Shown here: one piece after another, positions 1-64,000 of the stretch | Layout: each line of letters starts with the position of its first letter | Position numbering within the stretch: position 1 is the stretch's first letter | Assembly: GCA_964609675.1 (NCBI GenBank) | Contig: CAZSRX010000008.1 | Coordinates: 28,618-92,617 of the forward strand | Reading direction: 5' to 3' | Length of the DNA: 64,000 nucleotides | Origin: an uncultured Bacteroidota bacterium | GTDB taxonomy: Bacteria > CLD3 > SB21 > JBBIRG01 | The notes under the pieces: model-generated | Database searches by the model: none | The model's input: only the letters and a program-made list of their open reading frames with translations | Told to the model about the DNA's origin: nothing | Made by a program: the position numbers and the translations under genes

Positions 1-9
1 GCGGCAGGC

Positions 10-2403
10 ATGATAGCCGTTATCCTTTCGTTGTTAATTACCGCGTTTAATGGTTCTTCTAAAGGCGACCCGTCAAAATATTCCGAAATCAGAATTTTTG
101 TAACGGCCCAGGAACAGGTAAAGAGACTGGCTGAAATGGGTTTTTATTTCAGCGAAGCCAAACGGGAAAAGAACGCGTTGGTTACCGTCGTTAACCAAGA
201 CGAACTGGCGATCATCCGGAAAAGCGGCATTCCTTATGAAATCATCGTTGAGGATGTCGTCGAAGCATTCAACCGCCGGCCGAAGTTGTCGAAAAATGAG
301 TTAAATGCACTGGAGCGGCAAATGAAAGATACGTACGGCATCGAGGGATTCGGTTTCGGCAGTATGGCGGGATTTTACACGTGGCCGGAAATAATTACTA
401 AATTAGATACCATGCATCTGCAGTATCCGAACCTCACCACAGCCAAGCAGTCCATAGGGACTACGATTGAAGGCCGCCCCATCTACGCCATGAAAATATC
501 CGCCAATCCCGAAGTCAATGACCCGACCAAGCCGGAGGCGCTGTACACGGCGATGATTCACGCGCGCGAGCCCCAGGCCATGATGACGGTGATGTATTAT
601 ATGTATTATTTGCTCGAAAATTACGGTGTCGATGATGAAGTCACTTATTTACTGGATCACCGTCAGTTATGGTTTGTGCCGTGCTGTAATCCGGATGGTT
701 ATGAATATAACCGGACGACCAATCCAACGGGCGGGGGTCAATGGCGTAAGAACCGGCGGAATAACGGTGATGGCAGTTACGGTATCGATTTAAACCGGAA
801 TTACGGCACATACAGTTACTGGAATTCTTCCAATGGCGGTTCCAGCACTTCCCCGAGCAGTGATACCTATCGCGGCGTCTCACCGTTTTCCGAACCCGAG
901 AACCAGGCTATACGTGATTTCTGCAATGCACGTCAGTTTAAAACGGCTTTGAATTACCATACTTACAGCAATCTGTTGATTTATCCCTGGGCATGGATTG
1001 ATCCCACGCCGACTCCGGATTCGGCTTATTTCAATTACTACTCCAATACGATGGTCCAGTGGAATGGATATGAACCGGGCACGGCAACGACCACCGTCGG
1101 TTACGCCGTTCGGGGAAGTTCCGATGATTGGATGTATAATGACTCTGTCGGCGCGCATCCCAAAATTCTTGCCATGACACCGGAAGTGGGAACAACGGGT
1201 TTCTGGCCGTCACAATCGGAAATATTCCCCCTTGCCGAGGAAAACCTGAAACCGAATTTGTTTTATTCCTTTGTCGCGGGAAAATACGCTAAAGTGAATA
1301 CGGTCGTTACAAGCAAGGCGACTTATGTGCCCGGCGATTCGGGAACGATTAAAATTCCCGTTCAGAATATCGGCGTTATTTCCGATATCAGCATGAATTA
1401 TGATCTCACCACGAATCACACCGGCATCACACTGTACAATACAACAGGAAATCTTTCCCAGACCCAGTTCCGTGAAATTGACACGATTGTCATTCCCTTC
1501 CGGCTGGCGAATGATATCCCTTCCAGTTGCGCGTTCTCCAATCCATTTACCTTGACGCTCGACGGCTCGGTTATTTATCGCACAGCCGTCAGCATTCTGG
1601 TCGGCAGTCCTACCGCGACCGTGTTATCCGACAACGCTGAGACCGAGACCAACAATTGGAGTACAGCCGGTTCCACAAACGGCACCTGGGCAAAAACCGC
1701 GAGCCAGTCGCATTCGCCGTCAAATTCCTTTACCGACAGCCCTTCCGGTCAGTACCTGAACAACGCGAACGCGATGATGACGTTAATCGGTTCTCTGAAT
1801 TGTACAAACATTTCCGGAGCGACTTTTAAGTTTTGGGAACGTTACGATACCGAATCGGGTTATGATTACTGCAATGTTGACATTTCCACTAACGGCGGTT
1901 CATCCTGGATAAGCCTGGCAAGATACAGCGGCACCAACACGACGTGGCATGAGCGCAGTTATGATATATCATCCCTGGTTGCCGGTAAAAATAATGTCAA
2001 GATTCGTTTCAAACTGACCAGCGATGGTTATCTCACTGCCGACGGATGGTACGTGGACGATATTCTCATTACCGGTTATCAGAGCGCGCCGGTTGTCGGA
2101 GTTAATGATAATGAGACTAAACCCGCCGCTTATTCACTGAGTCAGAATTATCCGAATCCTTTCAATCCCTCTACAGTGATCAGTTATCAGTTAGCAGTTA
2201 ACAGTAAAGTGTCGCTGAAGATTTATAACCTGCTCGGACAGGAAGTATGTACGCTGGTTAACGCTCATCAGAAAGCGGGAACCCATTCCGTGTTCTGGGA
2301 CGGCACAAATAATCACGGCCATGCCGTCAGCAGCGGGATTTATTTTTATCGTCTGAAAGCGGGCGCATTTACGCAATCCAGGAAAATGTTACTCGTGAGG
2401 TAG
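10..2403 (+). CDS. Secreted M14 zinc carboxypeptidase (carboxypeptidase T-like) with accessory beta-domains and a C-terminal FlgD-Ig/T9SS-type sorting domain; true start may lie upstream of the window
   Basis: HAREP (HxxE), WRKNRR, GIDLNRNY, NYHTYS and AMTPEVG (catalytic Glu) motifs; C-terminal YSLSQNYPNPFNPST...GIYFYRL...RKMLLVR; bases 1-9 are open in the same frame. Confidence 0.88.
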   Translation: MIAVILSLLITAFNGSSKGDPSKYSEIRIFVTAQEQVKRLAEMGFYFSEAKREKNALVTVVNQDELAIIRKSGIPYEIIVEDVVEAFNRRPKLSKNELNALERQMKDTYGIEGFGFGSMAGFYTWPEIITKLDTMHLQYPNLTTAKQSIGTTIEGRPIYAMKISANPEVNDPTKPEALYTAMIHAREPQAMMTVMYYMYYLLENYGVDDEVTYLLDHRQLWFVPCCNPDGYEYNRTTNPTGGGQWRKNRRNNGDGSYGIDLNRNYGTYSYWNSSNGGSSTSPSSDTYRGVSPFSEPENQAIRDFCNARQFKTALNYHTYSNLLIYPWAWIDPTPTPDSAYFNYYSNTMVQWNGYEPGTATTTVGYAVRGSSDDWMYNDSVGAHPKILAMTPEVGTTGFWPSQSEIFPLAEENLKPNLFYSFVAGKYAKVNTVVTSKATYVPGDSGTIKIPVQNIGVISDISMNYDLTTNHTGITLYNTTGNLSQTQFREIDTIVIPFRLANDIPSSCAFSNPFTLTLDGSVIYRTAVSILVGSPTATVLSDNAETETNNWSTAGSTNGTWAKTASQSHSPSNSFTDSPSGQYLNNANAMMTLIGSLNCTNISGATFKFWERYDTESGYDYCNVDISTNGGSSWISLARYSGTNTTWHERSYDISSLVAGKNNVKIRFKLTSDGYLTADGWYVDDILITGYQSAPVVGVNDNETKPAAYSLSQNYPNPFNPSTVISYQLAVNSKVSLKIYNLLGQEVCTLVNAHQKAGTHSVFWDGTNNHGHAVSSGIYFYRLKAGAFTQSRKMLLVR

Positions 2404-2407
2404 AACG

Positions 2408-3601
2408 ATGAAAAAAATCGGCGTTCTGATTCTGGTCGCGGTATGTAACGCCGCCGCCGTTTATTCGCAGGGAATGCTCATTAATCACGCATGCGCGGAT
2501 TTAACAGCTGTTCCGGCCGCGTGGATTGATTCCGCCAAGACAAAACTCAAAGTCACGTATCAGCACACTTCGCACGGCAGTCAGTTAATCAGCGGGATTA
2601 ACGCCATCGCAACCACACATGGAGGCGTCTATAACTTTACCAGTTCCGGCTGGGGCATCGATTCGACCGTATTCCTGAATGATTACGGCATGCCCGGCGC
2701 AAATGATCTGGGCCATAACGGCGATCTGGCATGGCGCGACGCCACGATCAGCGCGCTGAACGACCCGGAATGCAACCGCAACGTGGTGATGTGGTCCTGG
2801 TGCGGCGGCGTCAGCGACAACGACTCGGCGGGCATCTATACGTATCTTAACGCAATGTCCACGCTGGAAGACAGCTTTCCCGGCGTTAAATTTATTTATA
2901 TGACTGGCCATCTTGACGGAAGCGGCGTAACCGGAAACCTGAACCGAATGAACAACCTGATTCGAAATTATTGCGCCGCCAACAATAAAATTTTATTTGA
3001 TTTTGCCGATATTGAAAGCTACGCGCCGGGTCAACCGCAGAATTACATGGAATGGTGCGGACTGGACGGACTGAATTACGACTCGACCTGCAATAACCCG
3101 TGGAGCGGGCCTAACTGGGGCGAGCAGTGGGTCGCCCAGCATCCGTCGCATCCATACGTCGCGGACATCGCCGCCTGCACCGAATGCGCTCACAGCGACG
3201 CGCCGAATCAGGCTAAACTGAATTGCATTTTAAAAGGCAACGCCTTCTGGCATCTCATGGCGCGCCTGGCCGGGTGGAATCCTTCGACCACCGATATCCA
3301 TGATGAAACAACCCGCCTCCCTGAATATGTTTCGCTTTCGCAGAATTTTCCCAATCCGTTCAATCCCTCTACCGTCATCGGCTACCAGTTAGCGGTTAGC
3401 GGTAAAGTATCGCTGAAGATATATAATCTGCAGGGACAGGTAGTGTGTACGCTGGTCGAAGCTACCCAAAACGCGGGTTATCATTCTGTGAACTGGGACG
3501 GCAGGAATGAGGACGGCCGCGCGGTCAGCAGTGGCATCTATATTTACCGGCTGAAAGCGGGCGCCTTTACCCAATCCAGGAAAATGACGCTTTTACGTTA
3601 A
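2408..3601 (+). CDS. Uncharacterised secreted protein (HTSHGSQ / WSWCG / FDFADIES motifs, possibly an alpha/beta hydrolase-like fold) with C-terminal T9SS-type sorting domain
   Basis: Signal peptide ending AVYS-Q; C-terminal SLSQNFPNPFNPST...RKMTLLR; 4 nt after the upstream stop. Confidence 0.7.
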   Translation: MKKIGVLILVAVCNAAAVYSQGMLINHACADLTAVPAAWIDSAKTKLKVTYQHTSHGSQLISGINAIATTHGGVYNFTSSGWGIDSTVFLNDYGMPGANDLGHNGDLAWRDATISALNDPECNRNVVMWSWCGGVSDNDSAGIYTYLNAMSTLEDSFPGVKFIYMTGHLDGSGVTGNLNRMNNLIRNYCAANNKILFDFADIESYAPGQPQNYMEWCGLDGLNYDSTCNNPWSGPNWGEQWVAQHPSHPYVADIAACTECAHSDAPNQAKLNCILKGNAFWHLMARLAGWNPSTTDIHDETTRLPEYVSLSQNFPNPFNPSTVIGYQLAVSGKVSLKIYNLQGQVVCTLVEATQNAGYHSVNWDGRNEDGRAVSSGIYIYRLKAGAFTQSRKMTLLR

Positions 3602-3894
3602 CGGCGCGTCCATACGCCGCTTGCGTCACGCCTAACCTTTTACGTTCGGCAAAAAATGTAAATACGAACTTGAAGGACACGCGCGAAAAGCTGACGCGCG
3701 TATCGCGCAAGATAAAAGAAAAATCGTATCCATCATTATAAGAGCCGGTAGGTCATACGAAGGATGCGATAGACCCGAGTGGGTATAGGATTCTATTTTG
3801 AGTAAGCCAGTGAAGAACGCATCGCGCGCGGCGAATGTTAATGTTGGCCTCAAAATACCGCTAATCGCGCCTATCGATTTTTTTCAAAAATTCC

Positions 3895-3923
3895 TTGTGC
3901 TTATCGATACTTTTGTATATTAT
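3895..3923 (+). promoter_or_regulatory. Putative sigma70-type promoter of typA-ffh
   Basis: TTGTGC (3895-3900) - 17 nt - TATTAT (3918-3923), ~40 nt before the ATG. Confidence 0.5.
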
Positions 3924-3964
3924 CCCCCGCTTGATTAAAAAACGTATCAAAAATACAGAATGGC

Positions 3965-5845
3965 ATGACGGATACCGCTGAAATAACCAAAACCATTACC
4001 CGGGATGATATCCGCAACATCGCGATCATCGCGCATGTGGATCACGGTAAGACCACGCTGGTGGACCGTATGCTCCAGCAGAGCGGCACGGAACGGGAAA
4101 GTCTGAAAATCACGGAGCGGGTGATGGATTCCAACGACCTCGAACGCGAGCGCGGTATCACGATTCTCGCCAAGAATACCTCCGTGCATTACAAAGGCGT
4201 CAAGATTAATATCGTGGATACGCCGGGCCACGCAGACTTCGGCGGCGAGGTGGAACGCATCCTGAAAATGGTGGACGGCGTACTGCTGCTGGTGGACGCG
4301 TTCGACGGCCCGATGCCTCAAACCAAGTTCGTCCTGCGCAAATCGCTGGCCTTAAACCTGACGCCGATCGTTGTCATCAATAAAATCGACCGTCCCGACG
4401 CGCGCCCGCATCAGGTGCTCGACGAGGTGTTCAGCTTATTCCTCGAACTCGGCGCGAATGACGAGCAATTGGACTTTGCGACCGTTTACGCTTCGGCCAA
4501 GCATGGGGTGGCGATGCGCGAAATCGACGACGACAGCGCAACATTACAGCCTCTGTTTGAGACGATCATCGAGCGCGTGCCGAAACCCCTCGGCGACCGG
4601 TTCTCCCCCTTTCAGCTGCTGGTGGCGAATATCGATTACTCCGATTTCCTCGGGCGCATCGCTATCGGACGCATCACGCGCGGCGCGGTGGGCGTCAATC
4701 AGCCGGTCACCGTGATTAAAAAAGACGGCGCGACTTATAACAGCAAAGTCGTCAAACTGTACCGTTTTGAACGGTTGCAGCGCCAGGAAACCGAACACGC
4801 CTACGCCGGCGAGATTGTCGCCATCGCGGGCATCGAAGAAATCGAAATCGGCGAAACCATCAGCGACCCGAATCATCCCGAACCGCTCGATCCGATTCAT
4901 GTGGACGAACCGACAATCAGCATGAATTTCATCGTCAACAACTCGCCGTTTGCCGGGCAGGAAGGCAAATTCGTCACCTCCCGTCATCTGCGCGAGCGCC
5001 TCTACAAAGAAACGCTTTCCAATCTCGCCCTGCGCGTCGAAGACACCGACAGCATGGACACGCTCAAGGTTTCCGGACGCGGCGAATTGCATCTGTGCAT
5101 ACTCATCGAGACCATGCGCCGCGAGGGCTATGAATTCCAGGTGTCGCGACCCGAAGTGATCATGAAGAAAGTGGACGGCCAGTGGCATGAACCCGTCGAA
5201 CACCTGATGATCGACGTCCCTGAGGATTATATGGGCGTGGTCATTGAGAAACTCGGCAAGCGTAAGGCGGAAATGAAAAATCTGGTTCATCTGGAGCATC
5301 ATCAGGTGCGCATGGAATTTCTCATTCCAGCGCGCGGGCTCATTGGGTACCGCAGTGAATTCCTCACCGACACCCGCGGCACCGGTGTGATGCATCACGT
5401 GTTTTACGATTACGCGCCGTTTAAAGGCGAACTGCCCGGGCGCACAACCGGCGTCATGATCTCCATGGAAGCCACCGAGACCGTCGCCTACGCCATGTGG
5501 AACCTGCAGGAACGCGGACGGTTGATCGTTCCGCCTCAGGTTAAAGTTTACGAAGGCATGATTGTCGGCGAACATTCGCGGGAGAATGATATCGTGGTCA
5601 ACGTCGGCAAGGGCAAGAAACTTACCAACATGCGCGCTTCCGGTTCCGACGAAGCCGTGCGGCTGGATCCGATTCGGCCCATGAGTCTCGAGGAATACAT
5701 CGGCTTCATCAACGACGATGAACTGGTGGAAATCACGCCGCTCAGCCTGCGTCTCCGGAAAAAAATACTTAAAGAACCCGATCGCCGGAAAGCAGAACGT
5801 AAAATCCGCAATCTTGCCCAGCAGGAAAACACCAATCAGGAATAA
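3965..5845 (+). CDS. typA: Translational GTPase TypA/BipA
   Basis: [53 protein letters not shown]-terminal [13 protein letters not shown] and ELVEITP. Confidence 0.97.
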
Positions 5846-5859
5846 TTCAAGTATCCATC

Positions 5860-7197
5860 ATGTTTAACGACCTGACCAGTAAACTCGAAAACGTATTCCG
5901 CAAACTCAGCGGCCGCGCGGTCCTCAGCGAAAAGAACATTCAGGATGCCTTGCAGGAAATCCGGATAGCTCTGCTGGAAGCCGACGTCAATTACAAGGTC
6001 GTCAAAGCCTTCATAGACAAAGCCACGGAGAAAGCGCTCGGCCAGGACGTGCTGAAGAGCGTGAGCCCCACGCAGCAGATGGTCAAAGTCGTGTACGACG
6101 AACTGGTGGATACTCTCGGCGGCCAGAACGCCCCGCTGCGTTTCGGCGGCCTGCCGCCCAGCGTGATTATGGTTGTCGGCCTTCAGGGCTCCGGCAAGAC
6201 CACGTTTTGCGGCAAGCTCGCGCGGTATCTCATTAAAAAAGGCAAACGTCCCCTGCTCGTCGCCGCCGACGTCTATCGTCCGGCCGCAGCCGAACAACTA
6301 AAAATTCTTGGCGAGTCGCTGGAACTGCGGACGTTCACGCCGGAACAGGCTCAAAGCAACGATCCGGTTGCTATCTGTTTCGAGTCCATTACTTTTGCGC
6401 GTCAGCACAGCTGCGACGTGGCGATTCTGGACACCGCCGGACGCCTCCACATTGACGAAACCCTGATGCAGGAAATCCGCCGAATCAAGGAACGGACCAA
6501 ACCGAACGAAATTCTGTTTGTCGCGGACGGCATGACCGGCCAGGATGCCGTGAATACCGCCAAAGTCTTCGCGGATCAAATGGATTTTGACGGCGTGGTG
6601 CTCACCAAATTAGACGGCGACGCGCGCGGCGGCGCAGCGCTTTCCATCCGCAGCGTTACCGGCAAGCCGATCAAGTTCATCGGCACCGGCGAAAAACTCG
6701 ATGCCCTTGAGGAATTCCATCCCGATCGTATGGCCTCCCGCATTCTTGGCATGGGCGATATTGTCTCACTCGTCGAGAAAGCTCAGGAAACCATCGACAT
6801 GGAAAAAGCCCGAGCCCTCGAGGAAAAATTCCTTAAAAACGAATTCAACTTAGAGGACTTTGCCGAACAACTTAAACAAATCAAAAAGCTCGGTTCCCTG
6901 GAGAGCATTCTGGGGATGATTCCCGGCATCGGCAGTAAAATCCGTAACCTGAATATTGACGATAAAACCCTTCTGCATATGCAGGCCATAGTATCGTCCA
7001 TGACGCCGCAGGAACGCCATCGGCCTCAAATCATTGACGGACGCCGAAGACTGCGTATCGCCCGGGGCAGCGGCACCTCCGTCCAGGAAGTCAACCGCCT
7101 GCTCAAGCAGTTCTCCGACATGCAGAAAATGATGAAAAAGATGGGAAAACTGAATCCGGCCGAGATTATGCGGATGATGCAATCCGGTATGCGGTAA
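5860..7197 (+). CDS. ffh: Signal recognition particle protein Ffh
   Basis: GLQGSGKTT, DVYRPAA, DTAGRLH, TKLDGDARGGAALS, Met-rich M domain with RRLRIARGSG. Confidence 0.97.
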   Translation: MFNDLTSKLENVFRKLSGRAVLSEKNIQDALQEIRIALLEADVNYKVVKAFIDKATEKALGQDVLKSVSPTQQMVKVVYDELVDTLGGQNAPLRFGGLPPSVIMVVGLQGSGKTTFCGKLARYLIKKGKRPLLVAADVYRPAAAEQLKILGESLELRTFTPEQAQSNDPVAICFESITFARQHSCDVAILDTAGRLHIDETLMQEIRRIKERTKPNEILFVADGMTGQDAVNTAKVFADQMDFDGVVLTKLDGDARGGAALSIRSVTGKPIKFIGTGEKLDALEEFHPDRMASRILGMGDIVSLVEKAQETIDMEKARALEEKFLKNEFNLEDFAEQLKQIKKLGSLESILGMIPGIGSKIRNLNIDDKTLLHMQAIVSSMTPQERHRPQIIDGRRRLRIARGSGTSVQEVNRLLKQFSDMQKMMKKMGKLNPAEIMRMMQSGMR

Positions 7198-7216
7198 AAA
7201 GCCTTGTAAAAAAAAA

Positions 7217-7245
7217 TTGATTATAAGTAAAATTTTAAATAAATT
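7217..7245 (+). promoter_or_regulatory. Putative sigma70-type promoter of the rpsP operon
   Basis: TTGATT - 17 nt - TAAATT in an AT-rich intergenic region. Confidence 0.55.
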
Positions 7246-7293
7246 TATTATTAATAAAATACTATAAACCAATTAAACGGGAGGTATTTGAAC

Positions 7294-7701
7294 TTGGTTA
7301 AACTCAGAATGCAAAGGGCTGGAAAGACGAATCGGCCGTTTTACAAAATAGTGGCGGCCCACAGCACCCGGAAACGGGACGGCGATTTTATAGAAAAAAT
7401 CGGTACGTATAACACACTCACCGTGCCGGCCACTGTGGTTGTTGACGAAACCAAAGCGCTGAAATGGCTGCAGAAAGGCGCCCAGCCTACGGAAACTGTC
7501 CGCAGCATACTCCGTAAACTCGGCGTGCTCCACCGCGCCCGCCTGATTGCGCGCAAGCTGTCGCCCGAGCAGATTCAGACTGAAATGGATAACTGGAAAA
7601 TGAAGCAGGCGGCCAAAGCGGAAGCCAAACGCGTTAAGAAAACCAAGGCCATCAAGAAGAAAACCGAAAAACCGGCTGATGCCGCACCGGCGGAGGCTTG
7701 A
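7294..7701 (+). CDS. rpsP: 30S ribosomal protein S16 with Lys/Ala-rich C-terminal extension (TTG start; alternative TTG at 7288)
   Basis: VKLRMQRAGKTNRPFYKIVAAHSTRKRDGDFIEKIGTYN...WLQKGAQPTETV; GGAGG at 7280-7284 spaced 9 nt from TTG 7294. Confidence 0.95.
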   Translation: MVKLRMQRAGKTNRPFYKIVAAHSTRKRDGDFIEKIGTYNTLTVPATVVVDETKALKWLQKGAQPTETVRSILRKLGVLHRARLIARKLSPEQIQTEMDNWKMKQAAKAEAKRVKKTKAIKKKTEKPADAAPAEA

Positions 7702-7768
7702 TTATTTACCTATGGCGATGAACCTTAACGGAACCTGAACATCTAACCCAAACGCGGGAGGAATGGCG

Positions 7769-7999
7769 ATGCAGAACTTCATCGAATTCATCGTGAAACA
7801 TCTGGTTGATAAACCCGAAGAAGTGACCGTAAAGGAAGTAGAGGGCGAACGGGTTACGGTTTACGAACTGAGGGTCGGTCACGGCGATCTCGGCAAGGTC
7901 ATCGGACGGCGCGGACAAAACGCTAAAGCTCTCCGAACGCTGCTTTCAGCCGCGGCTGCGCGCTCGGGAAAACGGAGCGTCCTTGAAATCCTGGAATAA
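7769..7999 (+). CDS. khpA: KH-domain RNA-binding protein KhpA (YlqC/UPF0109); alternative start 7763
   Basis: IVKHLVDKPEEV, GDLGKVIGRRGQNAKALRTLL (GxxG KH loop); canonical position after rpsP. Confidence 0.92.
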   Translation: MQNFIEFIVKHLVDKPEEVTVKEVEGERVTVYELRVGHGDLGKVIGRRGQNAKALRTLLSAAAARSGKRSVLEILE

Positions 8000-8091
8000 C
8001 TTTCCGGAGCGGCGGGCCTTGCGACATTCGCTCGCCCAACCGCTGATAGCCTTTTCAAACCTGTCGGGCCGACGGTATAGGAAATGGTAAC

Positions 8092-8616
8092 GTGACATTA
8101 TACCGTATCGCCAAAATCCTGAAGAGTCACGGCGTCCGGGGTGAACTGAAAATACTGCCTCTGACGCCTTATTTATCGGCTATCGATACCGAAGCCGAGT
8201 TTTATCTGGAATGCGGAAACCGGACAACCAGGCCCGTCCGCATCCGCAACCTGAACCAGCAGGCCACAATGACTCTTTTAGAGTTATCCGGAGTGGAAAG
8301 CCGCGAAGAAGCCGACGCGCTCAAAGACTGCTATCTGTGCGCGTATAAAGAGCAACTGCCGGCATTATCGGCGGATGAATATTATGTGTACGAACTGGTT
8401 GGTTGCCGGGTCACGGATACCTCCGGTCAATTACTGGGTACCGCGGCCGAAATACAATCCGGCACGGCGCAGGACCTGATGGTTGTCACCACGCCGGAAA
8501 ATAAAACATTTTCAGTGCCTCTGGTCAGGGCCTTTATAAAAAAAATCGACATGGAAAAAAAAATGATTATCATTGAACCCATACCCGGATTGCTGAGCGA
8601 ACCGGAAACGGCATAA
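8092..8616 (+). CDS. rimM: 16S rRNA processing / ribosome maturation factor RimM
   Basis: IAKILKSHGVRGELKI, SREEADALK, EYYVYELVGCRV, QDLMVV, VPLVRAFIKKID; position between khpA and trmD. Confidence 0.93.
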   Translation: MTLYRIAKILKSHGVRGELKILPLTPYLSAIDTEAEFYLECGNRTTRPVRIRNLNQQATMTLLELSGVESREEADALKDCYLCAYKEQLPALSADEYYVYELVGCRVTDTSGQLLGTAAEIQSGTAQDLMVVTTPENKTFSVPLVRAFIKKIDMEKKMIIIEPIPGLLSEPETA

Positions 8617-8634
8617 ACCAATTCTTGCGTGCGT

Positions 8635-9351
8635 ATGAAAATTGATGTCATCACCGCTTTCCCTAAACTGATCACGGACATAGCCCGCTACAGCATGCTT
8701 GCCCGGGCGATTCGTCAGGACCTGGTGCGCTTAGACGCTCATGACCTGCGCGATTATACGGAAGACAGGCACCGGACAATCGATGACACGCCCTACGGCG
8801 GCGGCGGGGGCATGATTCTGAAGCCGGAACCGGTGTTTCTTTGCGTGGAGCATCTTTTTGAACTGCCGCCGCTTCAGGCGCACGACCACATCCGTCCGCA
8901 CCTGCCGCCGGACACCGAAGTGCTGCTGATGACCCCTAAAGGCGAAACGTTTTCACAGAAACTCGCAACCGAACTGTCGCTAAAACAGCGGCTGGTTTTC
9001 GTCTGCGGTCATTATAAGGGCATCGACGAACGCGTGGCCGAAAAATTAATTACCCGTTTTGTCTCCATCGGCGATTTCGTAAGCACCGGCGGCGAACTGC
9101 CCGCTATGCTCATGATTGACGCCATCGTACGGCTGATTCCCGGCGTTCTGCACGACTCCGAATCCGCCCTTACGGACTCCTTTCAGGATGACCGGCTGGA
9201 TTGCGCCTATTATACCCGTCCTGAAAATTTTCGTGGCATGTTTGTCCCAAATGTATTATTATCCGGCAACCATCAGGAAATCAAAACCTGGCGGGAAGAA
9301 CAGAAATGGCAATTAACCCGAAAGTACCGGCCGGATATTATACCGGCTTAA
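8635..9351 (+). CDS. trmD: tRNA (guanine37-N1)-methyltransferase TrmD
   Basis: DDTPYGGGGGMILKPEP, CGHYKGIDER (FCB-type), SIGDFVSTGGE, YTRPENFRG, VLLSGNH. Confidence 0.96.
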   Translation: MKIDVITAFPKLITDIARYSMLARAIRQDLVRLDAHDLRDYTEDRHRTIDDTPYGGGGGMILKPEPVFLCVEHLFELPPLQAHDHIRPHLPPDTEVLLMTPKGETFSQKLATELSLKQRLVFVCGHYKGIDERVAEKLITRFVSIGDFVSTGGELPAMLMIDAIVRLIPGVLHDSESALTDSFQDDRLDCAYYTRPENFRGMFVPNVLLSGNHQEIKTWREEQKWQLTRKYRPDIIPA

Positions 9352-9395
9352 ACCAACGGCTATGTTAAAATAATTACCATAAGGAGATACGATCT

Positions 9396-9779
9396 ATGAA
9401 CAAGGTTGATGTGCTTACCGCTTACCAGCTGCGCAACGACATTCCGGATTTCAGTTACGGCGACACGATTGCCGTTCAAATCAAAGTCATCGAGGGCGAC
9501 AAGGAACGCCTGCAGACGTTCGAGGGCATTGTGATTCAGAAACGCGGCAGCGGTATCCAGGAAACTTTCACCGTACGCAAGATTTCCAACGGGGTGGGCG
9601 TGGAACGCGTGTTTTTAAAACATTCCCCCCGCATTGCCTCGGTTAAAATCATCAAGAAAGGCCGCGTACGCCGGGCGAAACTCTATTACCTCCGCGGCCG
9701 CAAGGGCAAACACGCCCGCGTATCGGAACTGGTTATACCGGTCACGGAAACTCCCGCGCCGGAAGTCGCCGAAAAATAA
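9396..9779 (+). CDS. rplS: 50S ribosomal protein L19
   Basis: [42 protein letters not shown]; AAGGAG RBS. Confidence 0.97.
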
Positions 9780-9803
9780 CCGCATTTATCTGCGAATGGA
9801 AAC

Positions 9804-9834
9804 AAGGGTATGTTTAGTCATACCCTTTTTTTTT
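9804..9834 (+). terminator. Rho-independent terminator of the rpsP-rplS operon
   Basis: AAGGGTATG-tttagt-CATACCCTT followed by a T run. Confidence 0.85.
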
Positions 9835-9910
9835 CGCAACCGTTTTGGCGGCGGGCACGGCAACACTTGTTCCGGCTCTCATTGACCTATTATCAAAAGG
9901 CGAATCAAGC

Positions 9911-10756
9911 ATGTCGGCAATTCCTCTGCGGGCTTATATCGGCATCACCCGTCCTGTTAACGTGATAATGACCATGCTTTCGGTCGTTGTAATGATTTAT
10001 ATATCCGTGCACCGCATCGATGACGCCTGGCTGATCCCGGCGTTTCTGGCTGCCGTTTCAGCCGGTTTGATCTGCGCGGGCGCCAATGTCATCAATGATT
10101 ATTACGATGTGGATATTGACCGCATCAACCGGCCCGGCCGGCCCCTGGTTACGGGCATTATCAATAAAAAACAGGCGCTGGCCTACTGGGCACTTCTTTC
10201 GCTCATCGGTGTTTTCCTGAACGCTTTTATCCATATCGTCTGTCTGTCCATCGCCGCGGGAACGGTAGGCATCCTCTGGATATACAGCCGTTGGCTCAAA
10301 CAAACCACTCTGTGGGGCAATCTTACCGTCAGCGCCGTTACCGGGCTGACGTTCCTTTATGCCGGCGCCGCTGTCGGCATCTGGCAACCCGTTGTTTTGC
10401 CCGCTCTCTTTGCCTTTCTGATACATCTGGCGCGGGAAATCCTTAAAGACATTGAGGACGTACCCGGCGACCGCGCCCAGAACGCAAGAACCTTTCCGAT
10501 TGTTTACGGCGAACGCGCTTCGAAACTTTTAGTTACGGCTTCTTTGATGATCTTAATTCTTGCAACTATTCTGGCCTGGATTATGGATTTTTACGGGCAG
10601 CTATTTATTTATATTCTTGCTGGCAGTGTGTATCCCGCTCTGGGATATGTGATGTGGGCCGTCTGGAACACTCAGGCAACGAAACCCTGGCGCCGGTCGG
10701 GCAATGTGCTCAAATTATGCATGGCGTTGGGTTTGGCCGCCATCTACTTTGGTTAA
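9911..10756 (+). CDS. UbiA-superfamily prenyltransferase, geranylgeranylglycerol-phosphate geranylgeranyltransferase (DGGGP synthase)-like
   Basis: ITRPVN start motif, NDYYDVDIDRINRPGRPL, LAREILKDIEDVPGD, multiple TM helices; the ORF-track start 9845 overlaps the terminator region, so ATG 9911 is preferred. Confidence 0.8.
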   Translation: MSAIPLRAYIGITRPVNVIMTMLSVVVMIYISVHRIDDAWLIPAFLAAVSAGLICAGANVINDYYDVDIDRINRPGRPLVTGIINKKQALAYWALLSLIGVFLNAFIHIVCLSIAAGTVGILWIYSRWLKQTTLWGNLTVSAVTGLTFLYAGAAVGIWQPVVLPALFAFLIHLAREILKDIEDVPGDRAQNARTFPIVYGERASKLLVTASLMILILATILAWIMDFYGQLFIYILAGSVYPALGYVMWAVWNTQATKPWRRSGNVLKLCMALGLAAIYFG

Positions 10757-10814
10757 TCCGTCGGATACCGGTTTTTTTAACGGAAAAAAAATATCGGCAA
10801 GAGAATAAAAAATA

Positions 10815-10843
10815 TTGAAACTGCCATTGATTTTTACTAACTT
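10815..10843 (+). promoter_or_regulatory. Putative sigma70-type promoter of the SDR-DGC-acyP-apt cluster
   Basis: TTGAAA - 17 nt - TAACTT. Confidence 0.45.
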
Positions 10844-10879
10844 GAAATGATTTTTTAAAAAGGCGTGTATCGATTGATC

Positions 10880-11578
10880 ATGAATACCGCTCTTGTAACC
10901 GGCGCCAGTGAAGGCATTGGCGCGGCCTTAACGGCGCGGCTGATTGAAAACGATTTTCATGTTTTCGCAATCGCACGTTCCGCGCAGAAGCTGGATAAAC
11001 TGAAACAGTCGCTGAATTCCGGCCGGCTTACCACCGTTTCCTGCGATCTTCGCGATCGCAGCAGGATCGCCGAAGTCATGGCCGGTCTGGCGCAGACGGA
11101 AGTGACTCTGGACATACTGGTAAACAACGCGGGAGTCGGTTATTTCAAGCCGCTGCTTGGTATGCCTTATGATCAATGGAATGAAACGCTGGAGGTGAAT
11201 CTGACCGGGGCGTTTCTGATAACTCAGGCGGCGTACCCTTTGATGCAGCGCAGCGCGAAACCGCACATTTTTAATATTTGCTCGACGGCGAGCAGGAAGG
11301 GCTTTATGAACTGCGGCGCTTACAGCGCATCCAAATTCGGTTTACTGGGCTTTACCGAAGTTCTTAGGGAAGAACTCCGGCCTTCAGGCGTTAAAGTTAC
11401 GGCGGTTATTCCCGGCGCTGTTAATACGGATTTCTGGTCCAAAGCCGGAGGCGCTTTTGACCGCCGCCAAATGCTCAGTCCGGACGCGATAGCCCAGGCG
11501 ATAATAAATGTCTACGGACAGGATATCCATACGACCACGGAAGAAATTATCATCAAACCATCTCACGGCGATTTTTAA
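10880..11578 (+). CDS. Classical short-chain dehydrogenase/reductase
   Basis: TGASEGIG, NNAG, catalytic YSASK. Confidence 0.9.
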   Translation: MNTALVTGASEGIGAALTARLIENDFHVFAIARSAQKLDKLKQSLNSGRLTTVSCDLRDRSRIAEVMAGLAQTEVTLDILVNNAGVGYFKPLLGMPYDQWNETLEVNLTGAFLITQAAYPLMQRSAKPHIFNICSTASRKGFMNCGAYSASKFGLLGFTEVLREELRPSGVKVTAVIPGAVNTDFWSKAGGAFDRRQMLSPDAIAQAIINVYGQDIHTTTEEIIIKPSHGDF

Positions 11579-11596
11579 GGATTAACGAATACCGCT

Positions 11597-12586
11597 ATGA
11601 TCATACCCAAACGCACCGAAGCAACACCTCCGGAAATGGAAGATAAAAAAACCAAGGTACTGGTCGTCGATGACGATGAGGACGGGCTGTATATACTCAA
11701 GCTTCTGCTGACCAAGATGAAATATGAAGTGCACACGGCCAAGGACGGCGAGGAGGCGCTCGAAAAAGCCGAAATGCTGGTGCCGGATATAATCCTGCTC
11801 GACGTCATGATGCCCAAACTCAACGGGTTTGAAGTCTGTAAGCGCGTCAAACAATCACCTGAGGGCATGTATATTCCTATCATCCTGCTCACCGCAAAAA
11901 GCGAACTCACCAGTAAAATTGAAGGTCTGGACTGCGGCGCCGACGAATATCTCACCAAGCCGTACGACATGCACGAGCTCACCGCGCGCATCCGCTCCAT
12001 GCTGCGGATTAAGCTGCTTAATGATTCCCTGCGCAACGCCAACAAGCAACTGGAGGCGCTGTCCATCACCGATGATCTGACCAAATTGTATAATCGGCGC
12101 TATATCAACAAGAAACTGGACGACGAGTTCCGCCGCGCCACGCGTTACAAACATCCGCTGTCCTGCCTGATGTTCGACGCCGATCATTTCAAGAGCGTCA
12201 ATGACACCTACGGGCATGCTTTCGGGGACCTGGTGCTCAAAGACATTGCGGCCATTATTCTTGAAACCGCGCGTGAAGTGGACGTTTGCGGACGCTTCGG
12301 CGGCGAAGAATTCATCGCCATTCTGCCGGATACCGACCTGGACCGGGCGTTCATTGTGGCCGACCGTATCCGAAAGAAAGTCGAATCCCATGAGTTCACC
12401 TTCGACACTACCACGATTCACAAAACCGTCAGTATCGGTATCGCCTCCATTCCCGACGACCTGATCAAAGATGAATTCCAGCTGGTGGAATGGGCGGATA
12501 TCGCGATGTACGCGGCCAAATCCCAGGGACGAAACCGCGTTATCAAATATGTGGATACCGAAGAGTACCGGAAGCACAAAGCATGA
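11597..12586 (+). CDS. Response-regulator diguanylate cyclase (REC-GGDEF)
   Basis: VLVVDDD, ILLDVMMP (phospho-Asp), LTAK; DDLTKLYNRR, DADHFKSVNDTYGHAFGD, RFGGEEF. Confidence 0.92.
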   Translation: MIIPKRTEATPPEMEDKKTKVLVVDDDEDGLYILKLLLTKMKYEVHTAKDGEEALEKAEMLVPDIILLDVMMPKLNGFEVCKRVKQSPEGMYIPIILLTAKSELTSKIEGLDCGADEYLTKPYDMHELTARIRSMLRIKLLNDSLRNANKQLEALSITDDLTKLYNRRYINKKLDDEFRRATRYKHPLSCLMFDADHFKSVNDTYGHAFGDLVLKDIAAIILETAREVDVCGRFGGEEFIAILPDTDLDRAFIVADRIRKKVESHEFTFDTTTIHKTVSIGIASIPDDLIKDEFQLVEWADIAMYAAKSQGRNRVIKYVDTEEYRKHKA

Positions 12587-12858
12587 ACGCCCGGGCTGAA
12601 ATCACCGTACGGGGTATGGTTCAGGGCGTGGGCTACCGCTGGTTCGCCGAACGCAAAGCGCAGGAATTGCGTCTCAGCGGCTGGGTGAAAAATCTGGATA
12701 ACGGCGATGTGTCGGTCACCGCGGAAGGCGACCGCCAAACGATTGAATTATTTATTGAAAAGCTGAAGAAAGGGCCTTCCACCGCCGCTGTGACCGATGT
12801 TTCCGTACGATGGTTGCCCTTTACCGGAGAGTTAACCTGTTTTTATATTGCGCATTGA
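12583..12858 (+). CDS. acyP: Acylphosphatase
   Basis: VRGMVQGVGYRWF, GWVKNLDNGDV, KGP; ATGA overlap with the upstream stop. Confidence 0.92.
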   Translation: MNARAEITVRGMVQGVGYRWFAERKAQELRLSGWVKNLDNGDVSVTAEGDRQTIELFIEKLKKGPSTAAVTDVSVRWLPFTGELTCFYIAH

Positions 12859-12876
12859 AAACGGAGGCGCCAAACT

Positions 12877-13398
12877 ATGGATCTTAAAACCGTTATCCGC
12901 GAAGTGCCGGATTTTCCGAAACCGGGCATCGGGTTTAAAGACATTACGACGCTGCTCGCGCATCCGCCGGCGTTGCATCAGGTTACCGAGGAATTCCTCG
13001 CGCGTTTCCGTGACGCCAAAGTCGACGCAGTGTTAGGCATAGAATCACGGGGTTTTATATTCGGCGCCATTCTCGCTTACCGCCTGAACGCCGCTTTTGT
13101 TCCGGTGCGGAAACCGGGCAAGCTCCCCGCAGCAACCATTTCCGCTTCGTATGATCTGGAATACGGCACGAACGTATTGCATATGCACCAGGACGCCTTG
13201 CGAACCGGTCAGCGCGTACTTATTATTGACGACCTGCTCGCGACCGGCGGCACTCTGCAGGCGGCCTGTTCGCTGGCCGCACAGTTAGGCGCCGTCGTCG
13301 GCGGCATCGGCGTGGTCGTGGAACTGGCATTCCTTAAGGGCCGTCAGAAACTGGCGCCCCACCGCGTGGAATCGCTCGTGGTTTACGAATCCGAATAA
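12877..13398 (+). CDS. apt: Adenine phosphoribosyltransferase
   Basis: VPDFPKPGIGFKDITTLL, GIESRGF, VRKPGKLP, YDLEYG, IIDDLLATGGT. Confidence 0.96.
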   Translation: MDLKTVIREVPDFPKPGIGFKDITTLLAHPPALHQVTEEFLARFRDAKVDAVLGIESRGFIFGAILAYRLNAAFVPVRKPGKLPAATISASYDLEYGTNVLHMHQDALRTGQRVLIIDDLLATGGTLQAACSLAAQLGAVVGGIGVVVELAFLKGRQKLAPHRVESLVVYESE

Positions 13399-13411
13399 AG
13401 GACAACCGATA

Positions 13412-14041
13412 ATGTCTGTCTACGAAGAACGCTTTCCCCCCGAATACTGGTTCAGCTGTTACTCCTACATGGAAACCGCCGTAAAAGGCGCCGCCCAGCC
13501 GATAACCGAAAACAAACGCGCGGTGTACTACGACGTCGAAACCCAGAAAACGGAAAAAGAAGTCGGCGGGTGGGATCATGCGGACCTGATGCTTATTTCC
13601 GTTGCCGTCACCTATTCGGAAGACGACGGCTTCCGGAACTGGACCGAAAAAGAAGTGCCTGCGCTGATGGCCTATTTAACGGAATTTGATTTGATTATTT
13701 CATTTAATGGTGATAACTTTGATTCAAAGGTGCTTTCTCATTACGGCGATATTTCGGAAATACAGAAAAAGTCCTTCGACGTCGCGCAGTATCTGAGCCA
13801 GAGGCTGAAACACCGCATCCGTCTTGACAGCGTTGCAATGGCCACGCTCGGCACCGGTAAAAGCGGCGACGGCCTGCAGGCCATCCAGTGGTTCAGACAG
13901 GGCCGTATTCAGGAATTGCTGGAATACTGCCGGCAGGACGTGCAGGTCCTTAGGGATATAGTGGAATTTGGTAAAGAAAACGGTTATATTATGTATAACG
14001 ATTTTCAAAATAATCCGCTGAAACTTAATGTTGATTGGTAA
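13412..14041 (+). CDS. Stand-alone RNase H-like (DEDD, RNase_H_2/YprB-like) 3'-5' exonuclease domain protein
   Basis: YYDVETQ (ExoI), SFNGDNFD (ExoII), LDSVAMATLG.GKSGDGLQA, EYCRQDV (ExoIII). Confidence 0.75.
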   Translation: MSVYEERFPPEYWFSCYSYMETAVKGAAQPITENKRAVYYDVETQKTEKEVGGWDHADLMLISVAVTYSEDDGFRNWTEKEVPALMAYLTEFDLIISFNGDNFDSKVLSHYGDISEIQKKSFDVAQYLSQRLKHRIRLDSVAMATLGTGKSGDGLQAIQWFRQGRIQELLEYCRQDVQVLRDIVEFGKENGYIMYNDFQNNPLKLNVDW

Positions 14042-14044
14042 CGC

Positions 14045-14629
14045 ATGGCGAACGAACCAGGCAAATTCCTTATTGTCTTACGCACCGGCTCCTCCAAACC
14101 CAGGCCCCAGCATCAATCCTTGCATCTGGCCGGCAAACCCTGGCTCATTGAGTGGAGTACGCATTCCGAAATCCCTATGGCCATTGATTATTTCAACATC
14201 ACGATCGGCCGGTACCTCAAATCCGATACGCTCAATGAAGACGGCACTCCGCAGAAACGCATCGAAGAATACTGGCGTCTGACCGGTATCAGCCCCGGGA
14301 CCCGCAAAATCCAGTACGGCATAAATCCGCCGGAAGCCACATCCACGCCCGCCAAACCATTGGAAGATGGCATTTACGCTATAAAAATCACCGGTATGAC
14401 TATTCTTGCGGTCGGGCTTGAAGTACAAACCGCTATCGGCATTGGCCTTGTGAAAATCGAAACCGCCGGCACGGCAGCCGAAACCGGTTCAGAAATTCCT
14501 GAAGCTGCTGACGTTCCAACCTCTGCCGTTAAACCGGAAGAGACTGCGCATACCCAGGTCGCCGTTACCGGCGAAACTATTACTAAATTACTGAACATAC
14601 TCGATGACGAAGAATCGTCATCCCGGTAA
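14045..14629 (+). CDS. Hypothetical cytoplasmic protein with a beta-rich N-terminal part and an acidic Ala/Thr/Glu low-complexity tail
   Basis: 194-aa ORF starting 3 nt after the exonuclease stop; no recognised motif. Confidence 0.6.
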   Translation: MANEPGKFLIVLRTGSSKPRPQHQSLHLAGKPWLIEWSTHSEIPMAIDYFNITIGRYLKSDTLNEDGTPQKRIEEYWRLTGISPGTRKIQYGINPPEATSTPAKPLEDGIYAIKITGMTILAVGLEVQTAIGIGLVKIETAGTAAETGSEIPEAADVPTSAVKPEETAHTQVAVTGETITKLLNILDDEESSSR

Positions 14630-14703
14630 TTGTTTCATACCGATAAATTATTCCTCCGTTATGATATTGTAGATGACGGGGTGATAAAATTTTTTATAAA
14701 TAT

Positions 14704-14732
14704 TTGATTTTTTATTTATTATGTATTAAATT
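14704..14732 (+). promoter_or_regulatory. Putative sigma70-type promoter of korAB
   Basis: TTGATT - 17 nt - TAAATT, hexamers identical to the rpsP promoter. Confidence 0.55.
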
Positions 14733-14786
14733 AACGCCATCTGTTTTTAATGCATGATAAATTTTCCATGAAAGGAATACCTAACA

Positions 14787-16628
14787 ATGTCTGCACAATC
14801 TATAAAGACGGTTGATGAAGTAACGATACACCTTGCTGGGGACTCGGGTGACGGCATGCAGTTAGTGGGACATGAACTGACCAATATCATGGCCCTGACC
14901 GGAAGCGATGTCGGCACCCTGCCGGATTATCCTTCGGAGATCCGCGCCCCTGCCGGAACGGTAGCCGGAGTCAGCGGGTTCCGGCTTCACGTGGGCAGCG
15001 TTGACGTTCATACACCGGGCGATGAAGTGGACGTATTGCTGGCTATGAACCCCGCTGCGCTTAAAGCTTCGATTAAGGCTCTAAAACCTAACGGTGTCAT
15101 CATAACCAACATGGGCGAATTCGATGAAAAAGGCCTGAAACTGGCCGGCTATGAATCCAATCCGCTGATGGACGGGTCGCTGGACAAATATCAAACCTTT
15201 GCAGTGGATATGAACAAGCTGACCAAAGAAGCCCTCAAATCAACCGGCCTGGACCCGAAGTCGGTGGCGCGTTGTACCAATTTTTTCGCGCTGGGCATGA
15301 CGCTGTGGTTGTTCAATAAAACGCTGGATAACACCATTGAATTTATTAACGAGAAATTCGCCAAGAAACCGCAGATTGCCGAGGCCAACCGGCTTGCTCT
15401 CGAAGCCGGCTACACGTACTGTTCGCATTCCGAATCGTTTGCTTTTAAATATGAGATACCCTCTGCCAAGCTGAAGCCGGGCACTTACCGTAACCTCGTC
15501 GGTAATGAAGCTGTGGCGCTTGGATGCGCGGCGGCCGCCCAAAGATCGGGACTCAATCTGTTTCTTGGCTCGTACCCCATCACGCCGGCTACGGAAATCC
15601 TTCAGGCGTTGTCCAATCTTAAGGAATTCGGCGTAAAAACATTTCAGGCCGAAGACGAGATTGCGGGTATTTGCTCGGCTATCGGCGCCGCTTATGCGGG
15701 CAGTCTTGCCGTCACAAGCACCTCCGGGCCGGGCCTGTGTCTTAAAAGCGAAGCCATCGGCCTGGCCGTAATGACGGAATTGCCGATCGTAATCGTGGAC
15801 GTGCAACGCGCCGGCCCAAGCACCGGGCTGCCCACCAAAACCGAACAGGCCGATTTGCTTCAGTCCATGTGGGGTCGCAACGGCGAATCGCCGGTTGCCA
15901 TATTATCCGCTTCCTGCCCGTCGGACTGCTTTGAATGCGCCTATGAGGCCTGTCGCATCGCCGTCAAATATATGACGCCGGTAATCCTGCTTCTGGACGG
16001 TTATATCGGCAACGGCGCCGAACCATGGAAAATTCCAAACATAAATGACCTTCCGGTGATTACGCCCTACCGGCACCATGATGCGCATACTTTTGAACCC
16101 TATATGCGTCATCCCGAAACGTTAGCCCGCCCGTGGGCGCTTCCCGGAACGAAGGGCTTTGAACACCGCGTCGGCGGCCTCGAGAAAAAGCACATCGTCG
16201 GCAGCGTCAGCCATGATCCCGACAATCACGACTTTATGGTCAAACTGCGGGCGGAAAAAATCAAGAAAATCGAATCCGAAATCCCGCCGACTACCGTGTA
16301 CGGTCCGGAATCCGGAGAACTGCTGGTGCTGGGATGGGGCGGCACTTACGGCGCCATACGTACGGCCGTGGAAACCTGTGAACGTAAAGGACTAAAAGTC
16401 ACACACCTGCATCTACGCTGGATTAATCCGCTGCCGAAAGATCTGCTGCCGGTGCTCAAACGGTTTAAGAAAATCCTGATCCCTGAGATTAATATGGGAC
16501 AACTGTCCCGCATCATACGATCGGAATTTCTGATCGATACCATTAGTTACAACAAAGTCCGCGGCCTGCCGCTCACGGCCAGAGAAATTCAAACCCGGAT
16601 TGAAGAAATTTTAGGAGGCAAACTATGA
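14787..16628 (+). CDS. korA: 2-oxoacid:ferredoxin (acceptor) oxidoreductase alpha subunit with fused gamma domain
   Basis: LAGDSGDGMQL, DYPSEIRAPAG, GSYPITPATE, QAEDEIAG, TSTSGPG, QRAGPSTGLPTKTEQ; substrate specificity not determinable from sequence. Confidence 0.9.
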   Translation: MSAQSIKTVDEVTIHLAGDSGDGMQLVGHELTNIMALTGSDVGTLPDYPSEIRAPAGTVAGVSGFRLHVGSVDVHTPGDEVDVLLAMNPAALKASIKALKPNGVIITNMGEFDEKGLKLAGYESNPLMDGSLDKYQTFAVDMNKLTKEALKSTGLDPKSVARCTNFFALGMTLWLFNKTLDNTIEFINEKFAKKPQIAEANRLALEAGYTYCSHSESFAFKYEIPSAKLKPGTYRNLVGNEAVALGCAAAAQRSGLNLFLGSYPITPATEILQALSNLKEFGVKTFQAEDEIAGICSAIGAAYAGSLAVTSTSGPGLCLKSEAIGLAVMTELPIVIVDVQRAGPSTGLPTKTEQADLLQSMWGRNGESPVAILSASCPSDCFECAYEACRIAVKYMTPVILLLDGYIGNGAEPWKIPNINDLPVITPYRHHDAHTFEPYMRHPETLARPWALPGTKGFEHRVGGLEKKHIVGSVSHDPDNHDFMVKLRAEKIKKIESEIPPTTVYGPESGELLVLGWGGTYGAIRTAVETCERKGLKVTHLHLRWINPLPKDLLPVLKRFKKILIPEINMGQLSRIIRSEFLIDTISYNKVRGLPLTAREIQTRIEEILGGKL

Positions 16629-17656
16629 CCGCTTTAGATCAGATTTCCCACCAGCTTACCAAACGGGACTTCGAATCCGACCAGGAAATCCGTTGGTGCC
16701 CTGGCTGCGGCGACAATTCCATTCTGGCGCAGGTCCAGCGCGTTCTTGCTGAACTCTCTACGGAAAAAGAAAAATACGTCTTCGTGTCCGGCATCGGATG
16801 TTCCAGCCGGTTTCCGTATTATATGAACACCTATGGTTTTCATGGGATTCACGGCCGCGCTATGGCTATCGCCAGCGGGGTTAAAATCTCCAACCCCGAT
16901 CTTCAGGTCTGGGTTGTTACCGGCGACGGGGACGCGCTTGCCATTGGCGGCAATCATTTTATTCACACAATCCGGCGAAATCTGGACATAAAAATTCTTC
17001 TTTTCAATAACCAGATCTACGGATTAACCAAGGGCCAGTACTCACCGACATCCAAAATCGGCCAGGTTACCAAAACCAGCCCCTGGGGCGTGGTGGAATA
17101 TCCTTTCAATCCCGTAGCCGTAGCGCTTGGAGCCGGCGCGAGTTTCGTGGCGCGCACCATCGATCGCGATCCAAAGGGTTTGCAGGATACGCTGCGAGCC
17201 GCCGCGGCCCATAAAGGAACCGCTTTTGTTGAAATATTCCAGAATTGTGTCATTTTCAACGACGGCGCTTTTAACGACCTTTCCAACAAGGAAACCAGAC
17301 CCGATCGCGTCGTTACGCTCGAAGACGGCAAACCCCTCATCTTCGGAAAAAATCAGGATAAAGGCATCAAACTCGACGGGTTCACGCCGGTCATTGTTGA
17401 CCTTAACGATGGTAAACACTCCGTTAGCGATTTATTGGTGCACAACGTAAAGTCTAACGACCCGGTCCTCGCTTTTATCTATGCCCAAATGAGTGAAAAT
17501 CCGGCCCTGCCGACACCGATGGGCGTTTTCCGATCGGTTGAGTGGACTACGTATGAGAAAGATATTGAAAAACAAATTGAAATCGCGCAAAATAAACGCG
17601 GCAAAAAAACGCTGCAGGATCTGTTAAAAACCGGAGATACCTGGACGGTGGAGTAA
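16625..17656 (+). CDS. korB: 2-oxoacid:ferredoxin oxidoreductase beta subunit
   Basis: WCPGCGD, SGIGCSSR, HGIHGR, TGDGD TPP motif, YGLTKGQYSPTS; ATGA overlap. Confidence 0.92.
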   Translation: MTALDQISHQLTKRDFESDQEIRWCPGCGDNSILAQVQRVLAELSTEKEKYVFVSGIGCSSRFPYYMNTYGFHGIHGRAMAIASGVKISNPDLQVWVVTGDGDALAIGGNHFIHTIRRNLDIKILLFNNQIYGLTKGQYSPTSKIGQVTKTSPWGVVEYPFNPVAVALGAGASFVARTIDRDPKGLQDTLRAAAAHKGTAFVEIFQNCVIFNDGAFNDLSNKETRPDRVVTLEDGKPLIFGKNQDKGIKLDGFTPVIVDLNDGKHSVSDLLVHNVKSNDPVLAFIYAQMSENPALPTPMGVFRSVEWTTYEKDIEKQIEIAQNKRGKKTLQDLLKTGDTWTVE

Positions 17657-17690
17657 TTGAAATAATAAACCCAATATCACGGAGAATCTT

Positions 17691-18662
17691 ATGAAAAAAC
17701 TTATGTACTTCCTAACCTTCGGCATGGTATCAGCCATTATGCTGACTTCATGCGGACATCCCTCCTGGATGAAATTTACCGGTGATGAAATCATCAATAT
17801 GGTCGGCCAGGATGGTAACACGTTATGGATCGGCACCAAAAAACACGGCCTGCTCAAGCTGGATCTTAAGACGGAAAAAATCACCTCATTCGATGTTAAT
17901 AATTCCGGCCTTCCCGATAATGACATCACTTATGTCGTAGCCGATAATAAAAACGCCATCTGGATCGGCACGGCCCTGGGACTGACCCGCTGGGACGGCA
18001 AGAAAGACTGGCAGGGATATGATGTTTCAGGGTCCAAAATCCCTTCCAATCAGATAAACAGCGTCGTCTTTGATGCCAAAGGCCTTAAATGGATTGCCAC
18101 CGGTGCGGGGCTCGCTTCATTCGATGACAATGAATTTTCCGTGTTTAAAGTCGATAACTCCGATATTCCCGACGATATCGTGAACGCCATCGCGCTGGAT
18201 AAAACCGGATTAATGTGGGTCGGCACCTATAATGGTCTGGGCTTGTTTGACGGAAAGCAATGGACCAAATTGGACACCAATAAACTAAAGCTTCCTTCAA
18301 AAAACATCAAAGACATTGCCATTGATTCCAAAGGCGTTAAATGGCTGGCTACGGCGCGTGGCGTTGTGTCTTTTGACGGGACTAAAAGTGTGTTATACAC
18401 CACCGCCAACGGATTACCGGACAATCTGATCAAATCCATATGCGTTGACCTTAACGGCAACGTATGGATCGCCACTAACAAAGGCGCCGGTATGTTTGAT
18501 GGAAGCCGATGGACGACTTTCCGCGCGGGAAGCTCCGACCTGCCGATTGACCGCCTGACGATGGTTCGGGCGGACAGCTTCGGCAATGTATGGATCGGCA
18601 CCGAAGGCAAAGGTTTATTCGCCTATAACCCTGACGGCGTCGTGCTTCCTGAAGAAGAATAA
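17691..18662 (+). CDS. Lipoprotein consisting of one 7-bladed Reg_prop-type beta-propeller
   Basis: Lipobox LTS-C; seven D-x-x-G-x-x-W-(I/V/L)-(G/A)-T blades with intervening LP.N.I motifs. Confidence 0.82.
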   Translation: MKKLMYFLTFGMVSAIMLTSCGHPSWMKFTGDEIINMVGQDGNTLWIGTKKHGLLKLDLKTEKITSFDVNNSGLPDNDITYVVADNKNAIWIGTALGLTRWDGKKDWQGYDVSGSKIPSNQINSVVFDAKGLKWIATGAGLASFDDNEFSVFKVDNSDIPDDIVNAIALDKTGLMWVGTYNGLGLFDGKQWTKLDTNKLKLPSKNIKDIAIDSKGVKWLATARGVVSFDGTKSVLYTTANGLPDNLIKSICVDLNGNVWIATNKGAGMFDGSRWTTFRAGSSDLPIDRLTMVRADSFGNVWIGTEGKGLFAYNPDGVVLPEEE

Positions 18663-18682
18663 TCAAGCGCCATTTTATTTAT

Positions 18683-18720
18683 AAAAAAAGCCGTTGAGAG
18701 TCAGTCAACGGCTTTTTTTT
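18683..18720. terminator. Bidirectional Rho-independent terminator between the propeller gene and glnA
   Basis: A-tract, AGCCGTTGA-loop-TCAACGGCT, T-tract between convergent genes. Confidence 0.9.
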
Positions 18721-18737
18721 GTCAATAGGTACGCCGG

Positions 18738-20153
18738 TTACACATCGTAGTACAAATTCATTTCATACGGGTGCGGCCGGTTTCGTATTTCATAATATTC
18801 TTTGTATTTAGCCTCAATCCAGTCGTCAATATGGCCTTCGTCGAATACGCCGCCTTCGAGGAGATAGGCATGGTCGCGGTCGAGCGCCTCGAGTGCTTCG
18901 CGCAGTGAAGACGGCAGCGGCTTGATGGTCTCGCGGCGTTCCGCGCTCCAGGCAAAGACATTCTCGTCAATCGGTCCGAAGCCGTGTTCCCGCGGATCGA
19001 TTTTATTGCGTATGCCGTCGAGGCCGGCCATAAGCTGCACCGCGAGAGCCAGATAGACATTGCAGGTGGCATCCGGCGGCCGGAATTCAAAACGGACGGT
19101 TTCCGGCTGGTCCGCATATTTCGGAACGCGGATGGCGGCGCTGCGATTGGCTAAGCTGAAAAAGGCGTTCACCGGCGCTTCAAAGCCCGGAATCAGCCGC
19201 CGATAGGAATTCGTGGAGGGATTGGTAAAAGCCAGCACAGAAGGCCCGTGCTTGAGCAGTCCGCCGATATACCAGAAGGCCATCTGACTGAGATGCCCGT
19301 AACCTTTTTCATCATAAAAGAGATTCTGCCCGTTCTTGAACAAATGCTGGTGGAAATGCATACCGCTGCCCGCTTCGCCGTAAAGCGGCTTGGGCATGTA
19401 GGTCACGGTTTGCCCGCGTTTGTAAGCCACCATTTTGGACACATACTTTATCATCTGTGCGGTATCGCCGCTCCGGAGAATGCCCATCAGCGGCGTTTCG
19501 ATTTCACACTGACCGGGTCCCCCCACCTCATGATGATGGTATTTGATTTCAATACCCATGGATTCCAGAATCATCGATATTTCGCTACGTAAATTATATA
19601 ACTGGTCTTTGGGCGGAATCACATGATACCCTCCGTGCGGCGGAATTACGTGGCCGTGGCCTCCGCGGGCACTTTGCCAGTCGGCTTCGCGGCTATCCAG
19701 CCGGTAAGAAGCGGTATTAACGGCGCTTTCAAACGAAACGTTGTCAAACACGTAAAACTCATATTCGGGCCCCCAACGGCTTTCGTCGGCCACCTGGAGA
19801 TCGCACATGTACTTCTCCGCGCGCAGCATAATGTTCCGCGGATCTCTGGAAAACGGCTGTTTGCTATCGGCCTCATACGAGGAACAAATAAAACTCAATG
19901 TCGGCACGTCCCAGAACGGGTCATGAAACGCCGTGGCCAAATCAGGCAGCAAAACCATATCGCCCGAACTGACGGACTTTAACCCGACCGAGGAACCGTC
20001 AAATCCCACACCGTCACGCATCAGCTTTTCATCGAACTGCGAGACCGGTATCGTTATATGATGCCATCGTCCGGCCAGGTCGGTAAACTTCAAATCAATC
20101 ATTTTGTACTGGTTTTTCTTAATGTGCTCAATGGCTTCATCAATAGTTTTCAT
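18738..20153 (-). CDS. glnA: Glutamine synthetase type I (GSI-beta-like length and insertion)
   Basis: DLKFTDLAGRWHH, FDGSS, HHHEVG, TYMPKP, GSGMHFHQ, YRRLIPGFEAP, NRSAAIRVP, EFRPPD, RPHPYE. Confidence 0.95.
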   Translation of the reverse strand: MKTIDEAIEHIKKNQYKMIDLKFTDLAGRWHHITIPVSQFDEKLMRDGVGFDGSSVGLKSVSSGDMVLLPDLATAFHDPFWDVPTLSFICSSYEADSKQPFSRDPRNIMLRAEKYMCDLQVADESRWGPEYEFYVFDNVSFESAVNTASYRLDSREADWQSARGGHGHVIPPHGGYHVIPPKDQLYNLRSEISMILESMGIEIKYHHHEVGGPGQCEIETPLMGILRSGDTAQMIKYVSKMVAYKRGQTVTYMPKPLYGEAGSGMHFHQHLFKNGQNLFYDEKGYGHLSQMAFWYIGGLLKHGPSVLAFTNPSTNSYRRLIPGFEAPVNAFFSLANRSAAIRVPKYADQPETVRFEFRPPDATCNVYLALAVQLMAGLDGIRNKIDPREHGFGPIDENVFAWSAERRETIKPLPSSLREALEALDRDHAYLLEGGVFDEGHIDDWIEAKYKEYYEIRNRPHPYEMNLYYDV

Positions 20154-20221
20154 AGCAGATTATCCTTTTAAACATCAAAGTATATCAAAAATATGTAGGC
20201 GCAATCCTGTTTAACGGCTGT

Positions 20222-20722
20222 TTAGACCTGCGGTTCCATGCCGAATTGTTTCCATTCTTCTCGTGCCGGCCCGTACACGCCCGGCACCGCCAGTCCGGCC
20301 TGGCGCATCAGCACGGTCATCTGAGCGCGATGGTGCGTCTGATGTAAAATCAGGGAGTATAATACAAATCCTATCGTCCATGGTTCTCCGTACATATCAA
20401 CGGTTTCGGTCAGCGTAGCATCCTTCCATTTCTTTTCCACTTCGGTTTTTACTGATAAAGCCGTCTGCTCATACTGCCGTATTATTTCCGTCGCTTTGGG
20501 TGGAGCGGGAGCGTGCTCATCCGGTCCTTCGGGTTTTAACCCGGTACGTTGCAGCATTTCGCAGGGTGTGGTTACAAGATGCCAGGCCAGCGTGCCCAAA
20601 GATCGCCCCTCGGCTGTGACTTTTTGCCGCAAAGAATCATCGGTTAAATTCTTAAGCACTTTGACGGTAGCTTCAGACTCATAACTCCATTGATTGATAA
20701 AATCTTCTATCGTTCTGAACAT
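20222..20722 (-). CDS. DinB/YfiT-like four-helix-bundle protein (not DNA polymerase IV)
   Basis: LAWHL and LILHQTHHRAQM (conserved His triad), VPGVYGP; start refined to ATG 20722 because the longer ORF overlaps a promoter. Confidence 0.85.
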   Translation of the reverse strand: MFRTIEDFINQWSYESEATVKVLKNLTDDSLRQKVTAEGRSLGTLAWHLVTTPCEMLQRTGLKPEGPDEHAPAPPKATEIIRQYEQTALSVKTEVEKKWKDATLTETVDMYGEPWTIGFVLYSLILHQTHHRAQMTVLMRQAGLAVPGVYGPAREEWKQFGMEPQV

Positions 20723-20757
20723 AAACAGGCTCCGTTTAAATTGCTGATTGGGTTTAT

Positions 20758-20786
20758 ATAATACATAACTTTGCAACGATAATCAA
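20758..20786 (-). promoter_or_regulatory. Putative sigma70-type promoter of the DinB-family gene
   Basis: Minus strand TTGATT (20786-20781) - 17 nt - TATTAT (20763-20758). Confidence 0.55.
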
Positions 20787-20830
20787 TAGAATTATCCCCG
20801 ACGAACCCGGTGGATGCAATGTTAAAGTTT

Positions 20831-20859
20831 TTGCATAATAAGGTATTTATATTTATATT
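20831..20859 (+). promoter_or_regulatory. Putative sigma70-type promoter of the batB...pta gene run
   Basis: TTGCAT - 17 nt - TATATT, 45 nt upstream of ATG 20905. Confidence 0.55.
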
Positions 20860-20904
20860 CGCTCGTTATGATCGTTTTAACTTTAATCTGCAGGAAACAT
20901 TAAA

Positions 20905-21942
20905 ATGATCCGGCTGGCCAATCCTGAATATCTCTGGTTGCTGGTGCCGGTTTTGGCGCTGTTATTATGGCACGGGGCTGTCCTTAAAAGTAAAATCAAT
21001 CGCCGTCGGATATTTGTGCGGGACGAACTTAACGGATTAGTGAACGCAGATTATAACCGCTTTCGTTTGATCGGCCGCAACGTGTTATTTTATTCCGGCT
21101 TATTCCTGCTGGTGCTGGCTCTGTCAGGTATTCAAGTGGGATCCCGGTATGAAGAAATCAAAGTGGAAGGTATGGATATCGTTCTGGCTCTGGATATATC
21201 CAGTTCCATGAATGCGCAGGATGTAAAACCCAGCCGCCTGGAAAAAGCTAAACATGAAATGCAGTCTCTGCTGAACCGCCTTTCGGGAGACCGGGTCGCG
21301 CTGGTGATTTTTGCCGGCGATGCGTTTTTACAATGCCCGATGACGACCGATTACGGCGCCATACGGCTTTTTCTTGAGTCCATAACGACCTCCGTGACCA
21401 CATCGGTAGGTACGAATTTTGAGGCCGCTCTGGAAACGGCATTAGCGGCTTTCCCAAAAGAAAATGAAGACGCGCCTTCCCGGGCTGCCGGCAGGGCTAT
21501 AGTCTTTTTTTCCGACGGCGAAGATCATAACCCGGCTTCCGAGAAAAAAATTGCCGACCTGAAGGACGTCACGGTGTTTACCATCGGTGTGGGTACGGAA
21601 ATCCCGGCGCCGATTCCTGTTTATGATGACAACGGACAACTCAAAGATTATAAAAAACGCGGCGGCCAGGCCGTTACGACACGGCTTGAGGAAGCCCTGT
21701 TAAAAAAAATGGCCGAAGAAACTTCCGGGGCTTATTACCGCGCCACAATGGACGAATCGGAAATGGACGCGCTGTACAAACGGCTCAGCGCTATGGGCAA
21801 AACCGAATCCCATCAATACCGTTATACGGAATACGAGGACCGCTACCAGTGGTTTCTGCTGATCGCTATCCTCTGCCTGCTGGGAGAGTTGATACTGCGC
21901 CCGCGTAAAAATCAACGCGATCGGAAGTCGTATGCCGTTTGA
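20905..21942 (+). CDS. batB: Membrane-anchored VWA protein, BatB-like
   Basis: RLANPEYLWLL N-terminus, DISSSM MIDAS, SRLEKAK, FAGDAFLQCPMTTDY, SDGED, C-terminal YEDRYQWFL + TM. Confidence 0.8.
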   Translation: MIRLANPEYLWLLVPVLALLLWHGAVLKSKINRRRIFVRDELNGLVNADYNRFRLIGRNVLFYSGLFLLVLALSGIQVGSRYEEIKVEGMDIVLALDISSSMNAQDVKPSRLEKAKHEMQSLLNRLSGDRVALVIFAGDAFLQCPMTTDYGAIRLFLESITTSVTTSVGTNFEAALETALAAFPKENEDAPSRAAGRAIVFFSDGEDHNPASEKKIADLKDVTVFTIGVGTEIPAPIPVYDDNGQLKDYKKRGGQAVTTRLEEALLKKMAEETSGAYYRATMDESEMDALYKRLSAMGKTESHQYRYTEYEDRYQWFLLIAILCLLGELILRPRKNQRDRKSYAV

Positions 21943-22918
21943 GTTCGCCAGCGGGTATGTTCTTCCCGCGCTCGCCGTAATACCTCTTTTAATATATTAC
22001 ACCCGCGGCAGGAAAAAGCCGGCCCTTCGTTATTCCGACACCCGCCTGCTGCGTGCCGTCATGCCTTCATTCCGAAGCCGATGGGCGGCTGTAATGCCTT
22101 ATGTCCAGTGGTCGGCCGTCGCGCTGCTCATCGTAGGCATGGCCCGTCCCCGCTTAAAAAATGTTCAGGAAAAAATCACTGCCGAAGGCATCGATATCGT
22201 GATGGCGCTGGATGTATCCCGCAGCATGCTGATTGAGGATATGGGAAGGAAAAACCGTCTGGAAGCCGCCAAAGAAGTCGCGATCCGGTTTGTGGAACGC
22301 CGCACGTCCGACCGGGTCGCTCTGGTTGTTTTTGCCGGTAAAAGCTTCACCCAGTGCCCGCTGACCACGGACTACGCCATGGTTATTCATTACATCCGGC
22401 AAACACATATCGGCATGGTCGAAGACGGCACGGCCATCGGCATGGGCATTGTCAACTCCGTCAACCGGCTGCGGGAAAGCACAGCCAAGAGCAAGATTAT
22501 CATCCTGCTCACCGACGGCCAGAATAATCGCGGCGAAATTGACCCGATTACCTCCGCCCAGATCGCGAAAGCGCTGAACATACGCATTTACACCATCGGC
22601 GCCGGTAAAGACGGCATCGCTCGCATTCCCGTGGACGACCCGTTTTTCGGCCGGCAATATGTAAGCGCCGAAGTTAAAATCGACGAACCGACCCTCAAAA
22701 GCATCGCCGAAATCACCGGCGGACAGTTTTACCGGGCCACCACCGAAAACATGCTCGAAGATGTTTACCGGGACATTGAGAAACTGGAAAAAACCAAAAT
22801 CGAGGTTTCGACGATCCTGCGCTACAAAGAATTGTATCCGTATTTCTTAATAGCCGCGCTGGGTCTGCTACTGTCCGCGGCCGTGCTTTCAAGAACCTTA
22901 TTCAGCGAGATTCCCTGA
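21932..22918 (+). CDS. batA: Membrane-anchored VWA protein, BatA-like
   Basis: EGIDIVMALDVSRSM, NRLEAAK, QCPLTTD, DGTAIGMG, SKIIILLTDGQNNRG, TGGQFYRAT, LEKTKI. Confidence 0.85.
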   Translation: MPFEFASGYVLPALAVIPLLIYYTRGRKKPALRYSDTRLLRAVMPSFRSRWAAVMPYVQWSAVALLIVGMARPRLKNVQEKITAEGIDIVMALDVSRSMLIEDMGRKNRLEAAKEVAIRFVERRTSDRVALVVFAGKSFTQCPLTTDYAMVIHYIRQTHIGMVEDGTAIGMGIVNSVNRLRESTAKSKIIILLTDGQNNRGEIDPITSAQIAKALNIRIYTIGAGKDGIARIPVDDPFFGRQYVSAEVKIDEPTLKSIAEITGGQFYRATTENMLEDVYRDIEKLEKTKIEVSTILRYKELYPYFLIAALGLLLSAAVLSRTLFSEIP

Positions 22919-24339
22919 TGACACCTTCTGATCTGGAATCCCGATTTACCGCTCATTGCCGGGACCGGCGATATTTCCAGCCCGGCGACCGCTTGCTGCT
23001 GGCGGTTTCCGGCGGTATGGATTCCACCGTTATGCTCGACCTGTTCTGCCGCGCAAAAGACCGGCTTCAGGTTATCCTGGAGGTGTTTCATCTCAATCAT
23101 GGCCTGCGCGGCGCTGAAAGCGATGGCGATGAAGCTTTCGTCAAAACGCTGTGCGCAAAAGCCGGCGTACCGTGTCACGCCGACCGGGTGGACGTGCGCG
23201 CCGAAGCCGAATCCGGCGAATCCCTGGAATCGGCCGCGCGCCGAATTCGTTATGCACTGCTGAACCGCTGCGCGGAAGACAACCAATTAAATTATATCTG
23301 TACCGCGCATCACCGCGACGATCAGGCGGAAACCGTACTGGCGCGCATTATTCACGGCACCGGATGGACCGGCCTTTGCGGTATTCGCGAACGGAATGGA
23401 AAATTAGTCAGGCCTTTGCTGGCCTTTTCCCGGGAGGATATTTCTTTATACGCCGGATCGCGGCATTTAGCCTACCGTACCGATTCCACCAACAGCGATA
23501 TGACGATCTTTCGCAACCGGGTTCGCCGCCGGCTTTTACCGCTGCTGGCCGCGGAATATGACCCGCAGACCGCCAGCCATCTCATTCATTTGTCGGCCAT
23601 CGCCGGCGAGACCCTGGAGTGGGCGCAGTCGGAAGTAAAACGCCTATGGGCGGAAGCCTGCTGCTATGCCGATAAGGATAAAATTAAACTTGATATTAAC
23701 TCTTTTAACCATTACCTTTTATTTCAACGCAAATTGCTTATTGAAAAAGCTTTTGCGGCGATTTTTAATACGGATCCGGAAGCGCTGTTTCTGCGTTATC
23801 AGGATTATACGGCTATCATGCACCTGGCAGCATCCTCTGAATCCGGTTCCAAATTTTACAGGGGAAAAGCCGTGGTGCTGAAAACACAGTCGTATCTGGT
23901 ATTTTATCATACAGAACGCTTGCAGACGGAACCGTTCTGTATGGTTATCGGATCCGCCGGCGAATATAACCTGAGCGATAACGGCATCCGGTTTGTCCTG
24001 AAACCATACCCCGGCAACAAACGGCCGCCGTTGGGCATGTCGCGGTATGTAGAGTATATAGACGGGGCCAAGATTCGCGGGACACTGGTTCTTCGCAACT
24101 GGAAACCTGGCGACCGGTTTAACCCGCTGGGGATGCAGGGCATGAAAAAGCTGAGCGATTTTTTTATTGATAAAAAAATCGATGTCCTTAATAAACCGCT
24201 GATTCCGCTGTTAACCGACCGGTTTGGCGATGACGAACAGATAGTCTGGGTGTGCGGTTGGCGGCTTGACGAACGATATAAAATTGATAAAAACACCAAA
24301 ACCATTTACCAAATCGAATGTGACTACCATGAAACCTGA
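22918..24339 (+). CDS. tilS: tRNA(Ile)-lysidine synthetase with C-terminal TilS_C domain
   Basis: AVSGGMDS PP-loop, HLNHGLRG, ARRIRY, TAHHRDDQAET, RNWKPGDRFNPLGM..KKLSDFF. Confidence 0.95.
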   Translation: MTPSDLESRFTAHCRDRRYFQPGDRLLLAVSGGMDSTVMLDLFCRAKDRLQVILEVFHLNHGLRGAESDGDEAFVKTLCAKAGVPCHADRVDVRAEAESGESLESAARRIRYALLNRCAEDNQLNYICTAHHRDDQAETVLARIIHGTGWTGLCGIRERNGKLVRPLLAFSREDISLYAGSRHLAYRTDSTNSDMTIFRNRVRRRLLPLLAAEYDPQTASHLIHLSAIAGETLEWAQSEVKRLWAEACCYADKDKIKLDINSFNHYLLFQRKLLIEKAFAAIFNTDPEALFLRYQDYTAIMHLAASSESGSKFYRGKAVVLKTQSYLVFYHTERLQTEPFCMVIGSAGEYNLSDNGIRFVLKPYPGNKRPPLGMSRYVEYIDGAKIRGTLVLRNWKPGDRFNPLGMQGMKKLSDFFIDKKIDVLNKPLIPLLTDRFGDDEQIVWVCGWRLDERYKIDKNTKTIYQIECDYHET

Positions 24340-24874
24340 GCTTCACATTGACGGACATGATTTTAAAATCCTGATCGACCGCAATGAAATTGAAAAAGCG
24401 GTCCGGCGTCTGGCCCAGCGGCTAACCGATGATTACCGCGGCAAGAATCCCATTCTGGTGGGTGTGCTCAATGGCGCTTTTCTCTTCATCGCCGACTTAT
24501 TCCGCGCCATGGACGTATCGGAAGCGGAAATCGATTTTCTGAAAATCGGCAGCTACGGCGACCACATGACTTCCTCCGGCAAAGTGACGCTGGATAAGGA
24601 CGTCAGCGCCCAACTTAAGGACCGCCATGTCATTGTGGTGGAGGATATCGTTGATTCCGGCCTGTCGGTAACGTATATCCGCAATCACCTGATGTATTAT
24701 CAACCCGCCTCCCTCGAATTTGCCGCCCTGCTGCTGAAAAAAGAAAAAGCTAAAACCGATTTCCCGATTAAATACGTCGGATTCGAAATCGGTAATGACT
24801 TTGTCATCGGTTACGGCCTGGATTATCAGCAGCAATACCGGAACCTGCCGGATGTGTACGTTACCCACAACTAA
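24329..24874 (+). CDS. hpt: Hypoxanthine phosphoribosyltransferase
   Basis: GVLNGAFLFIADL, VVEDIVDSGL, FVIGYGLDY..YRNLP; canonical tilS-hpt-ftsH order. Confidence 0.95.
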   Translation: MKPELHIDGHDFKILIDRNEIEKAVRRLAQRLTDDYRGKNPILVGVLNGAFLFIADLFRAMDVSEAEIDFLKIGSYGDHMTSSGKVTLDKDVSAQLKDRHVIVVEDIVDSGLSVTYIRNHLMYYQPASLEFAALLLKKEKAKTDFPIKYVGFEIGNDFVIGYGLDYQQQYRNLPDVYVTHN

Positions 24875-24898
24875 GGAGCGTGTTTACGATTTTACAAT

Positions 24899-26917
24899 AT
24901 GGCCGATAATAATAAAACCAAAAATAAAAAATCATCGGGTAGCCACGAAAAGAGCAAAGGAAACGCGTCCAAAAGTAATCGGCCTGCCCCGCCGGGCGGC
25001 GGCCCGAATATGAAAAACTCGATGAGTACCGTTCTGATATGGATGGCGCTCTTTTTTGCGTTTTTTTTCCTCTATCACTTATTGAGCGGCAACACCGATA
25101 AAATCGCTGAAATTCCATTCTCGGAATATCAGGAACTGCTGGAAAGCAATAAGATCAGCGGTATCGTGATTACCGATTACGAATTAAGCGGCCTCCTCAA
25201 AGAAGACACCACACGGATTGTGGACGGAAAACTAACCCGATACAGTCAGTTCCGGACGTATCTGCCGTTTATCGATTCCAAAATGCTGGAGGATTGGAAG
25301 GCGCGTGGAATTGGCGTGGAGTTCACTAAAAAAGGAACGGATTTTTCCAGCATTCTTCTGCAGATGCTTCCGTGGATTATCGCCATCGGTATTTTTATTT
25401 TTATTCTTCGCCGCATGCAGGGCGGAGGTTCCGGCGGAAAAAACATTTTTTCGTTTGGTAAAAGCCGCGCCCGCATGTCCAGCGATAAGGACGCCAAAGT
25501 AACTTTTTCGGATGTGGCCGGCTGTGAGGAAGCAAAAACCGAACTTCAGGAAATCGTGGAATTTCTGAAAGATCCCGGTCGATTTACGCGTCTGGGCGGA
25601 CGCATTCCCAAAGGCGCGCTGCTGCTGGGCCCTCCGGGGACAGGCAAAACCCTTCTGGCCCGGGCCGTTGCGGGCGAAGCCGGCGTGCCGTTTTTCTCGA
25701 TCAGTGGAGCGGATTTTGTGGAAATGTTTGTCGGTGTAGGCGCGGCGCGGGTGCGCGACCTGTTTGAACAGGCCAAGAAAAACCATCCCTGCATTATTTT
25801 TATCGACGAGATCGACGCCGTTGGTCGGTCCCGCGGCGCAGGCCTGGGCGGCGGCCATGACGAACGCGAACAAACTCTTAACCAACTCCTCGTTGAAATG
25901 GACGGTTTCAACGCCAGCGATGGCATCATCGTCATCGCGGCAACCAACCGCCCGGATATTCTTGACACCGCGCTTCTGCGACCGGGCCGGTTCGACCGGC
26001 AAATCGTCGTTGACCAACCGGACGTCAAGGGCCGCGAGGAAATCCTTAAAATCCATGTCCGTAAAGTGCCGCTCAGCGACAATGTCCGTCTCGAAAAAAT
26101 CGCCAAAGGTACGCCCGGCCTCTCCGGCGCCGACCTCGAAAATTTAGTGAACGAAGCCTCGCTGCTTGCCGCACGGCGCAACTCCGATGTCGTGGAAAAT
26201 ATCGATTTTGAAAACGCCAAGGACAAGGTGATGATGGGCGTGGAACGGAAGAGTCTTGTTATAAACGAGAAAGAAAAAAACATGGTGGCTTACCATGAAG
26301 CCGGTCACGCGCTGGTCGCCAAATTACTGCCCGATTCGGACCCCGTTCACAAAGTCACTATTATTCCCCGCGGGCGCGCGCTGGGCCTGACGCATTACCT
26401 GCCCACCGACGACCGGCATATGTATTCCCGCCAGTTCATCCAGACCACATTGGTTCACCTGCTCGGCGGACGGGCGGCGGAAAAAATCGTCTTCAACCAC
26501 GTCACGACCGGCGCCGGCAACGACATTGACCGGGCTACCGCCGTGGCGCGTAAAATGGTCTGCGAATGGGGCATGAGCGACGCGTTGGGTCCGGTCGCCT
26601 TCGGCAAGAAGGACGAGGAAGTCTTCCTCGGACGCGAAATCGCCACCGCCCGCAATTACAGCGAAAAAACCTCCACGCTGATCGACGAGGAAATCAAACG
26701 GATCATCTGGGAAGCCGAAAAAACCGCTGACCAGCTTCTGCGGGATAATATCCAATACCTGCACGCCATCGCCCGCGCCCTCATCGAACGGGAAACAATC
26801 GATGCGGAAGATCTGGACCTGATCATGAAAGACCCGGACGCGTTCAACGGTAACGCGTCAAACCCTAAAACCCCTGAAACGGAAGTTACCCCTGCAGTCA
26901 TCACACCAACGGTATAA
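24899..26917 (+). CDS. ftsH: ATP-dependent zinc metalloprotease FtsH
   Basis: Two TM helices, [19 protein letters not shown], second region of homology [16 protein letters not shown]. Confidence 0.98.
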
Positions 26918-26923
26918 CAATTT

Positions 26924-28618
26924 ATGGAAAAACTGATTCGTTTTCTTTCCGGGGAAGTCCCCGGCGGCATCGGGCTATATATCGGCGTCATGTTTGTAAT
27001 TATCTTTATGGCTTGGTTCCTATACCGGTTTTCCGCCGTCATCAATAAGCAGAAGCTCAAACGCATAGCGATGTTTCTCTGCGCTTTTGCAACCTTTACT
27101 TACCTGATAGCCCGTTTATCCCGGCCGCCTCAGGAAGAAACCATTTACATTGCCGTCTGGCCGCTTCAATATCTTCCCGCTACCGGCTTCCCGGCTGATT
27201 CCGGGGAGTTCGCAGGACTCGGAAGAGCCCTGGCGGAATTAACAGCTTACCGCGGTATGATGACGTCGCCGGACCATATGCTCTTTCTCAAACCCGATTG
27301 GCTCTTAGACGCCTTCGACTCCACCGACCGCGCGGAACTGAAATATAACGATACCGTACGGCTTACAACCTGGTGCCGTACGCTTAAAATCAATTATATG
27401 GTCAGCGGATCCTACTCCATATCCGGAAAGTACCTTGAAATAAACGCCGACATCTATTCGCTTGAAGAAAGCGAATCCCGAGCGTTGATACGTGAAACCC
27501 TCTCATTTCAAACCACGCAAGACCTGGTACCGGCACTTGAAAACCTGTCTGCCATTATGACCAAAGGTATTTATAAAACCGCCGGTATGCGACCGGCGCC
27601 GGTTATGGAACCGGATCTGGAACTGTACCGATCCCCCGCTCTTTTACAATACGGTTATGCGCAGGAACTTTTCTCACGAGACCGCTATCAGGAATCGCTG
27701 GCCGCTTTCAACCGCGCGCACATGAAAGACAGTTCGCGCGCCCTGACATGGTTCGGCAAAGGTTTAGCCTACGGCGAACTGATGATCCGGACATCCGACG
27801 ACAAACTGCGCAACGACTACCAGAAGCGCGCCGAATACCATCTCAAAATGTGCGGCCAGAAAGCGCCCGGATTTGCCCCGGCTTATGTTGCCTTAGCGAA
27901 ATACTATCTGTTCATGAAACCGGAACCGCGGTATCTGGACGCCGAATTCGCTTTAATCGCCGGAAAAGAGTTATACGCGCGGGATTATATGATATATTAC
28001 CTGCTCAGCTTCATGCAGAAAATCCGCTGGGAATCATTCGGATTTACACGACGACAAGACATTCTGGCGCAGGCGCTTCAATATAATCCGGCCGCGTTCC
28101 AGACGTACCTGGAATACGGTTTTATGTTTCTTCAGTACGCCAAACCTCACGATTACAATACCCAGCAGGCGCTTCAGTGTTTCCGTACCGCTAAATTCCT
28201 GAGGCCGAATCATCTGAACGCGATCATGGGGCTTGTTTCCGCTTATGACTACATGGGATATTATGACGAAGCGCTTAAACTGCTCGAACAGGCCGATCGG
28301 TTGTACCCAAACCACACGGAAATATTTTACACGCAGGGCGTCGTGCATTATCATCAGGCGGCATGGTACAAAATGAAAAAACGTCGGCAGGATGAAAATC
28401 AAAGTTACCGGCTGGCCGAACAGTATTTTCAGCGGGCGGTCAAATCGGCCAATCACGGTTATGCCTTTTTGTACCTTGGAAAAATCTATGATATTCAGAA
28501 CCGTAAAAACGAGGCCATCGAAGCATTCCGCGCCGCCATGAAATACATCCCGCGCGAAGATCCTTACCGTGAGGAAGCGCGCAAAAAACTCAGGGAGTAT
28601 TTTCCGGATGTCGAATAG
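26924..28618 (+). CDS. Membrane-anchored TPR protein with a TolB-N/FlgO-like alpha/beta domain
   Basis: Two N-terminal hydrophobic helices; IAVWPL...YMVSGSYSISGKYLEINADI; several TPR-like helix pairs (ALTWFGKGLAY, AYVALAKYY, AIMGLVSAY, AFLYLGKIY). Confidence 0.7.
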   Translation: MEKLIRFLSGEVPGGIGLYIGVMFVIIFMAWFLYRFSAVINKQKLKRIAMFLCAFATFTYLIARLSRPPQEETIYIAVWPLQYLPATGFPADSGEFAGLGRALAELTAYRGMMTSPDHMLFLKPDWLLDAFDSTDRAELKYNDTVRLTTWCRTLKINYMVSGSYSISGKYLEINADIYSLEESESRALIRETLSFQTTQDLVPALENLSAIMTKGIYKTAGMRPAPVMEPDLELYRSPALLQYGYAQELFSRDRYQESLAAFNRAHMKDSSRALTWFGKGLAYGELMIRTSDDKLRNDYQKRAEYHLKMCGQKAPGFAPAYVALAKYYLFMKPEPRYLDAEFALIAGKELYARDYMIYYLLSFMQKIRWESFGFTRRQDILAQALQYNPAAFQTYLEYGFMFLQYAKPHDYNTQQALQCFRTAKFLRPNHLNAIMGLVSAYDYMGYYDEALKLLEQADRLYPNHTEIFYTQGVVHYHQAAWYKMKKRRQDENQSYRLAEQYFQRAVKSANHGYAFLYLGKIYDIQNRKNEAIEAFRAAMKYIPREDPYREEARKKLREYFPDVE

Positions 28619-29450
28619 CGTTGTCGAATACCTGATGACCGCGATGTCTCGCCGGCCGCTTCTGATGGGCATCCTGAACGTCACGCCGGATTCATTTTCC
28701 GACGGTGGTCGTTTTCTGAAACGGGATGACGCTCTGCGGCAGGCCGAAAAACTTAAAAACGACGGCGCCGATATCCTCGACATCGGCGGGGAGTCCACAC
28801 GGCCGGGCTCCGACCCTGTGAGTCTTCAGGAAGAAACCGACCGCGCGCTTCCGGTCGTCGAACGGGTCGTCCGTGATATCGGTCTTCCCGTTTCGATTGA
28901 TACTTATAAATCCGCCGTGGCGGCCGAGGCCGTCCGCGCCGGCGCCTGTCTGATCAACGACATCAGCGGCCTGACTTTCGATCCGGATATGGCCGCAACG
29001 GCCGCCCGCCTCAACGCCGGCCTGATTATCATGCACATCAAGGGCACGCCCAAGCACATGCAGGTAAACCCGCATTACGACGACGTGGTCGGCGAGGTCT
29101 TCACGTTTCTTGAACAACAGTGCCGGCTGGCCGCCAACGCCGGCGTACAGTCCATCATCATTGATCCCGGATTGGGATTCGGCAAACGGCTGGAGGATAA
29201 TTATCTTTTACTGAAACATCTTCAGGCATTCCGCCGGCTCGGGCGGCCTGTAATGATCGGCTCTTCCCGTAAATCGTTTCTCGGAAAACCCTTTAACGCC
29301 GGCCCGGACGATCGGCTGGAAGGTACGATCGTCACAAATGTCTGGGCGGCCATGCAGGGCGCATCGGTACTTCGCCTGCATGACATTCTTCCCGTAAGGC
29401 GCGCGCTGGAAATTCTTAACCGGATAACCGCCGAAACCCATGCAGACTGA
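28608..29450 (+). CDS. folP: Dihydropteroate synthase
   Basis: MGILNVTPDSFSDGG, DIGGESTRPG, SIDTYK, INDISG, IDPGLGFGK, GSSRKSF, RLHD. Confidence 0.96.
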   Translation: MSNSVVEYLMTAMSRRPLLMGILNVTPDSFSDGGRFLKRDDALRQAEKLKNDGADILDIGGESTRPGSDPVSLQEETDRALPVVERVVRDIGLPVSIDTYKSAVAAEAVRAGACLINDISGLTFDPDMAATAARLNAGLIIMHIKGTPKHMQVNPHYDDVVGEVFTFLEQQCRLAANAGVQSIIIDPGLGFGKRLEDNYLLLKHLQAFRRLGRPVMIGSSRKSFLGKPFNAGPDDRLEGTIVTNVWAAMQGASVLRLHDILPVRRALEILNRITAETHAD

Positions 29451-30291
29451 ATTATTTAAAATATTTTTCATACCGGTCACGTGGCTGGATATTCTGGACA
29501 TTCTGGCCGTCACGCTGATTCTTTTCCGCGCGTATCTCATCATCCAGGGAACCACCGCTTCGCGCATGCTGATCGGACTCATTATCATTTTGCTGCTGTC
29601 GTTCGCCGTGCAGGCGTTGAATATGCACGGGATGATGTGGCTGGTGGACCAGATCCGTACCGTCTGGGTTATCGCTTTCGTAATCATTTTCCAGCCCGAA
29701 CTACGCCGAATCCTGACCTCGCTGGGGCAGGGCCGTTTCATTAAAACGATTATCAAAATCGGCGTGCCGCATTATATTGACGACGTGGTCAAAGCCTGCG
29801 AAATGCTGGCCAAGCGCCGCAACGGCGCCATCATTGTGCTGGCCCAGACGGCCGGTCTTAAAAACATTATCGAAACCGGCCTGCCCGTGCAGGGACGCGT
29901 GTCCCACCAGCTACTCCAATCCATCTTCAACCCGCGCTCACCGCTGCACGACGGCGCCGTGATTATCGACAACGAGCAAATTGAGGCCGCCAAATGCCTG
30001 CTGCCCCTTAGCCAAAATCCGTTTATCGAATCCTCACTTGGCACACGACACCGTGCCGCTGTCGGCGTTACAGAACAATCCGACGCCGTCGCTATCGTCG
30101 TCTCGGAGGAAACCGGCAAAATCTCCACCGCGTTTAAAGGCGTGCTGCACCGCAATCTCACCGCCAGTGAACTCCGCCAGCACCTGATAGACATCATGAG
30201 CCAGTCTAAAACACGTAAATGGCTCCGACGACACCGCCGAAAAACCGACCGCAAGGATTTTTCAGGACTCGAACCCAATCAAACTAAATAA
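29440..30291 (+). CDS. cdaA: Membrane diadenylate cyclase CdaA/DacA
   Basis: N-terminal TM helices, VIIFQPELRR, LHDGAVII (DGA), GTRHRAA (RHR), VSEETG. Confidence 0.93.
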   Translation: MQTELFKIFFIPVTWLDILDILAVTLILFRAYLIIQGTTASRMLIGLIIILLLSFAVQALNMHGMMWLVDQIRTVWVIAFVIIFQPELRRILTSLGQGRFIKTIIKIGVPHYIDDVVKACEMLAKRRNGAIIVLAQTAGLKNIIETGLPVQGRVSHQLLQSIFNPRSPLHDGAVIIDNEQIEAAKCLLPLSQNPFIESSLGTRHRAAVGVTEQSDAVAIVVSEETGKISTAFKGVLHRNLTASELRQHLIDIMSQSKTRKWLRRHRRKTDRKDFSGLEPNQTK

Positions 30292-30324
30292 GACCATTCG
30301 ACGGCCTCATCTGTACAATATTAA

Positions 30325-33300
30325 ATGAATCGCACAGGAAAGTCTATGTATCCGACCAAACCAACCGGAATCATCATATTTATCGCATGCGTCATCGGTC
30401 TGACCGGTAACCTCTTAACCGCCCAAAACGGCGAAACGGTAAAATCAAAAAACGATTATATCTCGCTGAAATCTGTAAAACCGGGCGAGTATATTTATGA
30501 ACTGCAATTCCCCGATCCCCAGTTTGAAACGGTGTCGGTAAACGGTAAAACTTTTCATAAAATCAGCGCGCCTTTTTTTGAATCGATCACGCAACCCGGA
30601 GCGCCGGAACTGCCTAAGTTAACGTATTTGCTGGAACTGCCTGAAGGAAACCCTTCCGTATCGGTAATACAAAGCGCATCCAAACGTAGCCGTGTTCATA
30701 CTATCCTCCCGCACAGGGACCACGCCGCGATGGTTGCGCTATCGGAAAGCAGTTTTTCGGACGCTTCGACCACGGACTGGAAGCGGCAAAATGAATGGAT
30801 GCCTGCAAATTCCGTACACCTGCAGTTTCTCGGGCATTTCAGGGAAATTCCAATGTATCGGCTGGATATTTATCCTTACCGTTATCATGCTGTTAAGAAA
30901 GAACTGGAAGCGCTGCGTACGATGAGCATCCGCATTGTCTATCCGTCGAATAAAAAAGTGGCCATCACGGAACCGATTTCGGGTGATCTGCAGGCCCTGC
31001 TGAAAACTCAGATCATTAACTGGGAATCCGCAGGAAAAAACCGTATATGGCAGTCCAAAAAAAACCTGTATAAGGAAAACCTGCAGGCAAATTATCTGGG
31101 CAGCACCTACATCAAAATTACTCTCAATAAAGACGGCCTGTATAAAATTACCTACGATGACTTAAAACGGCTGATGCCTTTCAAATCTATTGATCCACGG
31201 TCTTTCCGTCTTATCTGTCAGGGACGGGAGGTACCGATATATTTCAAAGGCGAAGCCGACGGCGTTTTTTCAAATGGAGACTATTTTGAATTCTTCGGAG
31301 AACAATACCGTTCCAAATTTCATCCGTATTTAAAGGATATTCCATCCTTCAGCGGACATTATTATGATTTGTGGAGCGATGAGAATGTGTATTTCCTAAC
31401 CTGGGATGGACCTCTGGGACAGCGGCTGATAGAGGAGAACGCCGGTCTGCGTCAGGACACCAATCTCCTGCGCCCGCCTTTTTACACCGTCACGAGGCAT
31501 TTCGAGGACGACCGCGTACGGTCGGACCAGCTTAAAAATATTAACCTGATCCAGCCGGCGGTTGTTGAAGACATCTGGACGTTTGATGACGGCGTTTCAT
31601 ACATCGCCGGCGGTTCTAACGCCCAGTCCACGAGGGAGTACAAGTTTAACATCGAAAATCCCGATAATCTTTTTCAGCGCGTGGACACCCTCGTGATCAA
31701 CTTTCAGGGCATCAGTACCGGTTTACATTATATACAGGTATTCGTGAACGATGTGCTGTTGACGCCTACGGCCATGACCTGGTCCGGCGCGAAAAAATTT
31801 CAAGCCGCCTTGCCGGTATTCCCGGGCAGCGGCCGCCTGCGACACGGCGAAAACACGCTGCGCATCTTTACGCCGGCCAACGCGGAACGCAACCTGGACA
31901 TCATCGCCCTGAACTGGTTTGACGTTACCTACAAACGCAAGTACACGGCGTCGGACAGCACGTACATTCTTTTTACAGGCGGCGATACGTATCAATCCGG
32001 TTATGTCCACCAGATTGAAGTCAGCGGCTTCCGAACCCCGGCCATCAGTCTTTATAAAAAAGGCATCAGCAAAATGGTCAGCTGGGACGTTGATTCCAAT
32101 TCATTCGACGGGAGTTATAAAATCACCTTTCAGGACGCCATCTTCTTCCCCGAAACCGAATATATCGCCGTAACGGAAGAAGCCAAAATGAAACCGAAAT
32201 CCCTCACATTGGATACGTTGCGGGATCTCCGTCAGGGCAGTCATAATGCGCGATATCTGATCATTACACCGAAGATTTTCCGGAACAGCATTCAGCGGCT
32301 GGAAAACTATCGCAGAAACAGGGGTTATACGGTTGAAACCGTCCTCGCGGAGGATATTTATGACCAGTTTAATGCCGGCATAAAAAGTCCGTACGCTATT
32401 CGCGATTTTCTGCGTTTCGCGGCTCAATCCCCCGCCTGGCAAGGCACGCAGGGCTCGCCGCTCTATGTGGTTCTGATTGGCGATGCCTCCTATAATTCCA
32501 AGCGCAGTAAAAACGATTTCCTGCCGGTGCAATCCATCCAGACGCTTTCTTACGGCCCTGCTGGAAGCGATCACTGGTACGCGACGCTGGACGACGACAT
32601 CATCGCCGATCTGTTTATCGGTCGGATTTCCGTCACCACGAATACCGAACTGGACAATGTTATAGACAAAATTATCACCTATGAACAATCGGCGTATCCG
32701 GGCGATTGGAAGAACCGCGTCTGTTTTATCGGCGGCCAGCGTGAAACCCGCGGTCAGGGATCCAACAGCGAAATCCCGTATGACGTATTCCGCTATCAGA
32801 GTTCCAGGATTATTAACAATCGTCTGCCGCAGCGATTCTCGGCGGACCGTATCTATGCCTATCCGCTGAACGACCAGTTTTTCGGCGGCGCCAATGCAGT
32901 TATGAATGCGTTTAATACCGGCAAACTGCTTATGGCTTATCTGGGCCATGGGGGCGGCGGTATTTGGGGCGATCTGGACGCGCTCACGGGTAAGCCGCTT
33001 CTCAGCAATGATCAGGCGCTCGCGCTGACACCCACAAACGGTCCGTGGCCATTGGTCCTCAGTATGACCTGTTTTGTGGGCTCCTTCGAAGAAGACAGCC
33101 GCGTGGCCCTCGGCGAACTTCTGGTAAAAACCCCAAACCGCGGCGCCATCGGCGTGTATGCCGCCAGCGGCGTGGGCTGGATTATCGGCGACTACCAGTT
33201 GCTCGACCAAACGATACAGCCCATGCTGGAACAGGCCTCTACGGCCGGCGAAGCGTTGATACTGGGAAAGCTGAATTATATCATCCTGAAGGGCGCGGAC

Positions 33301-35541
33301 GATTTTCAGGCGGGCGGCGATTTCGGAAGCACTCTGGAACAGGCCTATATCGCGCCCAGTATGGTTTATCAGTTTAACTTTCTCGGCGATCCGGCCCTGC
33401 GGCTCAAAGTCCCTGAAAATAAAACCTTAAATTTATCCAATTATAGCCCGGTCAAAACCGACACCGTGCTAATCACCGGCAGCGCGGGCTTTTCCGCGGG
33501 CACAGCCAAACTTGAAGTGTATCAGTATAAGCCCGTTAGAGACTCGGTAACCAACGGCGCTAATATCGCGTCTCTGGTTACGATTTATTCGACTACGTTC
33601 ACAATCACAGGCAATGATTACAGCGTCGCGCTGAACCTTAGCGCTATACCGGATACGCTGCTGGATGACGGATTTGCCGGCGTCCGGATTTACGGCGAAT
33701 CATCCGACGGCACCCGGACATTCAGCGCTTCGGCTGATTTTGCCGTCAACGCAACGTACATATCGGATATCCAAACCATTCCGGCCGTAATCACCTCAAC
33801 CGATACGATACGATTTCGCTGCCGTGCCAATGACCCACAGGGCGTGGATCATGTAGTTGCACTCTATGAGCGCCTCGGCGTGATTAACCAGACCGGCCTC
33901 ATGGATACGCTGTATCCCGCCGACAATCAGTATTATGAAAGCCGCGGTATCGGTCCCTGGTCGGAAAAAGATGAACTGCGTTTCCATATCAAAGTTAAGG
34001 ATACAACCGGCGATTCCACCGTCACCGCCCGGTATTCCAATACCGTACGCGCCGGTATTGATCTGTCGCTCGGCGCCATCGATAACCCGGGTAACCCGCT
34101 GACCGACCGTATTTTCCTGAGCGGCGACAGCGTGGCCCGTATAATGGCGGTGATTGAAAACAACGGTTACCTGCCCGTAAACGACGTCCCGGTAAAGTTT
34201 TACAGGAACCATCCTCAGCTTGGCGGCATTTTGATCGGCGAAACCACAACCTCTATCGCCGGAACCATTCCCAATTCCGGTAAGACGGCTCGGGATACGG
34301 TTGCCATACCGGCCGCGCTGGAAAACGGTTCACACAATATTTATGTGTGGGTAGATTCCGCTCAAAGCGTTAATGACGTTAACCGGACCAACAATCTCGG
34401 TTACCGTACTCTGTCGCTGAATATTTTTAACGTCACGCCGGCGCTGGGCACAACCCTTTCCGGAATAAAAAATGATACGGTTTTTGTGGATGAACGTTTT
34501 GCGTTGTGCCTGCCGCCTGCCTCGGTCACACAACCCGCCACAATCGCGTTGACGCCCTTTACGAATGTCCGTTTAGTGAACCAACCGGATTTGGAATTGG
34601 CGATCCTGAAAAACGCTTCCGCGCCGGCCGCTTACCGTATAGACTTCAGCCGCTGGTCGGATGTAACCGCGCTCGGAAAGACTATGCTCGTTTATTTTAA
34701 CTACGACACCACCCGATATCCCTCCGCGCTGGGCTATAAGGACTCGCTGGGCGTCTATCGATGGGATTCCGGCAATCAGCGGTGGCGTTTAATCGGTTAC
34801 GATATCGGAAACATACCGGGCCGTGTAACGGTTCCACTCACCCGGCCTGAAGACTTCGGCGATCTGACGCTGATGATCAACCGCGACCGTACAGGTCCGG
34901 TCATCGAACCGAACATCGAAGGGCAGTATTTTTCTCAAGGCGCTATTGTTCCTAAGAATCCTAAAATCTCAGCCGTCATTTACGACCGCAACGGCGTAAG
35001 TCTGCTCAAGAGTAATTATTCCGTTTTCATCGATCAGCAACCGGCCGCCGCAAGCCATCTGATTTTGCCGGACTCCTCGCTGAACAGCAACACGGTTACG
35101 CTGATCTTAAGCCTTCCGCAAACATTCACTGCCGGCGAACATGTAATTACTTTTCAGGCGGCGGATGTAAACGGCAACCATAGCGCCATAACGGAATTAC
35201 GATTCAACGTCATTACCCAATTCAGCCTTAAAGTTATGGGTAATTTCCCGAATCCTTTTTCCAATACCACGACGCTGGCGTTTCGCGTCGAAGCGCCCGA
35301 GACGCTCGATAAACTGGAAGTGGCCATATATAGCGTTTCCGGACGTAAAATCCGTTCCATAACCTCCGACGATCCGGTTCAGGGCCCGCCGTTGAACGCC
35401 ATCGGCTATCATGAAGTCATCTGGGACGCCACGGACGACCACGGACACAACGTAGCTAACGGCATTTACTTTTACAGGATTAAAGGTCGTCTCAACGGTA
35501 AAACGGTTGAAAAACGCGGTAAAATAGCTTATTTTAGGTAA
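30325..35541 (+). CDS. C25 (gingipain-family) cysteine protease, PorU-like T9SS sortase candidate, with propeptide-like N-terminal region and C-terminal sorting domain (alternative start 30346)
   Basis: Signal peptide; YLIITP, YVVLIGDA, SDHWY, DLFIGRIS, YLGHGG (His), SMTCFVG (Cys), FLGDPAL; C-terminal NFPNPF...NGIYFYRI; directly followed by a PorV-family gene. Confidence 0.8.
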   Translation: MNRTGKSMYPTKPTGIIIFIACVIGLTGNLLTAQNGETVKSKNDYISLKSVKPGEYIYELQFPDPQFETVSVNGKTFHKISAPFFESITQPGAPELPKLTYLLELPEGNPSVSVIQSASKRSRVHTILPHRDHAAMVALSESSFSDASTTDWKRQNEWMPANSVHLQFLGHFREIPMYRLDIYPYRYHAVKKELEALRTMSIRIVYPSNKKVAITEPISGDLQALLKTQIINWESAGKNRIWQSKKNLYKENLQANYLGSTYIKITLNKDGLYKITYDDLKRLMPFKSIDPRSFRLICQGREVPIYFKGEADGVFSNGDYFEFFGEQYRSKFHPYLKDIPSFSGHYYDLWSDENVYFLTWDGPLGQRLIEENAGLRQDTNLLRPPFYTVTRHFEDDRVRSDQLKNINLIQPAVVEDIWTFDDGVSYIAGGSNAQSTREYKFNIENPDNLFQRVDTLVINFQGISTGLHYIQVFVNDVLLTPTAMTWSGAKKFQAALPVFPGSGRLRHGENTLRIFTPANAERNLDIIALNWFDVTYKRKYTASDSTYILFTGGDTYQSGYVHQIEVSGFRTPAISLYKKGISKMVSWDVDSNSFDGSYKITFQDAIFFPETEYIAVTEEAKMKPKSLTLDTLRDLRQGSHNARYLIITPKIFRNSIQRLENYRRNRGYTVETVLAEDIYDQFNAGIKSPYAIRDFLRFAAQSPAWQGTQGSPLYVVLIGDASYNSKRSKNDFLPVQSIQTLSYGPAGSDHWYATLDDDIIADLFIGRISVTTNTELDNVIDKIITYEQSAYPGDWKNRVCFIGGQRETRGQGSNSEIPYDVFRYQSSRIINNRLPQRFSADRIYAYPLNDQFFGGANAVMNAFNTGKLLMAYLGHGGGGIWGDLDALTGKPLLSNDQALALTPTNGPWPLVLSMTCFVGSFEEDSRVALGELLVKTPNRGAIGVYAASGVGWIIGDYQLLDQTIQPMLEQASTAGEALILGKLNYIILKGADDFQAGGDFGSTLEQAYIAPSMVYQFNFLGDPALRLKVPENKTLNLSNYSPVKTDTVLITGSAGFSAGTAKLEVYQYKPVRDSVTNGANIASLVTIYSTTFTITGNDYSVALNLSAIPDTLLDDGFAGVRIYGESSDGTRTFSASADFAVNATYISDIQTIPAVITSTDTIRFRCRANDPQGVDHVVALYERLGVINQTGLMDTLYPADNQYYESRGIGPWSEKDELRFHIKVKDTTGDSTVTARYSNTVRAGIDLSLGAIDNPGNPLTDRIFLSGDSVARIMAVIENNGYLPVNDVPVKFYRNHPQLGGILIGETTTSIAGTIPNSGKTARDTVAIPAALENGSHNIYVWVDSAQSVNDVNRTNNLGYRTLSLNIFNVTPALGTTLSGIKNDTVFVDERFALCLPPASVTQPATIALTPFTNVRLVNQPDLELAILKNASAPAAYRIDFSRWSDVTALGKTMLVYFNYDTTRYPSALGYKDSLGVYRWDSGNQRWRLIGYDIGNIPGRVTVPLTRPEDFGDLTLMINRDRTGPVIEPNIEGQYFSQGAIVPKNPKISAVIYDRNGVSLLKSNYSVFIDQQPAAASHLILPDSSLNSNTVTLILSLPQTFTAGEHVITFQAADVNGNHSAITELRFNVITQFSLKVMGNFPNPFSNTTTLAFRVEAPETLDKLEVAIYSVSGRKIRSITSDDPVQGPPLNAIGYHEVIWDATDDHGHNVANGIYFYRIKGRLNGKTVEKRGKIAYFR

Positions 35542-35544
35542 CGT

Positions 35545-36624
35545 ATGATAACCATCCGACAAATACTTTTCATATCCGTCGTCCTTCCGGCGGTGTTTTT
35601 TTCATCCTTACAGGCCGGCTCGGGCGATCGCTGGTACACTAACGCTTTTCTCGAAATTCCGTTAGGCGCCCGCGCGACAGGCCTTGGCGGCGCTTATGCC
35701 GGTGTGGCTAACGACGGCACCGCCTTCTTCTGGAATCCGGCGGGCATCACGCTCCTGCACAAACGGGAAATCAGTATGATGTATGCCGACCAGTTCGACG
35801 GATTCGGCCAGTATCATTTCATCAATTATTCCCATAAATTGTCGGAAACGTACGGATTCTCGGTCAGTTGGATCCGTTACAGCGTCGGCAGCATCGCGGA
35901 ATATAAGAAACTCGTGGACAATGTTTACGCCCGCAGCCAGCCGGATTACGACTTCAGCCAATACAGTCTCGGCCACTTTGACTACGCCGATAATGCATTT
36001 TTCTTTTCCTTCGCCCGTATGAATAAGTTTTATCTGAACATGGGATGGCTGTACAGCGATTTTCCCGTTCAAATCCCTGTCGGCGTAAATTTTAAAATCC
36101 TCAAGGGCGGAACCAGCGGGATTTCGGGAGAGAATGAAACCGTACTGAGCGACGCGAAAAAATTTGGTATCGGCGTCGATCTCGGCGCTATGCTGATGTT
36201 TGGCGTCAATGATCTGCTCGAAGCCCCGTATCTCGGTGATTTCGCGGCAGGAATCAACCTCCAGGACCTAACCACGACCGGCGTGACCTACAATTCGGCC
36301 TCATCCATCAGCCGTCAGCAACAGGTCAAACCGCGCGATGTAGCTCCGCTGAACGTCAAATTCGGCCTGTCTTATATTCAGCCGATCGATGAACTGGAAA
36401 GCAATGTCCTGATTGCTTACGAGCATAACAACCGCTATGGCGCCACCAGTCACTACGGCCTGGAATATGATTACAAACGGATGATACAGATTCGGCTGGG
36501 ATATAATCATGATAAAATCACTTATGGCGCCGGCCTTTCCGTATGGCAGTTCCAGATCGACTACGCCATTATCAGCCATGACCTGGGCTACACGCACCGT
36601 GTCAGCGCGGCTTATAAATTTTAA
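35545..36624 (+). CDS. PorV/PorQ-family (UPF0164) outer-membrane beta-barrel
   Basis: Signal peptide, FLEIPLGARATGLGGAY..ANDGTAFFWNPAG signature, amphipathic strands, terminal YKF. Confidence 0.85.
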   Translation: MITIRQILFISVVLPAVFFSSLQAGSGDRWYTNAFLEIPLGARATGLGGAYAGVANDGTAFFWNPAGITLLHKREISMMYADQFDGFGQYHFINYSHKLSETYGFSVSWIRYSVGSIAEYKKLVDNVYARSQPDYDFSQYSLGHFDYADNAFFFSFARMNKFYLNMGWLYSDFPVQIPVGVNFKILKGGTSGISGENETVLSDAKKFGIGVDLGAMLMFGVNDLLEAPYLGDFAAGINLQDLTTTGVTYNSASSISRQQQVKPRDVAPLNVKFGLSYIQPIDELESNVLIAYEHNNRYGATSHYGLEYDYKRMIQIRLGYNHDKITYGAGLSVWQFQIDYAIISHDLGYTHRVSAAYKF

Positions 36625-36635
36625 CGGATATTAAA

Positions 36636-37502
36636 ATGAAAAAAAATTATTCCTATCTGTTCTATCTCCTTCTGACTGGATTGGTTACGTTCTTAAACAG
36701 CTGTCCGGAAGAGGTTAATCCCGAATTTGACCCGCCCGGACCGGTTCGTATCCTACCCAATAACGGCGATACAACCATATCCGAATCAGGCCTGCGCACC
36801 ACGCTGGGTTCATCCGGGATTATCGTCGAATGGGAGAAACTGCAGACGACCGACAATGTTATCAAAGAATACCGCATTTTCAGGTCCAAAGGCATCGACA
36901 GCGCTTTTAAACAAATCGGTTCTGTTTTAAGTACTGAGGATCCGGTCTTTCTGGATATGACCGCTTCGAGAGATACTACTTATTATTACTATGTCACAGC
37001 CGTCGATACGCGTAACCGAACCAGTGATACCTCTTTATATTTCAGGCCGGACAGCGTCTCGATTTATATTCGTTTTATAACGCTTGAACAGCCCGCATCC
37101 GGCATACAGCCGCCGTTCTACCCCATGGATACAACCAGTACCAAACCTCTTTTTAAGTGGTGTTACCCCAAATTACCGACCCCTTTCAAATGCGTGTTGC
37201 ATATTGCCAATTCAGGACTTCAGACAATCTGGATCGCTCAAAAACCCGCAGGCGTTTTTGAAACCTGCGGCGAAGGCGCGCCGGTGGAATATATCACGTA
37301 CCACCATCTATCCTATCTGACCAATGACAGCCTGCGTTGTTCCAATCCCGGCGCTGTAGTTGTGAATTACTCCCATCCGATATGGGCGCAAACGTCCCGT
37401 TTGGCAAAAGGCAATTATTACTGGCGGCTGAGCTGTTACTGGCCGGACGGCAACCGTGAATCTCGAACTAATTGGATCGCATTCTCCATCACCAGGGATT
37501 GA
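36636..37502 (+). CDS. Lipoprotein with a fibronectin type III-like domain and a second beta-sandwich
   Basis: Lipobox LNS-C; IIVEW...EYRIFRS...FLD...TTYYYYVTAVD FN3 pattern; GNYYWRL. Confidence 0.75.
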   Translation: MKKNYSYLFYLLLTGLVTFLNSCPEEVNPEFDPPGPVRILPNNGDTTISESGLRTTLGSSGIIVEWEKLQTTDNVIKEYRIFRSKGIDSAFKQIGSVLSTEDPVFLDMTASRDTTYYYYVTAVDTRNRTSDTSLYFRPDSVSIYIRFITLEQPASGIQPPFYPMDTTSTKPLFKWCYPKLPTPFKCVLHIANSGLQTIWIAQKPAGVFETCGEGAPVEYITYHHLSYLTNDSLRCSNPGAVVVNYSHPIWAQTSRLAKGNYYWRLSCYWPDGNRESRTNWIAFSITRD

Positions 37503-37538
37503 ATCCATCATCATTTATCATAAAATCCGGAGTATCTT

Positions 37539-38516
37539 ATGAATATTGTCGAATCCATCCGTCTGAAAGCCAAAGAAAAAAAACGCCGTATTGTCTTACC
37601 CGAAGGCGAGGAAGACCGTACCTTGCAAGCTATGAAGATTATACTCAATGAAGAACTGGCCAAACCGACGCTTCTCGGTGACGCTGATAAAATACGGGCG
37701 CGCGCCAGGGAACTGAATATCGAAATCCCATCTTCCGTTGCAATCTTGGATCCAAAAAAATCCGACAAGGTTTCCGATTACGCGAGCGAATTATTTAACC
37801 TGCGTAAGGCTAAAGGCATGACGTATGAAGAAGCCAAATCGCTGATGCAGACCATCCTCTATTACGGCGCGATGATGGTACGCCGCGGTGAAGTGGACGG
37901 CATGGTTGGCGGTGCGGTCGCTACTACTGCCGATGTTATGCGGGCGGCTATTTACTGCGTGGGCACGGCGCCGGGCATTAAAACGGTTTCCAGCATGTTC
38001 CTCATGGTGTTGCCGGACGGTCGCTCGGTCACATTCGCCGACTGCGCGGTGAACCCTTATCCGGACGAAAACCAGCTGGCCGATATCGCCATCGCTTCTG
38101 CGGACACGCACAGGCAGCTCACCGGCGAAGAGCCGGTTATGGCGATGCTGTCGTTTTCCACCAAAGGCAGCGCCAAGCACGACGCCGTCACCAAAGTGGT
38201 CAATGCGTTGAATATTGTTAAACAAAAACGTCCCGACCTCAAAGCCGACGGCGAAATGCAGTTCGACGCCGCATTCGTAGAAGCCATCGGCAAACGGAAA
38301 GCTCCGGATAGCCCCGTCGCCGGAAAAGCCAATGTGTTTATTTTCCCGAATCTGGACGCCGGTAATATCGGCTACAAAATCACCGAACGCATCGGTAAAG
38401 CGCAGGCCGTCGGTCCCGTTATTCAAGGACTGGCCAAACCTATCAATGATCTCTCGCGCGGCTGCAGCGCCGAGGACATCGCCAACGTCACCGCGATTTG
38501 TTCCCTGAAGGCATAA
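37539..38516 (+). CDS. pta: Phosphate acetyltransferase (short PTA/PTB type)
   Basis: RIVLPEG, FADCAVNP, AMLSFSTKGSA, DGEMQFDAA, FIFPNLDAGNIGYK, INDLSRGCS. Confidence 0.95.
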   Translation: MNIVESIRLKAKEKKRRIVLPEGEEDRTLQAMKIILNEELAKPTLLGDADKIRARARELNIEIPSSVAILDPKKSDKVSDYASELFNLRKAKGMTYEEAKSLMQTILYYGAMMVRRGEVDGMVGGAVATTADVMRAAIYCVGTAPGIKTVSSMFLMVLPDGRSVTFADCAVNPYPDENQLADIAIASADTHRQLTGEEPVMAMLSFSTKGSAKHDAVTKVVNALNIVKQKRPDLKADGEMQFDAAFVEAIGKRKAPDSPVAGKANVFIFPNLDAGNIGYKITERIGKAQAVGPVIQGLAKPINDLSRGCSAEDIANVTAICSLKA

Positions 38517-38522
38517 AACTAT

Positions 38523-38556
38523 AAAGTCCCGACCACACCGTCGGGACTTTTTTTTT
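38523..38556 (+). terminator. Rho-independent terminator after pta (convergent with dxs)
   Basis: AAAGTCCCGAC-cacacc-GTCGGGACTTT plus T run. Confidence 0.9.
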
Positions 38557-40558
38557 ACTGGGCTATGGATGCCGGCTTCTCTTTGGTATGCGTAAGCTTC
38601 AGGCGGATGCCTTTAGCTTCTATGAGCGATTGAATCTCCTGCATGACGCCTTCGGAATCAAGGCCCAAGCGCTGATACAAAATTTCATTTTCGCCATGCT
38701 CGACGAACGCGTCAGGCAAGCCCATCACATGGACAGTCAGCCGGGATATTTTTTCTGCAAATTGCGGATCACGACGGGAATGCGTTTCGATGAATTTCTG
38801 GCAGTAAATTTTTTCAAGAACGGCGCTGCCAAACCCGCCCTGGATAGTATTGTCTTCCAGAGTGATGACGATACGATGATCCCGTACCATTTCGAAAAGC
38901 ATTTCTTCATCCAAAGGTTTTACAAAACGGGCGTTCACCACCGTGACCGAATACCCCGCTTTAAGAAGTCGCGCCGCCGCCTGACTGGCTGTGGAAACCA
39001 TGGATCCGATGGCAAGGATGGCGGCATCATTTCCGCGCACGAGTATCTCAGATTTTCCAATTTCAATTTTACTGAATTCTTCAAGAATCGGCACGCCGAC
39101 ACCGTTACCGCGCGGGTATCGAATGGCAATGGGCCCCTGATTATAAAGAATCCCTGTATAAATCATATCCTTTAGTTCGTTTTCATCTTTTGGCGCCATA
39201 ATGGTCATGCCTTGAATGCATCGCAAGAACGACAAATCCAGCGCTCCGTGATGGGTAGGGCCGTCGGCGCCTACCAAACCGGCGCGGTCAAGGCAAAAGA
39301 GCACCGGCACATTCTGCAAAGCCACGTCGTGGACGATCTGGTCAAAGCTGCGCTGAATAAACGTGGAATAAATGGCCACCACCGGTTTCAGTCCGTTTAG
39401 TCCCATGCCTGCGGCCATTGTAACGGCGTGCGATTCCGCAATGCCTACATCAAAAAAACGCTGAGGCATGGCGTCCGCTAAGTATTTCAATCCGGTTCCT
39501 TCGGCCATCGCGGCGGTAATGCCTACCACATGCGGATATTTACGGCATAATTTCAACAAGGTTTTTCCGAATACCTCCGTGTAGGAGGGCGCCGACTTTC
39601 GGGATTCGAATGCCGTTTCTAAGGATGTGGATTTCGCCGATACCGCATGATAACGGGTAGCGTCTTCTTTGTATTTCTCCACATCGCGCTCTTCCTGTAT
39701 CATCCCTTTGCCTTTTTTAGTCAGCACATGAAGCAGCAGCGGGCCTTTGATATTTTTGATGTCGTTAAATAGCCGTAATAACCGCGGCAGATCATGACCA
39801 TCCACCGGACCGAAATATCGGAAACCAAGACTTTCAAAAAAATGACCCGGCACCAGGACGGTTTTAATGCCTTCTTCAAGTTTGGCAACGCCATAACGGA
39901 CTTTATCACCGAGATCATGAAATTTTCCGAGCGCTTCCCAAATCTCTTTCTTAACTTTATTATAAAGCGGGTTGGAAATCAGATCGGTTAGATGCTTGGA
40001 TAAGGCGCCTACATTGGATGAAATCGACATCATATTGTCATTCAAAATGACGATGAGGTCTCTCTTAATACTGCCCGCGTGGTTGAGCGCTTCAAACGCC
40101 AGACCGCCTGTCAGGGCGCCATCGCCGATGATGGCAATGACTTTGTGATTTTGTTTCTGTATATCCCGCGCGATGGCCATCCCCACAGCCGCGGATATCG
40201 ACGTGCTGGCATGGCCGGTACAGAATGCGTCATACTCGCTTTCATCAATCTTGCAGAAACCGCTCAGACCATCAGTTTGGCGGATCGTGTGAAAACGGTC
40301 CTTACGCCCGGTCAGTAATTTATGAATATAGGCCTGGTGGCTCACATCCCAGATAATTTTATCACGCGGGGTATCAAAGGTATAATGCAGGGCAACGGTC
40401 AGTTCCACTACGCCCAGGCTTGCGCCCAGATGGCCGCCAATGCGGGTGATTTCATCAATCACATACTGCCTCAATTCCGCTGACAGTCTGATCAGTTCTT
40501 CCGGTTTGAGCGTTTTTAAATCATCCGGTGTATTGACCCGGTTAAATATCGATGGCAT
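38555..40558 (-). CDS. dxs: 1-deoxy-D-xylulose-5-phosphate synthase
   Basis: GGHLGASLGVVEL, WDVSHQAY.HK, GHASTSIS, GDGALTGG, GPVDGHD, DVGIAESH, DGPTHHG, RYPRG. Confidence 0.97.
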   Translation of the reverse strand: MPSIFNRVNTPDDLKTLKPEELIRLSAELRQYVIDEITRIGGHLGASLGVVELTVALHYTFDTPRDKIIWDVSHQAYIHKLLTGRKDRFHTIRQTDGLSGFCKIDESEYDAFCTGHASTSISAAVGMAIARDIQKQNHKVIAIIGDGALTGGLAFEALNHAGSIKRDLIVILNDNMMSISSNVGALSKHLTDLISNPLYNKVKKEIWEALGKFHDLGDKVRYGVAKLEEGIKTVLVPGHFFESLGFRYFGPVDGHDLPRLLRLFNDIKNIKGPLLLHVLTKKGKGMIQEERDVEKYKEDATRYHAVSAKSTSLETAFESRKSAPSYTEVFGKTLLKLCRKYPHVVGITAAMAEGTGLKYLADAMPQRFFDVGIAESHAVTMAAGMGLNGLKPVVAIYSTFIQRSFDQIVHDVALQNVPVLFCLDRAGLVGADGPTHHGALDLSFLRCIQGMTIMAPKDENELKDMIYTGILYNQGPIAIRYPRGNGVGVPILEEFSKIEIGKSEILVRGNDAAILAIGSMVSTASQAAARLLKAGYSVTVVNARFVKPLDEEMLFEMVRDHRIVITLEDNTIQGGFGSAVLEKIYCQKFIETHSRRDPQFAEKISRLTVHVMGLPDAFVEHGENEILYQRLGLDSEGVMQEIQSLIEAKGIRLKLTHTKEKPASIAQ

Positions 40559-40610
40559 GCAAAACCTTTATAAGTTTTTTATACGGCTTTAAATCTAATA
40601 TTTTTCCCAA

Positions 40611-40646
40611 AAAAAACAAGGTTGAATGTATTTACATTCAACCTTG
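40611..40646 (-). terminator. Rho-independent terminator of the DUF6588-like gene
   Basis: Perfect 13-bp inverted repeat CAAGGTTGAATGT/ACATTCAACCTTG followed by a T run on the minus strand. Confidence 0.85.
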
Positions 40647-40666
40647 CTCGTAAAACTTAATGATAC

Positions 40667-41773
40667 TTAAATAGCAAAATTGACACCTACGCTGTAAGCT
40701 TTCTTCTTAGCCATACTGTAGTCTGCATTGATATTAACAAGCAGGAACCGGAAATTGCTTCCGACTGTAATACGGTCTTTATTAACCCCTTTGGCCTTAA
40801 ATTTTACAGGAATGGTATTATTCGCGTCCATGACATAATCATATTTGAATGTCATTTCTGAGGATTCCCTGAGATAACCGGCATATGGCGTGATATTCAA
40901 AAAACCAAATCCAAGTTGTTTACTCACTGTCGCACCATAAGCTACGGCATGGGCTTCAAACAATTTTCCCTGGCTGATATTTTGCTGATAAAACGCGGCG
41001 GCAAAATCCATTGGCATCTTAAAAGGCAGCCACACGGCAGGATTGTGCTGTATTCCCCATCCGAAATAATTCATTTTACCGACCTTGCCATATATTTTGG
41101 CCGGCGGCAGATAGCGTAAAGTAACCTGAGTGCCCCAAACCGTACCGATAGTTGCCTGGGGCGCCATAAGCGGCACAACTGGCGATTCGAGAATGCCTCC
41201 GATTTTTAAAGTATCTCTGATATTATTTAATTCTATTGTCTGCGTTTGCCCGTTGGGATCAGTAATATTGAACGTTTTATTGCCAATGGTAACAACGATT
41301 TTATCTGATTTTTTTCCAATAAATGTGGCGCCGGACAATGTTACCGGTACGGATTGACCGACAATTTGTGATGAAACCGTATTAATAGCGGTTATTTTTT
41401 GAGCGGAATCAAGACTATTATACCAGGCCTGATTTCTTAAATAGGCTTCGGATATTTCATTCGCATCGGCTTGCTGAAATTGATAATCGCCGGTGGTGGA
41501 AAACCGTTTATCTTTATCGGTGAACATCGTTCCTACAAATACCACGCCGACTTCAATGTCCAGTCCGAATTTTTTGGCTTTTGGTGAACGGTGAAACCAT
41601 CCGGTATTCAGATTTGTCGAAAAGCCGGTGGTTACCGGTTTGGTATATAACTTAGCCGCGGGTTCGGCAAGTCCGGTAATCGCTTCCTTCAGATTGCCCT
41701 GCGCCATTGTCAATGAGGCAACAATAAAAATTAAGCCCAAAATGAGTGACAAATTTTTGGTAACAGCTTTCAT
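40667..41773 (-). CDS. Exported beta-barrel-like protein, DUF6588-like
   Basis: Signal peptide ending TMA-Q; FSTNLNTGWF, PQATIGTVWGTQVTLRYLP, GWGIQH, amphipathic C-terminal strands ending VGVNFAI; GGAGG RBS before ATG 41773. Confidence 0.62.
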   Translation of the reverse strand: MKAVTKNLSLILGLIFIVASLTMAQGNLKEAITGLAEPAAKLYTKPVTTGFSTNLNTGWFHRSPKAKKFGLDIEVGVVFVGTMFTDKDKRFSTTGDYQFQQADANEISEAYLRNQAWYNSLDSAQKITAINTVSSQIVGQSVPVTLSGATFIGKKSDKIVVTIGNKTFNITDPNGQTQTIELNNIRDTLKIGGILESPVVPLMAPQATIGTVWGTQVTLRYLPPAKIYGKVGKMNYFGWGIQHNPAVWLPFKMPMDFAAAFYQQNISQGKLFEAHAVAYGATVSKQLGFGFLNITPYAGYLRESSEMTFKYDYVMDANNTIPVKFKAKGVNKDRITVGSNFRFLLVNINADYSMAKKKAYSVGVNFAI

Positions 41774-41820
41774 AGAGTACCTCCGGTTAGTTATTATATT
41801 ATTTGCTTGTAATATAATAA

Positions 41821-41860
41821 AAACAAAGGGCGGGTGCAAATATTCCCGCCCTTTTTTTTA
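41821..41860 (-). terminator. Terminator downstream of the giant gene
   Basis: AAAGGGCGGG-loop-CCCGCCCTTT (41825-41854) with T/A tracts on both sides. Confidence 0.85.
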
Positions 41861-41875
41861 ATAATTTTTTCGTTC

Positions 41876-44800
41876 TTATTTGATGACCATCATCTTATGG
41901 GTCTTGGTAAACCGCTGTTTGCCTTCCAGCGCTTTTGCGGTAATTCGATAGATGTACACACCGGATGCGACAGCCGTATTGCGGTTACTGAGTCCGTTCC
42001 ATCGGACTTTGTGGAATCCGGGTTCCATCTTCTTGTTCACCAGCGTCTGCACTTCCTGGCCAAGGATGTTGTAGATCTTTATGGTTACCTGCGCTGCGAC
42101 CGGCAGATCGTACTCGATGGTTGTGTTCGGGTTAAAAGGATTCGGATAATTCTGCGACAACCGGAAGCTCTTCGGCAGATCCACCAGAACGTATTCGGCG
42201 TCATGAACATTAATCTTGCCGTCATACGAAACGTCAGCGATACGATAAGCGTAGCGCGCGCCGGACTTCACTTCGGTATCTTCGAAGATATAATCCGTCG
42301 CAGAGGGCTTGGTACCTGCGCCCTTAAGCTGACCGGCTGAAGCAAACGTAGAATACAGCTGTTCGATGGTGATAAGACCCTTGTTCAGTTTGTCGTATTC
42401 TTCTTCCGAAATTTCTTTCTTAAACACGAGCCAGTAAGCGTTATTCAGCTCGCTTTCGGTTCTCCATTCCAGCGTTACTTTGCCGTTTTCGGAGCGTGCG
42501 CGGAAATAAGCCAGTTCGACCGGCAGGCTCGCGTCATTAACGGCGTCGCAGATGACCAGTGTATCCAGTATGCCCGCGCGGAACGGGTAGTTTGCGGCTT
42601 GTACCCACAGCTCGGTGGTATCCCGAAGCATGGTTACGCCCGGCATCGTATCGATCATGGCCCATACACCGGCGCTGCGCCGCCAGATATGTAACTGATT
42701 CTTATTATTATTATTCAGTTCATCGCGCCCATAATACAAGCGTATCGTGTCATTGCTGACCGTATTAGCGGATTGGACAGTGTAGTATCGCATTACAGCA
42801 GCTACGGCAACATTCAGCGTATCGCTAATCAACCGCACGGTCGTGCTTCCTAAGGCGTTGCCTAAGGTCTTAATACGGAAGTCATTTCCGAATATAACAT
42901 TGGCGCTGGTGCCTACGTTTTGGGTTTCATTGAAACTCCACCGTACGCGTCCGTAGGAAGGATCGCCATTATCCTGTTCATAGCGCACGCCGCTCATGGT
43001 GCCTTTGTAATTGACAAAGGATATACGTCCATTGCCGGACGTATTGGAAACATTGTAAAGCATGCGATTCGTGGCGGCAGAGTCAAACCGTACGCCGCTT
43101 GGGCTGACGAACTGATCGCTGGCCATTGAGATATAGGCATTGCCGGTGCCGCTCAGGAAGAAGGTGTTGTCCATCTTCTGGGTCGATTCAATCAGTGCGC
43201 CGGACTGCAGGGTTATACCATATTGCCCGCTGCCACCGAGATTGAAGAAGCCGGCGTTCTTGACGTCCAGCGTGCCGCCGCTCGCGACCACCATACGGTA
43301 GTTCCCGCTTACCGAACCGATGTTAGCGCGGTTAGCGTACGTTGTATCCGTACCGATTGCGCGGAAAATACCATTGTTGTTGATATTAATAACCGTGCCG
43401 TCACCGAAGCGGGATACCTTCGCGGCCTGGGCTTGCAGTAATCCCGAAACGTTGAAATTATTGCAATCTTCGATAGTACCGTAACCCATAACCAGGGTAC
43501 CATTATCGTAAACGTTAATAGAATAATTTCCTGAGATAAGTCTTGTAAGTCGCGCACGGATAGCATCGGAGGTACCAAGTATACTTAAAGAACCGCCGTA
43601 TATATTAACCTTGGTGCCGTTAGTCATCTTCAAGTTACCGCCTCCGGATACAAGCAGATCGCCGCTATAAACCCGGATGGAATCCGTTGCGGCATCGCCA
43701 TAATCGAAATTTCTTCCGCTTAGATCAAATGTGCCGTCCCGGACGATAAAATGATTTATCACTTTTGAATCACCTGTGGAAGTAACGGTCGCACCGGTTT
43801 TGTTAATTACCAGATTGGCAATCGAATTGTTTCCATCATCATAATTAGAAGCCGTTGATCCGTTGAGTATGAGAGAATCGCCGGCTTGCATAGTCACCGA
43901 AGCTGTTAAAGTAACATTACCGCCAATGGTTAAATGTCTGTTATTGGTCCTGAACCCACCGGATGATACGGTGAATTCGTTAGTAACGATGTTATTATTT
44001 GAATTTAATTGTAAATAATTACCCGAATTTTTATTGACAACAAGCCGATAATACGTCGTTCCATTGGTTTCGATACTTGAATTGATATTGCCTACAAACG
44101 ATACGGTTCTTCCGTTAGGAATAAATGTGCCGCCGTTATTATACCAACTGCCATATACTTCAATATCACTGCTGGATAAATCAAATATACCATTGACAAT
44201 ATTCAATAGACCGCGTAATTGCAGCGAAGACGCCAATCGAATAGTACCCGATGGTTTATCAATACGAACATTATAAAAGGGTTTGGACGTCCCGCCGGTA
44301 TTAATTGTCTGTAAACCAGTACCGTTGAATATGATATTTCCTGTACCGTAATTAAAGGTACCTGTGGTAGTCCAGTTTTCTCCGCAAACAATTTTATTGT
44401 TATTAGCCGTTAACGTAGCGCCGGCACCTATTGTAATACTTTTAGCTACAAACATAGTATCAGTGCCAGTAGTCAACGTTAACGAAGAGGACGTTCCCGT
44501 TATTAATAAGCTTCCGACAAGCCGCATTCGTTTAGTGGCATTAACGTTTACAGTTGCACCGTCTCGAATGGTTATATTATTGCAGGTAAGATTGGTATCA
44601 TACTGTACATTCGTAAATCCTGAAGGAATAAGAGCGTTCTTTGTCGCATCATCGGGTAAGCCATTAGGATTCCAATTTTCAGCTACTTTCCATGAGCGCC
44701 CGGTACCGGAGGGACCGCCGTCAAAAGTATAGGTAGTCGTGGAATAACGCCAGTCTAAATAAGCGCCGGAACTGTAGGCCTCGCCTTCAAACGCTCCGCT

Positions 44801-47800
44801 GGCATCATACATAATCAGTGAATCACCGCTGGTAGCGTTTGTTCGGGTAACATTTTTGGATACGCCTCCAGCGTTGGTCGGGAAGGTTACGCCGGTCATC
44901 CAAATATCGCCCGTGGTAAAATTACCGTCCAGTTTTAATAAGGAGCCGTCTGCCTGCCCGTTAGTAAATGTGGTAGAATCGAAATCATACGTAGCGTCAA
45001 TTCCGCTATTCGTGCCGTTTGTTGTAATGGAAACACCATTGGTGTTCATATATTCAAACAGAGCGTGTTTGGCCGCAATAGTACCTCCGGAACTGACAGT
45101 AAAGCCGTAATATGAAGTGCCACCGGTGCGGCGGGTCACCGTAACATTGCTATCCGGTGTCCCTATAATGTTGATCCTGCCACCGGAATTGACGGTCAGG
45201 GCCGTATTACCGGCGGCGGCAGCATACATCCGGAGATTAGAACCTTTATTCAGGTCCAGCGTTCCGGAAACAGTCAAATTATCGGCGCCATCTCCGAATT
45301 CTATTGTCTTTTTGTTTGAATATAAAGTACCGCTGGCAATATTAAGATTACCAACAACTGTAAGATTATCCTGCAGCGTTATAGAACCCGTTGAAGTCTT
45401 ATCAATTCGCAGATTGTTAAACGAGGAGCCGTTAGAGGTAAGGTTTTTGTTGTTATTGCTGGATAACCTGATTTCTCCGGATCCTGCATCGGTAAACGTG
45501 CCAGCATTATAAAATTCACCGTTGATGGTTGTGGTTCGGCCGTTATTATTAAAGGTTCCTTGCAGAATCCGTAAATCGTTGTTCACCTGCAGATCGTTAG
45601 CGCCCATAACAAGGCTGCCGCCGGATTTATTCACAACGATGTTGTAAAATTGCTTACCCGAGCCGGTTCCGCCGGTTACGAAAGTTTGTCCGGAGTTTCC
45701 GTTAAATATTACTACGCCGTTACCGTGGTTGAAATTACTGGAATTCGTCCAGTTACCTCCGACAAAGATTGTATCGGTACTATTCGTTACCGTGATGGTG
45801 CCGGTGCCGTCTATAGTTAGATAATCCGTAACAATTAAATTTCTTCCGTTCAACGTCAGCGTTTTTTGGCTTATCTGAAGCGTTTTAGCCAGCGCCGTAT
45901 CTGCCGTAATCGTCGGCATATTGGAGGAACTGGAATTAATAATCACGTTATTGTCCCTCGTCGGCACTGACTTCGGACTCCAGTTACCCGGATTATGCCA
46001 GTTAGTATTGGTTTTACCGGTCCATTGCCGGGTATTGGTGGTATATACCCAATCTACACGATCACCCGCGTCGAGTTCATAATCGGCACCTTCAAAGGCA
46101 CCCGTAGCATCTTGCATGGTAATGTGGCCGGCCGCTCCTTCTTTGGCGACATTATAGGACTGCCCGGTGGGAACTGTCGGGAAGTTAACATCCCGGATAA
46201 CCAATGTATCGGTGTTATTTTTCAGGTATAGCATTTTACCTTCCGCCATACCGTTGTCAAACGTACAATAGCTGAAATTGTTGCCGGTATCAATCGTCGC
46301 TGAATTGATATAGATACCGTAAGTATTCATATACTCGAACTTAGCATATTTCGCATGAATTTTTGTGCCGTTAGACATGGTAAAGCCGTAATAATTGGCG
46401 GCGTTATTACGGGTCACCGTCGCGACATTACCGCTAACGCCGACGGCCCGGAATACGGCGCCGTTTTGAACCGTAAACGCCGAATTACCGAATATTTTTA
46501 ACTGAGCACCGGCATCTACTTCCAGCGTGGCATTACTGTCAACAACAAAGTAATCGGTTGCGGCATTGCCCAAATTTAATACCTGACCGTTAAGATCCAG
46601 ACTGCCGTATAGGACGGTCATGTTTCCGTTAAAGGTTGCGGCATCGGTTAGCGAATAGGAACCGGTTATGCGGATATTCTCAAAACTCGAGCCGTTCGAT
46701 CGGATAGTTTTTGTTGCCCCGGTAAGAATAACCGTTGAAGTGGAAGGTGTAAATGTGCCGCTGGTCGCGTTCCAGTTTCCTTGTACGGTAATATCGCGCG
46801 TACCGTTGGCGCTGAAGTTTCCTTCATTGATATTCAGGTTATTCCGAATAATTAAATCCGACAAACCCTGCAGATAGACATAATTAGTTGGAGCAGTGCC
46901 GGTATTGCTGATGATGATATTAAAGTACCGTTTGCCTTTCCCTGTACCCTCCGGATAGAAGTTTTGATTTGCCGATCCGTTAAATGTCAGGGTGTTATTG
47001 ACCTCATTGGTATCTGACAGCAACAAACCGTAATTTAAAAAATTACCACCACACGTTATATTATGATTTTCCGTGCTGACATCCAGAATAACTTCTCCTG
47101 CCATGGCAGCCGTTGATATCTGTATATATCCCCGTGCTTGCAAATCGCCGTTAATGCGTTTCCAGTAAACCGGGCCGCTGGATTGTTTGCTGATCAGTAG
47201 ATTGCCGTAATAGAAATGGGAACCGTCAGACAATTTGGTCTCAATAAGCTGGACCGAATCCCGTATATATTGAGTAACGGAAGTGGGATTCATGTTAATA
47301 TATTCGAAATTCTTAGGAAAATTGTCATAGCCGCGCAAATAGATATTCATACCCGCGTCGAGTTGGAAACTGTCGGCTTCGGATAGACTGTTGACCGTAT
47401 AAACATTCAAATCAAAATTGCGTTTGACGTCAAATAATCCGCTGTCAATATTAATATTGGTGAAGAGTGTTTTAGTCCCGGTTCCTTCAAACCGCAGACC
47501 GCTGAATGTAGTAGGATTATTTCCGCCGGTACCCCCGCCATATATATTTTGTCCGGCTCCGTTGAATATAACGGTGCTCAGATTAGGCGTAAAAGTAGCG
47601 TAATTGTCCCAGTTGCCACTTAATTGAATGGTCTTGCCGTTGCCGTCTACGACGCCCGAAGATAACTGAATGGTAATTCCTCCGCGGATATCGACATTCG
47701 TCATGAAGGTCTTGGCACCGCTATTTTCAAAGACAACGTTATAAAAATCGCTCGAGTCGCGACCATAAATGAAAGCGGCAGCGGTACCGTTAAAATAGGT

Positions 47801-50800
47801 TGTACTGGTGCCGTGCTTATAATAACCGCCGTTGTCATTATCCCATTTCTTTCCGACATATAAAGCTACGTTGGATACGTTATCCAGCGTGCCGAACGAG
47901 TCAATAAACAACGTATCATTGATCTGAACCGCATTGGTAGTTATAGCAAGAATGGAATTGCGGCCGACTTCGAGCGTACTGAAACGCTTGTTGGTCGCAG
48001 TACCGCCACTGACCAGCGTCTGGATGCCGGTACTGTCAAACCGCACGCGTCCGCCGCCGGGATTGAAAGTCCCGGGATTTGACCAGTTACCTTTGACCTG
48101 GATAAGGGACTGGCCGCTCATAACGGTCAATGTACCATTAATGGTAATGTCGCCGTGAACCACTAATGTATCGTCCATTATCATCAGCTGGCGCGTACCG
48201 GCTTCGATGGTCAGGTCTTTGCAGTAAGCTACGCCGGGGGTGTTGTTGGTGTCCGTATAGCAATGGTTAACGGCGGAAGCAGCAATCACCACGCGTCGGT
48301 TTCCGTCGGGTACGCCGGCCGGCGTCCAGTTGTAGGGATTAAACCAATTGGTGCTGTAGGTACCGTTCCAGGTCGATATGGAATCGGAGAAAATCCATTC
48401 AATAATGCCCGTGCTCGTGGGATTATCGTATGTGTCGCCGGAAAATACGCCGGTGGCGTCCACAAACTGCAGGGTATCGGTGGCATCCCCGAAGGTTACG
48501 TTGTTGGCGCCGCCACCAGGATTGACTGAGAAATTGGCGTTCCAGATCGCGTTGTTATTAGCGCGGGTCATACTGGTTGTTAAACTGTCTATACGTAAAG
48601 CCGTCGCGCCGGCTACGCCCATTGGATAAGCAAAGTTACCGTCGCTGAAATTATACGGGTAAGTCTGGATGGTTCCTCCGGCCTGGACCCACACGCCGTT
48701 GGCGTTGGTGCGTTCAATCTTATAATAACGGGCTCCGATAGTTCCATTAGGCCCTATCGTAAGCGCATAGGTGCCGGCCCCTGTGCGCCGTGTGATAATG
48801 GCCGGATTAGCGCTGTCGCCAATAACCGTAAGCGTCCCGGCGGTACCGTACAGACCGACGTTTACGCGGGAATTCTGGTAAACATAGAAGGTACTGCCGG
48901 TTTCAATGGCCAATACGCCTCCTTCGGCTATATTTACCGAATCGGTTCCGGTCGTGCTGTAATAAATGTCGTAACCATTGGACCGGATAGTACCGCGGTT
49001 GATATTAAACACCCCGCGAACATCCATCTGGTAGCCGGTAAGCGTGTATGTGCCTGCGCTGTCAATTTGTAAATGGTTAAAAATATAATTGCCGCCAATG
49101 CCGGTATAACCCGTTCGAAGCGTGCGACTGCCCTTGCCGCGCAGATAAACCGTGTCGCCGCGGGCTATAAAAGTACCGCCCCGGTTATCCCAATCCCCGT
49201 AGCAATAAACAGTGTTAAACCCAAGCGTATTCACATCGAGCGAACCGGCAATTATAATTAAATTCCCGCCGACATATAAATCACTGTTTGTTTGTCCCAA
49301 TAATACATCATTCTGGTTGGGTTTGTTCAGAACAAAGTTATAAAAACCGTTCGTTAAAGCCTGGTTAATGGAATTCATGTTTGTGGTAAACGTGGCGTTG
49401 ACAGTTCCATCGGCGATAACCGTATTATTGTTATGTATAAAAACGCCGTTGTTGGTCCAGTTGCCGCCGACAAACAGGGAATCGCCGCTGTTGACAATCA
49501 GGGAATCGCCGGCATTGATGGTCAGGTGGCGGTTGACGTCAATTTTGGTCATAAAATATTTTGCGCCGGACCCGGACAGCACGAGATCATAAAAGTCATC
49601 GCGTCCGGTGGCCGAAATGTATTGCGGCCCGTTTCGATTAAAAGTAACGCTGCCGGTACCGGTCGTAACCGTTGTGGAAGGCGCCTGATACCAATTACCG
49701 CCCACGTAAACGGCCTGCCCGCCAAGACTGAAATTCCCGGATTCTATAGCCAAACTGTCATTCACATCCAGACGTTGCGTAATACGGACGTCGTTACCGC
49801 GGAGATACAGCTTATTAAAGGCCTTACCATTACTCAGATTACCGCTGTACAAATACTGTATGCCGCTTCCGTCTATAATCACCCGGCCGGATCGCGGCTG
49901 AAACACCCCGGAGGCGGTGGTATTATACCAGTATCCGCCGCAATTGATTGTGTAATTATTCGTCGAAACATCAAGAGTCGTATTGGCCTCTATGGTAAGA
50001 TTACCGCGGCAATTTAAATCGCCATCTAAGGTTTTTGTAACGACGGCGCCGTTACCATAGAAGTAAATATTACCGTACTGGATCTTAGAGCCGCTTGCGG
50101 TTACGGCGGGTATGACCTGGTTGCCGCGGTCAAAATACACGGTGCTGGAGGCGGCCAGCGTGATGGTCTCAAAACCAGCAGGGAACGAGTTGCTGTCGGA
50201 ACCGGTAGTGTTTCGAATATACAATCCGCAATTGGCGCCCAGGTCTAATGTGTTACTGCCGCCCAAACCGTTGATGCGGAAATTCTGCAGGTTTAGGTAC
50301 GCCACACCAGCGTTCACGGTTATATTGCCGCGCACATCGAAACTGTCATAATAAACCGTACGGGCGCCGGAACCTGTAAAATTCAGATTCCAGAAGGTCT
50401 GCTTCGGCGCTCCCGCATACAAATATATACCGGTGCCGGTACCGTCGTTGCGGTCTAGCGTGATGGTCGAGGGTTGCGAACCCACGTCAATGCGGGCGTT
50501 GGCGCCGTCATTGAACTGTAAATTGTTCCCGACATTAATGTTAAAATACCGGTTGCTCGGGTTATACATTCGCAGTGTCGTATTATTATAAACATAAAGC
50601 GTACCGGTTACTTTCAGATTACTATCCAGTGTTTTATACCCGTAACGCAGATACAGGTTCGAATAATTAATCTGGTTTCCGTTAGGAAGATACGTTTTGA
50701 CGGTTTGTATCGAGTCGCCAACCGCTGGCCGATCATAAATCACAATACTTCCGGAGCTGAAATTGGCGTTTTCCACGCTGTCCGGGAAGCTATTGGTGCC

Positions 50801-53800
50801 GCGCAGATACAGATAATTGTAATCGGTGCCTCCGCTTAATGTAAACGTGTTATTAGCGCCGCGCATGACCAACGAACTGTCGATTGTCAGACCGCGCGCG
50901 GCCTGGCTGAGAGCGACCGTAATGTTGCCGGTTACGACGGTATGGGTCTCGATAAACTTATTACTGACGCCGGCAAATTCCAGATTGTGGAACACGGTAC
51001 CATTGGGATACATGTATTGATTACCGTTCGAACCGTTCAGCAGGACAGTGCCTTCACGCGCCACAAACGTGCCGCCATTACTGAACCAGACACTATTACC
51101 GGTTGTGGGGGTCCCGCCGTAACCGCTTAGTGTAATGCCCAGGTTTTCCGGACCCACATCCAGATAGCCGCCGACATTAAGTTGTAAAGTGTGCGTAACA
51201 TTGATGCTTGATTTCAGCGTATCACTGCCGTTGATGACCAGATTGTAAAAATCCGTTTCTCCGGTGCCGCGGATGGTTTTTCCGGTACCATTGCGGTAAA
51301 CGGAACGCGTACGCGGTATAAAAGTGGCCACCGAATCGCCGCCTTCATCCCATTTTTCCCAATTTCCGTAGCTATAAATATCGTAACTGCTAACGTCAAA
51401 CGAGCCGTTAATCAGTTTGACATCCCCCCGGACATCGATATCGCCGCCCAGCGTGGCCGTTCCGGTCTTCTGAATGACTAAATTATAAAAACGTCGGCTG
51501 GCATTGGTATTGGTGTTAATATTCTGACTGGATTGGCCGTTAAAGTTTACAGTCAATTTATTATTATGGGATACAATCCCAATGGTATTGGCATAATTGC
51601 CCTGTATATATAATGTATCATTGCCGGCAGTGCTGTTGGCGACTAGATTGCCGGCGGCAGAATCCACATTAAAATCAGTCAATACGCGTAAAACGCCTCT
51701 GTTTGCGCCGGATCCAAGCACTAATGAATCTTTAAGGCTTATATTATACGCAATAGCCGTGGGAACATCAATAATCGGCGCGCGGTTACCGCCCGGAATG
51801 ACGACCCGGCGTGTGGCGTCCGGAACACCGTTGCTCCAGTTGAGCGCGTTCGTCCATAACTGATCGCTGCCGGCTCCCGTATTATGCAGCCAGCGCGTAA
51901 GAATCGTAGTATAGTACCAGTTTATCCGGTTAAACGGATCCCCTTCATATGCGGAATCCGCAAAAATACCCAACGGATCGGTAAGGATAATCGTACCCTG
52001 ATCTTGGGACTTCCTTATGTTTAAAGTTCCCGTTCCTGAATTTTTCGGGAAGTTAACGCCTTTGATATCATAGATGCCCGTCAGAGACTGGTTGTTATCG
52101 ATCCGCAGCAGACAGGAACCCGCCGTAGCCGATCCGTTTGTAAACGTACAATAGCTGAAGTTGTTGAGTGTGTCAATTTCAGCGCCGTTCTGCACCCAGA
52201 CGCCGTCGGTGTCCATATACTCAAACTGCGCGTATTTGGCGGCAATCTTGGCGCCATTTTCAATATTAAACTTATATGAAGGAGTGCCGGTCGTGCTTTG
52301 ACGGGTAATCACCGCCTCGGAACCGGGCCTACCGACCACTTTCAATTGACCGCCGGTCAGTCGTAACGCTGAGTTGTTATTCGCATCCGCATAAAGCTGG
52401 ATTGAAGAATTGTCTCCAACATCCAGTAAACCGCCGGAAATAAGTAAAGTATCCTGAGTCCCGGTACCGCCGTCATTACCGACTTTCAGATCATGCCCGG
52501 TAGCCGCGGCACTGTCGTAAACTTTTACAGTTCCGTCATATAACCGGAAATTATTTGCAACGGTAAGATCGGTTTTTAAAGTATAATAGGATCCGGGAGC
52601 GTTAACGATCAGTGAGTTAAACAAATTATAGGTGCCGTCGATTGGCGTCATCTGGATGGTACGGTCGGTTAAGCCGGAGCCATTGATGGTCACCGTCCTA
52701 TTACGGGGCAGGAATTGGCCGTCATCTTTTACGATAAAAGAGCCTCCGACGACTAAATCATAGGAATTAATATCGAACGTTCCGCTGTCTCTGTAAACAT
52801 CGAAATAGCCTTTTTCTATAGTAATATTATTTGCAACCCTCAGATTACCAAAAGAAGGATTATAGCTAATAGCCGGCGGAGTATAGACGCGCACCCAGCC
52901 ATTGGGGTTGGATATTTTATTTATCTTTAAATTATAAAAATAATTGCTGATGCCGCCGTTGAAGATATACTGCATCCAGCGGGTACCGGTCAGTTCAACC
53001 GTACTTCCGGAACTGGCCTGGAAAGCGCCGTAATTCAGCCAGTGCCCGCCTACGTAAATCGTGGTGTTCGTAGGCAGATTAAGCGTTACGCCCGATTCGA
53101 TAAGCACATCATAGTTAACATCCATATTGGCGGTCAGATTTTTTGTTCCGGACCCGGCAAAGCGGACCACATAAAAATCATTCGCGCCTGCGCCGCTTAT
53201 GGTCTGGCCGGCGCCTATAAAATGGATTGTATCGGCGTTCGGCGTGAACGTGGCATTGTTAATCCAGTCACCTACAAGGAAAACATCCCGATACTGGTTA
53301 ACCGCATAATTCGCCTGGACGATGCCGCTTATAATATTAAAGTTACCACTGATGTATAAATCGTATTGATTGATGGTCGACAGTTTCTGGTCCGCTTTAC
53401 GGACGATTAAGTTATTAAATTGGAGACCAGGTTGGGTAGCGCCTTGTCCGGTATATCCGCTGTAAATGGCCTGGGTCGCGCTTCCGACAAGGACAACGGC
53501 GCCTGTACCTGCAGTAAAACGCCCGGTGCCAAGCCGGTTATCAAAATTACCCCCAACTTTGAGATAGTCGTTACTGATGTCCAGGGTAACACTATCTTGA
53601 AATACCAGGTTGCCGGCCACATGAAGCGAATCGGAATTGGTATTGTCAACCGTAATAGTCCGGGGAGTTGTATATAATAAAGTGAGATTGTAAAAGTCAT
53701 TATCCCCGGTACCTATAATCGTTTGATTACCGTTTTCGCCAAGAGTAACCGTCGAATTATTAAAATCGAAAGTCGTACCCGCGTCTCTTCGCCAGGTTCC

Positions 53801-55795
53801 GTTTACACGCATTGCATAATTATTATTAGAGGTGCTGAAGGTACCGGCCTGATGATAAAAATTGCTGTCGATATAGATGGCGCCATATAATTGGGCGACG
53901 CCGCCGGTTTTATTAACTGTAACATTGTAAAACTGCTTACCGGCTCCTTGTCCGCCGGTACGTATCTGCTGATCCTGGTCGCCGGCAAAAATCACCGTAT
54001 TGTTCCCGTGCTCAAAAATACCGGTGCTCCAGTTGGTCCAGTATCCCTGTATGGTGAGATTATATCCCTGGGTTCTCAGCGTAACGCCGGCGTTGATTTG
54101 AAAATCGCCATAGATACCCGGAATAGAAGACCCGATGGTTTTAAAGGTACCGTTGCCGCCGGTGATCAGATTGCCGTAGTTAATACTTCCCTTGATGGTT
54201 TGATCAAGGGTGCCGTCATATTGAACGGTGCTGTTTGTACCCAGGGTAATATTAGCTACAGGAAAATCAGGGAAGTTATTGGCGCCGCGGACATACAGGA
54301 TAACTCCGTCGTTAATTTCTAGCATGCGGGTCCCGCTGCCGACCGCTTCAACCTGATTCGTCCTGAGGTTAACATAGGTTACGCCCGAGAAAGCTCTGAA
54401 GGTGCCCAGAACTTTCATGGATACACCATAAGTGTTAACCAGGTCTTTACCCTGGGTACCATCGAAGAACACGTCGTTAAACTGGGACTGGGCTGTGCTT
54501 CCCGGGTTAATAGTATCTAAACCGGTAATGTAGATCGTCTGATAGGCAGGCGCTACAAAGTGAATGGGATTGCTAAATTGTGAGAATCGGATGGCGCCGC
54601 CTACGGTGCCGTTATCCTGAACGTTAAGGGCGGTGTGTCCGGTGGTTTGATTCTGCCCGATATACAGTTCGCAGGCCGCGCCTTCAAGGTCAAAGATGGT
54701 CTCCGGGCCTACGGTTACGGTAAACTGTGTATTGATAATTTCACCGTCTAGCACATACTTATGATACCGTTGTCCGGCCGTTTGCCGGCCTAAATATAAT
54801 CCGTAGTAGTAGATGGGGTCCCCATCGGCATCCATAGAACGCACAATCTGGTGAGAATTAGCGTCATAATACGTATACCCGTTTTCAAAGCGGATGCGTT
54901 CGAACCCGTCCGGAAACATGTCCTGCGTGGCGTTACCGTTGCCATTGACGCGCCGTATCACCAGGCCGCCGTAACAGGTAAGCGCGTTATCGGCTCCGTC
55001 GCCGCGGATCTTGCCGCCGCGCCCGTTAAAGACCGCAAAGCGGTCGAGCAGATAGAAAGTGTTGCCGCTTTGTATCACCATGGAATCAGCCACCGAGATC
55101 GAATCATGCAAATATTTTACGTTTCCGGTGGCGACCAGCGTACCGAATCGGAAGACGCCCGACGGGCTTACGCCGGCCCCGCGGCTGTCATATATTGTCT
55201 GAGCGCCGGAGCCGTTAAGCGTAAATACTGAGTTAAGGCCGGAGAAGATGCCCTGATTATCCCAGACTCCCCCGCCAAAAAAGATATTACTGCCATTTGC
55301 GGCGAAAGTCACGTTGGTATTAATTGTCAGGTTGCCTTCAATGGTGATGGCTGTATCGAGCGACTTGGTAGTGCCTCCGCCAGTCATGGTTACATTATAT
55401 AACGTTCCGGTGCCTTTTAAGCCGATGGCCTGGTTGCCACTCCCGTTAAAATTGACTGTGCTGCCCGAATAGGAATTAATAACCCCAAGGCCTGTTATAT
55501 CGGCGGCGATTAAGAAATTACCGGCAACATTGAGAGTGCCGTAAAGGTTGAGCGTGCCGGCAACCCGGACATTCCCAGAACCGCCGCCGGATTGGGAAAC
55601 CGTCAGGGTTCCGGTGCTGATATTCAGCGTGTTACCCACGGCAACGGTCACCGCTCCGCAGGAATCCGTAGATGAGGTAATGTTTACGGTTGCATTATTA
55701 TCAATAACGACACTGTCCCACGGGGTCGGTACGCCGGCTGGGCTCCAGTTAGCCGCAGTAGACCACAAAGAACCGCTACCGCCGACCCAGGTTTT
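41876..55795 (-). repeat. Five protein-level super-repeats inside the giant gene, starting near aa 123, 1422, 2596, 3378 and 3811
   Basis: N-cap W/F codons at nt ~55789, 51892, 48370, 46024, 44725; each unit ends in a TR...A(K/R)(Y/H)..FEYM...FP...DA.G.F.G...W.(Y/F) module. Repeats are diverged at the DNA level. Confidence 0.8.
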
Positions 55796-56155
55796 TAGCG
55801 TAAGCGCCTCTGTAAATCCGCCGCCCTTGCCGTTTCGGACATCGGTTTTTACCGGCCGGAATTTATAATCCGGATGAACTTCCTCGGGTAATGGATTGCC
55901 GGTGACATATCCCTTTAACCGGCGTGATTCACTTACTTGAATCAGTTCATCGGTCTTCAGCCTATCGTCTTTAGTAAGGTCGACGGGAATGCCGGGGCCT
56001 GTAGCGTCTTTCCCGGACGGTACGTTTTTAATTGTATCCGAATACAAGATTTCCCGGGGGTTTTCCTCCGCAAATGCTTTTCTCGCTTTGGTCTGGGTAT
56101 AGCCGGTTGCAGCCAGTACAGACACCATTACCACGGTAACAAGTAAGCGTTTCAT
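41876..56155 (-). CDS. Giant (4759 aa) secreted beta-helical repeat protein with an LPVEL-type Ig domain and C-terminal T9SS-type sorting domain; probable adhesin or surface filament
   Basis: Uninterrupted 14.3 kb ORF; signal peptide; G/N/T-rich V.GNW.N.G.F...V.F.G..Q.I...FYN repeats; five W.G...W...NW...G(V/L)P caps; LPVELAYF; SQNYPNPFNPNT...GVYIYRI...KMMVIK; GGAG RBS. Confidence 0.88.
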   Translation of the reverse strand: MKRLLVTVVMVSVLAATGYTQTKARKAFAEENPREILYSDTIKNVPSGKDATGPGIPVDLTKDDRLKTDELIQVSESRRLKGYVTGNPLPEEVHPDYKFRPVKTDVRNGKGGGFTEALTLKTWVGGSGSLWSTAANWSPAGVPTPWDSVVIDNNATVNITSSTDSCGAVTVAVGNTLNISTGTLTVSQSGGGSGNVRVAGTLNLYGTLNVAGNFLIAADITGLGVINSYSGSTVNFNGSGNQAIGLKGTGTLYNVTMTGGGTTKSLDTAITIEGNLTINTNVTFAANGSNIFFGGGVWDNQGIFSGLNSVFTLNGSGAQTIYDSRGAGVSPSGVFRFGTLVATGNVKYLHDSISVADSMVIQSGNTFYLLDRFAVFNGRGGKIRGDGADNALTCYGGLVIRRVNGNGNATQDMFPDGFERIRFENGYTYYDANSHQIVRSMDADGDPIYYYGLYLGRQTAGQRYHKYVLDGEIINTQFTVTVGPETIFDLEGAACELYIGQNQTTGHTALNVQDNGTVGGAIRFSQFSNPIHFVAPAYQTIYITGLDTINPGSTAQSQFNDVFFDGTQGKDLVNTYGVSMKVLGTFRAFSGVTYVNLRTNQVEAVGSGTRMLEINDGVILYVRGANNFPDFPVANITLGTNSTVQYDGTLDQTIKGSINYGNLITGGNGTFKTIGSSIPGIYGDFQINAGVTLRTQGYNLTIQGYWTNWSTGIFEHGNNTVIFAGDQDQQIRTGGQGAGKQFYNVTVNKTGGVAQLYGAIYIDSNFYHQAGTFSTSNNNYAMRVNGTWRRDAGTTFDFNNSTVTLGENGNQTIIGTGDNDFYNLTLLYTTPRTITVDNTNSDSLHVAGNLVFQDSVTLDISNDYLKVGGNFDNRLGTGRFTAGTGAVVLVGSATQAIYSGYTGQGATQPGLQFNNLIVRKADQKLSTINQYDLYISGNFNIISGIVQANYAVNQYRDVFLVGDWINNATFTPNADTIHFIGAGQTISGAGANDFYVVRFAGSGTKNLTANMDVNYDVLIESGVTLNLPTNTTIYVGGHWLNYGAFQASSGSTVELTGTRWMQYIFNGGISNYFYNLKINKISNPNGWVRVYTPPAISYNPSFGNLRVANNITIEKGYFDVYRDSGTFDINSYDLVVGGSFIVKDDGQFLPRNRTVTINGSGLTDRTIQMTPIDGTYNLFNSLIVNAPGSYYTLKTDLTVANNFRLYDGTVKVYDSAAATGHDLKVGNDGGTGTQDTLLISGGLLDVGDNSSIQLYADANNNSALRLTGGQLKVVGRPGSEAVITRQSTTGTPSYKFNIENGAKIAAKYAQFEYMDTDGVWVQNGAEIDTLNNFSYCTFTNGSATAGSCLLRIDNNQSLTGIYDIKGVNFPKNSGTGTLNIRKSQDQGTIILTDPLGIFADSAYEGDPFNRINWYYTTILTRWLHNTGAGSDQLWTNALNWSNGVPDATRRVVIPGGNRAPIIDVPTAIAYNISLKDSLVLGSGANRGVLRVLTDFNVDSAAGNLVANSTAGNDTLYIQGNYANTIGIVSHNNKLTVNFNGQSSQNINTNTNASRRFYNLVIQKTGTATLGGDIDVRGDVKLINGSFDVSSYDIYSYGNWEKWDEGGDSVATFIPRTRSVYRNGTGKTIRGTGETDFYNLVINGSDTLKSSINVTHTLQLNVGGYLDVGPENLGITLSGYGGTPTTGNSVWFSNGGTFVAREGTVLLNGSNGNQYMYPNGTVFHNLEFAGVSNKFIETHTVVTGNITVALSQAARGLTIDSSLVMRGANNTFTLSGGTDYNYLYLRGTNSFPDSVENANFSSGSIVIYDRPAVGDSIQTVKTYLPNGNQINYSNLYLRYGYKTLDSNLKVTGTLYVYNNTTLRMYNPSNRYFNINVGNNLQFNDGANARIDVGSQPSTITLDRNDGTGTGIYLYAGAPKQTFWNLNFTGSGARTVYYDSFDVRGNITVNAGVAYLNLQNFRINGLGGSNTLDLGANCGLYIRNTTGSDSNSFPAGFETITLAASSTVYFDRGNQVIPAVTASGSKIQYGNIYFYGNGAVVTKTLDGDLNCRGNLTIEANTTLDVSTNNYTINCGGYWYNTTASGVFQPRSGRVIIDGSGIQYLYSGNLSNGKAFNKLYLRGNDVRITQRLDVNDSLAIESGNFSLGGQAVYVGGNWYQAPSTTVTTGTGSVTFNRNGPQYISATGRDDFYDLVLSGSGAKYFMTKIDVNRHLTINAGDSLIVNSGDSLFVGGNWTNNGVFIHNNNTVIADGTVNATFTTNMNSINQALTNGFYNFVLNKPNQNDVLLGQTNSDLYVGGNLIIIAGSLDVNTLGFNTVYCYGDWDNRGGTFIARGDTVYLRGKGSRTLRTGYTGIGGNYIFNHLQIDSAGTYTLTGYQMDVRGVFNINRGTIRSNGYDIYYSTTGTDSVNIAEGGVLAIETGSTFYVYQNSRVNVGLYGTAGTLTVIGDSANPAIITRRTGAGTYALTIGPNGTIGARYYKIERTNANGVWVQAGGTIQTYPYNFSDGNFAYPMGVAGATALRIDSLTTSMTRANNNAIWNANFSVNPGGGANNVTFGDATDTLQFVDATGVFSGDTYDNPTSTGIIEWIFSDSISTWNGTYSTNWFNPYNWTPAGVPDGNRRVVIAASAVNHCYTDTNNTPGVAYCKDLTIEAGTRQLMIMDDTLVVHGDITINGTLTVMSGQSLIQVKGNWSNPGTFNPGGGRVRFDSTGIQTLVSGGTATNKRFSTLEVGRNSILAITTNAVQINDTLFIDSFGTLDNVSNVALYVGKKWDNDNGGYYKHGTSTTYFNGTAAAFIYGRDSSDFYNVVFENSGAKTFMTNVDIRGGITIQLSSGVVDGNGKTIQLSGNWDNYATFTPNLSTVIFNGAGQNIYGGGTGGNNPTTFSGLRFEGTGTKTLFTNINIDSGLFDVKRNFDLNVYTVNSLSEADSFQLDAGMNIYLRGYDNFPKNFEYINMNPTSVTQYIRDSVQLIETKLSDGSHFYYGNLLISKQSSGPVYWKRINGDLQARGYIQISTAAMAGEVILDVSTENHNITCGGNFLNYGLLLSDTNEVNNTLTFNGSANQNFYPEGTGKGKRYFNIIISNTGTAPTNYVYLQGLSDLIIRNNLNINEGNFSANGTRDITVQGNWNATSGTFTPSTSTVILTGATKTIRSNGSSFENIRITGSYSLTDAATFNGNMTVLYGSLDLNGQVLNLGNAATDYFVVDSNATLEVDAGAQLKIFGNSAFTVQNGAVFRAVGVSGNVATVTRNNAANYYGFTMSNGTKIHAKYAKFEYMNTYGIYINSATIDTGNNFSYCTFDNGMAEGKMLYLKNNTDTLVIRDVNFPTVPTGQSYNVAKEGAAGHITMQDATGAFEGADYELDAGDRVDWVYTTNTRQWTGKTNTNWHNPGNWSPKSVPTRDNNVIINSSSSNMPTITADTALAKTLQISQKTLTLNGRNLIVTDYLTIDGTGTITVTNSTDTIFVGGNWTNSSNFNHGNGVVIFNGNSGQTFVTGGTGSGKQFYNIVVNKSGGSLVMGANDLQVNNDLRILQGTFNNNGRTTTINGEFYNAGTFTDAGSGEIRLSSNNNKNLTSNGSSFNNLRIDKTSTGSITLQDNLTVVGNLNIASGTLYSNKKTIEFGDGADNLTVSGTLDLNKGSNLRMYAAAAGNTALTVNSGGRINIIGTPDSNVTVTRRTGGTSYYGFTVSSGGTIAAKHALFEYMNTNGVSITTNGTNSGIDATYDFDSTTFTNGQADGSLLKLDGNFTTGDIWMTGVTFPTNAGGVSKNVTRTNATSGDSLIMYDASGAFEGEAYSSGAYLDWRYSTTTYTFDGGPSGTGRSWKVAENWNPNGLPDDATKNALIPSGFTNVQYDTNLTCNNITIRDGATVNVNATKRMRLVGSLLITGTSSSLTLTTGTDTMFVAKSITIGAGATLTANNNKIVCGENWTTTGTFNYGTGNIIFNGTGLQTINTGGTSKPFYNVRIDKPSGTIRLASSLQLRGLLNIVNGIFDLSSSDIEVYGSWYNNGGTFIPNGRTVSFVGNINSSIETNGTTYYRLVVNKNSGNYLQLNSNNNIVTNEFTVSSGGFRTNNRHLTIGGNVTLTASVTMQAGDSLILNGSTASNYDDGNNSIANLVINKTGATVTSTGDSKVINHFIVRDGTFDLSGRNFDYGDAATDSIRVYSGDLLVSGGGNLKMTNGTKVNIYGGSLSILGTSDAIRARLTRLISGNYSINVYDNGTLVMGYGTIEDCNNFNVSGLLQAQAAKVSRFGDGTVININNNGIFRAIGTDTTYANRANIGSVSGNYRMVVASGGTLDVKNAGFFNLGGSGQYGITLQSGALIESTQKMDNTFFLSGTGNAYISMASDQFVSPSGVRFDSAATNRMLYNVSNTSGNGRISFVNYKGTMSGVRYEQDNGDPSYGRVRWSFNETQNVGTSANVIFGNDFRIKTLGNALGSTTVRLISDTLNVAVAAVMRYYTVQSANTVSNDTIRLYYGRDELNNNNKNQLHIWRRSAGVWAMIDTMPGVTMLRDTTELWVQAANYPFRAGILDTLVICDAVNDASLPVELAYFRARSENGKVTLEWRTESELNNAYWLVFKKEISEEEYDKLNKGLITIEQLYSTFASAGQLKGAGTKPSATDYIFEDTEVKSGARYAYRIADVSYDGKINVHDAEYVLVDLPKSFRLSQNYPNPFNPNTTIEYDLPVAAQVTIKIYNILGQEVQTLVNKKMEPGFHKVRWNGLSNRNTAVASGVYIYRITAKALEGKQRFTKTHKMMVIK

Positions 56156-56266
56156 TAAATATCTCTCCGTTTTTATATTAGTTCTTATTATTTCCTAACT
56201 TTAAAGTGTAAAAATAACACTTGTTTGTACATACCCCTGCCATTGATGGTCAATAAAACGTACATT

Positions 56267-56293
56267 ATTATAATATTTTTTTTAAAAAGTCAA
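56267..56293 (-). promoter_or_regulatory. Candidate promoter of the giant gene, near-consensus hexamers with a short spacer
   Basis: Minus strand TTGACT (56293-56288) - 15 nt - TATAAT (56272-56267); ATTGA-N3-TCAAT palindrome at 56242-56254 lies downstream. Confidence 0.35.
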
Positions 56294-56398
56294 TAATTTA
56301 TTTTTTTTCTACTTAAGATGGCCGATACGGTTCCTTTATTACATTTTCTTGGTAAAATTGATTATTATGCTAATTTACTTAGGCCTTTTTTGCAATAT

Positions 56399-57922
56399 TC
56401 AGGTTTCGGGATTGCCACTCTGGCTTTTATACGACTCTTTTATCAACCCGTCCAGGACCCGCTTAGGGTCTTCCAGCACCGCTTCGTCAACGTGAAAGTG
56501 GTTTTTCCTGGCCAGCTTTAGGCCAAACTCATAATCCTTGAGCAGTTCAGAAAGCAATTGAATTACTGTTTGGTTGCTTTTTTCCGAAAGCAAATGAAGC
56601 CGGTTAATGGCGGATTCAGAAAATTCTATGACAATACCGTGCTGATTCAGAAAACGGGCCTGGAATTCTTTAATATCCGTTTTCGTCAGAAGGCTTTTCA
56701 ATTCTTTTACGGGATTTTCAACCATCGCCTGGGTGACCTTTAACCGCTTTACCGAGGTCGAAGGCAGTTTTTTTTCGTATTTGATTAACACATTTTCAAG
56801 GATATTTACCAGACCGCGCGCGCCGGTTTGTTGTTCAAACGCCCGTTCGGCAAGGAGACGCAGGGCATCGTCGTCGAAATCAATTTCGATACCATAGGCC
56901 GCAAAGTCCCGCTTTTTGCTCAGGATAACGCTGCTGTTAGGGTTTTTAAGGATGTGATACAGCGCCTCCACGGAAAGCTCATTGAGTACGGTCATAACCG
57001 GCAGACGGCCGACAAATTCCGACTCAAAACCGTATTCAATCAAATCTTCGGTACGGACTTGTTTAAGCAGGTCGGTTTTGTTTAGGGCGGCCTGGTGACT
57101 TCCCGAGGCGCTAAAACCGATGCGACTGTGGCTGATGCGTTTGCGGATGATGTCTTCCAGTCCGCCGAAGGCCCCGCTCATGACGAAGAGGATGTTCTTG
57201 GTGTTGACTTTTTTTCGTACCACCTTGCCCGTTCGCTGGGCTTCCATGGCGGCTTCCATCTGGGAGGCCATGTCGTGGGGTACGCGAAGATCCACTTCGG
57301 ATTCTTCCATCAGCTTAAGCAGGTTGCGCTGGACGCCGGTGCGCGACACGTCGATGCCGCGGAAATTAGTGGCCGAGGCGATTTTGTCGATTTCGTCCAG
57401 GTACACGATGCCGTATTCCGCGCGTCGGATGTCGCCGTCGGCCTCGCGGACAAGGTCGCGGATCAGGTCTTCCACGTCGCCCCCCACGTAGCCGGTCTCG
57501 CTGAACTTGGTCGCATCGCCCTTGACAAACGGAACCCCGATCTTTTTGGCAATCAGCCGGATCATGTAGGTTTTGCCGACTCCCGTGGGTCCAATCATCA
57601 GAATGTTGCTCTTGATGTTGCCCACCAGCTTCTGCTCCTCGGTCAGCGCATCTTCCAGCTTCATGCGGTTGTAATGGGTGGCGATTTTTGTGGCAATAAC
57701 TTCAATCGATTCGTCCTGGCACTCCACGTACTGCTTCAGGTACGCCTCCAACTCGTCCGGTTTCAGGTTAAACTGCTCGGCCGTCTGATCGTCCCGGGAC
57801 GGAGAGCCGGCCTTGCTGCCCAGCGTATCCTGTTCGGCATCCTGCTGGCCGTATTTGCCCTTGAGAAATTCTTCAAATTCTTTGCGAAACCTTTCCGCAT
57901 TGCTTTGCGAGGAAATATTCAT
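56399..57922 (-). CDS. ClpX-like AAA+ unfoldase lacking the N-terminal C4 zinc finger, with a C-terminal extension
   Basis: KSNILMIGPTGVGKT, DATKFSETGYVGGDVE, IVYLDEIDKI, DVSRTGVQRNLLK, RIGFS (IGF loop), EFVGRLP, GARGL; no Cys-rich N-domain. Confidence 0.85.
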   Translation of the reverse strand: MNISSQSNAERFRKEFEEFLKGKYGQQDAEQDTLGSKAGSPSRDDQTAEQFNLKPDELEAYLKQYVECQDESIEVIATKIATHYNRMKLEDALTEEQKLVGNIKSNILMIGPTGVGKTYMIRLIAKKIGVPFVKGDATKFSETGYVGGDVEDLIRDLVREADGDIRRAEYGIVYLDEIDKIASATNFRGIDVSRTGVQRNLLKLMEESEVDLRVPHDMASQMEAAMEAQRTGKVVRKKVNTKNILFVMSGAFGGLEDIIRKRISHSRIGFSASGSHQAALNKTDLLKQVRTEDLIEYGFESEFVGRLPVMTVLNELSVEALYHILKNPNSSVILSKKRDFAAYGIEIDFDDDALRLLAERAFEQQTGARGLVNILENVLIKYEKKLPSTSVKRLKVTQAMVENPVKELKSLLTKTDIKEFQARFLNQHGIVIEFSESAINRLHLLSEKSNQTVIQLLSELLKDYEFGLKLARKNHFHVDEAVLEDPKRVLDGLIKESYKSQSGNPET

Positions 57923-57955
57923 TGTGCGGCTTTTCTGTTTTTTTAAAAATTTTGC

Positions 57956-58000
57956 GATAGTAAATCATATAATTTTACTATCACCAAACAAGAAAATCAA
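57956..58000 (-). promoter_or_regulatory. Promoter of the clpX-like gene overlapped by a perfect 9-N9-9 inverted repeat
   Basis: Minus strand TTGATT (58000-57995) - 17 nt - TAAAAT (57977-57972); GATAGTAAA (57956-57964) / TTTACTATC (57974-57982). Confidence 0.55.
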
Positions 58001-58042
58001 GAATAAACTTACGCATCCAACCATAAGGCAACACATAGGGTA

Positions 58043-58104
58043 GTCATACTCAACTATGACAAATGTCATTTTTTCTTGATAAATTGTTCCGTTTATCGTA
58101 TGTT
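58043..58104 (+). promoter_or_regulatory. Candidate Crp/Fnr-type operator(s) and promoter of the regulator gene
   Basis: GTCATA-N6-TATGAC (58043-58060) overlapping ATGAC-N4-GTCAT (58056-58069); TTGATA (58076-58081) - 17 nt - TATGTT (58099-58104). Confidence 0.5.
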
Positions 58105-58139
58105 CCGTGAAATCAAAACCACAGGATGAATCGCTGACA

Positions 58140-58859
58140 ATGAAAAGCCCCCCTTTTAAACCGCCCATCCCGTTTTGCGAGGAATGCAAGTCCCGCCTGA
58201 AATCCGTATTTGCCGAACTGAAACCGAATCAGATGGAAGCGCTTTCGGGAAACAAGTGCGGTAATATTTATAAAAAAGGCCAGCTGGTTTTTTTGGAGGG
58301 CAACCGGCCGGCCGGATTATTCTGCATCTGCAGCGGCAAAGTCAAGGTGTATAAGGTCGGCGTGGACGGCAAGGAGCAAATCCTGCGACTGGCTAAGGAC
58401 GGCGAAATCGTCGGCTACCGGTCTTTAATGAGCGGCGAACTCTATCAGGCCTCTGCGTCCGTGCTCGAAGACTCGGCGATATGCTTCATTCCTAAAAATG
58501 TTTTTTTTGGCTTAATTCATAATGATGAGGAGTTATCCATGCGCATCGTACGGCTGATATCCGGCGACCTGCGCCGCGCCGAAAAGCGCATCTCCGATAT
58601 GGCCCAGAAAACCGTGCGCGAACGCCTCGCCGAAACGCTGATCATGCTGAAGGAATTCTCCGGCTGTGAAAAGGACCGCGTGACACTCAGCATTCACTTA
58701 ACCCGCGACGATTTGGCTAACATTGTCGGTGCGGCCACCGAAACCACCATCCGCCTGCTGACGGAATTCAAAGAAAACCGCCTGATTGACCTCCGCGGCC
58801 GAAAAATTAAAATCCTGAACCAGAAAAAGCTGGTGGATATCGCTAAAATGTACGACTGA
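58140..58859 (+). CDS. Crp/Fnr-family transcriptional regulator with an N-terminal CxxC Cys cluster (alternative GTG start 58107)
   Basis: FCEECKSR, NKCG, LFCICSGKVK; cNMP-binding beta-roll; VRERLAETL; HTH LTRDDLANIVGAATETTIRLLTEF. Confidence 0.9.
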   Translation: MKSPPFKPPIPFCEECKSRLKSVFAELKPNQMEALSGNKCGNIYKKGQLVFLEGNRPAGLFCICSGKVKVYKVGVDGKEQILRLAKDGEIVGYRSLMSGELYQASASVLEDSAICFIPKNVFFGLIHNDEELSMRIVRLISGDLRRAEKRISDMAQKTVRERLAETLIMLKEFSGCEKDRVTLSIHLTRDDLANIVGAATETTIRLLTEFKENRLIDLRGRKIKILNQKKLVDIAKMYD

Positions 58860-58917
58860 TCCGGTGGCGCTTTGGTTCACGCTCCCACCGCCTCATGATT
58901 CTGTCTTATCGAACGCT

Positions 58918-60489
58918 CTACTTGGCCATATCCATCGCGCGGAATTCGCGGATAACGGTAATTTTAACCTGGCCGGCGTAGGTAATGGTGGTTTCGATTT
59001 TATGAGCGACTTCATCGGCCAGTTGAATGACTTTAGTATCGTCAATAATATTAAAATCAACAAGAATACGCAGTTCGCGGCCGGCCTGAATAGCGAAGGC
59101 CTGCGTGACGCCGGGCATGGACAGCGCAATTGTTTCCAGATCGCGGAGGCGCTGGACATAGCTTTCGAACGCCTGACGGTGCGCGCCGGGACGTTCCTTG
59201 CTGATGCGGTTGGCGGCCTGCACGAGCACGCTGATGGGGTTCGCGATATTGGGTTCCTCGTGGTGCTGCAGGATGGCTTGCTGTACGGCAAGATTTTCCC
59301 CGTATTTGCGGGCGAGTTCTGCTCCGATGACGTTGTGGGGTTGTTCGGCGCGTTCCTGCGTGTAGCCGATGTCGTGCAGCATTCCGGCGCGCTTGGCTAA
59401 CTGAACGTCGAAGCCGAGCTCGGCGGCCATCAGTCCGGCGATGACCGAGGTTTCCAGACTGTGCTGCAGGAGGTTCTGGCCGCCGCTGCTGAGATACTTC
59501 AGCCGCCCGACCAGCTTGACGATTTCCAGATGCGAGCCGTGCACCGAGGCCTCGAACAGCGCTTCCTCGCCGGCGGCGATGACGGTTTCCTCAAAATCGC
59601 GCCGGGCTTTTTCCACAACATCCTCGATGCGGCCGGGATGGATGCGGCCGTCGGCGATCAGCGCCTGCATCGCCAGCCGCGCGATTTCCCGCCGGATGGG
59701 ATCGAAACCCGACAGCACGATCAGATTCGGCGTGTCGTCTATCAGCACTTCGCAGCCGGTGATGGTCTCAAACGCGCGGATGTTGCGGCCCTCGCGGCCG
59801 ATAATGCGGCCTTTCATCTCGTTGCTCGGCAGCGGCACCACCGTGATGGTGGATTCACGTACCTGTTCCAGGGCCGAACGGTCCATAGCCTGCAGAATAA
59901 TGTGGCGCGCTTCTTCGCGGGCGGTTAACTGCGCTTGTTCCTTGATGTTGCGTATCGTCTGCGCCGCATCGTTGCGGACGCGCTCGTACAGGTTGTTCAT
60001 CAGCACCTGTTTGGCTTCCTCGGCCGTCATCCGCGCCACCTGTTCCAACTTTTCGTTCTGCGCCTGAATCAGCGAATCCAGCTGGGCGGTCTTGCGGTTC
60101 AGTTCATCCTCCCTTTGTTTCAACTGGGTTTCCCGCTGACCGACTTCCCGTTCTTTGCGCGTGATCCAGTCGCCTTTCTGTTCGATGCTGCGTTCCCGCC
60201 GCAGGAAATCATCCTGCTGGGTTTTCAACTGAGCGCGGGCGGTTTTAGTCTGCTCGTCGAATTCGACTTTTTTGCGGTACCACTCTTCTTTCACCTCGAG
60301 CATTTTTTCCTTAATCAGGTTCTCGGCGTCTTTCTGCGCGTCCTGACGGATTTTCACGGCTTCCTGCTCGGCCTCACGGATCCGTTTGGCGGTATGCAAC
60401 CGGACGGCATAAATCTGCCCGAACAAAAAAGCGGCTACCACCAGTACGACGGCCGAAAGGATGATTGCAATCAGTATTATATCAGTCAT
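58918..60489 (-). CDS. rny: Ribonuclease Y (divergent HD domain)
   Basis: N-terminal TM, coiled coil, KH MKGRIIGREGRNIR, DGRIHPGRIE, HD-domain LHDIG, AIQAGRE; canonical position after zapA. Confidence 0.92.
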   Translation of the reverse strand: MTDIILIAIILSAVVLVVAAFLFGQIYAVRLHTAKRIREAEQEAVKIRQDAQKDAENLIKEKMLEVKEEWYRKKVEFDEQTKTARAQLKTQQDDFLRRERSIEQKGDWITRKEREVGQRETQLKQREDELNRKTAQLDSLIQAQNEKLEQVARMTAEEAKQVLMNNLYERVRNDAAQTIRNIKEQAQLTAREEARHIILQAMDRSALEQVRESTITVVPLPSNEMKGRIIGREGRNIRAFETITGCEVLIDDTPNLIVLSGFDPIRREIARLAMQALIADGRIHPGRIEDVVEKARRDFEETVIAAGEEALFEASVHGSHLEIVKLVGRLKYLSSGGQNLLQHSLETSVIAGLMAAELGFDVQLAKRAGMLHDIGYTQERAEQPHNVIGAELARKYGENLAVQQAILQHHEEPNIANPISVLVQAANRISKERPGAHRQAFESYVQRLRDLETIALSMPGVTQAFAIQAGRELRILVDFNIIDDTKVIQLADEVAHKIETTITYAGQVKITVIREFRAMDMAK

Positions 60490-60605
60490 GGTTTTCTTCT
60501 ATGGTTGATCTATATAAAATAAGTTAACTATGCAAAGAACCTTATCGCCGTTAACGGCGAATGAATGTCCTGCAGGTATGGAACGGAAGCGGTGTGAAAG
60601 GCGGC

Positions 60606-60974
60606 TTAGGTCTCTTCCTCAAACAACGACAAACTTTCTATTTCCGAAATCACCGGTGAGGGCAGGGGCTGTCCGGATTCGGCCGGCGGCGCGGACGTTT
60701 CCAGAAGATCAATGAATTTCTGGATGCGCCGTTCGTAGGCTTCCATTTGCCGGGTCATATCCTCACGGGTTCTGAAATACTCGTCAGTGATGTTAAGCGC
60801 CGCCAGGATCGCCACTTTTAATGAAGACTTGATCTGGCCGCCGCGGTGAATTTCCTGCATTTTCCGGTCGAGGTACTCGGCCACGCGGCGGATATGATCC
60901 GCCCCGGCATCACCCCGGATCATATAATCCGTGCCGAAAATGTTCACTTTGACGGTCTGTTTGTTGTCACTCAT
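60606..60974 (-). CDS. zapA: Cell division protein ZapA with a Pro/acidic C-terminal tail
   Basis: VKVNIFGTDYMI, VAEYLDRKM, VAILAALNITDE. Confidence 0.9.
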   Translation of the reverse strand: MSDNKQTVKVNIFGTDYMIRGDAGADHIRRVAEYLDRKMQEIHRGGQIKSSLKVAILAALNITDEYFRTREDMTRQMEAYERRIQKFIDLLETSAPPAESGQPLPSPVISEIESLSLFEEET

Positions 60975-61003
60975 GGGTTCCGTATCCTGAAGGATCTATG
61001 CAA

Positions 61004-61513
61004 TCACGGCTGTAAAAACAGCCGTTCCAATTGTTCGACTTTTTCCATGGCCTGCTCGATGCGCCGCCGGAGTTGTTTGGTTGTCTGCGGGTCGCGGACG
61101 GCGGCTTCGGTCTGGGCCGGTAATGGATTCATCATGATTTTTAGAGCCTGAATTTCTCCGTTAAGTTGCCGGTTCTGTTCGTTTAAGACATCGCACGTTT
61201 TTTTCCATTGGCTGAGTTCGGCCTGTGTTTGTTTCAGTGCGTCGTCTTTCTCGCGGATCAGCGTTTGCTGGCGCTTCAGCGTCTGCTCTTTCTCCCGCAA
61301 CGTTTTCTCTAACTGTTCCTGCGCTTCCAGCGGTTTGTATTTACGCTCCTGAAGCTGTAACAGCAACTCCGCGTTTTCCTTTTCCAGCCGGTGCATTTTT
61401 TCCAGACAGGCCAGAATTCGGCTCTCCAGTGTGTCCAGCCGGCCGGCAGCCAAAAAAACTTCCGGTGTGTCGGAGCTTCGTGATGCGGATTTTTTTGAGG
61501 CCTTTTTCATCAT
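61004..61513 (-). CDS. Coiled-coil protein in the ZapB-like position
   Basis: Continuous heptad pattern (LDTLESRI...LEKENAEL...); lies between pheT and zapA; ATGA overlap with the pheT stop. Confidence 0.65.
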   Translation of the reverse strand: MMKKASKKSASRSSDTPEVFLAAGRLDTLESRILACLEKMHRLEKENAELLLQLQERKYKPLEAQEQLEKTLREKEQTLKRQQTLIREKDDALKQTQAELSQWKKTCDVLNEQNRQLNGEIQALKIMMNPLPAQTEAAVRDPQTTKQLRRRIEQAMEKVEQLERLFLQP

Positions 61514-63921
61514 CCCTGCCGCAACTGCGCCTGATATTGTTTTTCCAGCCGCTTAATAATTTTACCCATCAGCACGTCTATTTCGTCTTCCGTCAGGGTC
61601 CGTTCCTCCGAACGGAAGGTCAGTGAAAACGCCACGCTTTTTTTATCTTCCGCTATCGGTTTTCCGGTATACACGTCAAATATACCAAGATGCGTCAGCA
61701 AGGCGCCGGCCGTCGAACGGATACTTTCCATCAATGCCCGGGCTTCTAAATCCCGCGCGACCGTCACGGCCAGATCTCTCTGGATCGATGGGAATCGTGA
61801 AATCGGTTGATAGGTTGTCGTAAAACGCGCTTCGCTCAGCAGCGCCTCAAAATCAAATTCAAAATACCAAACCGTGGTATCAATATCAAATTCCCGCAAT
61901 AACGGCTTTTTAATTTTTCCAAAATGCCCCAACTGAATTTTAGAAGCCGGCAAAACCAGTTCCATCGCTTGACTGGTATATATCAGATTAGTATACGTAT
62001 TATATTTAACGTTGTCAAGTTTAAACTGCGTTACGACCTCCTGGGCGAGGTTCTTTAAATCATAAAAATCAATCGGTTCAGACTTGGTTTGCCAGTGCTC
62101 CGGCGTCCGGTTACCGCAGGCGCATCCGGCAATTTTAATTTTTTCATCGGCCAATCCATTGGAATTTTTTCCTTTACGGTATATTTTACCGATTTCAAAA
62201 ATCCGCACATGTTCGTTTTTCTGGTACAGATTGGTTCGCAGGACTTCCAGCAGACTTGGGAGCATGCCGGCCCGGAGCACGGAAAAATCTTCGTTCAGAG
62301 GATTTATCAAACGTATACAATCCTCAGGACTAATGCCGTCGGTCATTTGAAAAGGTTTCGGGTTGACCATGGAGTTGGTAACCGCCTCGTCGAAACCGAT
62401 CCGCAAGAAGGTCTGGCGTATCAGGCGTGACAGCCGCTCGGATTTATTTTCCTCCGGCCGGTAATACACGGTCGCCTGCCGTGCGGACGGAAGGCGGTCG
62501 TAGCCGTAGATGCGCGCGACTTCTTCAATAAGGTCGTGCTCGGCGCGCAAATCCGTCCGGAACGAAGGCGGCACCACCGTAAACAGGCTGCTTCCCGTAA
62601 CGGATACCCGGCACCCGAGACTTTCAAGAATCGTCCTTACGGTATCGGCATTGATGGACGCATCCAGCAGGCGATGGACGACGGACAGGCGAAGCGTGAT
62701 TTCGGGCGGCTGGAAAGTCTTTACCTTTACATCGATAACGCCCGGGGCAAGCCGGCCGCCGGCCAGTTCGGTTATTAATTGAGCGGCGCGGTCAATGGCG
62801 TAGATCATACCGTCCGGATCCACGCCGCGGCTGAAGCGGACCGACGCATCGGAGGTAATCTGCAGCCGCTTGGAGGCCCTGCGGATGCGCACGGGCTCGA
62901 AATACGCCGACTCGAGCAACACATTCACGGTGCCGTCCGATATTTCGGAATTGCGGCCACCCATGATGCCGCCGAGCGCGATGGCTTTTTCCGCGTCGCA
63001 TATCAGGACCGTTTTTTCGGGCAGTGTATGTTCTTTTTCATCGAGCGTCTGGAAACGCTCACCGGCAGCCGACGCGCGCACGATGACGGCGTGCCCCGCG
63101 ATGCGATCGTAGTCGAACGCATGCAGCGGCTGCCCGCATTCCAGCAGGACATAGTTGGTGATGTCCACAATATTATTGATGGATCGCGACCCGACGGCCT
63201 CCAGCCGCTGCCGCAGCCAGTCCGGCGAAGGGCCAACCCGGATGCCACGGATCACGCGCGCGGCGTAGCGGGTACAGCCGTCCGTGTCCTCAATCTGGAC
63301 CGTAGCCAGTTGGTCAACCGGTTCTCCGGACTCCCGGATCCACGGAACCGGTTTTTTCAACTGCGCCCCAACCATAACAGCAATCTCGCGCGCGATGCCG
63401 AGCAGGCTCAGGCAGTCCGCGCGGTTGGAGGTCACATCGATATCCAGTATCACGTCGGAAACCTTCAGGTATTCGGCGAACGGCTGGCCGAGCCGGTGCG
63501 GCTGGCCGGGATCGAGATCCCAGATGCCCTCCGATTTGCCAGGTTCATAGCCCAGCTCGCTTTTCGAACAAATCATACCGCAGGAATCCACACCGCGGAT
63601 TTTCGCTTTTTTTATTTCAAAACCGCCGGGCATCTTCGTGCCTTCCAGCGCGACGGGCACTACCTGTCCGGCCGCCACATTCGGCGCTCCGCAGACAATC
63701 GAATACACTGCGCCGCCGGTGTCCACCTTGGTCAGGGATAGCCGGTCCGCGTTGGGGTGCTTCTGAACCTCCAGCACTTTCCCGATCACCACGCCCGGAA
63801 ACGGATCCATGATCTGTATCTCCTCCACTGTCAGCCCGATCATGCTCAGCTTTTTCGCCAGTTCCTTAGCCGGTATGGAAATGTCCACATATTCTTTAAG
63901 CCAGTTAACCGATACTTTCAT
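61510..63921 (-). CDS. pheT: Phenylalanyl-tRNA synthetase beta subunit
   Basis: MKVSVNWLKEY, HPNADRL, VCGAPNV, TSNRADCLS, RSINNIVDITNY, DLIEEVARIYGY, SRFPSIQRDL, KKSVAF. Confidence 0.97.
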   Translation of the reverse strand: MKVSVNWLKEYVDISIPAKELAKKLSMIGLTVEEIQIMDPFPGVVIGKVLEVQKHPNADRLSLTKVDTGGAVYSIVCGAPNVAAGQVVPVALEGTKMPGGFEIKKAKIRGVDSCGMICSKSELGYEPGKSEGIWDLDPGQPHRLGQPFAEYLKVSDVILDIDVTSNRADCLSLLGIAREIAVMVGAQLKKPVPWIRESGEPVDQLATVQIEDTDGCTRYAARVIRGIRVGPSPDWLRQRLEAVGSRSINNIVDITNYVLLECGQPLHAFDYDRIAGHAVIVRASAAGERFQTLDEKEHTLPEKTVLICDAEKAIALGGIMGGRNSEISDGTVNVLLESAYFEPVRIRRASKRLQITSDASVRFSRGVDPDGMIYAIDRAAQLITELAGGRLAPGVIDVKVKTFQPPEITLRLSVVHRLLDASINADTVRTILESLGCRVSVTGSSLFTVVPPSFRTDLRAEHDLIEEVARIYGYDRLPSARQATVYYRPEENKSERLSRLIRQTFLRIGFDEAVTNSMVNPKPFQMTDGISPEDCIRLINPLNEDFSVLRAGMLPSLLEVLRTNLYQKNEHVRIFEIGKIYRKGKNSNGLADEKIKIAGCACGNRTPEHWQTKSEPIDFYDLKNLAQEVVTQFKLDNVKYNTYTNLIYTSQAMELVLPASKIQLGHFGKIKKPLLREFDIDTTVWYFEFDFEALLSEARFTTTYQPISRFPSIQRDLAVTVARDLEARALMESIRSTAGALLTHLGIFDVYTGKPIAEDKKSVAFSLTFRSEERTLTEDEIDVLMGKIIKRLEKQYQAQLRQG

Positions 63922-63963
63922 GCTTTCTCCGGTAATTTATACAAATCTAAACGTATCGCGCGT

Positions 63964-63992
63964 AAAATATACTATAAACGGAAAATAATCAA
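63964..63992 (-). promoter_or_regulatory. Candidate promoter directly upstream of pheT
   Basis: Minus strand TTGATT (63992-63987) - 17 nt - TATTTT (63969-63964). Confidence 0.4.
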
Positions 63993-64000
63993 ATGGTTTT

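Follow-up and report, generated by a model that had tools for sequence, protein, structure and literature searches.

Three adjacent genes in the DNA of an uncultured bacterium, coding for a long PorU-type cysteine peptidase, a PorV-type outer-membrane barrel and an FN3 lipoprotein, very probably serve a type IX secretion system (T9SS) as its module for sorting cargo and attaching it at the cell surface. This reading is based on homology and fold, on the catalytic residues, on the pairing of the genes across phyla, on cargo tails and on SprA adjacency in relatives. The machine itself is known, and the form described here is a long one that has been little studied; neither the secretion system nor its principle is new. 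The genes are located in the window (the whole stretch of 64,000 nucleotides that was analysed) as follows:

30325–35541, + strand: long PorU-type C25 sortase/CTD peptidase, 1738 aa (Pfam, NCBIfam, family profile against PDB)
35545–36624, + strand: PorV-type outer-membrane beta-barrel, 359 aa, with signal peptide (NCBIfam, AF2, Foldseek, profile)
36636–37502, + strand: conserved lipoprotein, 288 aa, FN3 plus a second beta-rich domain (lipobox, profile, synteny)

A previous sequence-only reading had named the three products a PorU-like sortase, a PorV-like barrel and an FN3 lipoprotein; these identities hold with NCBIfam models, PDB profiles and Foldseek, and the distances it gave between the genes (3 nt from peptidase to barrel and 11 nt from barrel to lipoprotein) were confirmed. 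The next gap, between the lipoprotein gene and pta, measures 36 nt.

Domain structure and affinity of the peptidase

From the N-terminus, the 1738-aa protein shows a signal peptide, a gingipain-type prodomain, a PorU N-terminal region and the catalytic domain, followed by an Ig-like/CARDB insert, a PorU C-terminal domain and a type A CTD. The domains delimited by profile matches are:

30505–31041, + strand: Propeptide_C25 (gingipain-type prodomain), residues 61–239 (Pfam, 6.4e-12)
32254–33405, + strand: Peptidase_C25 catalytic domain, residues 644–1027 (Pfam, 5e-81)
34135–34395, + strand: CARDB/Ig-like domain, residues 1271–1357 (Pfam CARDB, 4.5e-4)
35245–35541, + strand: type A CTD of the PorU-like protein (TIGR04183, 23.0 bits, cutoff 23; FlgD_ig, 27.3 bits, cutoff 27)

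The features earlier reported for this C25 protein, i.e. a His in a GHGG motif, a Cys in an MTCF motif and a C-terminal tail of its own, are all present. GHGG corresponds to residues 874–877 (H875, codon at nt 32947–32949) and MTCF to residues 914–917 (C916, codon at nt 33070–33072); 21 homologues, with identity down to 25%, have both residues without exception, and the GHGG and the catalytic-Cys strand align with the same motifs in PorU of P. gingivalis (PDB 6za2). The tail, detected by Pfam as FlgD_ig/Por_Secre_tail at residues 1641–1735, aligns with the cargo tails of the window as well as with the CTD of 6za2. The prodomain structures of Kgp and RgpB (5mun, 4ief_A) were matched by the family profile of the peptidase and, since both the NCBIfam PorU model and 6za2 start to align only at about residue 250–261, the prodomain lies N-terminal to the canonical PorU start. 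An insert of about 400 residues (approximately 1110–1490), which includes the CARDB domain, is missing from P. gingivalis PorU: profile positions 1108–1488 are skipped in the alignment of the family profile to PorU, while the CARDB-like structures 2kut and 3idu were matched by the same profile.

When the family profile was compared with PDB, PorU 6za2 was retrieved at 3e-64, against 3.8e-31 for gingipain R2, the best of the gingipains. The PorU match consists of three collinear segments (the N-terminal start, residues 376–916 and residues 932–1153) and includes the PorU-specific C-terminal domain and the CTD, whereas that of gingipain R2 covers the catalytic domain only. Also in a single-sequence search of PDB the best hit was 6za2 (8.4e-19, against 1.8e-7 for gingipain). 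Judging from these alignments, the peptidase is a PorU orthologue and not a gingipain-like cargo. No identical sequence of the PorU-like protein was found on record by exact-sequence look-up.

The barrel and the lipoprotein

The AF2 model of the barrel (pLDDT 91.1, pTM 0.84) retrieved the PorV chains 8gl6_F and 6h3i_F at the first two Foldseek ranks (6e-14 and 1e-11, TM 0.62–0.68), with FadL/TodX ranking below them at TM < 0.5. The family profile of the barrel, searched against PDB, hit F. johnsoniae PorV at 7.3e-23, and the identity of the PorV chain was confirmed. Model and profile both place the barrel nearest to F. johnsoniae PorV, in fold and in sequence respectively. Weak Pfam matches to UPF0164 and Toluene_X were also recorded. 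The name given by the NCBI annotators to the barrel family is "UPF0164 family protein".

With respect to the curated NCBIfam models, the barrel reached 102.9 bits with PorV2 (NF052325), its best model, yet far below the cutoff of 325; with the PorV/PorQ family (NF033709) it scored 80.8 bits, below the cutoff of 90, aligned end to end, and the scores were lower with the PorV equivalog (NF033710; 25.3, cutoff 250) and with PorQ (38.2, cutoff 220). The peptidase scored 305.3 bits with PorU (NF033707), covering model positions 6–739 of 1095, below the equivalog cutoff of 420, and 235 bits with the PorU2 N-terminal model (NF052324), far below the cutoff of 450. With both proteins under the cutoffs, their sequences mark them as diverged relatives of PorU and PorV rather than equivalogs.

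The 288-aa lipoprotein carries a signal peptide and the lipobox FLNSC, with a lipidation-site cysteine (C23) that is nearly invariant across the family; W66, Y118, W263 and R264 are conserved too. Its family profile matched FN3 domains in PDB at 3e-6 or weaker, and Pfam fn3 was found in 4 out of 33 orthologues, while the single-sequence structure model was unusable (pLDDT 33.5). The protein does not resemble any T9SS component known so far. When the lipoprotein was the only query, a word-indexed homologue search retrieved just a 98% twin, and a search with a concatenated PorV plus lipoprotein alignment gave PorV-type and generic FN3 proteins and no recognisable lipoprotein orthologue.

Related loci and the link to the translocon

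Comparison was carried out on the best 80 loci retrieved by PorU motifs, from 80 species-representative genomes. In this set the PorV-like gene directly follows the PorU-like gene at 65 of the 71 assessable loci, and the lipoprotein gene directly follows the PorV-like one at 48 of 58; loci labelled Poribacteria have the same PorU type without an adjacent PorV. The long PorU (about 1550–1750 aa) is the type retrieved in these best 80 loci and occurs under at least seven candidate-phylum labels, among them Calditrichota, Marinimicrobia, Cloacimonadota, KSB1, Latescibacteria, Poribacteria and Gemmatimonadota, as well as in the lineage of the window. Such labels are the submitters' own, and some ("Actinomycetota", "Deferribacteres", "Caldisericaceae") are evidently unreliable.

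These data bear on an explanation in which the 1738-aa protein is a gingipain-like cargo protease, the barrel a FadL/UPF0164-type transporter and their adjacency incidental. The gingipain-type prodomain and the CTD would agree with it, as would the family name and the weak Pfam matches of the barrel; nevertheless, the PorU profile match is better by about 33 orders of magnitude and extends over PorU-specific N- and C-terminal regions, the barrel is nearer to PorV than to FadL/TodX in fold and sequence, and the adjacency recurs in loci with labels of many candidate phyla, so that we regard this explanation as very improbable.

At locus L028, SprA/Sov (TIGR04189, 896.7 bits) is encoded three to four genes upstream of the long PorU, and relatives from its BLAST cluster occupy that position at L038, L045 and L073; two of these four loci are labelled KSB1. 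The sequence-only reading had set grouping with ordinary secreted gingipain-like cargo, together with a lack of translocon genes in the genome, as a second outcome that would speak against it. The protein groups instead with PorU and SprA lies beside the long PorU in four related loci, and for these reasons that outcome does not apply.

The SprA loci also weigh on a different proposal, in which the two genes would be paralogues of the PorU2/PorV2 kind, a second sorting set for a subset of cargo, with the canonical porU and porV elsewhere in the genome. Indeed, the barrel scores higher with PorV2 than with the PorV/PorQ family and the PorV equivalog, and the peptidase matches the PorU2 N-terminal model as well. 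However, both scores are far under the respective cutoffs, the peptidase scores higher with PorU than with PorU2, the long type is the one retrieved in the best 80 loci under at least seven candidate-phylum labels, and adjacency to SprA in four related loci is what is expected of a primary set. Judged on the window and these related loci, a second, paralogous set is improbable, and we keep to a primary attachment module. In the literature, no paper was found on PorU2/PorV2 as a gene pair, nor on the PorU-like/PorV-like family described here.

Within the 64-kb window, no translocon protein SprA/Sov, no motor protein GldK/L/M/N (PorK/L/M/N) and no PorQ was detected. A 323-aa beta-propeller lipoprotein at nt 17691–18662 scored 85.9 bits with the PorZ model (cutoff 260); with a score so far below the cutoff and the CTD absent, it is not claimed as PorZ. 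Similarly, the membrane TPR protein at nt 26924–28618 gave generic TPR matches only and is not claimed as an SprE/PorW analogue. The genome paper of Caldithrix abyssi does not mention T9SS.

Sorting tails in the window

Three further probable cargo proteins had been proposed in the window, and their tails were found; listed with them is a neighbouring gene:

10–2403, + strand: probable cargo, M14 carboxypeptidase with type A CTD (Peptidase_M14, 1.9e-68; TIGR04183, 44.5 bits)
2408–3601, + strand: probable cargo, 397-aa secreted protein with type A CTD (TIGR04183, 42.1 bits; signal peptide visible)
41876–56155, – strand: probable cargo, 4759-aa surface protein with CTD (FlgD_ig, 36 bits; Por_Secre_tail, 23.3 bits)
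40667–41839, – strand: DUF6588 protein, downstream of the giant cargo (Pfam DUF6588, 3.9e-38)

The M14 ORF starts at position 10 without a signal peptide, its N-terminus being probably cut by the window edge. The tail of the giant protein (residues 4670–4742, Pfam only) aligns with the others, and the cargo tails can be aligned with each other, with the motifs NPNPF and GIYFYR. It had been suggested that this lineage uses a variant with FlgD-type tails. Scanning of the two smaller cargos and the PorU-like protein with the type A sorting-domain model TIGR04183 (cutoff 23 bits) showed that the residues recognised by Pfam as FlgD_ig also pass this cutoff (44.5 and 42.1 bits for the ORFs at 10–2403 and 2408–3601, 23.0 bits for the PorU-like protein); by this sequence criterion the "FlgD-type" tails are ordinary type A CTDs.

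The pair formed by the giant cargo and the DUF6588 gene is kept at two related loci (L001 and L003), and the DUF6588 protein is a possible partner of the giant cargo. In profile-profile comparison, DUF6588 and two recurrent neighbours of 386 and 166 aa were unrelated to the PorV-like family (probabilities ≤ 11%); the two neighbours have no homologue within the window.

Gene context and transcription

The three genes are embedded in a string of housekeeping genes:

20905–30291, + strand: two VWA/BatA-like genes, tilS, hpt, ftsH, a membrane TPR protein, folP and cdaA (Pfam, NCBIfam)
37539–38516, + strand: pta (phosphate acetyltransferase), the last co-oriented gene (PTA_PTB, 9.4e-126; TIGR00651, 387 bits)
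38523–38550, no strand assigned: bidirectional intrinsic terminator between the convergent pta and dxs (11-bp stem with 6 G-C pairs)

From nt 20905 to 38516 all genes are on the plus strand, no gap exceeding 36 nt, and the string ends at one terminator, called strong, with T-runs on both strands, in full agreement with the earlier description; no good terminator was found in the string ahead of nt 38523. Contigs labelled as RNA-Seq from two sludge runs span the region with all four junctions from cdaA to pta, these being assembled contigs of depth 3–6 from libraries whose RNA nature is guessed and in which DNA carry-over is possible. Neither a tRNA nor any Rfam family was detected within the window. 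As to translation, a 4-nt SD core is located upstream of only 13 of the 36 genes and of none of the three focal genes, which makes the case for an SD-using lineage, put forward before, a weak one.

The order tilS-hpt-ftsH-(TPR)-folP-cdaA also precedes the PorU-like gene in loci labelled Calditrichota and Marinimicrobia. The linkage might, however, be inherited gene order only, with the sorting genes transcribed from a promoter of their own instead of in one operon. Promoter-like hexamers do occur inside the string, e.g., at nt 37499–37526 ahead of pta, although such matches (28, against 19.8 ± 3.9 in shuffled sequences) are not clearly enriched, and loci labelled Cloacimonadota, KSB1 and Poribacteria have other neighbourhoods (proS-cinA-purD, SprA-M28-prmA). 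On the other side stand the gaps of 3–36 nt, the lack of a good terminator before nt 38523, the presence of cdaA no farther than 5.6 kb upstream in 30 of the 68 loci that could be assessed, under different phylum labels too, and the RNA-Seq-labelled contigs that cross the junction of cdaA with PorU and the next three. A separate promoter is therefore possible, if on the unlikely side, and read-through along the string remains our preferred reading.

Host lineage

The seven closest species-representative MAGs show 41–55% identity in PorU, and the full operon order is kept in the five of their loci that are long enough; for the nearest MAGs, identity is 46–55% and gene order identical. They were deposited by at least three submitting groups as Bacteroidota/Bacteroidetes bacterium or plain "bacterium", which leaves unproven the claim that the module lies outside Bacteroidota; the host lineage may be a deep class of this phylum. 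The host is an uncultured bacterium of the sludge/hot-spring kind. Nor would a T9SS beyond Bacteroidota be a novelty, as had been supposed: reviews already place the system across the FCB superphylum, listing Fibrobacterota, Gemmatimonadetes, Cloacimonadota, Ignavibacteriota and Rhodothermota as likely hosts (PMC11285876, PMC11205867).

Proposed mechanism and significance

By analogy with the canonical system (PMC10202324, PMC10994853, PMC12365241), cargo proteins with a type A CTD would cross the outer membrane via an SprA/Sov translocon, presumably encoded elsewhere in the genome. The CTD would then bind the extracellular loops of the PorV-type barrel (35545–36624), which would present the cargo to the PorU-type cysteine peptidase (30325–35541). 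The peptidase would take this export route as well and remain attached to PorV by its CTD, which would not be cleaved off. Its His875/Cys916 dyad would remove the cargo CTD, with the cargo then being released or transferred to a surface glycolipid. The gingipain-type prodomain may keep the long PorU latent until the cell surface is reached, and the lipid-anchored, two-domain FN3-type protein (36636–37502) could belong to the PorU-PorV complex as a structural or adaptor subunit. The genes are probably transcribed by read-through from the ftsH-folP-cdaA string ahead of them, as far as the terminator that follows pta.

More tentatively, and with considerable doubt, we suggest that the long PorU, the PorV-type barrel and the FN3 lipoprotein are an alternative, possibly ancestral, attachment complex of most FCB lineages outside Bacteroidia, that the lipoprotein takes the place of PorZ/PorQ in the tethering/anchor-donor role known in Porphyromonas, and that linkage to ftsH-folP-cdaA couples attachment to c-di-AMP signalling in envelope homeostasis.

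To our knowledge, almost everything understood of the T9SS mechanism comes from Porphyromonas and Flavobacterium. Sediments, oceans and anaerobic digesters, in which polymers are degraded by CTD-tagged hydrolases, harbour the groups with a long PorU in abundance. The module described here adds a structurally distinct form of PorU (about 1550–1750 aa, with a prodomain, extra Ig-like domains and a dedicated lipoprotein partner), and it offers a three-gene target for the question of how cargo is anchored in organisms possibly devoid of Porphyromonas-type anionic LPS and of PorZ/PorQ. In addition, curated models under-annotate such T9SS components, as the NCBIfam cutoffs and the "UPF0164" naming indicate.

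Comparison with known systems

Like PorU of P. gingivalis (PG0026, PDB 6za2) and of F. johnsoniae, the peptidase has a C25 domain with an aligned His/Cys dyad, a PorU-type pre-catalytic region, a PorU-type C-terminal domain with a type A CTD of its own behind it, and a gene immediately upstream of porV. Unlike canonical PorU, it is about 580 residues longer, with an N-terminal gingipain-type prodomain added and the Ig-like/CARDB insert of about 400 residues placed between the catalytic and the C-terminal domains; latency of canonical PorU is reported to depend on dimerisation via a beta-hairpin and not on a prodomain (PMC10202324). With the gingipains RgpB and Kgp it shares the C25 fold, the N-terminal inhibitory prodomain family (PF08126) and the type A CTD, but gingipains have no PorU-type flanking domains and are not syntenic with porV. 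The barrel resembles PorV (F. johnsoniae 6h3i/8gl6 chain F; P. gingivalis PG0027/LptO) as a FadL-like barrel of similar size, encoded directly after porU and with PorV as its best structural and sequence match in PDB, although identity in the structural alignment is only 16%. The combination of a C25 protein with a PorV/PorQ-like barrel is also that of PorU2/PorV2 (NF052324/NF052325), a putative second sorting pair. The real differences from the canonical pair had not been stressed in the sequence-only reading: PorU is long, the lipoprotein is conserved, and the linkage to housekeeping genes is old enough to be shared across phyla.

Gene layout of the locus

The coordinates on which the sequence-only reading was built were all confirmed, and the focal genes and their neighbours are arranged as follows.

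From 20905, plus strand: two VWA/BatA-like genes (20905, 21932), then tilS, hpt, ftsH, a gene for a membrane-anchored TPR protein, folP and cdaA, overlapping or with gaps of at most 33 nt
30325-35541, plus strand: PorU-like ORF, 1738 aa
35545-36624, plus strand: PorV-type barrel ORF, 359 aa, 3 nt after the PorU-like ORF
36636-37502, plus strand: FN3 lipoprotein ORF, 288 aa, 11 nt after the barrel ORF
37539-38516, plus strand: pta, the next gene 3' of the lipoprotein ORF
38523-38550: bidirectional terminator, 11-bp T-tailed stem, facing the convergent dxs

No tRNA or Rfam element was found in the window. The host had been described as belonging to a Shine-Dalgarno-using lineage, a weak claim given that a Shine-Dalgarno core lies ahead of just 13 genes out of 36 and that all three focal genes lack one. 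The 564-aa product encoded in the ftsH-folP interval (26924-28618, plus strand) begins with transmembrane helices and ends in TPR repeats, and gave generic TPR matches only; a weakly similar protein (21-29% identity) occupies the same place in most loci labelled Calditrichota. Upstream of the whole string lies a 323-aa lipoprotein (17691-18662, plus strand) with an LTSC lipobox and beta-propeller repeats and without a C-terminal sorting domain (CTD). Its match to the NCBIfam PorZ model is weak (85.9 bits, cutoff 260) and covers the second-propeller part of the model; the protein could be a diverged partner resembling PorZ, or the match could reflect the generic similarity among two-component-regulator propellers.

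The C25 peptidase is PorU-like

Pfam analysis of the 1738-aa protein returned Propeptide_C25 (residues 61-239), Peptidase_C25 (residues 644-1027, 5e-81), CARDB (residues 1271-1357) and a terminal FlgD_ig/Por_Secre_tail match. The GHGG and MTCF motifs were located at residues 874-877 and 914-917, and H875 and C916 are invariant across the homologues, down to 25% identity. In a single-sequence PDB search, Porphyromonas gingivalis PorU (6za2) scored 8.4e-19 versus 1.8e-7 for gingipains. A 21-member family profile gave a 3e-64 match to PorU, made up of three segments in collinear order, namely the extreme N-terminal strand, residues 376-916 (catalytic and next domain) and 932-1153 (C-terminal domain and CTD), with the GHGG and catalytic-Cys motifs aligned. 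Gingipains reached 3.8e-31 at best with the same profile, in the catalytic domain only, whereas PorU matched outside that domain as well, so that the protein is PorU-like and not gingipain-like cargo. Kgp and RgpB prodomain structures were also matched by the profile.

The NCBIfam PorU model scored 305 bits (residues 261-1034 on model positions 6-739), below the 420-bit equivalog cutoff, and PorU2 scored 235 bits. The homology to PorU includes the catalytic residues and, on sequence grounds, the protein is assigned as a PorU orthologue. It differs from canonical PorU in having about 250 extra residues ahead of the PorU start, with a gingipain-type prodomain, and an insert of Ig-like/CARDB domains, some 400 residues long, that separates the catalytic part from the C-terminal one.

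A PorV-type barrel and an FN3 lipoprotein complete the triad

For the 359-aa protein, the NCBIfam models gave 102.9 bits for PorV2, 38 bits for PorQ and 25 bits for the PorV equivalog, while the PorV/PorQ family aligned end to end with 80.8 bits (cutoff 90). The AlphaFold2 model, built with 49 homologues, was confident (pLDDT 91.1, pTM 0.84). Its top Foldseek matches were T9SS translocon entries 8gl6_F (6e-14) and 6h3i_F (1e-11), at TM 0.62-0.68, with FadL/TodX ranking below the PorV chains at TM <0.5. Searched with the family sequence profile, PDB yielded almost exclusively the same chain, which bears the name PorV (7.3e-23). The predicted fold is closest to that of PorV chains, the gene lies directly beside the PorU-like gene, and both the sequence and the predicted structure identify the protein as a PorV-type barrel. 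Because they fall below the NCBIfam curated cutoffs, the PorU-like and PorV-type proteins are both filed as diverged orthologues and not as equivalogs. Members of the barrel family are currently named 'UPF0164 family protein' by the NCBI pipeline, and four homologues of about 640-665 aa (P0096, P0108-P0110) carry TPR repeats fused to a PorV/PorP-SprF-like barrel.

The 288-aa protein has a signal peptide and a lipobox (FLNS-C23). It can be aligned from end to end with orthologues taken from 32 related loci, with a nearly invariant lipobox Cys, an FN3 pattern (W66, Y..R, Y118) and a second beta-rich domain ending in the invariant W263-R264. The family profile matched FN3 domains of many PDB entries (best 3e-6), and Pfam fn3 was found in 4 of the 33 family members. 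No curated family was matched in Pfam or NCBIfam, and a single-sequence structure model reached a pLDDT of 33.5. Taken together, the alignment and profile matches identify it as a conserved lipoprotein with a predicted FN3 domain.

Gene order is conserved in relatives and linked to a translocon

Protein database homologues of the PorU-like protein comprise a 98% twin, eleven sequences of the same length at 48-55% identity and a further tier at 25-30%. The contigs of two homologues, P0002 (275 kb, GCA_964410965.1) and P0005 (GCA_019695335.1), show the same gene order around the PorU-like gene, a stretch that in P0002 begins at DinB and reaches the pair of DUF6588 and giant cargo genes. Scanning one genome per GTDB species yielded 582 relatives, of which the best 80, all about 1550-1740 aa, were analysed for gene order by ORF, BLAST and HMM searches, with taxa taken from submitters' labels, some evidently wrong ('Actinomycetota', 'Deferribacteres', 'Caldisericaceae'). 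The closest of these 80 (41-55%) are MAGs labelled 'Bacteroidota/Bacteroidetes bacterium' or 'bacterium'; the 25-31% tier is labelled Calditrichota, Marinimicrobia/Neomarinimicrobiota, KSB1, Latescibacteria, Cloacimonadota, Poribacteria and Gemmatimonadota.

Of 71 assessable loci, 65 have a PorV-like gene directly 3' of the PorU-like gene, and the six that do not are all Poribacteria; the lipoprotein directly follows the PorV-like gene in 48 of 58. The six Poribacteria-labelled loci (L034, L066, L067, L074, L075, L080) have the long PorU type with neither an adjacent PorV-like gene nor the lipoprotein, and a PEP-CTERM-type histidine kinase with a sigma-54 response regulator upstream. Of 68 loci, 30 have cdaA upstream at a distance of at most 5.6 kb (all seven close MAGs, 15/17 Calditrichota, 3/6 Marinimicrobia), usually as tilS-hpt-ftsH-(TPR)-folP-cdaA; several of these Calditrichota loci have a CTD protein inserted ahead of the PorU-like gene. 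Other housekeeping settings of the PorU/PorV pair are proS-cinA-purD in Cloacimonadota and downstream murE-type genes in KSB1. After the triad, L017 (17312-17809) and about 35 other loci encode a SLBB-domain protein of about 166 aa, followed in L017 (17924-19060) and about 27 others by a protein of about 386 aa with a C-terminal coiled coil and no known family; many of these loci are labelled Calditrichota, Marinimicrobia or Cloacimonadota. No homologue of either protein was found in the window, where pta follows the triad.

In the related locus L028, the gene for a 2077-aa SprA/Sov (840-7070; TIGR04189 896.7 bits, cutoff 200) precedes that for the long PorU by three to four genes. TIGR04189 was run on L028 only, and in L038, L045 and L073 the corresponding place is taken by BLAST-cluster relatives of this gene, two of the four loci being KSB1-labelled. 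These relatives therefore connect the long PorU family with a genuine T9SS translocon. Between SprA and the long PorU lie prmA and genes for an M28 peptidase and a DUF4390 protein. Loci sharing this order bear the label KSB1, the label 'Cytophagia' or none, a sign that part of this labelling may be unreliable.

Probable cargo proteins carry type A sorting domains

As previously noticed, three further proteins of the window share the tail of the 1738-aa peptidase.

10-2403: M14 carboxypeptidase, no signal peptide visible, probably cut by the window edge
2408-3601: 397-aa protein
41876-56155, minus strand: 4759-aa protein

The M14, 397-aa and PorU-like proteins scored 44.5, 42.1 and 23.0 bits, respectively, with TIGR04183 (cutoff 23 bits). 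The four tails mutually align, with motifs NPNPF, IYN..G, W(D/N)G and SGIY(F/I)YR, and that of the PorU-like protein can also be aligned with the PorU 6za2 CTD. These tails had been taken for a distinct, FlgD-type signal, but the very residues that match Pfam FlgD_ig also pass TIGR04183, so that the name is an artefact of overlapping domain models; by sequence, the tails are classified as ordinary type A sorting domains.

A 390-aa DUF6588 protein (40667-41839, minus strand) is encoded immediately 3' of the gene for the 4759-aa protein, and the pair is kept in the relative with 55% identity (L001/L003). This layout is reminiscent of pairs such as SprB/SprF, a giant adhesin with its dedicated outer-membrane partner; profile comparison of the DUF6588 protein with the PorV-like family was negative.

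Habitat and expression

Metagenomes from biogas fermenters, bioreactor sludge and hot springs contain near-identical sequence, and two RNA-Seq-labelled runs contain 54-60% of the sampled words. Contigs from these RNA-Seq-labelled runs cross the cdaA-PorU (30239-30548), PorU-PorV (35303-36043), PorV-lipoprotein (36533-36922) and lipoprotein-pta (37179-37670) junctions; at a depth of only 3-6, with a guessed RNA label and possible DNA carry-over, they agree, though weakly, with expression of these genes and with transcription running through from cdaA to pta. Over positions 20000-39500 in runs X10 and X12, one X12 contig joins 20329 to 35455, skipping 15.1 kb with 20 letters only on the shorter side, most likely an assembly chimera.

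Comparison with known type IX secretion systems

The sequence-only reading had seen novelty in a T9SS beyond Bacteroidota; with phylum placement based on submitters' labels, the host may instead belong within that phylum. The system was long held to be Bacteroidetes-specific (TXSScan 2016, PMC4793230), but recent reviews already report its occurrence, or possible occurrence, in further FCB phyla, with Fibrobacter succinogenes among the organisms whose T9SS or components were studied experimentally (PMC11285876, PMC11205867), so that such a module in a non-Bacteroidia FCB lineage is expected. Literature searches found no description of the long PorU architecture, of a conserved FN3 lipoprotein as third member with PorU/PorV, or of the cross-phylum linkage to ftsH-folP-cdaA.

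In the Porphyromonas/Flavobacterium model, CTD cargos are exported by Sec, enter the SprA pore, bind extracellular PorV loops and exit as a PorV-cargo complex for PorU processing; the PorU Cys/His dyad cuts the CTD and moves the new C-terminus to an amine, that of anionic LPS in P. gingivalis, and PorU, itself a CTD protein, remains bound to PorV (PMC10202324, PMC10994853, PMC12365241). The triad would follow the same cycle, and the CTD cargos, together with the relatives, point to SprA, GldKLMN, PorZ and PorQ being probably present in the host genome. The proposed cycle would have three lineage-specific features. Judging only from conservation and position, the lipid-anchored FN3 protein would be a tether or adaptor within the PorU-PorV complex, and PorU latency would be imposed by the N-terminal prodomain. 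The extra Ig-like domains would increase the distance of the catalytic domain from the membrane. Canonical PorU is reported to be kept latent by dimerisation via a beta-hairpin (PMC10202324), and a covalent prodomain would be a different solution to latency.

Follow-up and report, generated by a model that had tools for sequence, protein, structure and literature searches.

The exported proteins of this uncultured bacterium are enriched in the tripeptide D-[ST]-[AILVMT] (abbreviated D[ST]h below). The enrichment is genuine, specific and genome-wide; it is restricted to exported proteins, the sites are conserved between exported orthologues, and it follows a phylogenetic pattern across related lineages. 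Judged from sequence, D-(S/T)-(L/V/A/M/T/I) would act as a sequon recognized in the periplasm, and a Bacteroidota-type general O-glycosylation system is the most likely to recognize it; we put the probability of this explanation at about three in four.

Sequon enrichment by protein class

Sequons were counted against an expectation from each protein's own composition in 2631 gene calls on the whole genome, the gene, signal-peptide and topology calls all being heuristic. The exported class (741 proteins with a signal peptide) held 1552 sequons against 907 expected (1.71-fold, z = 21), versus 1.05-fold for cytoplasmic proteins below 1000 aa. The difference between exported and cytoplasmic proteins that a sequence-only reading had claimed for the window (the whole 64,000-nucleotide stretch analyzed here) is therefore borne out across the genome after composition correction. 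Lipoproteins had the highest class ratio (2.62), and T9SS cargo, for which the genome encodes about 60 to 73 proteins with a sorting domain, reached 2.1 to 2.5 (625 sequons in 63 kaa at 2.5). Among single-pass membrane proteins, the part predicted to lie outside was at 1.90 versus 0.75 for the inside part. Multi-pass membrane proteins stood at 1.03, and their inside and outside loops were alike (1.07 versus 1.06). One 4239-aa repeat protein, which lies outside the exported class, contains 137 sequons by itself. The ratio for the exported class was 1.65 to 1.83 across all length classes and 1.66 without its 30 longest proteins; the enrichment goes beyond composition, protein size, a few giants or a repeated domain motif.

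Sequons in the proteins of the window

Four exported proteins of the window have C-terminal PF18962/FlgD_ig matches and are thus T9SS cargo. The giant among them (4759 aa; 41876..56155, minus strand), beta-rich and ending in a Por_Secre_tail domain (Pfam), carries 49 sequons versus 18.9 +/- 4.0 in composition-preserving shuffles (z = 7.5), spread evenly at 3 to 7 per 500 aa; the expectation of about 15 offered by the sequence-only reading was somewhat low, and the enrichment holds. Its T9SS sorting domain (C-terminal; 41876..42133, minus strand) has no sequon. A PorU-like Peptidase_C25/Propeptide_C25 protein with a C-terminal sorting domain (1738 aa; 30325..35541, plus strand) has 16 versus 6.0 expected (P = 0.0003, shuffles), and a 397-aa cargo protein (2408..3601, plus strand) has 4 versus 1.1 expected (P = 0.017, shuffles). 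The fourth, an exported M14 carboxypeptidase that is not PheT (797-810 aa; 10..2403, plus strand), has 4 versus 2.5 expected, which was not significant in shuffles. An exported DUF6588 protein (390 aa; 40667..41839, minus strand) has 2 against 0.8 expected. Enrichment among the exported proteins of the window is not universal: the M14 cargo and the DUF6588 protein are exceptions, and an exported PorV/FadL-like outer-membrane barrel (359 aa; 35545..36624, plus strand; 0.8 expected) and a 323-aa propeller lipoprotein have no sequon at all.

An FN3-like lipoprotein of two beta-sandwich domains (288 aa; 36636..37502, plus strand) has 6 sequons, at residues 45, 88, 113, 139, 165 and 231, against 0.9 expected, a count reached by no shuffle. 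In an AF2 model (pLDDT 79.6) all six fall at loop positions, with the Ser/Thr in non-regular segments and two of the six sites directly before strands. In a 17-genome alignment, the sequon D231-S-L (37326..37334, plus strand) is the best-conserved single sequon of the window, D-S/T-L/I being present in 17/17 genomes of the order at an overall identity of 33-46%. For D165-T-T (37128..37136, plus strand), a sequon stands in that column or one residue off in 16 of the 17.

A regular-expression search returned exactly the hand counts of the sequence-only reading for the giant, C25, FN3-like and 397-aa proteins (49, 16, 6 and 4). Its cytoplasmic counts also agreed (Dxs 0; KorA, GlnA and a ClpX-like AAA protein 1 each; PheT and Ffh 2 each; TypA 4), except that RNase Y has 1 sequon and not 0, and the protein identities it named match Pfam. 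It had gone on to propose a glycan stripe along a beta-helix, from strings recurring at equivalent rungs of the giant protein. The strings themselves (NDTLYIQG, GDSLFVGG, TDTIFVGG, TDTMFVAK and SDSLHVAG) are all there, and 33 of the 49 sequons sit at strand starts, followed by an alternating hydrophobic pattern. The stripe is nevertheless overstated: D-[ST] occurs at just 11 of 159 comparable strand starts, and the sequons are irregularly spaced. A single-sequence AlphaFold model of residues 2100-2800 (701 residues) had a pLDDT of 45 and is unusable for stripe geometry.

Specificity of the motif

Each position of the motif is discriminated. At position -1, D outranks the other 19 residues; at position 0, S comes first and T second. 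An observed/expected ratio above 1.2 at position +1 is confined to L, V, A, M, T and I, matching the published set, and this position shows a deficit of F, Y, W, G, P and charged residues. Of all 8000 tripeptides, DSL is the most over-represented (z = 16.4). Control motifs in exported proteins gave 1.08 for E[ST]h, 0.87 for N[ST]h, 1.21 for the reversed motif and 0.72 for D[ST] followed by another residue, so that the E-[ST] and D-[ST]-polar controls proposed in the sequence-only reading show no comparable excess. S is modestly favored over T at position 0 (1.85 versus 1.57), and glycoproteomes likewise favor S slightly (PMC12871550). The flanks hold at most 0.07 bit of information per position, that is, no extended context. 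Pro at -2 is an extra preference, P-D-S/T-h being 3.0-fold here, 4.4-fold in genome G006 and 1.3-fold in Parabacteroides distasonis; we found no report of such a preference for Bacteroidota in the literature.

Two other readings of the sequence pattern were discarded. N-glycosylation sequons, frequent-looking in one giant protein, are unenriched (N-x-S/T, 1.01; D/E-x-N-x-S/T, 0.94), and a lipoprotein-export signal does not fit sequons that are evenly distributed along lipoproteins.

Conservation and avoidance of sorting domains

Orthologues were compared between the genome and three other genomes of its order. In 91 exported pairs (51% identity), 97 of 154 sequons (63%) were conserved versus 280 of 929 sites (30%) of eight control tripeptide classes (Fisher p = 1.4e-14); E[ST]h was conserved at 20% of its sites in exported orthologues, as opposed to 63% for D[ST]h. 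In 153 cytoplasmic pairs, sequons and controls did not differ significantly (36% versus 42% conserved). On these alignments, purifying selection on the sequons is demonstrable, and in exported orthologues only.

The sorting domains of T9SS cargo avoid the motif. The C-terminal 85 residues of 73 cargo proteins contain no sequon against 10.0 expected (P = 5e-5), whereas control motifs in the same domains are near expectation (37 versus 31.9). Across the lineages compared, 0/141 sorting domains have a sequon, with 18 expected. A tentative reading of this absence is that glycosylation would precede T9SS export and would clash with recognition of the sorting domain.

Distribution across related lineages

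The host phylum comprises 20 species in one class and lies outside GTDB Bacteroidota, so the host is not a member of Bacteroidota in that taxonomy. The window's lineage is FCB-related and has T9SS in common with the FCB group; the best named matches of its TypA (at most 63% identity) are from Ignavibacteriales, which GTDB places within Bacteroidota. None of the Ignavibacteriales and Bacteroidota MAGs used here (G021-G023) is among the 20 species listed for the phylum. For all genomes but the bacterium's own, samples of 60-450 kb were run through the same pipeline.

All four genomes examined from the order were enriched in their exported proteins (1.6-2.1), as were two Ignavibacteriales MAGs (1.58 and 1.92). 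Exported proteins of Escherichia coli (1.02) and of an acidobacterium (0.86) were not. Since two Bacteroidales, P. distasonis (1.09) and Prevotella oral taxon 299 (0.92), also lacked overall enrichment, the ratio is no calibrated proxy for the system. Divided by size, which stands in roughly for a periplasmic or surface location, exported proteins of Prevotella oral taxon 299 were at 1.38 below 450 aa and at 0.60 above, a split not seen in P. distasonis. A MAG labeled "Prevotella sp." (G025), intended as a positive control, lacks T9SS sorting domains and has class-mates with genomes of 1.2-3.9 Mb; it is probably mislabeled and was counted as an unenriched genome. In a sister order of the same phylum, with 91-142 T9SS cargo genes per genome, an initial reading of no signal was overturned once cargo was split from other exported proteins: in its genome G019, cargo was at 0.76 and the 8 best-scoring cargo proteins at 0.32, while small exported proteins were at 1.77.

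A proposed periplasmic sequon and its alternatives

In the general O-glycosylation system of Bacteroidota, whose oligosaccharides share a hexose-deoxyhexose-hexuronic acid core, the glycan is assembled in the cytoplasm with undecaprenyl phosphate as its carrier and then flipped over the inner membrane, after which a transferase links it to the sequon Ser/Thr of proteins already past that membrane. For this system, glycosylation of one species' proteins by another is established. By the same steps, a lipid-linked glycan would here be built in the cytoplasm, flipped across the inner membrane, and placed by a transferase on the sequon Ser/Thr of proteins past that membrane. Within the order, the sequon would have been positively selected and maintained on lipoproteins and other exported proteins, especially T9SS cargo, with the giant protein, the PorU-like C25 protein and the FN3-like lipoprotein among them. 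The outcome would be a dense O-glycan coat, like that of Tannerella forsythia, on the cell surface and on long secreted filaments; sorting domains would remain free of sequons, presumably since a glycan would hinder their recognition or cleavage. We infer that O-glycosylation is the selected function, and likewise in what order the steps run and what the coat does; the first of these is jointly supported by the exported-only excess, the choice of D over E, the slight preference for S over T, the exact +1 set, purifying selection and clean controls. The earlier claim that a Bacteroidota-type system probably operates in the lineage thus gains strong statistical support, its glycan stripe aside, and the system is here predicted from sequence.

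A structural cause would be a turn-to-strand junction favored in beta-rich secreted proteins (beta-helices, Ig/FN3 domains, autotransporter-like proteins) and unrelated to any modification. The strand-start pattern at 33 of 49 sites of the giant protein, and the two lipoprotein sites modeled immediately before strands, are what such a junction would produce. Yet composition and shuffles per protein are already in the expectation; lipoproteins, which are no beta-helices, have the top ratio; F, Y and W are depleted at +1 though suited to strands; the controls with E for D and with the motif reversed stay flat; and D-[ST] occupies few of the equivalent strand starts of the giant protein itself. 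Nor is the excess general to secreted proteins, as the values for E. coli, the acidobacterium, the large exported proteins of Prevotella and the cargo-rich sister order make plain; neither E. coli nor sister-order cargo shows the beta-turn or beta-helix preference that the sequence-only reading had itself raised against its claim. These controls largely refute a structural cause, which we regard as very improbable. Still less credible is an artefact of heuristic gene calling and localization classes, or inflation of the counts by a small number of paralogous repeats. The gene finder and signal-peptide calls are indeed untrained, and one repeat protein accounts for 137 sequons; but that protein is outside the exported class, the ratio holds in every length class and without the longest proteins, and the identical pipeline gives about 1 in the control genomes, E. 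coli included. Misclassification could merely dilute the difference between classes, and the orthologue test is independent of the expected-count model.

A periplasmic reader other than a Bacteroidota-type O-glycosyltransferase is unlikely, though less so: candidates are a phospho- or acyl-type modification, single-sugar O-mannosylation by a PMT-like GT-C protein, or a group-specific chaperone or protease site. The evidence is at the level of sequence and establishes a selected motif in exported proteins; two GT-C proteins of the PMT_2 family are encoded in the genome, and the Pro preference at -2 is specific to the lineage. Set against these are the residue-for-residue match to the known O-glycosylation sequon, with E excluded at -1 and T included at +1 (PMC12871550), a lineage related to the FCB group and sharing its T9SS, and a like signal in Ignavibacteriales, inside GTDB Bacteroidota. 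Together these favor Bacteroidota-type O-glycosylation. To our knowledge, D-(S/T)-(A/I/L/V/M/T) is the sole known bacterial O-glycosylation sequon, and we know of no other system that reads D-S/T-h.

Candidate glycosylation genes

Up to 2025, the literature had identified no dedicated oligosaccharyltransferase (PMC12871550; PMC12632263), and the core-glycan genes of the system are likewise unidentified, even in Bacteroidota (PMC12871550). The LFG-type locus (metG, a wzx flippase and glycosyltransferases) is not conserved across Bacteroidota (PMC8698959, PMC12871550), and its known genes are of generic GT2/Wzx types (PMC8698959). A simple motif search of the heuristic gene calls gave no usable match to metG, a gene of that locus. 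Its predicted fucosyltransferase was set aside as a query, the GT2 family being too generic. PMT_2 (PF13231) was rejected as a transferase marker: it occurs whether or not a genome is enriched, E. coli has it too, and a Bacteroides thetaiotaomicron control lacks it.

Evolutionary reading and significance

An identical sequon in a separate, uncultured, FCB-related phylum suggests that the system likely originated earlier than Bacteroidota. Compared with the model Bacteroidales tested, enrichment here is stronger and cleaner, and its sites are under demonstrable purifying selection. We tentatively propose, at somewhat less than even odds, that sequon density is a selectable dial for the O-glycan load of each envelope-protein class across the FCB group, with both settings present in this one phylum: the window's order may load cargo and lipoproteins with sequons (2.5-fold), like Ignavibacteriales and T. 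forsythia, and the sister order, like Porphyromonas gingivalis, may strip them from cargo (0.3- to 0.8-fold) and keep them on small, probably periplasmic, proteins (1.8-fold). Work on species whose glycosylation is proven shows that evolution can change the sequon load of surface proteins, and in P. gingivalis, which glycosylates, their sequon content is under selection (PMC8729774). If such a dial exists and glycosylation precedes export, the system would be older than Bacteroidota, and sequon statistics would be a computable phenotype for phylogenetic profiling toward the missing oligosaccharyltransferase. A read-out from sequence (enrichment, conservation and sorting-domain avoidance) could more generally be correlated with gene content to reach the missing enzymes of a system that is essential in Bacteroides. 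For genome annotation, the giant filament, the PorU-like protein and most lipoproteins would be predicted glycoproteins.

Comparison with known systems

Campylobacter PglB N-glycosylation and Neisseria/Acinetobacter PglL O-glycosylation are periplasmic, act en bloc from a lipid-linked donor and have many exported targets. The system proposed here would be alike in being periplasmic, en bloc, lipid linked and active on numerous exported proteins; however, the PglB sequon D/E-X-N-X-S/T is unenriched here (0.94), and PglL-type systems have no sequon. The closer likeness is to Bacteroidota general O-glycosylation (Coyne et al. 2013; PMC12871550). Shared are the three-residue sequon, with D and not E at -1 and S slightly over T (PMC12871550), and the restriction to proteins that leave the cytoplasm, with lipoproteins, periplasmic proteins and T9SS cargo as targets. 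It differs in that the host here belongs to a separate GTDB phylum of 20 species, composition-corrected enrichment is much above that of the two Bacteroidales tested, Pro is additionally preferred at -2, and the system is here predicted from sequons. In a phylum-wide survey, the sequon was enriched in Bacteroidota and Fibrobacterota (PMC12871550, Fig. 2A). Fibrobacterota, like the present lineage, are a non-Bacteroidota FCB lineage with the motif enriched in non-cytoplasmic proteins, which was read as a pre-Bacteroidota origin (PMC12871550); they are, however, another phylum, and the survey corrected only for species-level amino-acid frequencies, without tests of conservation or control motifs.

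Among individual species, P. gingivalis glycosylates periplasmic and inner-membrane proteins, while its gingipains and abundant cargo are without the motif (PMC8729774). In this it resembles the sister-order genome G019 (0.76 in cargo, 1.77 in small exported proteins) and Prevotella oral taxon 299 (1.38 versus 0.60), and its direction of selection is the reverse of the one in the window's order, whose most enriched class is cargo. In T. forsythia, the two S-layer proteins have 19 and 11 sites, and 16 cargo proteins have a further 90 (PMC8550257; PMC8729774). Its sites are proven by mass spectrometry, whereas those here are predicted; as in the window's order, where cargo is enriched 2.5-fold, sites are dense in its T9SS cargo, very large surface proteins included.

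Sequon counts in the window

The Bacteroidota O-glycosylation sequon, D-[ST]-[AILVMT], was counted by regular expression in the translated ORFs of the window, in which protein identities were confirmed by Pfam. The counts that a sequence-only reading had given for exported proteins were reproduced: 49 in the giant T9SS cargo protein (4759 aa; 41876-56155, - strand), 16 in the PorU-like C25 protein (1738 aa; 30325-35541, +), 6 in the FN3-like lipoprotein (288 aa; 36636-37502, +), and 4 in a smaller T9SS cargo protein (397 aa; 2408-3601, +). Composition-preserving shuffles gave expectations of 18.9 +/- 4.0 (z = 7.5), 6.0 (P = 0.0003), 0.9 (6 being attained in no shuffle), and 1.1 (P = 0.017), respectively. 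By the same regular-expression count, zero sequons occurred in two further exported window proteins, a PorV-like barrel and a 323-aa propeller lipoprotein. Of the earlier cytoplasmic counts, only that of RNase Y needed correction, from 0 to 1; those that stood were 0 in Dxs, one sequon each in KorA, GlnA, and the AAA/ClpX-like protein, two each in PheT (61510-63921, -) and Ffh, and 4 in TypA. Pfam showed the product of the window's first ORF (10-2403, +) to be exported cargo: a zinc carboxypeptidase of the M14 family carrying MAM-like and T9SS sorting domains.

Genome-wide enrichment and residue specificity

The excess proposed from the window held across the host proteome. Our dicodon-based caller yielded 2631 genes (90% coding); signal peptides, lipoboxes, and transmembrane segments were assigned by self-written classifiers, so that gene calls and topology alike are heuristic, and expected counts were derived per protein from its own composition. 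The 741 signal-peptide proteins contained 1552 sequons versus 907 expected (observed/expected [O/E] 1.71, z = 21), with O/E of 1.65 to 1.83 in every length class and 1.66 after the 30 longest proteins were dropped. Lipoproteins reached 2.62, multi-pass membrane proteins 1.03, and cytoplasmic proteins 1.17, the last because of a single misclassified T9SS-type protein of 4239 aa with 137 sequons; without proteins of >1000 aa, the cytoplasmic value was 1.05. Single-pass membrane proteins had an O/E of 1.90 in the part predicted to lie outside versus 0.75 inside; in multi-pass membrane proteins, outside and inside loops were alike under the heuristic topology. Control motifs in exported proteins were flat: E[ST]h, where h is [AILVMT], 1.08; N[ST]h, 0.87; the reversed motif, 1.21; D[ST] followed by any other residue, 0.72; and N-x-S/T, 1.01.

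The misclassified protein is the second of two adjacent, slightly overlapping ORFs outside the window (C7:49259-65402) that form the sequon density peak of the genome, at ~1 per 31 residues, with DTL, DSV, DTV, DSL, and other variants all represented. The first ORF (1156 aa, with a signal peptide) has 32 sequons versus 6.8 expected; the second, with a T9SS-like C-terminus, has its 137 versus 24.8 expected. The pair may be a single gene broken by a frameshift or assembly error.

When motif positions were changed singly in exported proteins, D ranked highest of the 20 residues at position -1, and S (1.85) and T (1.57) ranked first and second at position 0. The six highest values at position +1 (L 2.3, V 2.1, A 1.6, M 1.4, T 1.4, and I 1.3) belonged to precisely those residues that the published sequon allows; S and C stood at 1.0 and all remaining residues below 1, F, Y, W, G, and P among them. 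Each of three further genomes of the order independently gave the ranking L > V > M, A > T, I. No other of the 8000 tripeptides was as overrepresented in exported proteins as DSL (265 observed versus 100 expected, z = 16.4), whose O/E in cytoplasmic proteins was 1.06. Residues flanking the sequon carried at most 0.07 bit of information; the sequon is therefore not part of a repeated domain motif. The sole extra context was Pro at -2: in exported proteins, P-D-[ST]-h occurred at 3.0 times expectation in the host and 4.4 times in G006, of the same order, versus 1.3 times in Parabacteroides distasonis and 0.6 times in Escherichia coli, and may be an extension of the sequon particular to this lineage.

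Conservation of sequon sites

Best-hit orthologues aligned between the host and sampled genomes from three relatives within the order gave 91 exported pairs (mean identity, 51%) and 153 cytoplasmic pairs (60%). Among exported orthologues, the sequon recurred in the partner at 97 of 154 sites (63%), compared with 280 of 929 (30%) for eight control tripeptide classes (Fisher p = 1.4e-14); in the cytoplasmic pairs, 36% of sequons versus 42% of controls were kept, a nonsignificant difference. In the FN3-like lipoprotein, the DSL at residue 231 was kept in 17/17 genomes at 33 to 46% overall identity, and the residue-165 site in 16/17. An AF2 model built from this 17-genome alignment (pLDDT 79.6) placed the Ser/Thr of all six sequons in loops, two of them immediately N-terminal to strands. 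The protein was found in 18/18 species of the order and in 0/2 genomes of the sister order. Its gene lies downstream of the PorU/PorV-like pair, and it and its orthologues share a conserved C-P-[DE]-E-V-[DN]-P-P at the N-terminus, directly after the lipobox Cys.

T9SS cargo, sorting domains, and the giant protein

The host encodes about 60 to 73 T9SS cargo genes along with the PorU/PorV-like pair, and 73 cargo proteins held 625 sequons, 2.5 times expectation. The last 85 residues of these 73 proteins contained 0 sequons versus 10.0 expected (P = 5e-5), with E/N control motifs there at expectation (37 versus 31.9). Sequon-free sorting domains in the window lie at 41876-42133 (-), 35284-35541 (+), and 3344-3601 (+). 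A further 68 sorting domains sampled from other FCB genomes had 0 versus about 8 expected, or 0 versus ~18 with the host included, a pattern which suggests that a glycan would not be tolerated on the T9SS sorting domain.

Structural preference for the motif in beta-turns or beta-helices could also generate such an excess. Of the 49 sequons in the giant protein, 33 precede an alternating hydrophobic pattern (h-x-h) that marks a strand start, and in 18 of these position +5 is also occupied by Asn or a small residue, in agreement with the rung examples of the sequence-only reading; D-[ST] occupies just 11 of 159 comparable strand starts. The sister order encodes 91 to 142 T9SS cargo genes per genome, yet its sampled cargo has an O/E of only 0.76. 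T9SS cargo architecture alone is therefore not the source of the motif, and this explanation is thereby largely disposed of. The arrangement of sequons in the giant protein was more modest than the glycan stripe along the beta-helix that had been envisaged: spacing was irregular, with an even spread along the length, and a single-sequence AF2 model of residues 2100 to 2800 (pLDDT 45) was too poor for stripe geometry. The data support scattered surface sites; the continuous stripe was an overstatement.

Comparison with other lineages and known systems

Comparator genomes were run through the same pipeline as partial samples of 60 to 450 kb each. Exported and cytoplasmic O/E, respectively, were 1.61 and 0.83 in G002 (same family), 1.80 and 0.99 in G003 (same order), 2.07 and 0.83 in G006, 1.58 and 1.03 in an Ignavibacteriales MAG, and 1.92 and 0.91 in an Ignavibacteriaceae MAG. 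Values were 1.02 and 1.06 in E. coli K-12, 0.86 and 0.73 in a Pyrinomonadaceae acidobacterium, 1.22 and 1.27 in an unclassified Bacteroidota MAG, and 1.18 and 1.19 in G019 of the sister order. Overall exported enrichment was absent from the partial samples of two true Bacteroidales, P. distasonis (1.09 and 1.14) and Prevotella oral taxon 299 (0.92 and 0.95). Although filed as plasmids, the PLSDB records for these two, NZ_OY725768.1 (388 kb) and NC_022111.1 (1.77 Mb), resemble chromosomal fragments or a second chromosome and carry ParA/ParB of the housekeeping type, GH92, and further core genes. In another bin filed as "Prevotella sp." (CAVEKJ010000007.1), T9SS sorting-domain proteins were absent, and that label is probably wrong.

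Porphyromonas gingivalis is reported to glycosylate periplasmic and inner-membrane proteins but to have purged the motif from its abundant cargo, its surface lipoproteins, and its barrels, in contrast to the heavily glycosylated cargo of Tannerella forsythia (PMC8729774). Because of this purging, exported sets were split by sorting domain and by size, with a 450-aa length cutoff standing in, crudely, for the divide between periplasmic proteins and those of the surface or outer membrane. Below and above this length, O/E was 1.38 and 0.60 in Prevotella oral taxon 299, 1.77 and 1.15 in G019, 1.03 and 1.01 in E. coli, and, a slight difference, 1.17 and 1.07 in P. distasonis. The eight best-scoring cargo proteins of G019 had 11 sequons versus 34.7 expected (0.32). 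The sister order thus resembles P. gingivalis, with depleted cargo and enriched small exported proteins, whereas the window's order shows the opposite.

The host is outside GTDB Bacteroidota, in a phylum of only 20 species and one class (18 species in the window's order, 2 in the sister order), and looks FCB-related; the closest named sequences to its TypA are from Ignavibacteriales (63% identity). A selected periplasmic sequon matching that of Bacteroidota is strongly supported by sequence statistics, and from it we infer the glycan itself; we put the probability that sequon sites in the host's exported proteins are O-glycosylated at about 0.75. In Bacteroidota, the sequon, its limitation to noncytoplasmic proteins, and a lipid-linked periplasmic pathway are established, with transferase and core-glycan genes still unidentified in the literature (PMC12871550, PMC12632263). 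Motif enrichment has been reported mainly from Bacteroidota, with similar enrichment in Fibrobacterota, proposed as a place to seek the system's origin (PMC12871550), and T9SS was previously known from several FCB phyla (PMC11285876). The O-glycosylation predicted here is a well-supported case of this known mechanism rather than a new one.
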